63,086 nucleotides of DNA, from positions 6,255,829 through 6,318,914 of the forward strand of contig NC_057758.1 in assembly GCF_004010195.1 (NCBI RefSeq). Direction: 5' to 3'. The stretch is from Chiloscyllium plagiosum. Taxonomy: Eukaryota. Positions 1-63,086 of this stretch are shown piece by piece. Position numbers and translations under genes: made by a program. The notes below the pieces were generated by a model. The model did no database searches, was not told the DNA's origin, and saw only the letters and a list, made by a program, of their open reading frames with translations. Positions within the stretch are counted from its first letter, which is position 1. Each line of letters begins with the position of its first letter.

Positions 1-559
1 TCCTGAAACGAAAGTGTTTCAGTTAATTGTTTCCATATCCAGTCTTTTAGCTTGATCTGATCACTGAGGAGAAATTCGTCTCCAATTCATTGTCATCACC
101 GTGTTGCTCTTAAAGATTTTACAGTAACAGGCAAACGCCTGAGGGATGCTGTGATGCAAGGGAATTGCATCAGTCGTTAATCCGGGAGGACTGGGTTCAT
201 AGCTTAACTCTCCTCATCAGACTTAGGAAGCATAAAGCCAACATTATAAGTTTGGCAATTGTTCGTTTTCTTTTCAGAATTAAGAACGGTTGCTGTTTTC
301 TGGATCCATCATTGGCACGGAGAAAATGATATGTAGTCTGTGTTTAAACTCATTGAAATTTTGCAGGGAATGATGCGGTCGTTACTTTGAAAGTGACTGG
401 GAGTTTATGCCAAAACCATCGTTTCTTTTCCCGATGGTTATAATGAGACCTGACTTGTCTTTTACATGTCTGCTTTCAACAGTGAATGGCATGATTAACC
501 GAGCGTTAAGCACGTTACACGAGAGGTCTGACCTGATTGGCTGATCTGAAATCTGTCCG

Positions 560-2890
560 AGATTTGAACAAAAAAACACTCCAAATCGAGAAAAAAAAAG
601 TTAATCGATGATTAACTAATTACCAATTTACTTAACTAAGTAGAGACGGCTGTGCAGGCCATGTACTGTCAGTGTGTGATGTCGGAGATGGCTGATCACA
701 TTTCGATTTGCATTGACCACATCTGCAAAATTGTTCTTTGTTTGAAGGAGTCTGTTTCATTCGATAAGCTGGAATCTGAGCTTCAAACGCTGCAGCATAT
801 CCAGAATCTGAAGGAACACCTGGACAATTTGTTTCAGGAGGAGGTCATATCTGGTAGATGAAGTTTCACAAACTCTGTCGGTGGCCATGAACAGCAAAGT
901 GTGGCTGCAAGTGAGGGCAGGTAGTGGGCTTCATTTAGAGGAATCCAACTATAAGTATAAGAATTTAAGGATCAGGCAAGGCTCTAAAGGGTTGCAAGAC
1001 AGCCAGAAATGAACTGAAAACTGCACTCAAGACTGTTGGAAGAGGCATAGGAAGGCTTTAGTGGGAAGCATTGGGCAAATCCCTAAGGCATTCTATACGT
1101 ATGCGAGGAGCAGGAAAATGCCCGGAGTGAGTATAGAACGAAATACAGTCAGTGGAGGAAACTTGTGCCTGTCATTGGAGGAGGTAGGGGAGGTACTTAA
1201 TGAATATTTTTCTTCAGTATTCACTACTCAGACGGACCTTGATGTTTTTGAGGACAGCGTAGAACAGGCTGACATGCTCGAAAAAGTTGATGATATGAGT
1301 GAGGATGTGCTTAAATATATAAAATAAGCAAAATGATAAAGGAAAACGGCAGTGTGGAGTTCCCTGGGCCAGTTGAGATAAACCCAAAGGTTACTACCGG
1401 AAGGAAGGGACGAGATTGTTGCGCCTTTGGCGATGATTTTTGCTTTCTTTCAATCACCTGGAGTTGTGCCAGATCAGTAGAAGCTGAAAAAAATCATATC
1501 TTTGTTTAAGAAAGGGAATATGGATAGTCTTGAGAATTATGTCTCCAGTCGGTGAAATGTTGGTGTGGATTCTGTGAAAAAAGATGTATCATAATTTGGA
1601 AACTCATAGTTTGATTAGAGATAGTCAGTAGGCTTTGTGAGCGGCAGATTATGTCTCATAAGCCTTATTGAATTGCGTGAGGATGTCACAAAACACACTG
1701 ACGAACGTGGAGTAGTCGATGTGGTGCAAATTGATTTAGTAATGCTATTGATAGTTTTTCCCATGGTAGGCTCATTCAGCAGGTGAGGAGGCGTGAGATA
1801 CAGGGAAGTATGGCTGTCTGGATACAGACTTGACTGACCCATAGAAGAGAGAGTGTGGTTGTAAATGGAAATCATTCAGACTGGAGCCCATTGACCATAG
1901 GTGTCCCATTGGGTTCTGATCCACGTCCTCTGACTTTTGTGATATTTATACATGAATGACGAACTGGTAGGATGGGGCGAGTGATTTTGCCGATGGCATG
2001 AAGATTTTGAAGTGGTAGATCGTGAGGAGGGAATTTGTTGGGTGTAACAGGACCTTGACATGATAAAGACCTGGGGTGAGAAGTGACAGATTGACTTCAA
2101 GCTGTCAAAGTGTGAAGTCGTTCATTTTGGAAATTCGAAATTTAATGCAAAATACGGGGTTGAGGCAGGAAAATGGCAGTGTGGAGGAACATAGAGATTT
2201 TGGTGTCCACGTTCACGGATTGTTCAAAGTCGCCACCCTTGTTGATGGGCTTGTTCAGAAGGTGTATTGTGTACTTTCTTTCATTATCGATATTGTGTTT
2301 TAAAGCTTTAAGTTTATGCTCCAGCTGTATAGTACACTAGGAAGACCACACTTCGAATATTGTGGTCAGTTCTGGTTTCCTCATTACCGGAAAATTGTTG
2401 AAGCTTCAGAGAGAGCACAGAGGAGATTTGCCAGGATGATGCCGAGACTGGATGGCATGTCTTATGAAGAACGTTTGAGGGGGTTATGACTTTTCTCATT
2501 GGAGTAAAGAAAGATGAGAGGTGATTTGGTCGAGGCGTACAGAGGTGATGAGAGGCATAGATAGAGTGAATAGGTAGAGATATATTCAAAGGGCAGAAAT
2601 ACTTATCACAAGTGGGTAATTTTAAGGTGATTGGAAGAAGGTTCAGAGTAGACACCAGAGGTCAGTTCTTTTCACAGAGTGTAGTGAGTGCGTGGAATGC
2701 ACTGCCAACGTTGATGATAGATTCAGATACACGAGGGACATGTAATAGTCTGTTGGATAGGCACATGGATGATCGCAAAATAAAGGCAATGTCAGTTAGT
2801 TTGATCTCAGAAAAGGAAAGACGTTCGGCACAGCTTCGAGAGCCAAATGGCTGACTTTGCTTAACAGTTCTGTGTTCTATATTCCATGTT
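560..2890 (+). mobile_element. CR1-clade LINE, internally deleted and decayed
   Basis: 652-861 encodes a CR1 ORF1 zinc-finger/leucine-zipper-like N-terminus (YCQCVM..DHICKI..DKLESELQTLQHI). Frameshifted ORF2 remnants follow (FYTYARSRK, EVLNEYFSSVFT, RGQFFSQSVVSAWNALP). The copy ends in a TGTGTTCTATATTCCATG tail near 2870-2890. Confidence 0.85.
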
Positions 2891-2955
2891 CAGCTGTTAA
2901 CGTTGTCCAAAGGTATTGGTACCCACTCTTTACAATAGACAATAGACAATAGGTG

Positions 2956-3210
2956 CAGGAGTAGGCCATTCTGCCCTTCGAGCCTGCACCACCATTCAAT
3001 ATGATCATGGCTGATCATTCTTGATTAGTATCCTTATATCCATAGCCCTTGATTCCACTATCATTGAGAGCTCTATCCAGGAGTAGGCCATTCTGCCCTT
3101 CGAGCCTGCACCACCATTCAATATGATCATGGCTGATCATTCTTGATTAGTATCCTGTTCCTGCCTTACATCCATAGCCCTTGATTCCACTATCATTGAG
3201 AGCTGTATCC
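2956..3210. repeat. Tandem duplication (122 bp + about 133 bp) in a CR1 3' UTR
   Basis: CAGGAGTAGGCCATTCTGCCC starts at 2956 and again at 3078. The first copy lacks about 11 bp present in the second. Confidence 0.9.
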
Positions 3211-4633
3211 AACTCTTTCTTAAATGAATCCAGAGACTGGGCCTCAACTGCCCTCTGGGGCAGATCATTCCATACAGCCACCACTCTCTGGGATAAGACG
3301 TTTCTCCTCATCTGTGTCCTAAGTGGTCTACCCCGTATTTTTATGCTGTGTCCTCTGGTTCGGCACTCACCCATCAGCGGAAACATGTTTCCTGCCTCCA
3401 GAGGGTCCAATCCTTTAATAATCTTGTATGTCTCAATCATATCCCCTCTCAGTCTTCTAAACTCAAGGTTATACAAGCCCAGTCGCTCCAGTCTTTCAGT
3501 ATAAGGTAATCCCGCCATTCCAGGAATTGAACTCGTGAACCTACGCTGCACTCCCTCAATAGCTAGAATGTCTTTCTTCAAATTTGGAGACCAGAACTGC
3601 ACACAGTACTCCAGGTGTGGTGTTACCAGGGCCCTGTGCAGCTGCAGAAGAACGTCTTTGCTTCCATACTCACTCCCTCTTGTTATGAAGGCCAGCATGC
3701 TATTAGCCTTCTTCGCTACCTACTGTACCTGCATGCTTCACCTAACTTGTCCAGGTCACCCTGTAATTTCCTAACATCCTCATCACATTTCACCGTGCCA
3801 CCCAACTTAGTATGATCAGCAAATGTGCTAATTTTATTACTAATACCATCTTCTATATCATTAACATATATTGTAAAAAGCTGCGGTCCCAGTACTGATC
3901 CCTGCGGTACCCCACTGATCACTGCCTGCCATTCTGAAATGGGGCTGTTTATCACTATTCATTGTTTCCTATCAGTCAACCAACTTTCAATCCAAGTTAG
4001 TACTTTGCCTCCAATACCATGCGCCCTAATTATGCTCACTAACCTCCTATGTGGGACTTTATCAAGAGCTTTCTGAAAGTCCAGGTACACTACATCTACT
4101 GGATCTCCCTCATCCATCTTCAGAATTGCATCCTCAAAAGATTCCAGAAGATTAGTCAAGCATGATTTCCGCTTCATAAATCCATGCTGACTCTGACCTA
4201 TCCTGGTACTACTATCCATAATTTGATCATTTATAATAGACTCCAGCATCTTTCCCAGCACTGAGGTCAGACTAACTGGTCTATAATTTCCTGTTTTCTC
4301 TCTCCCACCTTTCTTAAAAAGTGGTATAACATTAGCCAACCTCCAATTCGCAGGCACTGATCCCGAATCTTTCGAACTCTTGAAAATAATCACCAACGCA
4401 TCCATGATTTCTCGAGCCACCTCCTTCAGTATCCTGGGATGTAGACCATCAGGCCCCGGGGACTTTTCAACCTTCAGACCTAACAGTCTCTCCAACACCA
4501 ACTCCGGGCAAATGTAAATTCTCTTCAGTTCAGGTCCTTCAGCCACTGTTATGTCAGGGAGATTGCATGTGTCTTCCCCAGTGAACAGAGATCTGGAGTA
4601 CCAATTCAATTCTTCTGCTATTTCTTTGTTCCC

Positions 4634-5034
4634 CTTAATAAATTGCCCTGTTTCTGTCTTCAAGGGCCCAATTTTATTCTTAATCATTTTCTTGCCTTTC
4701 ACATACCTTAAAAAAAACTTTTACAATCCTCCTTTATCTTATTGGCCAGTTTACCTTCGTGCCTTTTTTTTTTCTCTGTGTATTTCCTTTTTTGTAATCC
4801 TCTGTTGTTCTTTAAAAGCTTCCCAGTCCTCCGCTTAATAAATTGCCCTGTTTCTGTCTTCAAGGGCCCAATTTTATTCTTAATCATTTTCTTGCCTTTC
4901 ACATACCTTAAAAAAAACTTTTACTATCCTCCTTTATCTTATTGGCCAGTTTACCTTCGTGCCTCAGTTTTTTCTCTGTGTATTTCCTTTTTTTGTAATC
5001 CTCTGTTGTTCTTTAAAAGCTTCCCAGTCCTCCG
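4634..5034. repeat. Tandem duplication, 200-bp period, inside CR1 ORF2
   Basis: CTTAATAAATTGCCCTG occurs at 4634 and 4834 in near-identical copies. The ORF track shows MKGKKMIKNKIGPLKTETGQFIK twice. Confidence 0.92.
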
Positions 5035-6124
5035 TTTTCCCAATTATCTTTGCTTTGTTAAACTTTTACTCTTTTAACTTTATATGTTTCTTAAATTCTC
5101 TCGTCAGCCACGGCCACCCATGCCTCCTCCTCGGATATTTCTTCCTTGTTGTAATGAACTGATTCTGCAACTTCTGCATTATACACAGAAATATCCGCCC
5201 TTGTTCCTCCACTCTCATCCCTGCTGAGGTATTGCACCATTGAACTTTGGCCAGCTCCTACCTCATAGCTCCATAGTTCCCTTTATTCAACTGAAAAATT
5301 GTCACTTTCGATTGTACCCTCTCCCTCTCAAATTGCAGATTGAAGATTATTGTATTATGGTCACTACTTCCCAATGGCTCCTTCACTTCGAGGTCCCTGA
5401 CCAATTCTGGTTCGTTGCACAATACCAGATTCAGAATTGTCTTCTCCCTGGTCGGCTCCAGCACCAGCTGTTATAAGATTCCATCTCTGAGGCACTCCAC
5501 AAAGTCTCTTTCTTGAGGTCGAATACCATCCTGATTCTCCCAGTCTACCTGCACGTTGAAATCCCCCATAACAACTGTAGTAACATTTTTGTGACAGGCC
5601 AATTTCAGCTCCTGAATTAACTTACATCCGACATCCAGACTACTGCTTGGGTGCCTGTCGATAACTCCCAAGAGAGTCTGTTTACCCTTCGTATTTCTCA
5701 GCTCTATCCACACTGACACACCCACTCAAGTAACAATCATTTCCCTTCCCGACCCGCTTTGCGCCCTGCCTTCACTTCCGCCCAGCTCCCGCCGCTCTCT
5801 GATGTGAAAAGATAGTTGGCGTCGAGGTAAGTTTTAAATAAATATGGCTTACTGTCCTGATCGGCTTTGCGCTCTGCCTTCACTTCCGCCCAGCCCCCGC
5901 CCCACTCTGATGCGAAAAGACCGCTGGCGTCGAGGAAAAATCTTAAATAACAATCACTTACCTTCCCGACCGGGAAGGTCTGTATGTGTAGAACAATCAC
6001 TTTCCTTCCCGACCGGCTTTGTCTTTGTCTGTATGAGTAGAGAAGATGCAGGATGGATGAGCCAGTGGAGTATGGCACAGTCAGAAAGGAGGCCATTCAA
6101 CTTGGGGGAGTATAAAGACACGTG

Positions 6125-6888
6125 GAAAGATTTGAATTATAAAATACAAGCAAGTTTGCTGATGACACTAAAATAGGAGGCATGGTGGAGAGCGAGGAAG
6201 GTTATCAGGAATGGCTCCCGGATCTTGATCAGCTGGAGAAGTGCGCCGAGAAATTGGTAATGGAGTTTAATGTCAATATGTGTGGCTTTTCGTGAGTGTG
6301 TGGTCTTGCATTTTGGAAAGTCAAATCATGATTGGACTGTCATGTGAATGGCAGGGCCTTCTGGAGTGTACAGCAATAGAGGGATTTAGAGTTCTGTTTC
6401 ACAGTTCTCTGAAAGTGGAGTCAAAGGTAGACAGGGCAGTGAAGAAGGCTTTTAAGACAATGACCTTCATCAGGCAGGGCATTCAGTATTGGTATTAGGG
6501 AGTTTTGCAGTTATATAGTACGTTGATGAATCTAACACTGAAGTATAGTGTTCAGTTTTGGTCTTCTTCTGTGGGATCGGCGTTGTGAAACTGGAAAGAG
6601 TGCAGGGGCAATTTTCAGGAATGTTGCCTGGACTCAATGGTCTGGTGTATCGGAACACGCGAGGACTTCTTTTCTTCAGAGTATCGGAGAGTGTTGGGGT
6701 ATCATACGCATGTGAAAAAATCATAAGCTGCATGGAGCTGATGGATGCACTCAGTCTTTCTTGCGGGGTTCAGGAATTGAGGACGAGATGGCATCAGCTT
6801 AAGGTTAGTGGGGAAATAATAAAAGGAAATCTGAGGAGCAACCGTTTCACACGGATGGTGATACACATGTGGAATGAGCTGCCATTCT
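6125..6888 (+). mobile_element. CR1 LINE 3' ORF2 fragment
   Basis: KFADDTKIGG at about 6151-6180, LERVQGQFSGMLPGL and FTRMVIHMWNELP. Confidence 0.8.
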
Positions 6889-8090
6889 ATGACTTTATGA
6901 TAGTTGCAGGGGATTCCAAATTAAGAGGAATGATAGTACCCTTTGTAAGCAGTATTGAGAGTCCCGCGTGCTGTGTTGCTATTCCGATGCCAGCGTGCGG
7001 GACATCATCGACTGCCTCGGAAGGATATTGGACAGGAAGGGTAACGATCCAATTTTCATGGTCCACGTCTATGCAAATAACAACGGCAAGACTAGGAAAA
7101 AGGATCTGTTCAGACATTATCAGGAGGGACGAACCAATTTAAAGAACAGATCCTCAATGGGCATAATTTCTGGATTCCTGACCAAGTCATTTGCAAATTG
7201 GCGTAGAGATAGGTGAATAAGGGAAGTAACATGCCGCCAATAGAGCAGAGCAGGAAAGAGGGCTTCCTTTTCATGAAGCAGTGGCATCAGTATTGGAAAA
7301 AGAGGGATCTTTACCATTGGGACTTTGAAGACCAGAACTGATTTGGAGCAAGGATTCTGGCGAAAAAGGTTAATCGGGTGGTCAACAGTACATCAAACTA
7401 GGAATTCGTGCAAAGAGGAAAACTCCAAGAAGTCTAATAAGCAATGCGGTGAAAATCTGCAGGTAAACAGTTATAAGGCTCGTTTCTGAATTGAAAATAA
7501 TATTACAAAAATGAAAAGAAAGGATAGCTCAGTAAAACTTATTTAAGTCTCCAGTACAAAATATTGTGCAAAATATTTGCAACATGAAGAAAAAACTACT
7601 CAGTAACAGATACAGCAAACGTTCATCGCGAAGGAAAAGACACATACTAAATGGAGGATGAGACAACTATGGCTGACCATGGAAGTCAGCCACAGCAGAA
7701 AAGTAAAGGAGAAAGCATATCATCTGGCAAAGTGGAGTAGGAAATTAACGGAATGGGAAGCCGACAATGATGAACATCGGACAATGAACTAAGAAATAAG
7801 TTGGTGGAAAATTAAATATAAGCAAGACTATAGTATTAAGGAAGATTGCAAGAGTTTCTGTCGATATTAAAGGAAAGAAAATGATTGGCAAAAGCTGGAA
7901 TACAATGTGGAAAACTGGTAATGGGGCACAAAGAAAAGGCTGAAGTAGTTAATGAGTAGTTTGTGTCAGTCTTCACGGTGAGAGACACAAGTAACATCCA
8001 AAGGAATCGCGAGACCTAATGGTCAGAAATGAGTACGGCGTCCATTGTAAAGGAGAAGAGGCCAGAACAACTGAAAGGTCTGAAAGTTAA

Positions 8091-8948
8091 TACATCAACT
8101 CAGTCATTCCTCCCACAGTCCAAAGATGTGCAGGTCAGGTGAATTGGCCATGCTAAATTGCCCGTAGTGTTGGGTAAGGGGTAAATGTAGGGGTATGGGT
8201 GGGTTACGCTTCGGCGGGTCGGTGTGGACTTGTTGGGCCGAAGGGCCTGTTTCCACACTGTAAAGTAATCTAATCTAATCTAATCTAATCACCCTCAAGT
8301 TCTGGCAGAGTTAACTGAGGAGATAGTGGACGATACAGTAGAGAAACTTTTGGTTTCACTGGAGACATGGTGGAGGATCCCAGAGGTCTGGAAAATTGCT
8401 AATGTAATTCCCCCCAACCAAATAGAAGAATAGACTTCGGCAAAAGTTTGGAAATTACAGGCCGATTAGACAACTGTAGTCATTGTTAACATTGTTAACA
8501 GTTCATTGCGAAGGATGAGATTTCTGATTACTTGGAAGTGCTGAGTAAAATATGGCAATGTTAACAATGGTTTCATCAAAGCAAAGTCATGCTTGACAAA
8601 ACTGTTACATCAACTCAGTCAGATGGGCTACACTCTCAAGTTCTGGCAGAGATAACTGAGGAGATAGTGGACGATACAGTAAAGAAACTTTTGGTTTCAC
8701 TGGGGACATGGTGGAGGATCCCAGAGGTCTGGAAAATTGCTAATGTAATTCCCCCCAACCAAATAGAAGAATAGACTTCGGCAAAAGATTGTAAATTACA
8801 GGCCGATTAGACAACTGTAGTCATTGTTAACATTGTTAACAGTTCATTGCGAAGGATGAGATTTCTGATTACTTGGAAATGCTTAGTAAAATATGGCAAT
8901 GTTAACAATGGTTTCATCAAAGTAAAGTCATGCTTGACAAAACTGTTA
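8091..8948. repeat. Tandem duplication of about 343 bp; first copy carries the SINE
   Basis: TACATCAACTCAGTCA occurs at 8091 and 8606, and both units end GCTTGACAAAACTGTTA. Confidence 0.88.
8107..8290 (+). mobile_element. HE1-like V-SINE, 5'-truncated
   Basis: TTCCTCCCACAGTCCAAAGATGTGCAGGTCAGGTGAATTGGCCATGCTAAATTGCC (end of the V-domain), a LINE-like 3' end GGGCCGAAGGGCCTGTTTCCACACTG, and a (TAATC)n tail. Confidence 0.9.
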
Positions 8949-9130
8949 GAATTCTTTAAACTGGCAACGAGCAGGTTATATCAACGAGTGGCAATAAACG
9001 TGAGCTGTCTAGACTTATGCAAAGACATTTGATAAAGTGTTACACAGGAGGCTGCTGAGTAATATGGCGTTACGAGCATGGACACATGCCTGGCTGCCTC
9101 TCAGAAGTCAAAGAGTGGAGATAAGAATGT

Positions 9131-9741
9131 ACAAATCACAGAACACCAAGCTATAGTCTAACAGGCTTATTTGGAAGCGCTAGCTCTGGTTGTGCTGCTC
9201 CTTCTTCAGATGATTCTGGAGAATATGATTGCATGACATAGAATTTAACGCAAAACATTACAGTGTGATGTAACTGAAATTATATATTGAAAAAGACCTG
9301 GAATATTTGTTAAGTCTCTCATCTTTTAGAATGATCATGTCGGTTTCAATTCGTTCATGTGTAAATCGCAAAACGATTTTTTTAAAAAGTTACCTTCCCA
9401 AGTGTACAATAACAATTGGTGTCATGTCGGCCCAGATAATGTATTGAAGGGGTTAGCTCCCTTTGAGTCTGTCTCCAATCGAAAAATAACGGATTTACCG
9501 AATTTTACATGGATTCATGCAGTTTTAGAACAAAGTAAAATGTAATTCTGCAAGTACAAATTCAATCCAAAAACTTATATGTGTATATGTGCATGCAGCT
9601 GTATGTGGGGTAAAGGCTGGGGCTGACTATGAGTGTCTGTGTGAGAGTATGTGCACGTGTGTAACTGTGGGTGCAAAGGTGTTTAAGACTGTGAGGGGCG
9701 TGTGTCGGAGTGTAGACGTGAGTATATGAGAGAGAGACTGA

Positions 9742-9773
<32 letters not shown>

Positions 9774-10330
9774 CTGTCTGTCTGTCTGTGTCTCGAGTGC
9801 AATGGGGGCACCTGTCGTGTGACATGAACCCAAGGTCCCGGTTGAGGCCATCCCCATTGGTGCCAAATTTGCCTATCAGCTTCTGCTCAGCCACTTTTCG
9901 TTATTGCCATGCCGAAGTCCGCCTTGGAGGATGGTCACCCGAAGTTCCGAGGTCGAATGTCCCAGACTGCTGAAGTGTTCTCCGACTGGGAGGGAACACT
10001 CCTGTCTGTTGGTTGTTCGACGGTGTACATTCAGATGTTGTAGTAGCCTTTGTTTGGTCTCGCCAAGACAGTCCCCATACTTCTTCTTCTCGCGTTTGCA
10101 CAGCCACCAAACCTCAAACAGATCATTGTTCATATCAAACCACTCGGCATTCAGGACAATACCATACAACCCTGTCACGGTAGATGCCTGTCACATGTCA
10201 GAATGCCCACACAGATACCACCATTACGCGTGGGGACACCTCTAACCATGAACGTGGCAGGTGATCACGTCACTCATCCAACGTTGTCTCTCTCATACGC
10301 TGCAGGAAGGATGCTCTGAGGTATGGTATG
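9131..10330 (-). mobile_element. Penelope-like element (GIY-YIG end), with inverted 5' segment
   Basis: The minus strand reads LGETKQRL..SLPVGEHFSSLGHS..EQKLIGKFGT..GLNRDLGFMSH. Plus-strand 10081-10330 reads LLAFAQPPNLKQIIV..GCSEVWY. AGAATGT flanks both ends (9124-9130 and 10331-10337). Confidence 0.85.
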
Positions 10331-10399
10331 AGAATGTTAGCTTCGAGCAAACAATGTGCCTAATTACCCCAGTAACTTTTGCTAATATAATAAAAATCA

Positions 10400-12030
10400 T
10401 GGAAAATCCAATGTGGCCATTTACGGCCGCATTATTCTATTTTTGATCATCAGTAACGTGATGGAAGGTGTCATTAATATTCCAACAGGCGGTACCTGCT
10501 CAACAAAACCTGCTTGGTGACGCCGAGTTTGGATTCCACCAGGGTCACTTAGCTCTTGGCATCATTACAGGCTGGCTCAGAGTCGGGCAAGACAACTGAT
10601 TTCCAGAGGGGAGATGAGAGTGACAACCTTTGATGTTAAGGCTGCATTCGATTGAGTATCTCATCAAGGGGACCTGGCAAAAATGGAATCAAATGGAATC
10701 CAGTGAAACATCTCTGATGGTTAGAGTTATTCGTGAGACTGAGGAAACTGTTCGTGATTGTTGCAGGTCAGTCATCTCAGCTCCAGGACACATCTGCAGT
10801 AATGCGCAAGATAGTGTCCTGTGCCCAACCATCTTCTGGTGCATAATCAATGTCCTTGCCTGCAGCACAATGTCACATTTGGAATATTCACCAAACAATG
10901 CACAATGTTCAGCACCGTTCAGATACTGAAGGAGTCCAATTACAACAAGGTCAAGAAAATAATTGGGTATAGGGTGAGAAGTCATAAGTAGCATTTCCAC
11001 TACATAAATGCCAGGTTCGAACCATCACCAATCAGAGACAACCCAAACAAAGCCCATTTGTGCTCAATGGTGTTAACATCACTGAATCACTGACTGTCAA
11101 CATCCGGAGGTTATCACTGACCAGAACCAGAAGGTGACTCACCACTTAAACAAAACGGCTGTAAGAACAAGCCAGAAATGATTAATACAAGCCAGAAGCG
11201 GCGAATGCAAGCCAAAAGCGGCGAGTAGCTTACTCCGTGATTCCCTAAAGCCTGTCCAAAACCTACAAGTCACAAGTCAGGAGTGTGATGGATTACGCCC
11301 GACGTGCCTGGATAGATGCAGCTCCCAAAACACGTAAAATGCTTGACAATATCAGGACAAATCAGGACGCTTAATTGGTACTATATCCGCAAGCATTCAC
11401 TCCCTTCACCAACGAATCTCATCAGCATCAATGTGTACTTTCAACAAAGACACTGTAGAAATTCACCAAATATCCTCAGACGCACCATCCAAACACACGG
11501 GCACATCAATCGAAAGGAACAAGGGAGGCAGATATATGAGAACACCGCCACTTCTAAGTTTCTACCCGAGCCACGAACCATTCTGAATTAGAAGTATTGT
11601 GCCGTTCCTTCATTTGGACCCGAGCTATGTACAATCCACATTAACGATTTCAATACAGAAATAGAAGGGTCTATAGACAAATTTGCGGACAACAGAAAAA
11701 TGGACGGGATAATAAATTGCAAGGAGGAAATAAAACCTTACAAATGAATATAGATAGATGAGGAGAGTGGGCCAAAATGTTGTCGATGAAGTTTAACGTG
11801 AATAAGTGCGGGGTCATGAATTTGGGTCGAAAATTGTTTAGGCGAGTTATTATTGTTGGATCATAACGTTTTAATTTCGTCCCCATGGCATGGTGGTTCA
11901 ACGCATAGCAGGACTCCAGCGGTTAAAGAGGAAAGCTCACCACCATCTTCTCAAGAATAATTAATGACCTGCAATAAATTCTGTCCATCCCACGATGGAA
12001 CATCCTCCCAATGAATAATGTAAAAAGAAA
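10400..12030 (+). mobile_element. Old CR1-group LINE, 3' half, interrupted by another CR1 fragment (about 11615-11830)
   Basis: Decayed RT remnants (QDSVLCPTIF, YKSQVRSVMDY). The 3' tail GCTCACCACCATCTTCTCAAG..GCAATAAA..AATGAATA is at 11935-12030. Confidence 0.65.
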
Positions 12031-12559
12031 TCTCGAAATAACACCTTACCTTCTTTTCCTGCTGCATTCTGTGCTTCGTGGACATGTAAAACAGTGTCCT
12101 GGTGTTGCAGGTTTCTCCATTTAAATAACATTTTGTTGTTTCGTTCTCCCTTCGAAAATGAACAACTTCACATCATCCCATATTTTGCACCATTTACCTT
12201 TTTTTGACCACTCATCTGAAATATCAGTATCTTTCTATAGCCTGCTTCTGTCCCTTGCATTAACTGCATTTAAACCGATTTGGTAGTCTGCAATTCAGGC
12301 GACAGAACGTTAACTTTCTTGCCCATAGTTATTAATATCATGCAGGTCCCATCTTCTGAAGCTAATCCCTCGCCTGTGGTGTGGTACCTTTTGGTTGAAC
12401 CACTATCAGCTGTCTGCCAATAGTTAAACATTTCTTTTGAGCCGATGACGTTTTCTTCATTGTTTGGCTCTGAAACGGAGCCAGTCGCCGTCCTGTCTGG
12501 CATTCTTTCACAAGCTGCTTGGAAACTGTGTGATCATTGTAGTCCAACAGCTTACTCAC

Positions 12560-15500
12560 TGTCTGAGTTGCAGCAAACGTTTGAAGGCTGTCGGTATGGT
12601 AGCCTTCATTGCAAGAGGTTTGAAGTTCAGAAGAGCCTGTGTGAGACTACCGCTTCAGTACTTTGTGTAATTTTGGTCTCTTTACCTCAAATAGTAGATT
12701 TTCAGCAGAGCTGGAATGCCCATTGAGAGGATTCCGTCAATGAAATGATGGTTGACGTGATCATTCTCACGTATGTTTTCTTGCCGTTTTCCCATAACCT
12801 TTGATACCATTCCTGATCAAGAATCTCTGAATCAGAGCGTTAAGTGAACTTAAGGTCCACAGCCCCTGGCTGTAAATGACTCTGAGGGTTTACTGCCACC
12901 TGAGAGAAGAAAACACTTTTCATCTCTGCTGAAATGGGCAACCCCTTGTTCTGAGATGTTATCCTGTGGTCGTAGAGTTTCTGACAAAAGGAAACAGCCT
13001 ATGATCATCTGCGTTGTCAAGTCCGCTGAGAATCTGGTATATTTCAATGCAGTTGCCTCTTGTTCTATGAAACGTCAATGAGTACACGACAAACAACTAA
13101 ACCATTCCACATCAGATAGTCCCTCCTTAATTGTGATTAGTTTAGGAAACCTTTTCATGAGCATGGTGGGCAAGTAGGATCAGAGTGCATGGGTGAAGTC
13201 AAGAGTGTGCTCCACCCCTCAGCTATTGTCAGTCTGTACAGGAACCAGTTCTCCAAGTGGGACGTGTCTTAAAGACCTTCTGCGTAGCTTTTTAGGTCTC
13301 TGCAAGAGGCACCAACTGTCGTTCAGTTCACGAAAGATCTGGATCAGTCATGATGCCGCTGAGAACCGTTCTGGTGGAACTGCATAAAGCATTGCTCAGG
13401 TTACAGGCAGAGTGGAGAGCGCAGTTCTGGAATCTACGTTTTAGGAGGGGTGTGATAGAACTGCGGAGTAACGTGAAGGTGGGCACCAGGTAGTGGTTGT
13501 TAGAGCAGATTTGCTGTCGTGTTGCCTGAATTTAAGAGTTTCTGTTGTGCAGAGAACTTGAAAACATTGAATATGTTTTCACAGAAGAAAGCATCTTGAG
13601 AGATGACATGATATTGGTCACTAAAAGATGAAAACAATTGACAGGTCGCAGAAATAACTGTTCTGGCTTATTGTGCGATCAAAGTCAGGGGATATAGATC
13701 TACAGTAAAGGGTAACCGATTTAGAGTGGACGAGGAATTTGATTTTTTCTCAATAGGTGGTGAGATTCTGGAACTGTGAGGGTGGTGAATATAAGGTCCA
13801 TAACATCCAAAAAGTATTGAGAAGACAGTACAAAGATGCATCTTGGATCCAAGTCCGTTGGTCACCGTTCAGATACTGAAGGAGTCCAATTACAACAAGG
13901 TCAAGAAAATAATTGGGTTTAGGGTGAGAAGTCATAAGTCGCATTTGCACTACACAAATGCCAGGTTCGAACCATCACCAATCAGAGACAACCCAAACAA
14001 AGCCCATTTGTGCTCAATGGTGTTAACATCACTGAATCACTGACTGTCAACATCCGGAGGTTATCACTGTGAGGGTGGTGAGGGTGGTGAATATAAGGTC
14101 CATAACATCCAAAAAGTATTGAGAAGACAATACAGAGATGCATCTTTGATCCAAGTCCGTTGCTCTCTTAAAGTACCGTGGGAAAAAGCCTAGCACCATA
14201 CGTTACAAAGAAGGTTTTGATCCTAGACGGCATTCAGTGCAAGTTTACAATGACGATACTTGAATTTTGATGTTTACACACTGAGGAGAGACGAGAGCAA
14301 TTGGGCCTTATTACTCTCGAAATTAGAAGGTTAACGCTAATTGTTGGGCTCAGCCAGTGACGCTCACGTGGTAGTCTAAGAGTCAGGGCCAGGCCATTCA
14401 GGAGAGATGATAGAGAACAATTCTGCAGACAAAGCGTATTCGAGATTTGGGATTCTCTTCCTCAAACAGCAGTGGATGCTAATGCAAGTTTTAAATTTAT
14501 ACCTGAAAGAGACATGCTTATAAAATTTACCAAGGGTATCAAGGATATGTGCCCAAGGCAGGCAAATGTAGCTATCTACATATCAGCCACGATATTGTTG
14601 AGTGGCTGACAGGGGTAGACTGGTTGAATAACCACCTCCTGTTCCGAAGAAGAACTGATTTTTGTTCTCTGTCATTTCATTCAATAGTGAGGTCAGTGTC
14701 TCAGTTCCTGTTCCGTTTTTGATCCATTTAAACTTAGGTTCCAGCTGTTGTCAGTCTCAGTTAGTTAGCTACATCTTAATAGAACCTGAAGTGCAGCCAG
14801 TCGCTATTGTGTCAATAATTAATAATACCACAGTAATCTAAGAGCTCATAAGAAGTGGATCTTTGTTCGAATCTAAACATTCTCCCTCTCAGAATCACAA
14901 CAGAGATGTGGATGACACTGGTGTTGCTGCTTGGAGCTCTGGTGTTAATGGAAGCTAATGTTATTGGTACGTACATTTGTTGACCTTGCATGTAGAGGTT
15001 TGTGCATCTTCCGTCGGCAAACAGAGGAACCACGGGTTGGAACAATGACCACTGTGGTCTTAAAGTTTTTGCTTCTGTTCGGTTGGATCATTTGTGTTCC
15101 TTCCATCTGCCCATACAGTTTCCATAATTATGGAAAAGAAGCATTATTCTACTCAGAATGTTACTGATTGGAATTCCCAGGCTGTTTTAACATTATGCTC
15201 ATGCATTCTTTCTCATTGCAAACATTATTGGCCAATGAGCTGTTCCCTGCCACGTCAGGCGTCCCATCGACATACTGCACTTCAGTAACAGCGAGTTCTT
15301 GTACACACACAGTGTCCCTTTCTCTGAGCTGGGAAGATCTTTATTCAGGTCCTACTGGATCCACGGGTGAAACATAGCTTCGCTGAAGAGGCTGATTCGA
15401 ATGCAGCTTCGCCAAAATTTGTGACATATTCATGGCAAAATTCAAAGAGATTGTAGGATAAAAGTCAGGAGGTTATCTACAAGTCTCCAAGGCTCCTGTT

Positions 15501-17950
15501 ATAACACAGCTAGAATAGTGTGAACAATTTTTGTTCCCTTAGTGAAGGAAATGCAAACTGCATTTGGGGGCCGTCCATTGAGAGTTCATTCAGCTGTAAT
15601 CATTTGTGGAGGGATTGTTTTGTGATGAGGCGTTGATTATGTTGGGCCTGCGCTGAGTGAAGTGCAGAGGAACGAGAAGCGACCTTATTGAAACATTTAA
15701 TATTTTTAGTGGATTTGACAGCGTTGCTGAAGAGCTGTTAGTACCCCTTCTTGGAAAGTTTCAGAACAGAGGGCATCATTACTTAATGAGGTGCCACCAT
15801 TTAAACACAGAAATGTGAAGACATTTATTCCCTCAGAGGGGAGTGAACCGGTGGCTTTGGCTGAAGGGTGGGGGTTTGTGTGTGATTGAGCGTTCGATCA
15901 TAAAATCAGAGCCTGGGAGAGACCCTTAACGCCATCTTGTCTAAACCATGAAACAGCACTTTGAAATCTACAACAGCCCCATTAACCAAAGTCTGGCATA
16001 TCGCCCGAATTGAAAAAAATTCTGCAAGTGTTCATCCACGTCTTAGAACATAAAACATAGAGCAGGTCAGCACAGCACAGTCCAGACACTTCGGCCCTCG
16101 AATGTGCGCCGACCTTTTATTCTACTCTAATATCAATCTATACTACATACTTCATTGTAGTATCTCACATGTGTGTATCCAAGAGTCGCTAAAGTGTCCC
16201 TTAAGTATTTCGTTCTATTACAACTGAAGGCAGTAAATTCAATGTACCCATCACTCTTTTTCTGAAAAGGTTTTGAGATTTCCTGCATCAAATATCCTAC
16301 CAGGCAATACATTGCAGGAACCCACATCCTTCTGGGTGAAACCGTTTACCTTCAAATCTGTTCTAAATGTCGTGACGTTTACATGAAAATCGTGCCCCCC
16401 CCCCTTGCATGAGCCCTTTGACTTCGCCACTGTTTTCTATTCAACCTGTCCATACCATTCATTATCTTAAATACATCATACAGACACTATCTCAACCCTC
16501 CATTCTCAATAGGACACATCTCGAGCTGCTCAACATCTCTTCAAAAGGTAAGTGCGTCATTGCAGGCTATGTCGTGGTGAATATCCTCTGTATCCTCTAC
16601 AGTCCAACCACAGCTTTTCGGTGGAGAACAGGACTCCGTCCAGTACTCCAGCCGGCGTCTCACTAAAGTCCTGTATAGCGACAAAATAACCTCCTTGCTC
16701 TTAAAATATATGACATAATTGATAAAGCCAAGATGCTCCTTTGCATTCTTCTCTCCCCTATTATTCACTCCTACCACATTCATGGATCAGTGGACAAGCA
16801 GATTAATATCCCTGTGCGCCTTTCAGCTTCCTCGTGACCCGCCTTTCATTGCGTGCTCCTTTGTCTTGCTCCTGCTTCCAACGTACATCACCTTACACTT
16901 CAGGTTTAAATATGACCTGTCACTGATCTGAACATCTGAAAAAAAGACAATTATATCCGCCTATAATCGAAAGTATATCGTGTCTGACTGGTAAAATCAA
17001 GCAATCATTTTTAATTCTTTATTCTAGTTCCTATCGATTTGTGTGATGGGGGCGGAAGGTTCTGCAGTAGACTACAATGTGAGAAACGAAAGGCAAAGTT
17101 GGTAGGAGGGAAATGCCCGTCTATGCGATGGTGTTGTTTACCTCTCTAACATCAAAGATGGAATGTCAACGCTGGAAAGCATCTGAGTTTCCGACTGGAG
17201 AGATCTGTCATCTCAACATTTCAGCCTCCACTTGATTGTGCTAATCCATTGAGACCAGACACTGTTTTCTCAGACATATGAATAAAATTGTGTGAACATG
17301 AGAAACATTGATTGTCTATGTCTCATTTCACATTCAGATCAGTGTCTTAAAAAAAGCGACAGAGAGGAAGTTCAGAAAACAAACAACATACATTGATTGC
17401 ATTTTGCTTGGAGAAGCCCAGCTGCTCAGCAGGCCTTGGTAATGCGCAAAGTAGAGGACAGTGCAAAGTTCTGGTGTGGAGGTTCTGAAGAGGGAGTAAA
17501 GAGATTTAACAGAGTGTCATCTGGATGGTAGAATATCATCAATGATGAGAGATTGCATAATGCTAGATTGTTTTTGCTAGGGTTTTGGAGGCTCAGGGAC
17601 CTGAGCAGTGTATATACAATTATGAGAAGCATGTATAAGTTTTCTCGTCAGCGCCTTTTCTCCAGGTTGGAAAGATGAAATACTAGCGGGCTTAGGTCCA
17701 AGATGAGAGGGGAAAGGTCTCAAGGAAAATAGCGAGTAAATCGTTTTCGCAGTCGGTGTTTGGCGTCCGAATGGCACTGCCAAGGGAGATGGTGGAAATG
17801 GTTACTTACAGCAAAGGTGATATACATTCATTCATAGTCAGAGTTCACAGGGAGACAGGCCATATGCAAACAGATCAGCAGAGTGCACAATGACACTGTG
17901 TTTCTAAGAGACGTGTTGGTCAAACGTGCTTCGTCTTGTGCTGTACTGTT
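12560..17950. mobile_element. Patchwork of old CR1 3' fragments on both strands, with unique intervals
   Basis: Recurrent decayed CR1 C-terminal motifs, for example VILSLYRTLVRRRLEY (16541-16783, minus strand). CATAGA-type tails at about 16045-16070 and TGCTGTACTGTTCTAT at about 17940. Confidence 0.55.
13773..14162. repeat. 207-bp copy of 10913-11119 inserted between two copies of an about 88-bp flank
   Basis: 13863-14069 matches 10913-11119 almost exactly, and 13773-13860 matches 14066-14162. Confidence 0.9.
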
Positions 17951-18064
17951 CTATTTTTTATTGAAGAATTTTTTTTAATGCGGAGAGGTTGGGTATGCTC
18001 TGCTTGTTTTCTTTGGAGCACTGGAGGTAGGGGAGAGACTCGGGAGGTGAAAATATTATGAGGG

Positions 18065-18205
18065 TCACGGGGTCAAGAGTGTGTTGCTGGAAAAGTACAG
18101 CAGGTCAGACAGCATCCGAGGAGCAAAAGAATCGTCATTTCGGGCATAAGACCTTCATCACACTCTCACCTCTGACCTCCAGCATCTGCAGTCCTCATTT
18201 TCTCC
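18065..18205 (-). mobile_element. Solo Penelope terminal-repeat (pLTR) fragment with inverted piece
   Basis: Reverse complement of the 28110-28247 pLTR family, plus a short plus-strand piece. The 9-bp TSD TTATGAGGG is at 18056-18064 and 18206-18214, inside a CR1 fragment. Confidence 0.78.
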
Positions 18206-19362
18206 TTATGAGGGAAACTGACAGAGTTAACATAAAACACCTGCTCCCCCCAGATGAAAGATTAATATCGTGTCACTACATTTCGGCATTGATGGGGAGA
18301 ATGTTTAAAGAGGAGGTGAGGAGAAACATTTTACAACAGAGGGTTTTGGGCATCTACAGTGCATTGCCTGTTGATAGCTGAGGCGGTTAACATGACAAAC
18401 ATTTAAAAAGCTTTGGATTAACTCCTTGAAATATCCTAATATTCAAAACCATGTGCTAACGTTTGGGGTAATGGGAATCTAGTGTAGAATTCAAGTATCA
18501 CTTCACACATTTCCAATAACCTTGTACTTTATTATTCTGTTCCCGAACACACTCAAACTGCTGCCTGAAGCCAATCACTGGTTCGTTCTGCAGGCTTCAT
18601 GGCAGAGGTGGGTGTGGGTGGGGCAGTGAGGGTTTGGGTGGGGAGGGAGTCGAAGAGGCAGCGTCTTTTCAACTCGAAAGGGCACTTTGGGAGGAACACT
18701 GGGAATTCCAGTGGCCTTATGTTCTCAGCTAAAAGACTGGAAAGGAAATTGGGAGTTACAACAGGATAGAGCAGGAAACAAACAAACAAAAATACATTGT
18801 TTGCCGACAAGCCACCTGCACTGGGCTTATTTCATTACAATTCACATTGTTCAAGCAGGGAGTGAAATGCAACTATGCATGGCTTACATTAGGAAGTGAA
18901 TAGACCAGTGAGTTGGCAGGGTACAGTAAAATATCTCCCTGTCGCAAACACCATGTATTGCTAATAGACGCCAGCAGACATTCTCTGTGAAATCATCTGA
19001 ACATCCGGACACAGAACAAGAATAGGCCACTTAACCCTTCGTGTCCAATCAGCCCGAAACCATTCACACTCAGCAAGATCATGGTTGTTTCAATTTTATC
19101 CTCAAATCTGCATTCTTGCCTTACATCTGGTCATCTTTGATTGCCTCAATCCTCAGGAATCTATCAACATCTGCCGTAACAAAAATGTTTGCAAAGACTG
19201 CCTTTCAAGGAAGACATTTCCAAAGACTCACAACCCTCTGATTTGGAGAGAAACAAGTACCCTCGTCTCTCTTTTACAGTTTCTTCTTTATTTTTAAGCA
19301 ATAGGATCCATATTTCTGGAATCTGAACTGTGTATTCACAGCTTGGAAGAGAATGTGAAGAG

Positions 19363-19610
19363 CCCGCCTCAGGCGACTGACTGTGTGGAGTTTGTACGTT
19401 CTCCCCGTGTCTGCGTGGGTTTCCTCCGGGTGCTCCGGTTTCCTCCCACAGTCCAAAGATGTGCAAGGCCAGGTGAATTGGCCATACTAAATTGCCCGTA
19501 GTGTTAGGTAAGGGGTAAATGTAGAGGTATGGGTGGGTTGCGCTTCGGCGGGTCGGCGTGGACTTGTTGGGCCAGAGGGCCTGTTTCCACACTGTAATGT
19601 AATCCAATCT
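19363..19610 (+). mobile_element. HE1-like V-SINE, 5'-truncated
   Basis: Full V-domain (GAGTTTGTACGTTCTCCCCGTGTCTGCGTGGGTTTCCTCCGGGTGCTCCGG) and 3' tail. Confidence 0.9.
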
Positions 19611-19982
19611 GTAAAATCTATATGATTATTAAATTGGCAGATGACTTGAAATACAGTATTATGGTTGATAGTGACGATCAAGTGTCACCAATTTCAAGCA
19701 GAGCTGAAGAGGTATTTATTTTCTTACAAGTTAGTTTATGTGTGGAAATATTCCCCGCAGAAGGCTGTTGAGATTGTATCCTTAAGAAAATTCAGAGTTC
19801 AGATGCATAGATTTTTAAGCAGGAAAAAGGGAGGAACGTGAATTTGAGGACTATCAGGTCATTCACGATCTAATGAATGTTTCAAAAGTCTGGAAACACC
19901 GTATGGCCTTATATTGCACCTACATATGATGGTGTTAAGAAGACAGATTGATAAGACAGACGAGGAACTACACATTTTGGCC

Positions 19983-20395
19983 AGAAAGGCTAAGGTACTT
20001 GGGGTTGTTTTCATTATTTTCTTTGGAGAAAAGAAGGTTTAGGGGTGACTTGATAGAGGTGTACAAGATGATTAGGGGTTTAGATAGGGTTGACCATGAG
20101 AACCTTTTTCCACGTATGGAGTCAGCTATTACGAGGGGACATAGCTTTGAATTAAGGGGTGGTAGGTATAGGACAGATGTTAGGGGTAGGTTCTTTACTC
20201 AGCGAGTCGTGAGTTCATGGAATGCACTGCCAGTAGCAGTGGTGGACTCTCCCTCTTTATGGGCATTTAAGCGGGCATTGGATAGACATATAGAGGATAG
20301 TGGGCTAGTGTAGGTTAGGTGGGCTTGGATCGGCGCAACATCGAGGGACGAAGGGCCTGTACTGCGCTGTATTCTTCTATGTTCTATATTCTATC
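19983..20395 (+). mobile_element. Young CR1 3' fragment
   Basis: Open frame LEKRRFRGDLIEVYKMIRGLDRV..RFFTQRVVSSWNALP..FKRALDRH, followed by a TTCTATG tail. Confidence 0.9.
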
Positions 20396-21149
20396 TTCTG
20401 CTGATCACCATAAATCCACAATGTGCGGTGCATGAACACCTGAGAGTGTTATATGAAAAATGACAAGTTTTTGTAGTTAATCAAGAGACAGCTATGGCGG
20501 AAATAGACTCCAAAATTAACGAGAAAAAGCACTGGGCTAAAAAAATGCGAAAAGCGTCAACAGGAGGAATGCAGAGACTCGTTATAATATTCCGTGTAGC
20601 TGTTTGTGCATATCATGACAGGTGTCAGTGCCCACGACATGTATAAACAGCTGGACGGAATATTTTGGGTTGTTTGAGTTGAGAAAAAAATTCTGAATTC
20701 TGGACAAGTCTTTCTGCTCCACTGGCCTGCCCGAACCTTTGGAACAGAAGCATTTCCTCAGATTACAGACACCAGCCATCACTTGGCCAGCATAAAGCTC
20801 GAATAATTCTACTTTATTGGCTGCTCGTATCTTTCTCTTTAGTCAGCAGAGGGACGGATAGATGCAGATTTGAGCTGATGTTCTTGTACCCTGAGGTTAA
20901 ATGACTTCCATGTATGGAAAGAACTGGCTGGCAAATTCGCAACCAAAAAAAAAAAAACAAATACAATTGTCATCGTCCTTCGGAATTCTTTGCAAGGAGA
21001 AGAGGAGAAGGAGATTATCCTGTCCATCAATACATCTTCCATCAAGTCAATCTTCGCCTTTCAGTGCAATTTTGGCTGATGTCGTCATCTTCAACTTAAG
21101 TTTCCTGCTGTTTCCTCAGAACAAGATTCCCGTTCCAGATTGAAATACT

Positions 21150-22000
21150 CTCTGTCTCAGCTTTGATTTTACTTAATTAACCAGCCTCAAAAGCCCTCTA
21201 AAATAAAGGACCCTCCAGATTTACCAGCCTATGCGAGAAAGCAAATCCTCCTTCTCTTTGTCTAAAATCAGCGACCCCTTTTCATGAGATGATGTCCTCT
21301 CAACCGAGACACTCCCTAAATATATAACAACCTCTCTGCATCCACTCTGTCAAATCCTCTAAAAATTACTGTATATTTTTTAAAAAGTCTCTCATTTTTC
21401 TACATTTCAATGAATACATTTCAAAACAATCAATCTCTCATAATGTATTCGTTCCTGGGATCAACAAAGTGAACTTTCTCTGGACTGGCTCCAATACAAA
21501 TATATATTTTTTTCTTTACAAAACGTGCTCAAAGCCGTTCAGAATATTGCAGCTGTGGTCTGACCAGTGCGATGTTGTAGATTTACCAAGACCTCCCAAC
21601 CTTTGCAATCTATTTCGTTTGAAATAACGACCAACAAATTATTTGAGTTCCCTATTCTCCACATAACCTTGCATACTGGACTTGATTTTTTTGTGTGATT
21701 CATGCAGACGGACAGTTGAATATTTTCATTTTGCAGCTTTCTGCAGTCTTCCTTGTTCTAAATACTAGGCATATCCTCGATGCTTTCTGCCAATGTACAT
21801 TGCCTCACATTATCCCACATTACATTTCATCAGTAGGTTTTTTTCACACAACGAATTTATTTCTATCCTTCTGCAGACAATTTCTGTCATCCTCGCTACT
21901 TGCCTTTCCTCCTGCTTTTCTACGAGTTACCTCATATCCAATGTATGCATGAAATAATTATGGCCCCAGAACTCGTCTCTGCGTCCCAATTGTGGGTTGC
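21150..22000 (-). mobile_element. Decayed CR1 3' fragment
   Basis: Reverse-strand resemblance to the CR1 C-terminal region, e.g. GAATATTGCAGCTGTGGTCTGACCAGTGC (LVRPQLQY). Confidence 0.55.
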
Positions 22001-22898
22001 TGTCTGTGATCCTGAATTTGCACTCAACTGACACATCTCTGCCTTGTGTTAGATCACCAATTGTATATGATAATAGAAAGTTAGAAGCAGTAGTAGACCA
22101 TTCGGCACTTTTAATTTTTTCTGCCATGATAATGCTGGTCATCTCGCTCACACGTTTCTTTTTCACTTTCTGCCCGTGGTTTTGCTTAGTTTAATCCTCA
22201 GGCCTATCTACAACTCCTTCTACATAACGTTCAATGTTTCGATCTGAACTGCCTTCTGTGGCACGGAATTCCACACGCTTGCCCCTCTTGATGAACAAGC
22301 TTTTCCTCATTTCGGTCTAAGAGTTCTATCATGGATCCCTCGAAATTACCAATTATTTTCCTATCTAATTTCTCACAGCAATATTCATCCCGACACGTGA
22401 AGAATCCTAGTTCTTGGACATGCCTACTTTCGAAGGCACTGATTGACATTTGGAATTCACAAGAGCTTCGTCACTACTCTCTAACATACAGGCAGTAGTA
22501 ACCGATCATGTTCAGTCACCATCCCTTCCTTGAACATCACTAGTCCGTATCCTGTCCCGAATGAGTAAATGTTCCTTTCTGTGGTCCAAATAATGCTGAA
22601 GCGAAGGGGTTAAAGCAAACCTGTTATTTCAAACCTTTCAAGTATCATCAGTCTCTGCGGTACTGAACAGTGTCTCTGGAGACTGACTCTCTGATGGAAG
22701 AAAATATCATCCTATTCACTGAAGTATTCCATACTGTTGTGTGAGCATCGTCTCTGTAGTTCGAGTCAGCAGCGAATCTAGATAGAGTGAGAGGGAGAGC
22801 GAGTTTGAGAGAGAAAGAGAATGTGATCAGATCTTACTGCAAGAGACTGGAACTTCACAATAAGTGTACAGAAGTTAAGGAAAGTCGATTGGACCATC

Positions 22899-23127
22899 AT
22901 GAGAATGGTTGACAATCTGAATACAAAGGACTGGAATATACTTGCAATGGATAAGAATCTGGAAACAATGAACTGGAATGTTACAATACATTTCAGGAGT
23001 CTATCTTGGTATCTTTTCGTACTTTCCACTTACTATGATCGTTTGCCATTGCGATCCCGAATACAATATACACTTTACATTATTCAAGGATATTACTATC
23101 CCATCATTGGTTTTGTAGGAATTTCCG
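22899..23127 (+). CDS. GPR139/GPR142-like class A GPCR, gene A, exon 1 (N-terminus and start of TM1)
   Basis: The frame ends ..IIQGYYYPIIGFVGIS, followed by a consensus donor G|GTAAGT at 23127/23128. This phase-1 donor matches the acceptor at 28864. An NVT sequon is present. The start codon is ambiguous because there are several in-frame ATGs. Confidence 0.82.
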
Positions 23128-24309
23128 GTAAGTCTTGCTATCCAAGTATTGACTCGAAGTGAAAACTACTTGTGAATTCATGAGCGTCCTTGCCAATTGT
23201 TCTCTCTCATATCTCCTAATTAACAGTCTCCTTTCTTTTGTTGAACCTCTATATCCGGTTTTGGGCATTTATATTCGTTTTTTTTTAAGTACAGGAGTAA
23301 ATTGTTAAATTCAGTGGTATCAATGTTTATTTATCAGTCTGTAAAACCCGATTCGTATCTGCCTTGACTAGTTAGGTTTTGGAAGATCGCAGCATGCAAA
23401 TTCTATTGACTATCTACTGACTTCACTTCATCATCGCATGAGTTTGAAACAGGTTGTACCACCTTCACTTTTTAGTAATCATTGTGAAATATTGATAAAG
23501 GGAAAAGAGTAGGAGCAGTCAATAAAATGGTCATTCCATCCTGATCCACCATTCCGTGCAATCATGCCTATTCATCTCTGCCTTTGTGAACTTGTCCCTC
23601 CTTATCTCAGTTCTACACTTTATCGTTGGCCTGTGACAGTATCATCCTTCCTGCGTTCGCCATGTCTAGTCCTGCTCGAATTGTTAGTCTGAGGTTTCAA
23701 TGAGATCTTCCCCGATCTGCCCACACCCACGCCATTCTTCCAAACCCCATCAGATGCTGTCCTTTCCGAGGCAGTGTCTCTTAAAACATTAATCCTGCGA
23801 TCACAGCAATCCGTGTGAGAGCAAGAGACTTGAACTGCACAATAGATGAAGTCATCTCATATATTCTACATCACCAAATTGTCACCGGCTTCCTTAGCAG
23901 TAAATTCAAACTTAACTCTTCACATACTCAGCTGGTCACTTTCTCGTTTCAAAGATGCATGGGCGAAGTGTCATGAAACAAATGCCGCCGTCCCATCAGC
24001 TCTGTGTTCACTCGTCTACGTTCAGGCATACCGTGATAGCTCCTCAATATTGACATTTCAATTAATATTTCTGCACTTTTATGACGCCCAAATTCCTCAT
24101 CCGCTGCCCATTTCAAACGTTCGTGCGTTTTTTTGTAAATCAAAGTCGGTGTTCAGACAGACAGCATTTTCATTATTAGCTCTGTTTCAGAGATGTCCCA
24201 ATTTGGTATGTGCTGATAAGGTGCCAATGACAGAAATCAAACAATCCAGAATCTAATCCTATGATCAAGAGACAAGGACTCGAACCTGACAATGATCTTG
24301 TGAAGATGG

Positions 24310-24985
24310 ACCAGGTGCCGGCCATTCAGCCTCTTGTGGCAGGTCGACCATTTAACTTGATCATGGCTGACGTAATCTCGGTCACAATTCCACTTTCATG
24401 CCCGTTGCCTTTGACTACTTGCTCATTAAAGGAATGTCAATATCCTCATAAATTCTGTCTGTGCCCAGACATCAACAGCACTTTGGAGCGGTTTATTCCA
24501 CGAATTCACAACACATTAAAATACCACCGATTTTCAACGTTCATTACCCATTATCCCAAACATAACACCTATCCTTCTGGATCGTCCCAAAAGTGGAATA
24601 TTTCCCTCTCAACTCAATTTGTCCATCTGATATTGCATTTTCCAAAGCACAAATAGATCTCCTCTGATTCTTGGAAAGGCCAGAGTATATGCAGTTGTAC
24701 TCCTCAAAACCTCTTCCCCGCGGGACAAGTCTGACATTTCTGGAACTGATTTAGTGAATCCCCCTCTTAAGTACCTCCCATGTAATAGCATCCCTGCTCT
24801 CGTAAGTGGAGCAAAATTGAGAACAGTACTACAGGTGCAGTCTCATAAATGTCTTCTACAGATAAAGCAACTTTTCCCTACTTTTATGCTTCTTTTTCAT
24901 CAAGGAATGCTAGAAATTGCAATTTCTCTCCTTATTACATGTTGTAACTTCACACAAGTATTCTGTGATTCATTGTATCATGGTG
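24310..24985 (-). mobile_element. Decayed CR1 3' fragment in the gene A intron
   Basis: Reverse complement of the CR1 3' UTR (GCCATTCAGCC..ATCATGGCTGA) and of the C-terminal coding region (HLYCSQFCSTY-like). Confidence 0.55.
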
Positions 24986-25448
24986 TTATTTGAATTCTAT
25001 AAAGGACTGGAATGAAATGCTCGTCTCATCATGAGCCTTTTGTTATTGTCAGCAATTAAAAGAAAAACTATTCCAATTGGTTTATATGTTTGACCGAATG
25101 AATTGCTGTGCTATTATGCTACCCTGTATTATTAGTGAAGTGATGTAAGCGGTGGTCTCGATTGCACGCATCCTACAAGACATAGACCAGATCAGTAAAA
25201 GGCAAACAATCTTTTTTCTTTACTTCACACGTGTACATGTCGACGCTGGCCAGTCCAACATTTATTGCCCGCCCCTGGTTACCAAGTGCCAGAACATTTT
25301 TGAAATCTTGTAGTTCATGGCCTTGACGAGGGATTTCCAGGGATTGATGCAGTGACAGTGAAGGAAAGATGATACATTGCCAAGTCTATCTGGTGAGTGG
25401 CTCAGTGAGGAATTTGGGAAAGGTATGCTTTCAGAAATTTGCTGCAAT

Positions 25449-25755
25449 GTGTAAAGCAGTCATTTGGCCCAGCAAGTCCACACCGACTCTCTGAAGTGTA
25501 TCGCAACTAGATTTGTTTTGCTACTCGATATTTACCAAACCTAATGCAAATAATCTACATATCCGTGAATATCATAGTCAATATAGCATGGCTAATTCAC
25601 CCAAAGTGCAACATACCAGGACTGTGGGAGGAAAGCAGAGCACCCAGACGGGATACACACAAACGCATGGACATTGCGTTTCACACAAGTTCACGCAATA
25701 TTCACACTGGTGCACTATAAGGCACCAGTACGAATCACTGAGCCACCACGCCGCA
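25449..25755 (-). mobile_element. Decayed HE1-like V-SINE
   Basis: CATGGCTAATTCACC..GGACTGTGGGAGGAAAGCAGAGCACCCAG and CACTGAGCCACCACGCCGC are the reverse complement of the V-domain and tRNA head. Confidence 0.72.
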
Positions 25756-25839
25756 CTGTTGCGTTTACATGTATCTGTTGCCCGTGTAAATCTCGATGTT
25801 AATGATCGTGAGATTGCTTGGTCTTACAGTGGAGATAGT

Positions 25840-26729
25840 GTTGTAGTTCTGTTCGCCGAGCTGGAAGTTTTTGTTGCAAACGTTTTGTCCCCTGGCTAGG
25901 CGACATCATCAGTGCTTGGGAGCCTCCTGCGAAGTGCTTCTCTGATGTTTCCTCCGGTGTTTTTAGTGGTCTGTCCCTGCCGCTTCCGGTTGTCAGTTTC
26001 AGCTGTCCGCTGTAGTGGTTGGTATATTGGGTCCAGGTCGATGTGTTTGTTGATGGAGTATGTGGATGAATGCCATGCCTCTCGGAATTCCCTGGCTGTT
26101 CTCTGTCTGGTTTGCCCATGATAGTAGTGTTGTCCCAGTCGAATTCATGTTGCTTGTTGTCTGCGTGTGTGGCTACTAAGGATAGCTGGTCGTGTCTAGT
26201 TGATGTTCAAGTATGCGGATTGTTTGCTGTCTTCCTGTTTGTCCTATACAGTGTTTTGTGCAGTCCTTGCATGGTATTTGGTACACTACATTCGTCTTGC
26301 TCATGTTGGGTATAGGTCCTTCGTTCTGGTGAGTTGTTGTCTGAGCGTGGCTGTTGGTTTGTGTGCCGTTATGAGTCCTAGGGGTCGCAGTAGTCTGGCT
26401 GTCAGTTCCGAGATGCTCCTGATGTATGGTAGTGTGGCTAGTCCTTTTGGTTGTGGTATGTCCTCGTTCCGTGGTCTTTCTCTTAGGCATCTGTTGATGA
26501 AGTTGTGCGGGTATCCGTTTTTGGCGAATACCTTGTATATGTGTTCCTCTTCTTATTTTTGCAGTTCTGGTGTACTGCAGTGTGTTGTGGCCCTTTTGAA
26601 TAGTATCCTGATGCAGCTTCGTTTGTGTGTGTTGGGGTGGTTACTTTCATACGATACGTTTGCAACAAAAACGTCCAGCTCGGCGAACAGAACCACAACA
26701 ACGAGCTACAAATCTTCGCACAAACTTTG
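25840..26729 (-). mobile_element. Penelope-like element with inverted terminal repeat and 12-bp TSD
   Basis: The minus strand reads MSKTNVVYQIPCKDCTKHCIGQTGR..RILEHQ (GIY-YIG) and EAWHSS. 25840-25882 is the reverse complement of 26655-26700. The TSD AGTGGAGATAGT is at 25828-25839 and 26730-26741. Confidence 0.9.
25878..25912 (-). ncRNA. Minimal hammerhead ribozyme-like core in a pLTR (degenerate)
   Basis: The minus strand reads CTGATGA-T-GTCGCC-TAGCCA-GGGGAC-AAAACGTTT, with GAAA changed to AAAA. Confidence 0.55.
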
Positions 26730-27109
26730 AGTGGAGATAGTACTCACTGCTGCCTTAGATGAGAGGATCTGTGTGAATGTAGTGCCAGTTAAGGAAGAAG
26801 CGTTAAGAAGTACAGAGGAGTCTCTGTTTTGTTGGGTTTGAACAAATTCAGACAAGTAGTGAGAATCCCGTTGCACTCATGACAACTTTTGCCTTGTAGA
26901 TCGTGAACAGAATTTGAGAAGGATTCAGGAGGGAAGGCATTCTCTGCAACGTTCCTCGACACCAACCTGCTGTTGTTATTCTTCATGATAGAGGACTCTT
27001 GAGGCAGTAATGTCAAGACTATTTAAAATTACTACTATGGAATCAAGATTTAAGGGATAAGGCAGAGCAGTGACATCTGAACGATCTAATTTGCAGAAAA
27101 ATAGAGCGT

Positions 27110-28247
27110 AAACGAAGGGAAGATGATGACGCAAAGGACGCCCACTTCCATGGCAGAACACACCAGAAGGCCTCCTTCTTTAAAGACCGTAATATCATGT
27201 CCCACTGGTTGAAGATGCCCTCCAACGCATCTCATCCACGTCCCACACTCCGTGCTCAATCTCCACCCTTCCAACAACAACAAGGACAGGATCCCCTGGT
27301 CCTCACCTTCCACGCCCACCAACATCCACATAAACCGCATCACTTGCCGACTTTCCCTTCACCTACAATCGGACCCCACCACCAGGATATATTTCCTTCC
27401 CGACCCCTATCCGCTTTCTGCAAAGGCCATTCCCTCCGTGATATTAGGTCCATGTCTTCCAACAAACCATCTTCCCCTCCTGCTACCTTCCCCTTCCACC
27501 GCAGGAATTGCAAAAGCTGCGGCCACACCACCCTCTCATCTCCATCCAAGGCCGCAAAGGAGACTTCTACATCCATCAAAGTTTCACCTGCACTTCCACA
27601 AAGGTCATTTATTGCATCCATTGCTTCCGCTGTAGTCTCCTTTACATTGGGGAGACTGGATGCCTTCTCACAGAGCGTTTCAGGGAACATCTCCAGGACA
27701 CCTGCAGCAATCAAACCCACCACCCCATTGCCAAACATTTCAATTCGACCTTCCACTCTACAGAGGAAATGCAGGTCGTCGGCCTCCTCCACCGCGCCTC
27801 GCTCACCACCCAATGCCTGAAGGAAGAACAACTTAACATTCGCCTCAGTACCCTTAAAACCCAGGGCATCAATCTGAATTTCACCAGTTTCCTCAATTCC
27901 CTTTCCACACAGTCCCCAGTTCAAAACCTTCAGCTCAGCACCATCCTCTTGACCTCTCCCACCTGTCAATCTTTCTTCCCCCCTCTCTGCTCCACCGTCC
28001 TCTCCGACATATTTCATTTACCCCTTACTCCATCCACTTATTGCACCCTCAACTAGCTTCGCCCCAGCCACACACCCTCCCATTTATCTCTTCATAATCG
28101 AGGCTTTCAGCCTCATTCCTGACGAAGGGCTCCTGCCAGAAACGTATATTTTCCAGCTCCTCGGATGCGACATGACCTACTATTCTTATTCAGCACCACT
28201 CTCATCTTGTCTCTAATCACCAGCAAATGCAGTCCTCACTTTTGCCA
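27110..28247 (+). mobile_element. Penelope-like element, 3' part with pLTR
   Basis: NKDRIP(LVLTFH), FTCTSTKVIYCIHCFRCSLLYIGETGCLLTERFREHL..HPIAKHFNS..EEQLNIRLSTLKTQGINLNF (GIY-YIG). The pLTR is at about 28100-28247. Confidence 0.9.
28119..28145 (+). ncRNA. Minimal hammerhead ribozyme core in a pLTR
   Basis: CTGACGA-A-GGGC-TCCT-GCCA-GAAAC-GTA. Both catalytic boxes are intact; stem II has one mismatch. Confidence 0.62.
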
Positions 28248-28669
28248 CAAGTGTAGAGTCACCAAGTCTGAAACTCCAAACTGACAAAATATAATTTGAG
28301 GGTATATGAGGTTCTGCGGTTATTGGAAGATGGAATAGAGGAACTGCATTCTATTTAAATAGAGAACTCCATGGGTCAAATGTCACTCCTTAGTAGCGAA
28401 TTAATTTCCAACTCTCTGCTTTCAAATTCTGCCCATGAATTAATCTCTAGTCATCGCATTTGATTCTGTTCGCCCCCCCGTCAACTCTAGTCACAGCTTC
28501 ATAGTGATGCACTGCTTTGTTAACCGCACTTTCTACTCCCTGAACCCTGGATGACGTACTGAAAGGCGATTTCCCTTTTACAATGCATTTTTTAAATTTT
28601 TCAACATGTGTGTCCTGCGTCAATAATTAACACAGATCAATTAGTAAAAAGGGAAGGAATTGCGAATAT

Positions 28670-28782
28670 CATAAATCAGAAACTTTAATAAAAGCTTTTT
28701 GAAAAGCTGAGCAGGCTTGACAACATCTTTGAAGAGAAATCATAGTTAACATTTCAGGTCCAGTGATCCGGACTCAGAACAA
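28670..28782 (-). mobile_element. Decayed PLE-derived terminal-repeat fragment
   Basis: The minus strand reads GTTCTGAGTCC-GGATCACTGGACC-TGAAATGTTAAC..AGATGTTGTCAAGCCTGCTCAGCTTTTC, with the same layout as the other pLTRs. Confidence 0.5.
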
Positions 28783-28864
28783 GTTTTCACAAATCCACAT
28801 TCGAACTGAGATTATATTATCTAGCCTGAAGTACTCTCACCGTGTTTATTTCCCTTCCTCACAG

Positions 28865-29763
28865 TGAACGTGATCACAATTAGGATCCTGAGTCACGGAG
28901 GGTGCGGTCTCTCGAATTGCATCACAACTTACCTGATCGCCATGGCAGCTTCAGATCTCCTGGTGATTATTCTCGATCTGATTTTGAGGCACTTGCCGAC
29001 CTTTTATCCAAGAACATTTTATTCATTGCTGGAATTGCCCATATGTAACATCCATGCTGTTCTGCTTTATGCAGTCACTGACTGCTCTGTGTGGTTTACG
29101 GTCGCATTTACCTTTGATCGATTTGTGGCGATTTGTTGCCAGAAACTTAGAAATAAGTATTGCGTTGAGAAAACAGCGACCATAGTTCTGGGAACTGTAA
29201 CTGCGGTGAGCATCTTAAAGAATATTTTCTGGTACTTTGCCTTAACGGGTAAGTATCAACACATGAATTTCCCGTGGTTTTGTGTTGCAACGGATGATGT
29301 TCAGATGTCCCCTGTCTGGGTAACAGTGGAGTTCCTGCACAACATAATAACACCATGTATTCCATTTCTGCTGATATTACTGTTCAACACCTTCACAGTC
29401 AGAAACATCTTAGTGAGCAGCAAATCCCGCAGGCGACTCCGCTCTTCCAGCAACAATGAAAGTCACAAAGACACAGAGATGGAGAGTCGGTGGAGATCCA
29501 TCATTTTGCTCCTGGCAATTTCCGCAAACTTTATCTTGTTATGGTCAACTTTAATGATTGTTTCGATTTGGAGGCGGCTGTTTAATCTCGGCTTTAGATC
29601 TGTGTTAATTCATGATTATGTACAAGAACTGGGTTTCATGTTGCAGCTCCTGAGCTGCTGCACGAACACTTGTGTCTATGTCGTGACCCAGAGTAAGTTC
29701 AGAGAGCAGCTAAAGATTATGCTGAAATATCGCTTCACCCTCATTCTTCAATGTTTGCGATGA
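28865..29763 (+). CDS. GPR139/GPR142-like class A GPCR, gene A, exon 2 (TM1-TM7 and C-tail); spliced product 375 aa
   Basis: Pyrimidine tract and CACAG acceptor; the join gives GIS-V-NVITI. Motifs: AMAASDLL (TM2), PICNIH (TM3 Cys), FTFDRFVAIC (DRY-like), PWFC (ECL2 Cys), TPCIPF (TM5), NFILLW (TM6), SCCTNTCVY (TM7), KFREQLK (helix 8). No internal stop codons. Confidence 0.92.
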
Positions 29764-30149
29764 GGACAGACAAACATTTATAGAGAGGTGCCAGTGTTTA
29801 GCAATGTTTTTTGATAACTGCTGATGCACCTAAAATCTTTAACATCATTTATAAACTTTTCAAACATTTTGTAGTTTTTTTTTAAATCAACTACAATCTT
29901 AACGTCATTTTTTACATAACAGCGTAAGCACAATGCAATTGTAAAGCTATTCCGGCCCTTGAACCTGTTCCACCATTTAATATGATCAAGGCTGATCACA
30001 TCTAGGCCTCAATTCCATTATTTTGCCTGATGTAAACAACCTTTCAATCCATTTTTGTTCACACGTTTACACATGCACACTTCAATTTACTCACTGTTTT
30101 GTCTTTCACCATATTCAAGCAGGACGAAATCCACAAAAAAAAAACACAA

Positions 30150-33100
30150 TAGAATATAGAACGTATATTACAGTGCAGTGCAGGCCCTATGACCCTCGAT
30201 GTTGTGCCGAACTTTCAAACCAACCTGAAGACTATCTATATGGCATTGTTATATTTTCATCCATTTGTTTATCGAATGGCCATTTAAATGCCTTTAAAGT
30301 TGGTGGAGTCTATTCTTGCAAACAGGGCTTTCTACGCCCTTACTAATGCCTAAGTTAAGAAGCTACGTTTGATATCGGTCCTATGTATCACCCGTTAATT
30401 TATAGCTGTGTCACCTCGTGCTCGCTATCACCATCTGATGAAAAAGGCTCTCACTGCTCACCGTGTCTAACTGCCTGATTATCTTCTATGTCTCAATTAA
30501 GTCACGTCTCACCCTTCCTCTCTCAGCGACAAGTACTCAGACTTTCGTCACAAGATGTACCCTTCTTACCAGGCAACATGCCACTAAATCTCTTCTGAAC
30601 TCTTTCTTACTCATCCATATCCTTCGTATAATGTGATGACCAGATTTATCCAAGTCCATCGGCACCAGAGTTTTTTACAGTTGCAGAATATTCTCTTGGG
30701 TCCTAAACTCAATCCCTCAAACAATAAAGCTAACGCACTTAATGCAGTCTTTACAAAACTAACAACCTGGGTGGCAACTTTCAAAGGTCTGTGTACACGG
30801 AGAACGCAATCGCTCCGTTCGTCCACACTTCCAATAATCTTACCTTTAGCCCAGTATTATTTACTCCTGCTGCTCGTTCCAACGTGATTCACCTCACACT
30901 TTACCGCATTAAACTCCCCTGCCACCTCCAGTCCAGCTCTACAGCTTATCTATGTCCCCGTCTAACCTGAAACACCCTTCAGCATGATGTAAAACTCCAC
31001 TGGCATCAGTGTTATCTGAAAATTTACTAATCCATCATTCCTCGCCCTCGTTGAGGTCATTTGGGAAATGGCAGATAGGAAAGGCACCAAAGCAGATCCT
31101 TGTGGTACACTACTGGGCGGCGCGGTGGCACAGTGGTTAGCACTGTTGCCTCACAGCGCCAGAGACCCGGGTTCAATTCCCGCCTCAGGCGACTGACTGT
31201 GCAGAGTTTGCACGTTCTCCCCGTGTCTGCGTGGGTTTCCTCCGGGCGCTCCGGTTTCCTCCCACACTCCTAAAGATGTGCAGGTCAGGTGAATTGGCCA
31301 TGCTAAATTGCCCGTAGTGTTAGTTAAGGGGGTAGATGTAGGGGTATGGGTGGGTTGCACTTCGGCGGGGCGGTGTGGACTTGTTGGCGGCCTGTTTCCA
31401 CATTGCAAGTAATCTCACTTCTATTAACTGAACTTCGAAATTCACGTTTCCCATCAACCACCACGCTGTGTTCTTTCAGGAGCCCATATCGGATCCAAAC
31501 AGCTAAATCATCCTGAATCATATGCCTCCGTATTTGTTCAATAATCTACCGTGGGGAAACTTATCAAACGCCTATACAGGACAATAAAAGCTTCACCCTC
31601 TTGCACCCGTTTGTTCACCAATTTAAAGAACTGAATTACATACGTGAGGTACGAAATTGCCTTCGTAAACATGTGTTGACTATCCCAAATCAACCAATTT
31701 ATCTCGAGATGAGTATATACCATAACTATTATAACTTTTTCCAACGCTTTACCCACAACTGAACTACGTTTCACTGGTCTATCATGACCAGGGTTGTCTC
31801 TTCTTGAACAAGTTAGCACCATTTGCTATCCTCCAACCTACTGGCTGTATACCTGTCGAGAATGACGACATAAAGATCAAAACCAATCTCCTCCCTGGAA
31901 TCCCAGAGATTCCTATGATATATCCCATCCATTCCAAGGGATCTATAGGTTTTCAAACTCTCTAGATTTGCTTACACCTCCTCCATGTGAAATTCAATCC
32001 CGTCTCGGAGAGTAGCCTGTACCATAGTGTTCTCCTCTACAACATTGTCTTTTTCGTTTTTGAATTCTGAGTTAAAATATTCATTTATCGCTTCCCCCAT
32101 CTCCTCGGACTCCACGCACAAAGTCCCACTACTAGCTTCATTGGCCTAAAGATTTCTCAAGTGATTATTTTATTCCTGATTTACCCACAGTGAAGTTTAG
32201 TGTTGTCCTTGATCCTGTCTGCCAATGACTTCTTATGTCCACTCCTGGCTCGTCTTAGCTCTCGCTTTAGTTCGCTCTTGGGGAACTTTTAACTCTTAAG
32301 CACCCTTACTATGCCTTTGCGTCTCATCCTAACATATGTCTGCCTCTTCCTCTTAACAAGAGATTCAACTTCTTTAGTAAACTTTGGCTCCCTTGGTCGA
32401 CTACTTTCTCCCGCCTAACAGGCACATACCTATCAAGGACACGCTGGAGCGGATCCTTGAAAGAGCTTCACATCTCAATGGTGCCCATTCCCTGCGGTTT
32501 ACTTCCCACCTGTACATCATAAATCGTTGCCTAATCGCATCTTAATTGCCTTTATCTCAGCAAGAACTCATGCCCTGTTTTATTTTCCTATCCATCTCCA
32601 TGTCTGAAGTTAACACAATCGAATTGTGGTCACTATCACTGCAGTGCTCACCAACCGCCAAATCGAATACCTGACCTGGCTTATTACCCTGTACCAAATT
32701 CAATGTGGCTTCACCCCTTGTTAGCTTATCTGCATGCTTTGTCAGGAAACCATGTTTCACGCAACGGACCCACTTAAAGTACTCGAACTGCATTTTTTCC
32801 AGTCAATATTTGTAAATTTAATGTCCTCCATGACAATCACCCTGTCACTGTCTCTCCTCTCCAGAATTATCTTTGCTATCCTTTCTTTTACATCTGTGGA
32901 AGTATTCCGAGGCCTGGAGAAAACTTTTGACCCCTCCTTTCCTGTTTGTAAACTCAGCCCATACTACTTCAGTCGATGAGTCCTCAAACGTCCTCATTGC
33001 CACTGTAGTCCTCTCCTTGGTGGACAATGCTGCATCATCCCCTCTTTTACCATCTTCTCTGCTTTTACTGAAACCTCTTAATACCGGAACCTAAAACAAT

Positions 33101-34135
33101 CATTCCTGTCTCGGCTCGATCCATGTCTACGAAATGGCCACATCATCGAACTCACAGATACCAAGCAATTCTGCCATTCCCCGTTTTTTGGATCTTCCAC
33201 ATGTTGAAGTAGACACAGTTCAAACCACCTTCATGCTTGCTTTTGCACTCTTGCGACCTTGAAACCTCATGTATGACCTCAAATCTCACAAACTCCTGGA
33301 TGCTGGAACTAAAACTTAGGTTTCTCTTACGCTGCCAGAATAGTTTTCTCCCTTGCGAAGTACATGAGAAACGTTCACCCCCAGGATATTTGTGCACCAT
33401 TAGTTCATGTGCAGACTATCCTGTTTTTAGAGATCCCACATTCCCCAGAATGAACCCCAATTTTCCAAGTATCTTAAAACCTCCCTCCTGTACCATCACT
33501 GTACCACGGTTTCAGCTCCTCTCTCTCCATATTCCTCGGATCACTAGCACGTGGCACGAGCAAAAAGAAAAGAGATAACAATTCCGTTTGTTCTAGCACT
33601 AAGCTTCCACTCTACACCCCTGAATTCCTGCCATAAATGCCGATCCCTTTGCGGCTTTTGTCGTTAGTAACAATGTGGACCACGATTGGGGGTGCTCGCC
33701 CCACACGCCCCCCCTCAAGGATCTCAAATACTTGACGGAGACACCAGAAATCCTGGCACTTTGGAGGAAATACATTAAACACGAGATACTCTGGTTATCA
33801 CAGAAGCGACTATCTGTCATCTAACTATGTAATCCTCAATGAATAATGCTCTGCTCATCTCCCCCCTTCCCCTCGGAGCAACAAGGAAAGAATCTGTGCC
33901 AGAGAATTGGATTGCATGGTTTACCCCGGTAGGATCCCCACCAACAGTTTCCAAACGATATATTGTTATTGAGGGGAACGGCCCAGAGGTCACCTGCACT
34001 GTCTGAATGTTATCTTTACGTCTCCTGATTGTAATCATTTGTCTTTTTCTGGCACCTTAGGTTTGACTACCTCCCACTAACTCCTCGCAATATCGCCTTC
34101 AACCTCAGAAATAATTCGAAGTACATCCAGCTCCG
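30150..34135 (-). mobile_element. CR1 LINE, long decayed copy from ORF1 to the 3' tail
   Basis: LNCVYFN, VVWAEFTNRKG, GEHCSDSDHNSI, DNPGHDRPV and VHRPLKVATQV. ORF1 esterase-like ALFIEDYIVR at 33817-34038. Tail AGAATATAGAAC at about 30150. Confidence 0.85.
31115..31415 (+). mobile_element. Full-length HE1-like V-SINE nested in CR1
   Basis: tRNA-derived head with A box (TGGCACAGTGG) and B box (GGTTCAATTCC), V-domain and LINE-like tail. Imperfect TSD CACTACT/CACTTCT. Confidence 0.92.
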
Positions 34136-34138
34136 TGT

Positions 34139-34454
34139 GGGCGGCACGGTGGTACAGTGGTTAGCACTGCTGCCTCACAGCGCTAGAGACCCGGGTTCAA
34201 TTCACGCCTCTGGCGACTCTCTGTGTGGAGTTTGCACATTCTCCCCGTGGGTCTGCGTGGGTTTCCTTCGGGTGCTTCGGTTTCCTCCCACAATCCAAAA
34301 ATGTGCAGGTTAGGTGAATTGACCATGCTAAATTGTCCGTAGTGTTAGGTGAAGAGGTAAATGTAGGAGTATGGGTCTGGGTGGTATACGCTTCGGCGGG
34401 TGGGTGTGGACTTGTTGGGCCGAAGGGCCTGTTTCCACACTGTAAGTAATCTAA
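34139..34454 (+). mobile_element. Full-length HE1-like V-SINE
   Basis: GGGCGGCACGGTGGTACAGTGGTTAGC..GGTTCAATTC, V-domain and GTAATCTAA tail. No TSD visible. Confidence 0.92.
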
Positions 34455-35850
34455 TTGAGGACCCCTCAATCTCCTTTTTTCTAGTGCAAATAAAACTAAC
34501 CTACTCAAACTCTCTTCATAGCTAGCAGCTTCCATACCAAGCAAAATCCTCGAAAACTTTCTCTGCACCCTCTCCAAAGCATTCACATCATTTTGATAAT
34601 GTGGTGACCAGAACTATACACAGTATTCTAAACCAATGTCTTGTACAATTTGAACATGACTTGCCAGCCCTTGTACCCAATACCCCGTCAAATGAAGACA
34701 AACATACTGTATGCCTTCTTGATCACTCTGTCCACCTGTGCATCAATTTTCAGGGAACAATGGAGGTGAACACCAAGATATCTCTGCCAACCAAATTTTC
34801 CCAATTCTCTTCCATTCATTGTATCATTCGCTCTAGAATTTGCTTGCCGAAATGCATCACCTCACATTTTTTTTCTGGATTTGACTCCATGTGCCACTTT
34901 TCCACCCAACTCTCCAATCTATCTGTATTCTCCTGTATTCTCTGACAGTCCCTTATGCTTTATGATACTCCACCAATCTTCGTGTCATCTGCTAACCTGC
35001 TAATCATACCATCAGTGCCCTCTTCCAGATCTTTTATGTATATTACAAAATACAGGCGGCCACACACTGACCCTATCAAACACCACTGGTCACCTTTCTC
35101 CATTTCCAGAAACTCCGTTCAACTTCTACTCTCAGTCTTCTGTTGCTCAACCAGTTCTTTATCCACCTAACTATAGAACCCTGCACACCATATGACTTCA
35201 CTTTCTCCATTAGTCTCCAATCGGGAAACTTATCAAACGCCTCACTAAAGTCCATTTATATGACATCAACAACCTTTCCTTCATCTATCAACTTGGTCAC
35301 TTCCTCGAAGAACTCTATTAAGTTAGTAAGGCACGATCTTCCCCGCACAAACCCACGTTGCCTATCACTGATAAACCCATGTTTTCCTCAATATAAATAA
35401 ATCCAATCCCTCAGTACCCTCTCCAGCAACTTTCCTACGACCGACGTCAGGCTCACTGGTCTATAGTTACCCGGAATATCCCTACTACCCTTCTTGTACA
35501 GAGCAACAACATGAGCAACCTTCCAGTTCTCCGGCACCTCACCTGTATTTAAGGATGCCACAAAGATAACTGTCAGGGCCCAAGCTTTTTCCTCTCTCGA
35601 CTCTCTCAGCAACCTGGGATCGATCCCATCCGGTCCTGGTGATTTGTCCATCATAATACCCTCTATCCTACACAGTACATCTTTCCTACTGATGTCAACA
35701 TGTTCCAGACTAATCAAACCTCTACCTCTATTCTCAAAATTCATGATGTTCCTCTCCTCAGTGAACACTGATGCAATGCAATCAGTCAGAATCTCATCCA
35801 TTTTCTCAGGTTCGAGACGCAACCTTCCTTCGTTATCCTTTCGTGGATGA
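34455..35850 (-). mobile_element. CR1 ORF2 RT fragment
   Basis: DKSPGPDGIDPRLLRE, NWKVAHVVALYKKGSRDIPGNYRPVSLTSVVGK and ALERVQRKFSRIL. Confidence 0.9.
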
Positions 35851-36864
35851 GGTAAATATCTTAATCCGTGCTTCATCTTCCCATCAGCCCCCTGCTGGAC
35901 CCTCCCGTCTTACTACTGCTGAAACAACAGTGGAGGGCCGTGACCATCAAGGTAAGTACGCTCAATGCATTGCGAAAGAAAGTCTGGTTCATCTTGTCTA
36001 CATCTGCTCTCCTTTCTCTTAAAACTACAATCTCTCACTCTAGATTGTCCCTCCTGAAAATGCAAGACCTCCGCTTTGCCTTTGCCATAATCTTTCGCAT
36101 CAAAACCTCGTTAATTAGAACTCATTTCATTCTTCTAAACTCCTGCGAGCTGTTAGCCCTAAACTGCTCAATATGTCTCCATAAGCCAAGGACGTTACAT
36201 CTGGAATCGATCTGGGGAAATTACCCTGAACATCCGTCAATGAGGTAACATGTCTCTCAAGTGAAATGAGGAAAACCTTACACGGTATTGCAGACTTGAA
36301 AACAGCAATGCCTTGTGCAGTTGCAGCAAAAGTTCCCTTATTCTTTGTTACAGTTCTTGAACAATAACTGCAAACATTCCATTTGCAATCTTATTTCCTG
36401 TTTTTTCAGCCTCTGAGCCATATGGTCATATGATGTTTTCCAATTCAAATAATTCTCAAGAGGGAAGTGAGACGGCTCAAAAGACAAATGTTTCTTCACA
36501 AAAGAGACATGAAGACCGCAGATTTCCAAAACTCATTGATGCTAACAATCACAAAATAATGATTCATGAAAGGTAGCTGTAGTCAGGCTCCTGCCTTTTT
36601 CCCAGCACAATTGACTTCCTGATCATTCCAAACGCTATATCTTTCAGACTTGAAGACCTTGAGTGATTTGGACTGCAGTCATTGTTCAATTGTTTGAGGG
36701 TGATTGGGGAAGAGATGGAGAGGAGATGGAAAAACATTCCTGTCCTCCAGGAGAAGAGAAACAGTCTCATTATCATGTCAAGTTATAAATCGACTCTTGA
36801 AAAGTTTTCCACCTCTCGAATATCTTGTCACACAGCTTTCCTGTATTACATATTCAGATCACCT

Positions 36865-37364
36865 NNNNNNNNNNNNNNNNNNNNNNNNNNNNNNNNNNNN
36901 NNNNNNNNNNNNNNNNNNNNNNNNNNNNNNNNNNNNNNNNNNNNNNNNNNNNNNNNNNNNNNNNNNNNNNNNNNNNNNNNNNNNNNNNNNNNNNNNNNNN
37001 NNNNNNNNNNNNNNNNNNNNNNNNNNNNNNNNNNNNNNNNNNNNNNNNNNNNNNNNNNNNNNNNNNNNNNNNNNNNNNNNNNNNNNNNNNNNNNNNNNNN
37101 NNNNNNNNNNNNNNNNNNNNNNNNNNNNNNNNNNNNNNNNNNNNNNNNNNNNNNNNNNNNNNNNNNNNNNNNNNNNNNNNNNNNNNNNNNNNNNNNNNNN
37201 NNNNNNNNNNNNNNNNNNNNNNNNNNNNNNNNNNNNNNNNNNNNNNNNNNNNNNNNNNNNNNNNNNNNNNNNNNNNNNNNNNNNNNNNNNNNNNNNNNNN
37301 NNNNNNNNNNNNNNNNNNNNNNNNNNNNNNNNNNNNNNNNNNNNNNNNNNNNNNNNNNNNNNNN
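36865..37364. other. Assembly gap (500 N)
   Basis: Run of exactly 500 N, probably a placeholder length. Confidence 1.
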
Positions 37365-37900
37365 ATTCTTACTGCACTTTTAAAAGGTGCTAGTAGGACC
37401 ACATCTGGAATACAGAGGGCAAGTTGGGGCTTTTCATTGAAGGAAAGCATTCAATTAATTATAGGGGGATTAGAAGATGTTCCTTATGATGATTTGGGGT
37501 CTAAAGAATTTGTCTTATGATCAAAGGTTAATCAGGCTGTGAATTTGCCCACTGACATATAGAAGAATAAGAGGTGTTCCCACTTGAGATTACAGGATTC
37601 TTAAGGGGGTTTGACAGGGCAATTGCTGACAGTATATTTCCACTCATGGACGAGTCAATGACCGAAAACTCAAAATAAAGTGGTGACATTTGAAAACTGA
37701 GATGAGGAGAATGTGAGTTGTGGTGTCAGACATTGTTTACATATAGGGCTGAGATAGATCATAATCATTCTGAGAATTAAGAGTGTTAGAGAAAATATAG
37801 AAAAGCGTATATGAAGAATTTTGGAACGGCTCTGGCCCTGTTGAATTTCAGAACAATGGTGAGGTCTCCACAGGCGTGCTTTTCGCCTTATACACTGTGG
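37365..37900 (+). mobile_element. Decayed CR1 3' fragment
   Basis: CTAGTAGGACCACATCTGGAATAC (LVGPHLEY) and ATTCTTAAGGGGGTTTGACAGG. Confidence 0.6.
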
Positions 37901-39440
37901 TGTTTACCTCGGCTGGTACAAACGTACCGTCGCGTGTACATTCTCCAGTAATACAGTGTGGGACTCCCAATATTAGGACAGTCAGCATTAAGCAACTTGT
38001 GCATTATCTACATGTATATTGTAACACAATGTTGGCAGTGGATTACTCTTAAACTGTGTAGCAACTGATATTTGGGCATGCAGCGTTGTGGACAATCCAC
38101 ATTGTCAAACGGAAATAACAAGGAAACTACTTGCGACTCTTGTGCTGATATGGGACTGTCTCCATCTTTCATCCAGCTGGTCATCTCCTCATCAGTCTAA
38201 TTATAAAATCGTCACAAATACATTTGCTGAGAAATAAATACGGTTCTTGTTTGTTCAAGCCAGCATATGCATGGGGGATTGCAACAACAGTCTGTATTTA
38301 AACATATTGCAATTCTGCAGCGATTGGTGCATTTGGATCTTTGAAAGAATTGGGAACTCATATCTGCCCTATCGCTTTTATTTTCCAGCTGTTACGATTG
38401 TGGCGTTTCTCTTCTATTGCATATCTACTTCTAACGCTGCATGGCACAACTGGTTCAGCTACCAACTCCCTTTCTCACCATTGTTTCCAGTTCAGCAATC
38501 TTGAAAGCGACTTTCCTCATTCCCCAACTCAGCCATCTTCCAGTTCCCTTACGTTTACTTGTACTAGCGACTAACCATACTATTCGTAAATATGTCTTAG
38601 AATCACACCTCAAGATTTACTGAGCAGATACGTAATGTTTAAATACCAGTCAATCACACTGTAGACATTGCTCTACTTTAGACAGTACACAAACTGCACA
38701 ATATCAAATACAGGTGATTCCACACCGCAGTTATTTTATCAATGTCGATTTTGTTTCATTGTAAAGAACACATAGTCGACATACAGATGATTGTAATCTG
38801 TCCCCGGCATTAGATATAGTATTATGTAGGCATTGTCTTACTATAGTTAGTATACACAGTTCAAAACAATGAACCTTCGCATATATAGTCGCCTTCACAG
38901 GTATGATATGAATGTCGACAATGCACACTGGCACACAGCTGAATGTCTGTGCATCAGCCAATTCACACAATGCTTTTACAGTGCACAATACATTGGGTGA
39001 TTACTGTTGAGTGCCCGTATATTAATGATTCTACAAGATAGATATATTACTGTAGATTTTTCACTTTTTGTGTTTGATTTATTTGTGATTCTGCAAATGA
39101 GTGCGTGAGTGCAAGGTAATGTCCGTGTGGGTGCGTTTATGTCTGTGAAAGTGTGTGTTTGTGTATAATACTATGCGTATGTGTGACTGTGTGTGCATGC
39201 CCCTGTCTGTAAGCGTGTTTTTATGTGTATCTGTATATGTGATTGAGTGCAAGTTTATGTGTGTGTGCATGTTCCTGTATGTCAATACCATTGTATGTGA
39301 GTGTTAACGTGTCAAAGTACAGGTGCATGTCTACGTGAAAGTGTGCATGTCAGTGCATGTGTTCATTTATGTATTTGCATCTGAATGTGAGTGAGTGTGA
39401 GTGGTTGTGTATCTGTGTACGTGTGTATGTGAGAGAGAGA
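37890..39440. repeat. Unclassified repeat family: plus copy about 37890-38110, minus copy about 38620-39440 with a TG-rich end
   Basis: Shares TCT(C/A)CAGTAATA..ATAT..GG(A/G)CA(G/C)TCA(G/A)CA blocks with 60350-61100. Confidence 0.5.
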
Positions 39441-40100
39441 GAAAGAGAGAGAGAGGCAGATAGTGAGTGTTTCTGTTTATTTACATAGAGCCAAGCAGAG
39501 GAAGAATATTGTCAGCAATGGTGTCTGTGTCGGTGCAGGAATTGACATTGTCTTGATTTTAAACAGCTTTAAATCAATTTGTTAAGCAGATCCTTTTCCG
39601 CATGGGCAGATAACCAATGAATGAAAAAAAAAAGCCAAGGACCAGAAAGAGACTGTAAGAAAGGGCGAAATTGCGTGGCAGACATTTGGTGAAACAAACT
39701 GCAGAGTAGAGCACAGAGAAAGAGAGAGACAGACTGAAAGTCGAGAGGGAAAGGCAGAAAGAGGAACACACAAAAACAAACAGAGAGATCGATAGAGGTG
39801 GAGACACAGCGATTGAAACAATTTTAGCACATAAATAGCGGGTGAGACATAAATGACTGAGGGAGATATAAAAAAGAGCGGGGGAAAGACAGAGAGACAA
39901 CGAAACAGAGAGAGAATTGCAGAGACACAGATTAAGACATACTCAAAAGATATTGACAGGCAGAAACATAAGGAACAATCTGAATGATAGATGGGGAAAT
40001 GGGGGGTAAGGGGAAAGCAGAGTGAGATAGAGCAGGAAAGAGACAGAGAGAGGTACAGGCAGATGGATAAAGAGACACACAGAGAAAACAAAAAGAGGAA
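39430..40100. repeat. GA-rich low-complexity tract
   Basis: Degenerate (GA)n/(GACA)n. Confidence 0.75.
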
Positions 40101-40849
40101 CTCTGTGGTAACAAAGTACAGGTTGAGACAATCTGTCCCCAGAGGACCCAGACAAAATGTGCAGTTCCTCACTGGGATAATGCATGGAGATTAATTCTTG
40201 ATAAACCTGAACTCATCACATTTTTTACATTGTTTGAAGAAAATTTCCCCAGTTGGCCCAATTTCAGATCCAGCAGGACAGAAATCATGGCTCATTGTAT
40301 ATAACAAATTAATACACTCTAGAGGTGGATGACTCTAGTTTGAGGTAAACAATCATAAATACTTGGCATAGGATACTGCTCGTTAAAATACTTACTTCTA
40401 TTCTCCTGTGAAAATCTGGCTTTGCATTCACAAGCAGATAGACGTACTAAGAAAAAAAACCAAGAGTGTTGTGGACAGAGGAAAAGGATGAGAACGCTGT
40501 TGAATGATCTCTTTTCATAGTGTTCACTAAGCTGATCTCTTCTGCCGTTCCTTGATCTTCCACAAACCCAAACGCCCTCACATTACAATGACTGACAAGT
40601 GTAACAAAGCTGATGATGGTCAAGCTTGAACTATTCCTACTGCAGAGGAATGGACAGCGCCTGAAACTCCAAGAGACAGAAATGTTCTGCCCAAACCTTA
40701 ACACCTACAAACTATTCACACTGGAAACAAACTCTCATGTGTTGGTTGGAATTAGACCTACTTTTATCGATAACTACTCATTAGTCCACAGACCAGCCAC
40801 ATACTGCTAGTTGAATTTCCATTTTTTCACATCTTCTGCTTAGCTTCAT

Positions 40850-41550
40850 AGAATCATAGAGATTGTCAGCATGGAAACAGACCATTCAGCTCAAATGGCC
40901 CATGGCAATCAGATATCCTAAATCAAACCTCCCCCATTTGCCAGCATTTGATTCATATTCCCTTAAACACTTCATAGTCAAATACCCAGATAACTTTTAA
41001 ACGTGGTAATTATGTCAGCCTCCATTCCACCAACTTTCTACATTCAACACTCTCTTTCAAAACTTGCCCAATTGGTCCATTTTAAGACGCTTCACTCTGA
41101 CCTTAAACCATTGCTGCCGATGTCTCGATTCCCCTACCCGGGAAAAAAGGCTATTCAATATTGCCAAATTACACATGATTTTATAAATTTCTGTTTGATC
41201 TCCCCTCAGTCTCAATGTTCCGGAGAAACTTGCTTCAGTCTATTCATCCTCTTCCTGTGCCTCAAACACTCCAAATCCAGCAATATTTGTGTAAACCGTT
41301 TCTGCATACTTTCACGTTTCAGAACATCATTCCTATAGAAGGGAAAGCAGAAGAGAAATCAATATTCCAAAATAAAACTAATCAATGTCCTATACAGGCA
41401 CAACATGACGTACAAAGCCTAAACTCAATACAAATTACCTTGACAACTAAAGAAATGTACACCAAATGCATTCTTTGCTACCCAGTCTACCTTCGACTAA
41501 GTTCTCAAGGAAATACGAAACTGTACTGCAAAGTCTGTTCATTCTAGGCC
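40850..41550 (-). mobile_element. Decayed CR1 3' fragment
   Basis: CATAGAATCATAGAG tail and reverse-complement 3' UTR (ACAGACCATTCAGCTC). Confidence 0.55.
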
Positions 41551-41914
41551 AGGTGAACTGCATGGCTCTCGTCCGCATCTCATCCAATCAATCGCTGTTA
41601 CAGGCAGCAGCTGTGCAAGAATCGTTTACACCATTTTTAAAACATTTAAATATGGAGCATTTGTTGTTACACAGCCTTAATATCTTTTAAAACTACTTAT
41701 TTCATTTCATTTCACAACCGAAAAAGTGTAGAAAGATAAAGAAAAGGACATAATATTGACAAATGAATGAGAGAGAAAAAGTTTTATTGAAGGGGAGATA
41801 CTGGGAAACAGAAAGCGGAGACAGTTAAACATTAATATAGAGTGAGAGGCAAAGAATGTGGGAGGGAGAATGCAGTAACGTGGAGATGTCAGAACGAGAT
41901 AAAAAGTAATGTGA

Positions 41915-43400
41915 TCGAACTGAATTGAACTGAATTGAATTTATTGTCACGTATACCGAGGCATAGTGAAAAGCTTTGTCTTGTGAGAAATTCAGGCAGA
42001 TCACTGCGTTAAGTGGCAGACATAAGTAAGTAATAGGAAACAGTGCCAAGAACAAAAACACAAGTACAACCGAATGCTCAGAGTTTGTGAGTCAATTCAG
42101 TATTCTGACAACAGTAGGGTAGAAACTCTTACGTTACCGGCTACTGCGTGTGTCGAGGCTACTGTATCTTCTCCCCGATGGTAGAGAGTGCAGAAAAGCA
42201 TTGCAGGGTGGGAAGGATCTTTGGAAATGCTGGCGGCCTTTCTTTAATAGGGGGCCTATGTAGAACGATTGTATAGATGGGAGGTTGGGCTTTGTGACTG
42301 TCCGGACCGAGTTCACCACTCCTCGTTACCGTGTCTGATCTAGAATAGTACAGTTGGCTACCAGGCTGTAATAAATGCATAGACAATTCTCTCGGTGGTG
42401 CACCTATAACAGTTAGCAAGGTATGAGCTATCATACCTAATTTTCTCAGCTGCCCGAGGAAGAAATTACACTGTTGGGTCTTTGTAACCAATGCGTCCAC
42501 GGGAAAAGTCCAAGAAAGCGTATTCTGGATGACCACCTCCACGAGCTTGACACTCTCCATTCGTTCCAGCTCTGTGCTGCTAAATTTTAGGGGGCATGAT
42601 TAATATCCCGCCGAAAGTTAGCAATGATTTCCTTGGTTTCGCCCGCTTTGAGAGCTAGGTTGTTCGCAATGCACCGTTTTCCAGCTCTTCCACCTTCCAT
42701 ATATAACCTGTTTCGTCACCATCTGAGATTCGATCGACTATAGTGATGTCATCAGCAAACGTGTAAATGGCCTAGTACTTGACGATGCAGTCGTGGGTAG
42801 AAAGTGAGTACATTATGGAGCTGAATACGCATCTCTGGGGGACTCCAGTTTGAGTGTGAGTATGGATGAATTATTGCCCGAAATCTTCACTGATTGTGGT
42901 ATGTGAGTCCGGAAACCGAGGATCCAGTCGCAGGGAGTGGGGCTAAGTTCGAGTTTACTAAGTTTAATAATCAGTCTTGAGGGGATAATAGTGTTGATCG
43001 TTGAAATGTAGCCAATGAATAAGATTCGTACATAGCTGTTCTTGGTGCCACGATGTTCGAGGCAGGTGTGACGTGTCAGTGATATGGCATCTGACGTGGA
43101 TCTGTTGGCCCAATAGGCAGATTCGAGTGGGACAAGAGTAGTGGAGAGGCTGGAGTTGATTAATGCCATAACCAGCACTTCAAAGCATTTCAAGACGACT
43201 GAAGCTCGGGCCAGTGGGCGGCAGTCATTGAGACATGTTGCGTGAGGCTTATTAAGCACAAGGATGATGTTGTCTATCTTGAAACAGGCAGGGATAGTGG
43301 CCTGCTTCAGGGAAAGGTTGATGATGCCCGAGAAGACCTCTGCCAGTTTATCTGTGTATGCTCTGAGTGCGCGGCCTAGTACTCCATCTGGTCCTATCAC
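41915..43400 (-). mobile_element. Rex1/Babar-type LINE, 5'-truncated
   Basis: GPDGVLGRALRAYTDKLAEVFSGIINLSL..CLNDCRPLA..LKCFE..AYWANRSTSDAI..YVRILFI..NTIIP..CDWIL..QSVKI, and LPSGRRY near the C-terminus. The 3' end is AATAAA followed by (TTCA[A/G])n at 41917-41945. Confidence 0.85.
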
Positions 43401-43466
43401 TTAACTTGATTTCAAACAAAGAAAAAATTATCCGGCCACTGCTGTATTGACTGTTGGGATAGGTTC

Positions 43467-43630
43467 GTCAGGACTTTTCGGAATTGGCACAGACAGAGAG
43501 AGAGAGAGAGAGAGAAAGAAAGAGAGTGAGAAAGGGATATATATATATATATATATATATCCCTTTCTCGCTCTCTTTCTTTCTCTCTCTCTCTCTCTCT
43601 CTGTCTGTGCCAATTCCGAAAAGTCCTGAC
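43467..43630. repeat. 164-bp near-perfect palindrome centred on (AT)n
   Basis: GTCAGGACTTTTCGGAATTGGCACAGAC(AG)n..GGG(AT)nCCC..(CT)nGTCTGTGCCAATTCCGAAAAGTCCTGAC, with one mismatch. Confidence 0.95.
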
Positions 43631-45044
43631 CTATATATATATATATATATAGCCAGAAAGAAAGTAGAGATAGAAAGAATGAAAACGCAAAGAATGATAG
43701 ACGGAGAAAGGCAGAGAGGGGCAGAAGGACATGGGTTTGGTAGGGAGAAGCTAGCATGGAGAAATACAACAGATAGAGAGATAGAGGGAGAAAGACACAC
43801 GATGAGAGGAAGAGAATGAGTCCGTGTCAAAGAGAAACAGACAGACTGAGAGGGGAAGCAGACAAATTGAGAGAGACACTTCGAGTTGGGGAGCACACAC
43901 GGACCTGTAATTAAATACTCCTGGGTTCAAGGTGTTCATCAACGATTGTGAATGGAAGAAAGGAGGCGAGGTGGCAATTTTAGTGAAAGAGGGAGTTTTA
44001 TTTCTCGGGACAAAGGATGATCCAGGGTGATTTTCCTTGTTGTTTATTTTCCTTGCTTTATTTATTTTTGCACATTCGTTTGCCGTTTCAAATATTTCCT
44101 TAGTAGCACTTACCGCAGTGGAAAGTTGAGCTCAGTGTGGAACATAGGTATCGTCAAGATGAGTCCAAAATGCAGTCATGGCAGCACTGGCATCGAGTGG
44201 CGAGGTGTGTTATTGGAAAGTGGCAGTGATGTTGATCTGTCCAACCCAGTCAGCAGCTTTTGCGATGCTAGCATTGATGTGCCCAGTGCAGAACTCATAG
44301 CTGGGAAGAATGACAAATGTTTGCTCCAATCATGGAGATGTTAATGTTGTTAGGGCAGAGAATGGCGACATGATTTTTGTCGCAGGCCCCGATAAGTAGA
44401 CCCAGAGAAGAATTTCAGGGCGTTGTGAGATGGTGCTACAGAATGCACAAGCTGTGTGGCGATGTTTTTGAGTCTAGTGTAAATAGCATGAATGAGCTTG
44501 ACCCAGGATTCATGGCAGTGCGAAACAATAATTACCCAGTATTAATTGGAAAAGCCATATTGTAAAGGGCAGAGAGAGGCAAGTGTTCTTCAATTGCATT
44601 TAGCATAAATTTCTGCGTCAATATGTGCCCAGTACAAATGGAAGTGATATGCCGTAGATCTGATTCTTTGAAATGTGGTGATCCCAATGGATCAAGTGAA
44701 GCATATTTGGCAGATGATGATCACTTTATTGGAAGTTTGAGAATGAAGGTGTAGAAGAACAGTGCTCAATCAATCGTAATGTTTGGCGGAGAGAGAGAGA
44801 TCTTCAATGTAACAAGAACAGGGTCAAAGCCAGAAAGACGGCAATAACAATTTCTTTGGTGAGATTGGAAGTAAATAATGTACGACCTTCCAAGTGGAGA
44901 TGACCTCTGCGCGAACAAGTCTCTTTTCCATACTCTGGAAAGGTAGGACAAACAAAGACACAGCAACTTGTTTGATAAAGGAGCTAAACGAAAACTAAAA
45001 AGATGTTTTGATGGCAGGAATGTGACATGACAAAGCCATATCTT

Positions 45045-45350
45045 TGCGGCACGATGACTAAGTAATTAGCACACTACCCTCACAGCGCCTAGGTCTAGGA
45101 TTCGGTCCACCCTCGAGTGAGAGTTGTGTTGAGTTTGAAAATTCTCTCCGTGTTGGCTGATGTTTCCTCCCACAGTTCAAAGATGGGCAAGTTGGGTGAA
45201 TTGGCCGTGTTAAATTTTCTCGTAGTGTCAAGGGATGTGTGGATTGGATATGGAAAATGCAGGTTTGCGTTGATGGGGCTGGTCTGGTTGGGCTGATTTC
45301 CGTGTGTTGGTGCAGACTCCATGGGCTGAATGGCCTGTTTCAACAATGCC
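45045..45350 (+). mobile_element. Decayed V-SINE
   Basis: GCGGCACGATGACTAAGTAATTAGCAC head, TTTCCTCCCACAGTTCAAAGATG, and GGGCTGAATGGCCTGTTTC tail. Confidence 0.72.
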
Positions 45351-47254
45351 GGGATTTGATGATCTGTGACAGGCTTCGAAAAACAACGGAAGGCAAATGA
45401 TGACAGGGAAGGGAGAAAGCATAGTACAGAAGCAAAGAAGTATTCTAAGAAAAGAGTGACAGCTGACATCAACTGATGCGCCGAAGTGCTTAATATATAC
45501 ATAAATAGTCTCACAAAGTGATAATTCAAACGGTAGGCATCATGGGCAACTGAAAAACACATGGAAACGGAGAGCAGGCAATTTTTAAAGATGAGCTGAG
45601 ATCACGGGAGAAAAGGTGTTCCTTGAAACTAGCAGAGAACGCCAAGCTCGGCAATGATAAATGTAGAGAGTAACACACAAGCAGGTTGCAGATGCACAGA
45701 GATAGGTTAAGTGAGTGGGCAAAGCCCGACAGCTGAAGCACAACATGGGAAAGGGGAAATGTTCACGTTAGGCATACAGATGGTGCGGCCATTATCTCGG
45801 GATGAAATGCCTTCATATTGTGTTCATCTTGACCTTCTCATGGTTTTTCCCAGTCTGTGCTGTCTCTTTCCGAACTGAACGTTTAAGGTACAACAATCTC
45901 AAATCCCCGCGACATTATGCTTCGAATGTGCGGTCCCAGTCCCTTCTGGTTAAGGGATATCCGCTTTCTTTCTCGTTCTCTCCCCCTCTCCCTCCACGCT
46001 TCTCGACCTCTCTCGTTGCCTGTCTCTCACCATCCACTGCAGGTTTTACGGTCATCCATTTTCTGATATTCGTGAACACATTTAAAAAAAGAATCAGTCA
46101 CAAACGATCCTCATTCTTGAGACCCAGACTTTGAAGTACCCACAGCATTATATCTTACTTTTGTGAAGAGAATGTTTTTTTTTTGGGGAGAGGTGGGGAT
46201 GATGCGGTAGATCAAATACCTGCCCCTGTATCTCAATAATCCTGTTTAAGACATATTTCGTATTCATTGTGCAGTATGTTAATTTACATGTTATCCCCTT
46301 TTTTTAACTCTTACTCTGAGAGGACCAATACATTACTGCTTCCTGAGGCAGTGTTATCGGCCCCTGCATTATTCATTCCTTTTTTCTTTAATCTCCGAGT
46401 GTTCCTCCGAGTTCCCACGCTCCTGACCAGGCCGTTAAAACCTGCCCAGTGGTAGGAACATATCAGCTGCCCATGCAATCTGAACCAAACTCTATCGATG
46501 TGTATCACCTGGGAGCTGTGAAGTTCACGTGAGTCTCATCGCTGTTGAGATTACGCCTTCATTCTAAAGCAATCCATGCCGCAGCACTATTGTAAATATG
46601 CACTACGTCTCGTTACATTTCTTTCTTCAAATGTGAACCATAGCACCTCACCAATATTCTCTGTTAATTTCTAAAACTTCTGGAACAGATCCATTGTTAT
46701 CAAATAATGGCAAACATGTCTGAAACAAACAAACAACGGTTTGCGATTAGAAGAACGTCATTGAGATGAGATCTGAATTAATATTTTCATCTAAGCTTGG
46801 TGCAATTATGTGATATACCACCGAAGAGCGTGTTGGAGCCACGTATTCTCAAAATATTTAAGAAGCACTTGGATGACAACGTTACAAAACAGGGAACAAT
46901 AGTCTCTTTACCAAATACAGGAATTCGTGCAGTTTGATGTTTGTTTGTTGGCTCAGATATGCTGGGCTAAATGTTCTGTTTCTCTGCTGTATGATCTTCT
47001 GCCTACATGTTGTGTGCAAAACAGTATAACATTTCAATTAGATTAAGAAGATCATGCTCCCCTTCCACATCCTGTCTCCCGGAGTATGCTGGATGGTCTG
47101 CACATCCTTGGTTTATGTCACCCATGATCTGCCTAAGTGGTGCAGTTCTGCAAAACCACCTCTGACTTCAATTAACAAAATCAAATTGAGAATGACAAAA
47201 TTGGAAGGCTTTTGAGAGCTTCGTTCCTTTGTTCAATAATTTGTTTGCAGATCA

Positions 47255-47565
47255 TAGAATCGCCACTGTACGGAAACCAGCCATTCAGCACAGCAGGTTC
47301 AAAGTGGACCTATTCCGCTATTACTATGCATTTAGTCCTGGTAAGTACATCTAATCTACAAATTCCTGCATACGAGTTGTAATTTAGCATGGCCAATTCA
47401 CCTGACATGCACATCGTTGCATTGTGGGAGGAAACTGGAGCGAACCCATGACGGCACGGGGAGAACACACAAATTCGACACAGGCAGTCACCTGATGATG
47501 GAATCACACTCGGATTCTTGGCAATGTGAGGAGGCAGTACTAACCACTGAGCCACTGTGTCGCCC
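47255..47565 (-). mobile_element. Decayed V-SINE
   Basis: AATTTAGCATGGCCAATTCACCTGAC..TGTGGGAGGAAACTGGAGC..CTAACCACTGAGCCACTGTGTCGCCC. Confidence 0.8.
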
Positions 47566-47856
47566 TACCTGAATGGAGACAGTGAATGCTCCCCCGCTGC
47601 TCGGGGCACGACGGATGTTGATTTGAAAGATGTTAGCTAAACCTATTTGTTCAGGAACTGCAATTAATGCCAGTCTCTATGGGTCACGTTGTGTCGCCAG
47701 AGAGATCTCCAGTTCTCTTCATAAAGGGAGACATTACAAAGTGTGATCTCATGGAATTAGAGAGAGGCCTCAGCTGAGACTTGCACAGGGTTTGACGTGT
47801 CTAAGGGGGAGAAGAGCAAATTCAATTTGAGAAGGGCATACTTGACCATTATAGCA

Positions 47857-48037
47857 ATGGAATGGATTCCGGATTCAGCAGATTGGAGATTCACAAATAT
47901 AAGCTGGAAAGACTCTTCGCATTTTTCCTTTTACATTAGAAATCAACATTTGATGCTGTTCTACGATCGAATACGACATGCACTCCTGCTGTTTGAGCAC
48001 ATCTACGACCCATTCCTTGCAGTCGTGGGTGTCTTTG
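47857..48037 (+). pseudogene. GPR139/GPR142-like GPCR, gene B, exon 1 (donor reads AT instead of GT)
   Basis: MEWIPDSADWRFTNIS..RIRHALLLFEHIYDPFLAVVGVF aligns with gene A RIQYTLYIIQGYYYPIIGFVGIS. At the homologous phase-1 junction the sequence is G|ATAAGT. Confidence 0.7.
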
Positions 48038-48209
48038 ATAAGTATTTCTATTTAGTGAATTCAATCCATGAACCGGAGATGGAGGTGGGGTCTCTTTCAA
48101 ATGAAAAGAGATCCAGCAGTTTAGAATGTTATACTGACTGCGTGCTGAACTTGATGGGCTTGGCTGACTGGACAAATGCTTTTGCATTCAGCGTGATATT
48201 AGCATCGAT

Positions 48210-48794
48210 AGTTCCATTCCTGTATCTGATAGTCAGCCCAGCTCACACTCGTTGTAACTGAAATATAACTAAGAGCAACATGGGTTTCTGCATGGCTATG
48301 AAACCTCCTTTCGCGGAATGTGATAATGTGCAGATTATCCACATCACTATCATCCTGATCTCTGTCACAATTTATGATAAAACTTTCCTCCAACGTCAGC
48401 TTTAGGCTGTTGTTTTCCAGGCATCAGCGACCTTTGTCTTTCTCGAAGGGTTTCGAAGATGCTGTCTGAGTGATTTGCTGTAAGATTCCCAGCGTCGAGT
48501 AAGTTCCATTCCTGTATCTAATAGTCAGCCCAGCTCACACTCCTTGCAACTGAAATATAACTAAGAGCAACATGGGTTTCTGCATGGCTATGAAACCTCC
48601 TTTCGCGGAATGTGATAATTTGCAGATTATCCACATCACTATCATCCTGATCTCTGTCACAATTTATGATAAAACCTTCCTCCAACGTCAGCTTAAGGCT
48701 GTTGTTTTCCAGGCATCAGCTGCCTTTGTCTTTCTCGAAGGGTTTCGAAGATGCTGTCTGAGTGATTTGCTGTAAGATTCCCAGCGTCGAGTAA
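48210..48794. repeat. Tandem duplication, 292-bp period, in the gene B intron
   Basis: AGTTCCATTCCTGTATCT occurs at 48210 and 48502. Both units end CCCAGCGTCGAGTA and differ by few substitutions. Confidence 0.92.
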
Positions 48795-50447
48795 CTCATG
48801 TATTTATGAGATTCGAGCAGATTAGTGTAAATGATAAGTCAATCTGAACATTGCAGCCAGTCAACAGCACGTACAATGAATACATCAATTAATGAACAGG
48901 AGTCACTGTCGAGAAAATCTCAATTATAACTCCCTCAAACATCTGTCATCGCTCCAAAACTGCTCTGAGGGTTCTCCGATGTTTCCTCTTCTGCTCAGTC
49001 CACTCATAAACAAGATGTTTCTTCCATTGGAGTAGAAAACTCACAAGGCAATCAACAGCCTCCTCACACCAATAACAATGATATAAAACGAAATTGTCAG
49101 CAGAACGCTGTGCCAAAAACGGGAGTGTGGACCTCTCATGTTCCCAAACCAGCTGCCTTTCTCCAAACATTTCTGCTTTCGTCTCAAAATCCCAGCCTTC
49201 ATTGTTTTCATTTTACAGTCACAGAGTTTGACCTGGATAAAAGGGGAAAGTTAAAGGCGAAACACATGTCATACGAATAGCTGATGGGAGATGTTCATTT
49301 ATTCGGAAAAAAAACACAACTTCAAGACAAAGCTCGTATCCGCAGGAATTTCCAACAATCAGTGGTGAAGTACTGAAGCGCCAAAGGGGACTTGTCCGGT
49401 TGAAAGGTGAAATCATATTCCCTCATTTTAACATTCGATTCAAAGTAGGGATCTAAACCATGTGAAATGGAGACATTCAAGAGAGCTTGCCGGGAGCAGG
49501 GTCAAGTTAATGGCGAAAGAAAATTTGCAGACTTGGTAAAGAGACTACAATCCAGGAATTGCAACCCGAACACCGCGAGTGGCAGACGATCAGCGGAGGT
49601 GTGTCAGCACTAAAGCGACGCTAGCTATCTCGGATTTGCCGTTCTGCCAACATCCAGTCATGAATAATGGCGGACAATGAAACTAGGAAATGAGGGACGG
49701 TGTTTGACCAATCTGCCCGTCTTCTGCAAACCGACATGTCATGAAAGAAAGAACCCTAAGTATTAATTAGTTTTATTTCAGTCAGAGGCATCTTACGGTT
49801 TTATCACCTTTGCATCCTTTCAGTCTACTTGCCATACGTCGCAAATCTATCTCAGCTTTAGGAATGAATGCATGGGCGTCCAGAATTGGATGCTTCGCTG
49901 ATGATGCTGTTTCAACACAAGGAATACACCGGCGTCTACGTTCCTGTCATATATTCTCCCGTTAAAAGAAACCATCAGGAATTTCTGAAAATCTGGCAGA
50001 ATCTGTGGAGAGAGAACAAAAAGAAAAGTTCACACATAATGCCCATTCTACGATACAATCTTAGACAGTGACACACCCACAAACGAACCTCACCGCCATC
50101 CCTTACTCCCCGTTCTGAACTGCTGCAATCCTCCTTCCCACTTTTGCCCTCCTGAGTCACGTTTCGAATCTAGAATGGCTCTTCTACATGAGAGCATCTT
50201 TGGTAAGAGGAAAACGGTTAAAATTTGTAGCTTAATACGACTTAAATATGCACAAGTACTTCCGAGCGCACAATGTTTCATAGCAAGAATTTTCCCAGTC
50301 ACACAACCCTCTGAGAGTAACAGTTCATCCTCATTTCAATCTTAAATGGGTGCCGCTTCGGACTGAGTGTGCTCCTTTTCTGTTGTGAAAAGCAATGCGT
50401 GCTCTTCACCTGATTGTAACTTCCAGATTTTGTTTTCTTTCTGACAG

Positions 50448-51508
50448 TTAACGCAGTGGCGATTGCAATCTTCCCTCGAGCTAATTGCGGTGTATCCAAA
50501 TGTGTATCTTTGTATCTGTTGGACATGGCAGTGGCGGATCTATTGGTCAATATCCTTGACCTTATCCTGAGGCACATTCCAATTGTTTATAAGACATATT
50601 TTCAGTTCGTGAAGTCTGTTCCTGTGTGCAATGCCCATGCCATTCTTGTGAATTCAGCTACAGAGTGTTCTGTGTGGTTTACTGTTGCTTTCACAATTGA
50701 TCGATTTGTGGCCATCAGCTGCCAGAAACTGAAACGCAAATACTGCAATGTGAAAATGTCATCTGTGATATTGGGAACAGTGACAGTTCTGAGCTGTTTA
50801 AAGAATATGTTTTGGTATTTTAAGTTAACAGGTCAATATCGGGTAAAGAACATTCCTTGGTTTTGTCAGGAAAGATTGAATATTGTATTATCTCAGTGCT
50901 GGGCAACAGTCGAAATCATTCATTATCTTCTAACCCCATGTTTGGCAATACTTTTGACCGTGCTGTTTAATGGTTTATGTGTCAGACATACCCTAATTGC
51001 CAAAAGTGCCCGCGTCAGATTGCAGACTCTGAGAAAGGGGATGCATGCCACTGACCCGAAAATAGAAAGTCGAAGAAAATCTATAATTTTGCTGTTTCTC
51101 ATTTCGACGAACTTTATCATGTCGTGGGCCGTCATTACGCTCTATGTAATATGGAGAAGAGTGCGGCGGATTGTGCAGACGCGAATCTTCCTGCATTATT
51201 TTGGACAGGAAATTGGATACATTTGCCAACTCACCAGTTGCTGCACAAATATTTGTATTTATACTGTGACATTGAACAAGTTCAGGGACCAGATGAAGGC
51301 TGTGTTGAAACGTCCATTTACACTTATTAAAATTAAGCAAAGAAACGCATTTTCAAAAAATACATACATATCATGGATATTAAACGAAAGATCCGCTACT
51401 GCCATGTCCAACAGATACGTGTCACAAATTCGCTTGATTCGTGATTGCATTCGTCAACACATTAACTGTGAGAAAAGAAACAAATCGTGGAAATTAAACA
51501 TTAGTTGA
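50448..51508 (+). CDS. GPR139/GPR142-like GPCR, gene B, exon 2; open frame with aberrant extended C-terminus (possible pseudogene)
   Basis: Acceptor TTTTCTTTCTGACAG|TT AAC (phase 1, V-N-A-V). Motifs: MAVADLL, PVCNAH, FTIDRFVAISC, PWFC, TPCL, NFIMSW, SCCTNICIY, KFRDQMK. Gene A stops after FTLILQCLR, whereas this frame continues about 55 codons further. Confidence 0.8.
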
Positions 51509-51530
51509 AGAGCACACATTCTACGAGACA
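51360..51530 (-). pseudogene. Inverted remnant of a third GPR139-like paralog (intron end and start of exon 2)
   Basis: The minus strand reads AATGTGTGCTCTTCAACT..TTTCTTTTCTCACAG|TTAATGTGTTGACG (V-N-V-L-T)..YLLDMAVADL, homologous to 50394-50560. Confidence 0.85.
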
Positions 51531-52049
51531 GTCCCAATTCAACATCACTGCAATTCATATTCCCATGCGGCCAGAAACAGAGGTTGAATTAATCAAGGAG
51601 CGTACATTTGCATATGACAAGCAGAGTCAGTATGTCAGTCTGCTCTATCTCCGAGGGTCATTGATGCAAGCATCGTGGTGTCACTTTGCTCTCTCTCCAG
51701 AGTCAGTGATGCGTACAGATTGGGGTCAGTCTGATCTCTCTCAGGATTTAGTAAAACCCACATATTCGTACCAGGCTGCTTTTTTCATCGGGGACAGTAA
51801 CACATGTCTAATGGGGTTAGTTTGCTGTATCCCCAACATTAGTCATACACACAATCGGATCAAAAAATCTTCGGCCCGGTATCGGCGATACATTTGCGGT
51901 TCTGTAAAATTTCACTCACAATTTATCACGGATGCACATGCATAATGCTGGGATCAGAGAGCATGATTGGCCTGGACTTATTTCCCTGGAGTGCTGGAAG
52001 CAGATACGTGACATTATAGATGTTTAGTAAATGTTGAGGGGAATCGTGA

Positions 52050-52480
52050 GGAAGTTACTCTGGCAATTATGTAGTTAACATAGTGTTGCAAAGTATGACC
52101 TGGCTCATTTTACACGGCGCCAGTAACAGATAATGGTAGTGCATTGTGATAGTTTGTTTAATAACTGGGAGATGAGCTAATGCAGAAGATGATGGTGTTG
52201 CAATGTGATAAATTAAGTGTGATGAAAGGAATTAGTGTGGTAGTCGATAATTAGTTTAGAAAGATAAAGCAAGCCAGCATTATTGGCTATCATAACGATA
52301 TCCGATAAGCACGGGAAGAAAAACTGCATAAGTTGCAGGAGAACAATGGACCTGTAGTGAGCCAGTTAAGCCATTTTTGCTGGCTCACACAACTTTGAGT
52401 TTGCAAGATTAAAGTTTAATTTGGTGAAGTCTTTTGGCATCTCCAGGTTTTATTTTATAAGCATGGAGTGATTTTTCCAC
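52050..52480 (+). repeat. Unclassified repeat (possibly LTR-like), copy 1; copy 2 at 56238-56650
   Basis: Shared blocks GGAAGTTA..GTGTTGCA, GTAGTGCATTGTGA, TTAAGTGTGATG, AAAGCAAGCCAGC, TTTGCAAGAT and CATGGAGTGATT. Confidence 0.7.
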
Positions 52481-53894
52481 AATAAATTTGGAACCCCTGA
52501 CGGGACCGGAAAGAGACTTTTTATTCTGAAAAGAAGCTGCAGCTGGCCACTTCCCAGTTGAAGCAGGATCACCCCAGGTCTAATCAGAATAAAAGAGAGA
52601 AAGAGTAAGCGTTTCACTGATATATTTGACTGTATTCTGTCGAACAAGGGAGGTTCTTGGGGACGCAGAATTGCAAAGAAAGCTGCTCGTGGGCTGTCCG
52701 ATTTTTTAAAAATGGATGGTAAATTAAAATTTGAGAAGAGGCAGGTTCAGGGAAAATGAGCATGCGGTTGAGTAGTATAGAAAAAACTGACTGAGACAAA
52801 ATTCCAAGCAGTGCATTTAATATTCTGTGGACACTGTCAAAGTCTTTATGGATATAGGTATGGATTTTTTTTTTCATTTTTATTTCTCATGGTTTATTGA
52901 TCAGAGTCTGAAATTGTAAGGTTCATTTTATTGTTGGTGTTAGTGAAAATTCCACGTTGTGTTAATAAGTCCCTGACGTTGTCATTTCAGGAGTCCTGAG
53001 CGGTTTTCGCCAGTTGCATATCAGTCTGCGCAGGCAGTGCTTGTGTAGTGTTGGACGTTTTCCGCAATTTTGAAACTGAAAGCCAGCAGATTGGTACTTG
53101 TTGTTTGAAAGTAAAACAGTAGAGAATAGTCAAAATGTTAAAGTGTTACTGGACTGCTGAATGACAAAGAAATGGCCTGCTAGATAATTAGATGGTACTT
53201 TTAGAAATGAATGAAGTATCTGTTTCGCCTTGGCTCTGAGAGAGAGAGAGCGAAAGATGTTGGCTCAGTGCTGAGCTCGTGGTTGCTTGCACGTAAGTTC
53301 TGATTGTCTGTTTTTGTGATCTGGTCTGTATGCATCCTTTCCCGTTAGTGTTTAAATGTTTATGTTTTGTTTCCCTGAAACGTGAGATCCAGTGATGCTT
53401 TATATTACACTGTCGGAATTTAAGCATTTATTTTTAGAGAGTTTATTTCAAATCACCATAAACGATTCGTGCAGCCTTCACATGCAGTCGATGCATAGTT
53501 TAGGCAGGAAGAACGAAGATGGATTGTTTTTACTAATTTGTTGAGACTGAGGAGGCTCGGGAACTGTTGAATTGGTAAGGGATGCCTGCGACTTGTAGAA
53601 CTAGAAAGTATTTATATTGTTGACATGAGCTCGCTGATTGTAAAGTACAGGTGAGTGACTTGTGATAGCAAAGATAATACATTAGCTGGACTGAAATATA
53701 TGTCAGGATGAATAAAGGGAACCGCAATTTAAATGTGGGTAAGACAATTCCAGTAGAAAATAACGATATCGTTAACGTTTCTGAAAAATTGGAAAGAATA
53801 ACTCAGGATTTATTGACCAAATGGCCGATATCAATATGTGTGATGCATGGAGGGATTGATTGCGAATTGTAGGCCTAAGGATACTTCTAAGAAG

Positions 53895-54595
53895 AGATGA
53901 TTTGGTGATGCCGGTGTTGGACTGGGATGTACAAAGTTAAAAATCACACAACACCAGGTTATCGTCCAACAGGTTTCATTGGAAGCACACTAGCTGTCGG
54001 AGCGACGCTCTTTCATCACGTGATTGTGGAGGGCTGGATCATAACACAGAATTTATAGCAAAAATTTGCAGTGTGATGTAACTGAAATTATACATTGAAA
54101 GATTGATTGCCTTTTAAGCCTTTCATCTGTTAGAATACAGTGATAGTTTCACTTCTTTCATGTGTAAATCATAAAACCTAGTTTTTTGAAGTTGCATTCT
54201 CGGGTTAGCTGTTAACAATGGTGATAGCTAGACAATATGTTGAAGGTGTTAGACTCCTGTGTTCTCTGTCAATGTCCTGATATTTAGATTGATTCTAATC
54301 TAAAAAGTGAGATTACAGAGTTTTACATAAATTCATGCAGTTTTTGAGCTCAGAGTTCTACATGAATGTATGCAGTTTTTGAGCAAAGTGCAATGTAACT
54401 CTGCAAGTACAAATTCACCACACAAAATATGTGTGCATGTGGGTCTTTGTCTGTGTGTGTGTCTGTCTGTCTGGGGTGGGGATTGTGAGTGTGAGAAAGT
54501 GTGTGTGTGTGTGCGTAGTGAGTGCAGAGTGTCTTAAGTCTGTGAGGGGGTGCATGTGTGAGTGTTGGAGTGTGTGTGTCTATAAGGGTGTGTGG
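53895..54595 (-). mobile_element. Penelope-like element 3' UTR/pLTR, same family as 9131-10080
   Basis: Long collinear match to 9131-9730 (AAATCACA..ACACCA.G, GTGTGATGTAACTGAAATTATA, CTGCAAGTACAAATTCA). Degenerate hammerhead core on the minus strand at 53991-54019. Confidence 0.8.
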
Positions 54596-54974
54596 CTGAG
54601 GCATATTAGTCGAGAGAGGGAGCTTTTGTTTACGAAAGGATTTCAATCTCTGATCAAAAGGGAGAAGGCTTATATTAGAATGTAAGGTGAAGGCTCGTTT
54701 AGGGCTCTTGAGAGTTACAAGGCAAAGACCTGAAGAGAGAAGAACAGCCAGGAGGCAACATGAGCATTCGCTGACAAATATAATCAAGTGAAATCTTAAA
54801 TCTTTCTACAGATATATCAGCAATAGGAAAACAATCAGACAATAATTCGGGCCAATCGAGGATAATCGTGGGAAGTTGTGCGTGGAGTGTGAAGAGAGTG
54901 GTGACGCGCTAAATGCATGCTTCTCTTCAGCATTCACATTGGAAAAAGACAATCTTTTCGACAGTGGAAGATGA

Positions 54975-56237
54975 CAGACAGAGTAAGTGGAAAAAGAGGG
55001 GAGAGAGAGATTAGAAATCGCGTGGGAAGGGAGGGTGTGAGAAAGAGAGAGAGTGCCAAGGGAGATGGGATAGAGAGCGAGAAGGAGTATGAGTGGAGAG
55101 AGTAAGGATGGATGGGGACAGACGGCGGGATGGGACGGCGTGTAAGAGAAAAAAGGGAAGGAATGGCGAGAGAGAGTTGGAAGGGAAGGGGTGGGAGAGA
55201 ATGCAAAGGGGAGAGAAAGAATGTAGAGGTGAGACAGGAAGCGGGAATTGAAGGGAGAGTGTTGGAAGGGAAGGGGAGGGAGAAACTGGCAAAAGTGGCT
55301 CCAGACAGAGAATGGTAAGACAGTGGGAAGGCACGTAGGACAGATGTGATCGGAAAGACAGATTGCAAATGTAGCGTTGAGAAAGGGGTATATGAGAGGG
55401 GAGATAATGTGGGATGTATGGGGGTGAGTGAGAGAGAGGCAGAAAGAGTCAGTGGGAAAGGGAGAGAACGAGAGCAGGAAGAGTGAAGAGAGAGAGAGTG
55501 GTAAGCGGGAGAGGGAGATAGTGCAAAGTAAGGGTTGGAGAGAGAGTGGCAGTGGAGGAGAGAGAGAGTTAGAAGAGGGCAGAGTGAGAAAAGGAAGAGG
55601 AGAGCGAATGAGGAGGGAGCAGGTGAGAGTGGAAACGCAGGGAACGGGGAGAGAGAGTGGGAACGGATGGGTAGAGAGAGGGAGAAGAGGGGGTGAAGAG
55701 ATAGTGTGAAGGGAGGGGAGCGGGAGATAGTTCGAAGGGGAGACAGAGTGAGAATGGTGGGGTGATAGAGAAAGTGCAAAGTACCGGGATAGAGAGAGTT
55801 GAAAGAGAGGGGAGTGGGGGTAGTGTGAAAAAGGGAGACAGAGAGTGCGAAGGGAGGGTGATTGAGAAAATGGAAAGTATTGGGGTAGAGAGGGTTGAAA
55901 GGGAGGGTTGGGCGAGTGAAAGTGGGAAGAGAGGGGCTGGAGACCGTGGGAAGGAGGGCGAAGAGGGTTAGATGGAGAGGGGAGAGAATTTGAAGTTAGT
56001 GAGATTGATGGAGTTGGAAGGAATTTGGAGAGAAAATGTGTGGTATGGTAAAGGAGAGAGAGTGAGCAGGATGAGGGGATGGTGAGAGTGGGTTGGGAGG
56101 GAGGGAAGTCTTCATGGGAAGGGAAGATAGACCATGGGAAGGATTAAGAGATTGGAAGATTGGTCAGGAAGGTGGAGAGACAAATAGAGGAAAGTGTGGG
56201 ATGGAGAGAGAGAGAAAGTGGGAATGGAGGTATGTAT
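54975..56237 (+). repeat. About 1.26-kb purine-rich (GA/GGGA) low-complexity tract
   Basis: Strong strand bias for G and A, with many GGG runs. Confidence 0.85.
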
Positions 56238-56650
56238 GGAAGTTATTATGGCAGTGAGATAGTGAACTCAGTGTTGCATTGTATACCAGGGATCATGTTA
56301 CTGGGCTCCAGTAGTGCATTGTGAGAGGTTAGTAAAGACACTGGGGGTTGACCTAATACTGGTGACGATGATGTTGTAATATGATTGGTTAAGTGTGATG
56401 GAAGGAACCAGTGTGGCAGATGACGATTAGTTGGAAAGACAAAGCAAGCCAGCTTGATTGGCTATGCTCATGTTTCCTCAAAACGCGGGACCAACTGGAC
56501 GAGAACAAAGAAACTGTCGGCAGTCAGGGAAGACATTTTGATGGCTACCACAGCTTTGATTTTGCAAGATGAAAGTTTATTTTCATGAAGGACTTTTCTG
56601 CGTCTCCTGATATTTTTTTTTCATAGAACATGGAGTGATTCTTCCAAAAC
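56238..56650 (+). repeat. Unclassified repeat, copy 2 of 52050-52480
   Basis: Same shared blocks as copy 1. Confidence 0.7.
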
Positions 56651-56970
56651 ACTGCCTTCCATTCCACTCTCTCTCCCACTCACTTCCGACTCTGACACCA
56701 TTTCCTTCCCACAGTCTCCCCCTCCCTTCCCAATCTCTCCCCTTCCGTTCCAATTTCTCGCTCGCCAACTGCTTTCTCACTGTCTTTCCCTGCACCCTTC
56801 CCACACTCTCTCTCCCTGTCTCCATTCATACTCTCTCTTCCCCTCCCTTTCCAAACACTTTCTCCGTTCCTTCTTTCTCACCTACTCTACGCCCGGCCTT
56901 CCCACATTCCCCCATCTCATTCAATACCTCTCCTTTCCATTTCTCACTCTCCCACCTCTTTTTCAACTCT
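56651..56970 (-). repeat. Pyrimidine-rich tract (opposite-strand counterpart of 54975-56237)
   Basis: CT/CCCT-rich low complexity. Confidence 0.8.
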
Positions 56971-57734
56971 CAGCACAGGAGCAGTGAGGGTCAGGATTGG
57001 GGAGGGGGCCTCTGTGATCTTCCCTAACCCGTCTCCAGCTACACAATCAGGAGAAAGAATTACTTCCACAAACAAATCACTGATAGCATTTGAGACACCA
57101 GCAACCCCACAAGCCCATTTACAGACTACCCAAGGCCTCAGAAAGTAGTAACGGGCACAACACTGTCTCCAACCGTCGCAGCCTCGCGTCAGCCCTGCCA
57201 CACCTCAACCGTGGAGTCTATCTGAGCCTGCGGAAGCACAACGGCAAATTAATTGAGATGTCATCACCCGAATCGACACACCATTTGAACGGCAGCAGGT
57301 GACGCCCTGGTTACCATAAAGCGACCCTCTCCACTCGGCTCATTTCACTTTCTCCTGGAAACTCGTACAGATACCTGACCTCCAGGTCCAATTGGCCCCT
57401 TTCAGTTACCAAACACTGGCTGCGAACGCCCCCACATTTACCATCCTCTCTGTTCTTACTGAAACATCAGAATCCATGAAACTTCAAAAACCATTATTGT
57501 CCCTGCTGTACCCATGACTCCGAATTGGCCACAAAATCAAAGTTCTAGGTACCAACCAATGTCGCAGATTCATCGACCTTCGTGCAGATGTTCCTGGCGT
57601 TGAAATAGACTCACTTCAAATCACCTCCCTGCTTGGCAGTGTACTCTTGCGACCTTGAAACCTCATTTCTGAACGCATTACTCTCAACCTCCTGGACTCT
57701 GGAACTACATTTTTTCCCACCCCCTACTGAATTA

Positions 57735-59912
57735 CGCCTTAGATATTAGCACTCAGGCATACACTCAGATTTAGGTGGGTTTATGCTTTCTGATGCAATT
57801 GCTTCAGTTGTCAGTCAGTTAACTTCTCAACGATAAAATAACCATGCTGTCCATCAATGTTTCTGTCTGTCTTTGATTATTCTATTTCAACTTTATTTTC
57901 TATAGTCTTCTACTTCTCCTCCTATTTCAACTTGTAACTTTATTATCTCGTTACCACGCAGTCAGGACATATCCCAGGATATTCTTCCTGTCATGCCATA
58001 GGTGTCTCATTTTCCATTTTTTTTAACCACAGTAGGCTGCGCTTCAAACAATGGCCCAGATACATCATTACCAAGGACAGATTGCATTCCTGGAACTGAG
58101 AGTTTTTCCAGTACTCCATCCAGCACTTCACTTTTCGCTGGAATCTCTAATCTCATTCTACATACTTGTTCACGTCTTGCCTTACTATGATTAACATGTA
58201 TCAGCACTTTCTCCGGCTAAAATATTTACATGCCTTTTCATCTCTCAATATCAAAGATTGACACGATCCCGCATCTCTTAATATTGTAAGCTCTTCACAT
58301 GCTGCTTCTGGCCTGAACGAGTAAAACCTTTGAAGTAAATAGTTTTAGAAGATATGGCACATACTCCACAACCAACCTCCAACCAGTTTGTGTATTGAGC
58401 TCTGAGTTTTAGCCTCCGCTGCGATCTCCTTTACCAAACAAACAAAATTCACCAGCTTAGCCTATTTTACGATGCCTGTCTTGCCAGTTCTTCTTCTAAC
58501 CCAACAACACATGGAGTGAAACACGGAGACAGTTAACACCTCTTTCCCCTTCAAGCGTTTTTTTTCCACCCTGTTTTAAGCTATCTTTCTGTTCACCATC
58601 GAGATCTGCAATTGAGTTACCACGTGAGGATTTCTGGTTTCCCAAATTCTGCTCGTTCACGGAGTGAAATTGACTCAAAGCCAAACGTTGATTTATGAAT
58701 CAACTCGTAATCATCGGCCATTTCAGCTGCGAAGCTTGCTGTTTTAACTCTCCGCTCTTCCATGAGTTCTCGCTGCGCCAGGAAGTGAATTTCTGAAATC
58801 CTCTCTCCTTTTAAGCCGAAGTTCATGTTCAAGTCTCTCTTTCTTCTTCCCTTTTTTTCTGTCTCACTTTCATTTTGTTCTGCTCTAGCGAATCTGACAT
58901 TTTCTTTTGTTTCGCGAGGGTGATTCTTGCTTTTTTCTATCTCTCTGCACTATTTCAATTGTAATTGAAACTGTTTCATTTATTTTTCTCTTTCTTCCTC
59001 TTTTGCCACGAATTCAAGCTGTTTATTTTAATTGTATTTAGCCATTCAAAGCGTTCTGATGACGTTTCTTGCATATTTAAATGCTGGGATACTGCTGTAA
59101 TTACTTCTCCTTTTCTCAAGGATGAAGTTAACTCCACCACCCCTTGTCCGCCAAATCTAGCAGTTATATGTTGTTCACATTTTGTGACGCGTGCAACGTC
59201 ACTTTTGCCAACCAAGAAGCTCTTAGTGATTGAAAGCGCCGTTAGTACTCCAAGCAATGTTTGAACTAACAGAATGCAACATCCAGAACAAAATACAGCA
59301 ACATTTACCACTATTTGCCTTTGAGTCCTACAACCTCATCCCACATCGGAAGCGTCAACAAATCAATGCCAGAGCCCTCACTTCCTTGTCAGCAGGCAGG
59401 ACTCCTAAAAAGAAGGTAGCCAGAGATGCCAACTTTTTAGTATTTTGTAAAAACGATATAGAGTGGACATTACAGGAATGATGCAGGTGTTCAATCCATT
59501 CAACATTACGCAAAACAGAATTGATTTTGTCACTATGAATGAAACAGGACCCAAAGGAAACAACATTTCAAATTATTTATTTGAAAAGGAAACAACGGTA
59601 TTGCAACTAAATGAAACTGATCTAATCCCTGCAACATCTCATAAACACATCCCTTGGCAAAAGGTATCGTCAAACACAATGTCGTATAAGCAGGTACGTT
59701 TTTGTTGCAAAATGTCAGGCAAGACCTCTGTTGAAGCATGGAACCTGTTTGTCAATGCAGGTGCCTCGCTAGCCCCCAGCTATTTCTGACTGCTTGCTGC
59801 AAAACTCATCCGACTAGGAAAAAACAATCTGATTTAGGAGAAATTGGGAACTCCTCTGCCATTGTCTCAACGTAACCACTTCAGGCCAATTGGCACCTCT
59901 GCCTTTACAACA
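57735..59912 (-). mobile_element. Gypsy (Gmr1-like) LTR retrotransposon remnant: 5' LTR, PBS, deleted gag-protease
   Basis: Putative LTR 59912-59387 (TGTTGTAAA...TGACA), then TGAGGGCTC resembling the tRNA-Pro PBS TGGGGGCTC. The gag start is mutated (ACG-ALSITKSFL at 59242). Remnants: LRKGEVITAVSQHLN, AAEMADDYELIHKS, and protease C-terminus GVLEKLSVPGMQSVLGND. The family was assigned from recalled similarity. Confidence 0.68.
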
Positions 59913-59974
59913 CTGCTTGAAATAAAAAAAATTGGCACCTCTGCCTTTACAACACTGCTTGAAATAAAAAAAAA
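59888..59974. repeat. 42-bp tandem duplication spanning the LTR outer end
   Basis: AATTGGCACCTCTGCCTTTACAACACTGCTTGAAATAAAAAA occurs twice. Confidence 0.92.
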
Positions 59975-60349
59975 GATTGATGAAGTTGTCAAAAGGGCAG
60001 CGTCCTCACAGCATTAAACTATGGATTTTATCCTCTTGTCAACCGACAGTCAGCATAACAACACCTTTTTGGCCAGGATTGATTGCACTCAATCTGCCTC
60101 TCAGAATATTTACAAACGCTGTATTAGGAGTGAAGGAATCACATGTTAGAAAATGGCTTTGTTTCATTAATTCATCAGCAGTGTCTGGTTGCACTATCCC
60201 CAATAACCCATAAGCAGATAACAGGGCAGATCTTATCCTCCGCTGCATTGCGAGTGATCCAGATTATGAAAACGCATTCATTGATAACGGAGATAATTCC
60301 GACGTTAACAATTGCAAAAAGCACAACACAGATAGAATTCAAGAGGTGC

Positions 60350-61100
60350 ACTATGGAGGAAAAGAGTAACACAACGCAAACACACACAGGCATATGCGCT
60401 TATATTCACATAAACACAAACTCAAACCCACGGGCACACATGCAAACAGACAAGAATGCCAGCAAAACCACGAAAACGACTGCACACACTGACCTGCATA
60501 TGCACACATACAGATCTACACACACACGCGCACACACATGCACACACACACACTTAAACACATATGCTCAAGCACACATTCACACACAGAAATAACACAG
60601 GCAGACTCATACAGCCAGGCATGTACTTTCACTCAGGTCTGCAGTGACAGACACACATACACTCACAGTGTTACTGAGACATTAACCCTCATGCACAAAG
60701 CGACATGATCCACACGAATATTAGTTTGCCACTGTGAGAAATCAGATAATGTGGCATTAGGTAATACTCACCTGCATGGTGTCGATTAACAGAATGGCTA
60801 CCGTGCAGGTCTGCTCATGTTTGTATACTCAGCAATATGCAATATTTGAAATAAAATCTCTCCAGTAATACATTTTTAGTGTCAGATAACTAATATATGG
60901 ACACTCAGCAGTATTCAAAAGGTTATCGTCTACAGTAATACAATGCATCTTGTGGTACAACTGAAATTTGTATGCTTAGCATTGTGAAAACAGGGTAATT
61001 TACACAAGCAGATAATGGCGAATGTGGGAGACTGTTACATGAATATTCAATTGTGAAACCTGTGTATTGAAAACATGAGTGCACAATGAAATACTGGATC
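60350..61100 (+). repeat. Unclassified repeat with CA-rich head, related to 37890-39440
   Basis: Degenerate (CA)n, then TCTCCAGTAATACA..ATATATGGACACTCAGCAGTA..CAACTGAAATTTG. Confidence 0.5.
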
Positions 61101-61299
61101 AATTCCAGTCATTGCAGGGAAACAATATAGCCTTTGTTGAGCTGGGAAAGACTTAATATAGCCTTGGAACCGGCGAACCTCATGTTAGAGGTCGTATATT
61201 TCACAGACCGATCAACTAGCCAAAAAAGATCAATGATTGTTACCACGCCACCACCCGCCCCCCACCAACCCCAAATCACCGAACATAAAACATACAACG

Positions 61300-61908
61300 T
61301 TGTACATAGAACATAGAACATTAGAGCGCAGTCGAGGCACTTCAGCCGTCGATGTTGTGCGACCTGTGAAACCAAACAAAAGCCCACCTAGCCTGCAATA
61401 TTCCATTGTCATTCATATGTTTACCTATTTACCATTTATGTACACTTAATATCGGCGAGTTGCAGGCCAGTCATTACACGCCCTTACTACTCTCTGAATA
61501 AATACACTACCTCTCACATCTGTCCAGTATCAATCAGAGCTCAAATTAGAGTTGTGTCACCTCGTCCTAGCCATCACATTCCAAGGAAAGAACGTTCTCA
61601 ACGTCCACCCTATCCATCCCTGAACATCTGGTAGGTGTCTATGAAGTCGCCTCTTATCCTTTGTTGTCTCTGACGAAAAGAGTCTCATGTCTCTCAGCTT
61701 TTCCTTATAAGACATTCCCTCAATACTTAGTAACATCCTGGTAAATCTCCTCTGCACCACGTTCCCATGTTTCCACATCCTTCCAAAAATGCGGCCGCAC
61801 CAGAGTTTTGTAGAACTGCAACAGGACATCATTGCTCAGATACTCAAACGCTCGACGAATAAAATGTAAGACATTGTACGCCTACTTTAACAAACTTATC
61901 AACCTGAG
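61300..61908 (-). mobile_element. CR1 3' fragment
   Basis: (CATAGAA)n tail at 61305-61320, and VQRRFTRMLLSIEGMSYKEKL. Confidence 0.8.
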
Positions 61909-61914
61909 TTAAAG

Positions 61915-62112
61915 TCATGACTGCTGATGCTGGAAATGTGTGGTGGTGGAAAAGCACAGCTGGTCAGGCAACATCCAAGGTGCAAGAAGAGTCAACGTTT
62001 TGGGAAGAAGCCAGGTATCAGCAGCGTTATTACTGATGAAAGCCTTCTGCCATAAATGTAAATTCTCCTATTCATCAAAAGCTATCGAACCGGCTGTGAC
62101 TTTCCAGAACCA
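61915..62112. mobile_element. Inverted pair of Penelope pLTR fragments
   Basis: A minus copy (GTGGTGGAAAAGCACAGCTGGTC..CGTTTTGGG..ATCAG) faces a plus copy (CTGATGAAAGCCTTCTGCC..GCTGTGACTTTCCAGAACCAC). Confidence 0.65.
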
Positions 62113-62114
62113 CG

Positions 62115-63086
62115 CCTATGAAACTGTGTAACAACTTTCAGAAATCTATGTGCATGGACATCGAGACGTCTCTGATCATTCACACTACCCAGGGCATTAC
62201 CATTATCCCAGTCCGCTCCATTCCTGTATCTCGTTTCAATGTGAATCACCTCAAAAGTTTCCACATTATACTCCATTTGCCACCTCTCAGTCCAGCTTTC
62301 CAACTTCTCTATGTCCCTCTGTCACCAGCAACGTCCTTCCACACTGTCAACATCTCGACCGAGTTTAGGATTATTGGCAAGTTTACTAACCCATCCTGCT
62401 TCCCCCCGATCCAGGTCATCCAGAAAATCAGCAGTCTTCCTCAAGCAGATGCTTGTGGCACACCAGTACGAATTGAACTCAATGGTTCTGGAAACATGAG
62501 AAACATGAGAAGGCTCAGGTGGGACGCTTAAGCGTTACTAGTTCACAGGAAGGAGCAAATGAGAGAGCTAAGAAGAGCCAGTAGGGGAGATGAGATGTCT
62601 TTTTATCATTGAGGCAATTTCTGAATCAAACCGCAAAACCACATTTAATCCCATGCCTCTGTATTTTCTGCAATAGCCTACTATGGAGAATCTCATCCAC
62701 GCTCTACTGAAATCCACGTACACCATGTGAACGGTTTTATCCTCATCCATCAATTTTACCATCTTCTGAAAGTTCTCAAAAAGATTTGTGAGGCATGGCG
62801 AACCCTTCTCAAAACCGTGTTGACGATATGGTCACAGAAATTTGAGGGTGCAAACATGAGGATCAGTGGTCGGCACAACACCATGGTCTGAAGGGCCTGT
62901 TCTGTGCTGTACTGTTCTATGTTCTATGTTCTATGTTCTATCCCTAAACAAATAATTAGTATCCAGATTATTATAATTCCGATTTCTTGCAATCCGATCA
63001 CAACCTTTGCACAAGAGAAGAAAGGTTTCCTGGTCCATAATTACCAGTGTTGCATCTAAACACCTTCTTGATCACAGGAACAACAT
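62115..63086 (-). mobile_element. CR1 RT fragments, with a nested plus-strand CR1 3' end at about 62830-62941
   Basis: WTERWQMEYNVETFEVIHI and MDEDKTVHMVYVDFSRA. The nested piece ends in (TTCTATG)n. Confidence 0.75.

Follow-up and report, generated by a model that had tools for sequence, protein, structure and literature searches.

A locus of Chiloscyllium plagiosum samples a very large chondrichthyan family of GPR139-related receptors that may be a chemical-sensing repertoire

In mammals, GPR139 and GPR142 are single-copy. The OR, TAAR, V1R, T2R and rodent vomeronasal FPR families consist of compact genes that undergo tandem birth and death and show ligand-side diversity with a conserved cytoplasmic face. 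MRGPR/MAS-related receptors form a lineage-expanded class A family without canonical TM6/TM7 motifs, and expansions of the invertebrate FMRFamide/sex-peptide/Srw clan are used for chemosensation. Orphan GPR139/142-related genes of non-mammalian vertebrates, i.e. GPR210A, GPR210B and a third set, are described in an excerpt of Rinne et al. (PMC6504862), the text of which contains neither "shark" nor "cartilag". A portion of another paper links GPR139 to AST-B/FMRFamide receptors (PMC12208981).

The DNA analysed here (the window) is a 63,086 nt stretch of C. plagiosum contig NC_057758.1. It carries two genes, A and B, which encode class A (rhodopsin-like) GPCRs, and is an ordinary sample of a large receptor family. 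The features of gene A are:

22899..23127, + strand: exon 1, ATG at 22899, N-terminus and most of TM1, profile hit E-value = 5e-17
23128..28864, + strand: phase-1 intron, GT-AG, within TM1
28865..29763, + strand: exon 2, intact, covering the last part of TM1 through helix 8 plus the stop, Pfam 7tm_1 E-value = 1.4e-15
22827..22994, + strand: four degenerate 42-bp (14-aa) repeats flanking the gene start, DWNxT-like unit

Gene A encodes a class A GPCR of 375 aa in two exons, is intact with a frame open throughout, and is a live member of the family. An earlier sequence-only reading had proposed such an intact locus with a phase-1 intron in TM1, and both the two exons and the GT..AG boundaries bear this out. 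Five partial RefSeq homologues start no more than 2–3 residues from the same intron boundary. The start Met of most homologues corresponds to the Met at 22947 and not to that at 22899. The 42-bp repeats show a 51% match at lag 42 vs 18–34% at other lags from 30 to 54, and the 14-aa unit is likewise repeated in homologues P0033, P0078, and P0103.

The class A hallmarks DRF, C3.25 and the ECL2 Cys are present, the TM3-ECL2 cysteines being kept. The two exon 2 sequences give Pfam 7tm_1 scores of 58 and 36 bits (cut-off 30.5). The predicted structure of gene A exon 2 has a pLDDT of 86, and a fold search yields many class A receptors at Z ~24–25 (rmsd ~3, ~260 aligned). These are tied generic class A peptide/amine receptors, and the position of GPR139 outside the best 50 listed excludes nothing. 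Absence of the CWxP proline and an NxCxY in place of NPxxY had been pointed out for both genes. P6.50 is indeed replaced (T in A, V in B) with W6.48 present in both, and TM7 reads NTCVY in A and NICIY in B. However the missing NPxxY does not set the pair apart, as human GPR139 has NFFLY and the best-matching homologues mostly NTAIY (A in 76/120, C in 30/120).

The features of gene B are:

47857..48037, + strand: exon 1, ATG at 47857, profile hit E-value = 8e-4
48038..48043, + strand: non-canonical donor, ATAAGT where GTAAGT is expected (AT for GT)
50448..51508, + strand: exon 2, open frame, 22/112 near-invariant residues altered
~51362..51520, − strand: inverted partial copy of the gene B acceptor and exon 2 start, frameshifted, within the gene B tail

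Gene B would encode 413 aa if spliced at the ATAAGT donor. Read-through of exon 1 meets a stop just past 48258, ahead of the next scanned donor-like site at 48480. The tail extends ~60 residues beyond the last conserved motif vs the usual ~8. Thus the broken donor (AT replacing GT at 48038) and the aberrant tail described in the sequence-only reading are both present. The acceptor position in TM1 also holds as described: A and B share a phase-1 intron at the codon before N1.50, and the inverted piece keeps the same acceptor. The claim of three paralogous loci, however, stands for A and B but not for the third. The inverted ~160-bp piece is 69% identical to 50394–50559, the gene B acceptor and exon 2 start. 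It scores 136 against gene B and 50 against gene A (shuffle maxima 44 and 37); the A vs B score across the matching region is 78. The change A102D is common to gene B and the inverted piece and is found in 0/120 homologues. The third locus is an inverted copy of B's own exon 2 start that has taken the place of B's stop codon, which leaves two genes rather than three, and the aberrant tail and the inverted piece are one event. Gene B is a decaying paralogue, a dying copy. A search of the window found no exon 1 belonging to the inverted piece and no further receptor exon. No upstream DNA common to A and B and no 26-bp array near either gene was seen. The surroundings are repeat-rich.

Among solved structures, human GPR139 gives the best sequence-profile match, at 106 bits against 81 for the runner-up, and the solved sequences that follow it most closely are peptide receptors. 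In pairwise comparison human GPR139 gives 25 bits (E-value = 9e-5), which is below the amphibian (109), P0244 (96), and invertebrate (81) sequences. With GPR139 as the nearest characterised receptor, both genes belong to the broad GPR139/142-related clan. Orthology to GPR139/GPR142 was rejected on the low identity (25 bits) and the only partly kept Trp/Phe site. A motif check of 420 collected proteins found no true GPR139/142 sequence among them. OR, TAAR, V1R, T2R, or V2R membership is ruled out by Pfam and nearest-neighbour matches: neither exon 2 shows these Pfam families (only 7tm_1 and a weak Srx), and none of these receptors is among the best 60 of 420 solved-structure matches.

Compared with GPR139/142 (human GPR139 structures 7VUG and 9M42), the shark family similarly has no NPxxY proline and keeps an aromatic 3.33 (Y/F in the A/B subfamily), H5.43 and W6.48, but P6.50, R6.51, N7.39, and E3.32 are not kept. 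Position 6.51 is L/F and 7.39 is F in 112/117 each, with I also seen at 6.51. In a portion of one paper, R6.51 and N7.39 of GPR139 are modelled as binding the amino-acid backbone (PMC5430874). Loss of these polar residues weakens the reading of the family as amino-acid receptors; the earlier idea of an amino-acid or peptide chemoreceptor loses its GPR139-type amino-acid ligands to that extent.

Outside the chondrichthyans the closest relatives are P0238, an amphibian/sturgeon gene at 109 bits, and P0244, which occurs across the gnathostomes and scores 96 bits. In a tree of 43 sequences chosen from 133, the shark family and these two lineages group together at 95.8/98, with the branching order among the three weakly supported (37.9/85 and 29.1/79). 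Both lineages count among the orphan GPR139/142-related genes mentioned above. They differ from the shark family in that they are apparently single-copy per species in the match lists and have fixed pockets, and the P0244 lineage has shark orthologues of its own. The next relatives are spiralian orphan receptors. Atlas neighbours are only like-named clusters, and include some with Srw on 16–74% of members. The invertebrate FMRFamide/sex-peptide/Srw clan is likewise expanded, but separately, in other phyla.

The family carries the automatic name "probable GPR139", and 1922 of 2953 candidate protein clusters match at E ≤ 1e-10, the clusters each being <90% alike. Sequence analyses rest on the best 120 of the 1922 matches and on 150 of 650 representatives; omission of P0001, P0002, and P0054 (internally duplicated or odd models) leaves a 117-sequence set. 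Of these best 120, 119 are named elasmobranch proteins, at 59–67% identity save one at 48%. By source they include 67 clusters from Heterodontus (one horn shark), 19 from Heptranchias and 12 from Rhincodon. Members are also found in skate, rays and a chimaera, and the family is very large and chondrichthyan-wide; among its members are XP_038636253-6, XP_038657043 and XP_038654761. GPR139/142 are single-copy whereas paralogues of the shark family number in the tens to hundreds per genome. The automated gene models include pseudogenes and chimeras, and many matches are on small scaffolds. The matches include clades confined to one species or one order, among them 20 carpet-shark sequences grouped with support of 1.0. 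The large lineage-specific expansion with pseudogenes is what would be looked for in a chemosensory repertoire, and the lineage-expanded family with birth and death proposed earlier is supported by the 1922 clusters, the species- or order-level clades and the decaying gene B. Outcomes named in advance as counting against that proposal (few copies, uniform purifying selection at ligand-facing sites, broad non-sensory expression) were not encountered wherever they could be tested.

Variation in the family lies on the ligand side. In 44 divergent members, entropy at pocket positions, taken from a list mapped by offset, is 2.62, compared with 1.96 at other outer-helix positions (P = 0.001; P values are descriptive as columns and sequences are not independent) and 0.97 at inner positions. 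Both single-copy controls show the reverse, with pocket vs other outer-helix values of 0.04 and 0.41 in the amphibian control and 0.70 and 1.15 in the second. Within the A/B subfamily, entropy is 1.79 in the ECLs vs 0.86 in the ICLs (controls, 0.42 vs 0.96 and 1.53 vs 1.87), and 15/15 hypervariable columns are extracellular vs 8/14 in the control. In gene A these columns are residues 125, 129, 132, 208, 210, 212, 217, 220, 223, 224, 313, 317, 321, 324 and 327. In 36 close pairs, ECL sites differ at 539/1906 vs ICL sites at 92/1037, the N-terminal segment 37–57 being as variable as the loops (198/416). Across the 117 paralogues, 112/289 core columns show ≥95% fixation. The A/B subfamily keeps its deep pocket conserved (0.47 < 0.89), unlike classic odorant receptors. 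Pocket variation above that of the other outer helix, a conserved cytoplasmic side and reversed controls are together the signature of a many-ligand repertoire. The proposed ligand-side diversification with a conserved signalling side is thus seen against both controls. The contrast drawn between the outer and cytoplasmic parts of A and B themselves is weak for this pair (identity 60/136 extracellular, 80/153 intracellular, 1/12 in ICL3) and strong only at the family level. Between A and B, dN/dS stays below 1, loops included (dN 0.74 vs dS 1.6), and dN at the 15 hypervariable codons is 1.51 vs an overall dS of 1.81 in the A-B pair only; with dS near saturation, this does not demonstrate positive selection.

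Taken from the sequences, A and B probably belong to a chondrichthyan-wide repertoire with a common G-protein face and a diversified ligand side, which would act as a detector of many outside ligands. The repertoire probably arose from orphan receptors akin to GPR139/142 and evolves through tandem birth and death, the cytoplasmic face being held common to all receptors. Diversification occurs at two levels, with old subfamilies differing in the deep pocket and recent A/B-subfamily paralogues keeping the pocket while varying the rim (ECL1-3). Individual receptors may each be tuned to their own ligand out of a large or rapidly changing set; we infer that these ligands are probably peptide-like and have an anchor group in common, and that the receptors may all signal by one route, in detector cells that are sparse. 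Like vertebrate chemoreceptor repertoires, the shark family shows birth and death, short genes, ligand-side diversity and a conserved cytoplasmic face, but it differs in the TM1 intron and in the fixed pocket with a variable rim within a subfamily.

That the receptors serve chemosensory cells facing the outside, whether olfactory, taste or solitary, has a little under an even chance, and "chemosensory" is a leading guess and not a result. More tentatively still, this may be an undescribed chemosensory family of cartilaginous fishes, larger than their OR/TAAR/V1R/V2R sets, that was recruited out of the GPR139/FMRFamide-receptor clan and has one or a few members active in each sensory neuron to detect cues of a peptide-like kind. 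Counting against a chemosensory role, the top-50 catshark brain and olfactory-epithelium genes contain no GPCR in the portion of PMC11979771 consulted, a list with little power to pick up sparse receptors. According to an extract of PMC10116579, expression of V2Rs in the catshark nose is robust, so no extra receptor family is required.

The same repertoire logic could instead, as in an MRGPR/FPR-like sentinel family, serve somatosensory neurons, skin, gut or immune cells that detect microbial, parasite or injury peptides, which we regard as rather unlikely. A fixed pocket with a hypervariable rim suits large ligands and an arms race, and MAS1 and its relatives are absent from cartilaginous fishes according to part of PMC8455134, which would leave this niche open. 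The MRGPR/MAS receptors resemble the shark family in being lineage-expanded class A receptors with non-canonical TM6/TM7 motifs and a plausible sentinel role, but they are of other ancestry, and the shark family keeps the TM3-ECL2 cysteines. A skate "probable GPR139", LOC129716095, presumed by name to be a member, appears in 1.5% vs 0.1% of nuclei in a DRG neuron cluster (PMC13694853 supplement); however the adjusted P of this row is 1, spatial data show "little or no expression", and the supplement of a nurse shark spleen paper (one short file) has no match. Non-adaptive proliferation in duplication-prone DNA, with most copies redundant or dying and loop variation due to relaxed constraint, is improbable. 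It would fit the decay of one of the two local genes, the repeat-rich surroundings, the A vs B dN/dS below 1 and the loop-like variability of segment 37–57, but not a one-sided variation, in which the pocket exceeds non-pocket positions between subfamilies and the ECLs exceed the ICLs, in the opposite sense to both controls, nor the many fixed core columns, nor a family spanning sharks, batoids and a chimaera. Internal neuromodulator or nutrient receptors for Trp/Phe or neuropeptides, duplicated for gene dosage or for a division among tissues, agree with GPR139 as best solved relative and with the kept 3.33, H5.43 and W6.48, but are very improbable given the replaced 6.51 and 7.39, the widely differing pockets across subfamilies and the fixed pockets of one-endogenous-ligand receptors, as in the controls.

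Returning to the many-ligand repertoire, a search of the literature on GPR139/GPR142 and shark/elasmobranch gene-family expansion gave no paper that, going by its title or the opening of its abstract, deals with the expansion; the genome papers on the white shark (2019) and on three sharks (2018) were outside its scope. GPR139 or GPR has 0 occurrences in the text of PMC11979771, PMC8455134, and PMC13694853. Of the supplements searched, that of PMC8455134 has one GPR142 orthogroup label only and three others have no match, two of them being a single short file. Excerpts of two papers give the catshark 34 V2R and 4–9 genes per other chemoreceptor family (PMC10116579) and cartilaginous fishes a "relative paucity" of GPCRs (PMC8455134). 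The family may be an unrecognised chemical-sensing repertoire, and a chemosensory role, if true, would overturn the view that a few dozen receptors account for smell in sharks. With at least 67 distinct members from a single shark in the best 120 matches alone, the family contradicts the small-repertoire picture, and the automatic name has kept it hidden.

Gene A belongs to a real, large and apparently undescribed receptor repertoire. With its exon 2 as query, 1922 of 2953 candidate clusters matched. The best 120 of these 1922 include 119 named shark proteins, nearly all annotated "probable GPR139", and by genus consist of Heterodontus 67 (188 member sequences), Heptranchias 19 and Rhincodon 12 among others; the other 1802 are presumably mostly chondrichthyan. 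At the 50% level, 108 representatives reach E<=1e-30. Proteins of skate, stingray, devil ray and chimaera are among the named representatives, some of them bearing other automatic names. P0028, P0161, P0198 and P0157 are family members annotated as capa, vasopressin V2 or tachykinin receptor-like; thus name-based counts are too low. Clades specific to species or order point to repeated expansion, and the lineage-expanded family proposed by the sequence-only reading is borne out. The proteins are already in RefSeq under the automatic name, and no description of the expansion was found in the non-subscription literature covered, which included text and supplements on sharks and GPR139. Repeat-derived stretches of the retroelement-like kind occur in several of the family's RefSeq models, and the Heptranchias model P0001 has its TM5-TM7 half duplicated, probably from two merged tandem genes.

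Six-frame translation of the window gives two long receptor frames, found among the following features.

22899-23127 and 28865-29763: gene A, two exons, GT-AG phase-1 intron, open, 375-residue protein
47857-48037 and 50448-51508: gene B, layout as in gene A, donor ATAAGT
about 51362-51520, minus strand: inverted piece
51634-51742: 45-bp tandem repeat, 2.4 copies, directly outside the inverted piece
36865-37364: 500-N gap separating genes A and B, whose spacing is therefore approximate; it could conceal a gene
4630-5034, 8290-8948, 48210-48794, 10913-11119/13863-14069, 43467-43630: several local duplications, 97-99% identical, and one palindrome, possibly assembly artefacts
3150-4720, 25800-28050, 34200-35909, 42162-43400: broken retroelement-like frames, LINE and GIY-YIG/Penelope-like by their motifs

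Gene A is intact, as had been claimed, and the broken donor and aberrant tail ascribed to gene B are both present. Read-through from gene B exon 1 meets a stop just past 48258. The exon 2 frame of gene B runs ~60 residues past the last conserved motif, against a median of 8 in homologues (94 of 120 scored). Near-invariant family columns are changed at 22 of 112 in gene B, including P5.50 and a charged residue within TM2, and at 7 in gene A; five out-of-sample members of the A/B subfamily (sampled by 117 sequences) show 2-10 changes in the same columns, and one more distant member 20. The donor, the changed columns and the run-on tail mark gene B most likely as a copy in decay, though the assembly calls for caution: it has several 97%-identical local duplications, one inside the gene B intron.

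The supposed third paralogous locus probably does not hold up. The inverted piece is a 69% match to the gene B acceptor and exon-2 start, with an alignment score of 136 vs gene B and 50 vs gene A, and one substitution common to it and gene B is carried by 0 of 120 homologues. It is frameshifted, no exon 1 for it was found within the window, and it starts at the expected position of the gene B stop. The likeliest origin of the piece is an inverted duplication, an old one, out of the gene B lineage, rather than a third gene; less probably, it could be the remnant of a deleted B-like neighbour gene.

Two genes are the closest relatives outside the shark family. One belongs to amphibians and sturgeon (21 of 25 matches, roughly one for each species); the other occurs across gnathostomes, sharks having orthologues of it as well. 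The former (P0238, P0397-P0416) is an orphan seen only in amphibians and sturgeon among the matches of that search, has a nearly invariant pocket, and is the top-scoring bony-vertebrate relative. The latter (P0244, P0279-P0396) is a conserved GPR139-like orphan, apparently single-copy, that lacks W6.48. Sharks, bony fish, amphibians, turtles and squamates carry it, and the 120 of 145 matches listed include neither mammals nor birds. Two of its models carry TMEM183A isoform names, which suggests linkage to TMEM183A. In Rinne et al., such orphans are named GPR210A/B in bony vertebrates, with sharks absent (PMC6504862). A tree of the three vertebrate lineages, built without true GPR139/142, leaves their branching order unsettled. 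Among receptors of solved structure, human GPR139 comes nearest to the shark family, yet it is remote.

Positions were classed from x.50 offsets as 25 pocket (from a list assumed to hold here), 33 other outer-helix and 67 inner. In 44 divergent chondrichthyan members the pocket is the most variable (2.62 bits), followed by other outer-helix (1.96) and inner positions (0.97). Both single-copy controls have the opposite order, as is usual (pocket 0.04 vs 0.41 and 0.70 vs 1.15 for other outer-helix). In the A/B subfamily the pocket is fixed (0.47), and the loops differ about twofold, 1.79 outside vs 0.86 inside, unlike the controls. All 15 hypervariable columns of the subfamily are extracellular, several alternating along a model-predicted ECL2 hairpin. 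P values of these tests are descriptive only, since columns and sequences are related. The contrast claimed between the outer and inner sides of genes A and B is strong at the level of the family; for the pair alone it is weak (60/136 identical residues extracellular vs 80/153 intracellular). For this pair dN/dS is below 1 even in the loops, with dS near saturation, which does not demonstrate positive selection. A degenerate 42-bp repeat at 22827-22994 encodes an N-terminal unit of 14 residues that includes an N-glycosylation sequon and is present in 0-4 copies among homologues (strict pattern, 120 models).

The family is quite probably a detector repertoire, in which many ligands would feed a single signalling output and which would be renewed through duplication and loss. 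Smell is a candidate use; one catshark study gives 34 V2Rs, 4-9 genes per other family, and Go/TRPC2-positive olfactory neurons (PMC10116579). A sentinel role is another candidate: cartilaginous fishes are without MAS-related receptors, according to PMC8455134, and one skate "probable GPR139" locus, a putative family member, appears without significance in 1.5% of one DRG cluster, its spatial signal being slight (PMC13694853).

As for the ligands of such a repertoire, PMC5430874 reports that Trp/Phe need F3.33, H5.43, W6.48 and N7.38/39 in GPR139, with R6.51 modelled as a backbone partner. The A/B subfamily retains positions 3.33, 5.43 and 6.48. At 6.51 it carries L/F instead, and at 7.39 F; a polar set of its own is fixed, namely D2.57, R2.61, D3.37, E5.39, R6.59 and E7.36. 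A common anchor with a variable rim suggests that its ligands may be peptide-like. The reported losses of P6.50 and NPxxY are present but not special to the family: the first is common to the A/B subfamily and the P0244 lineage, the second to the whole clan, and so neither is a marker of a sensory role.
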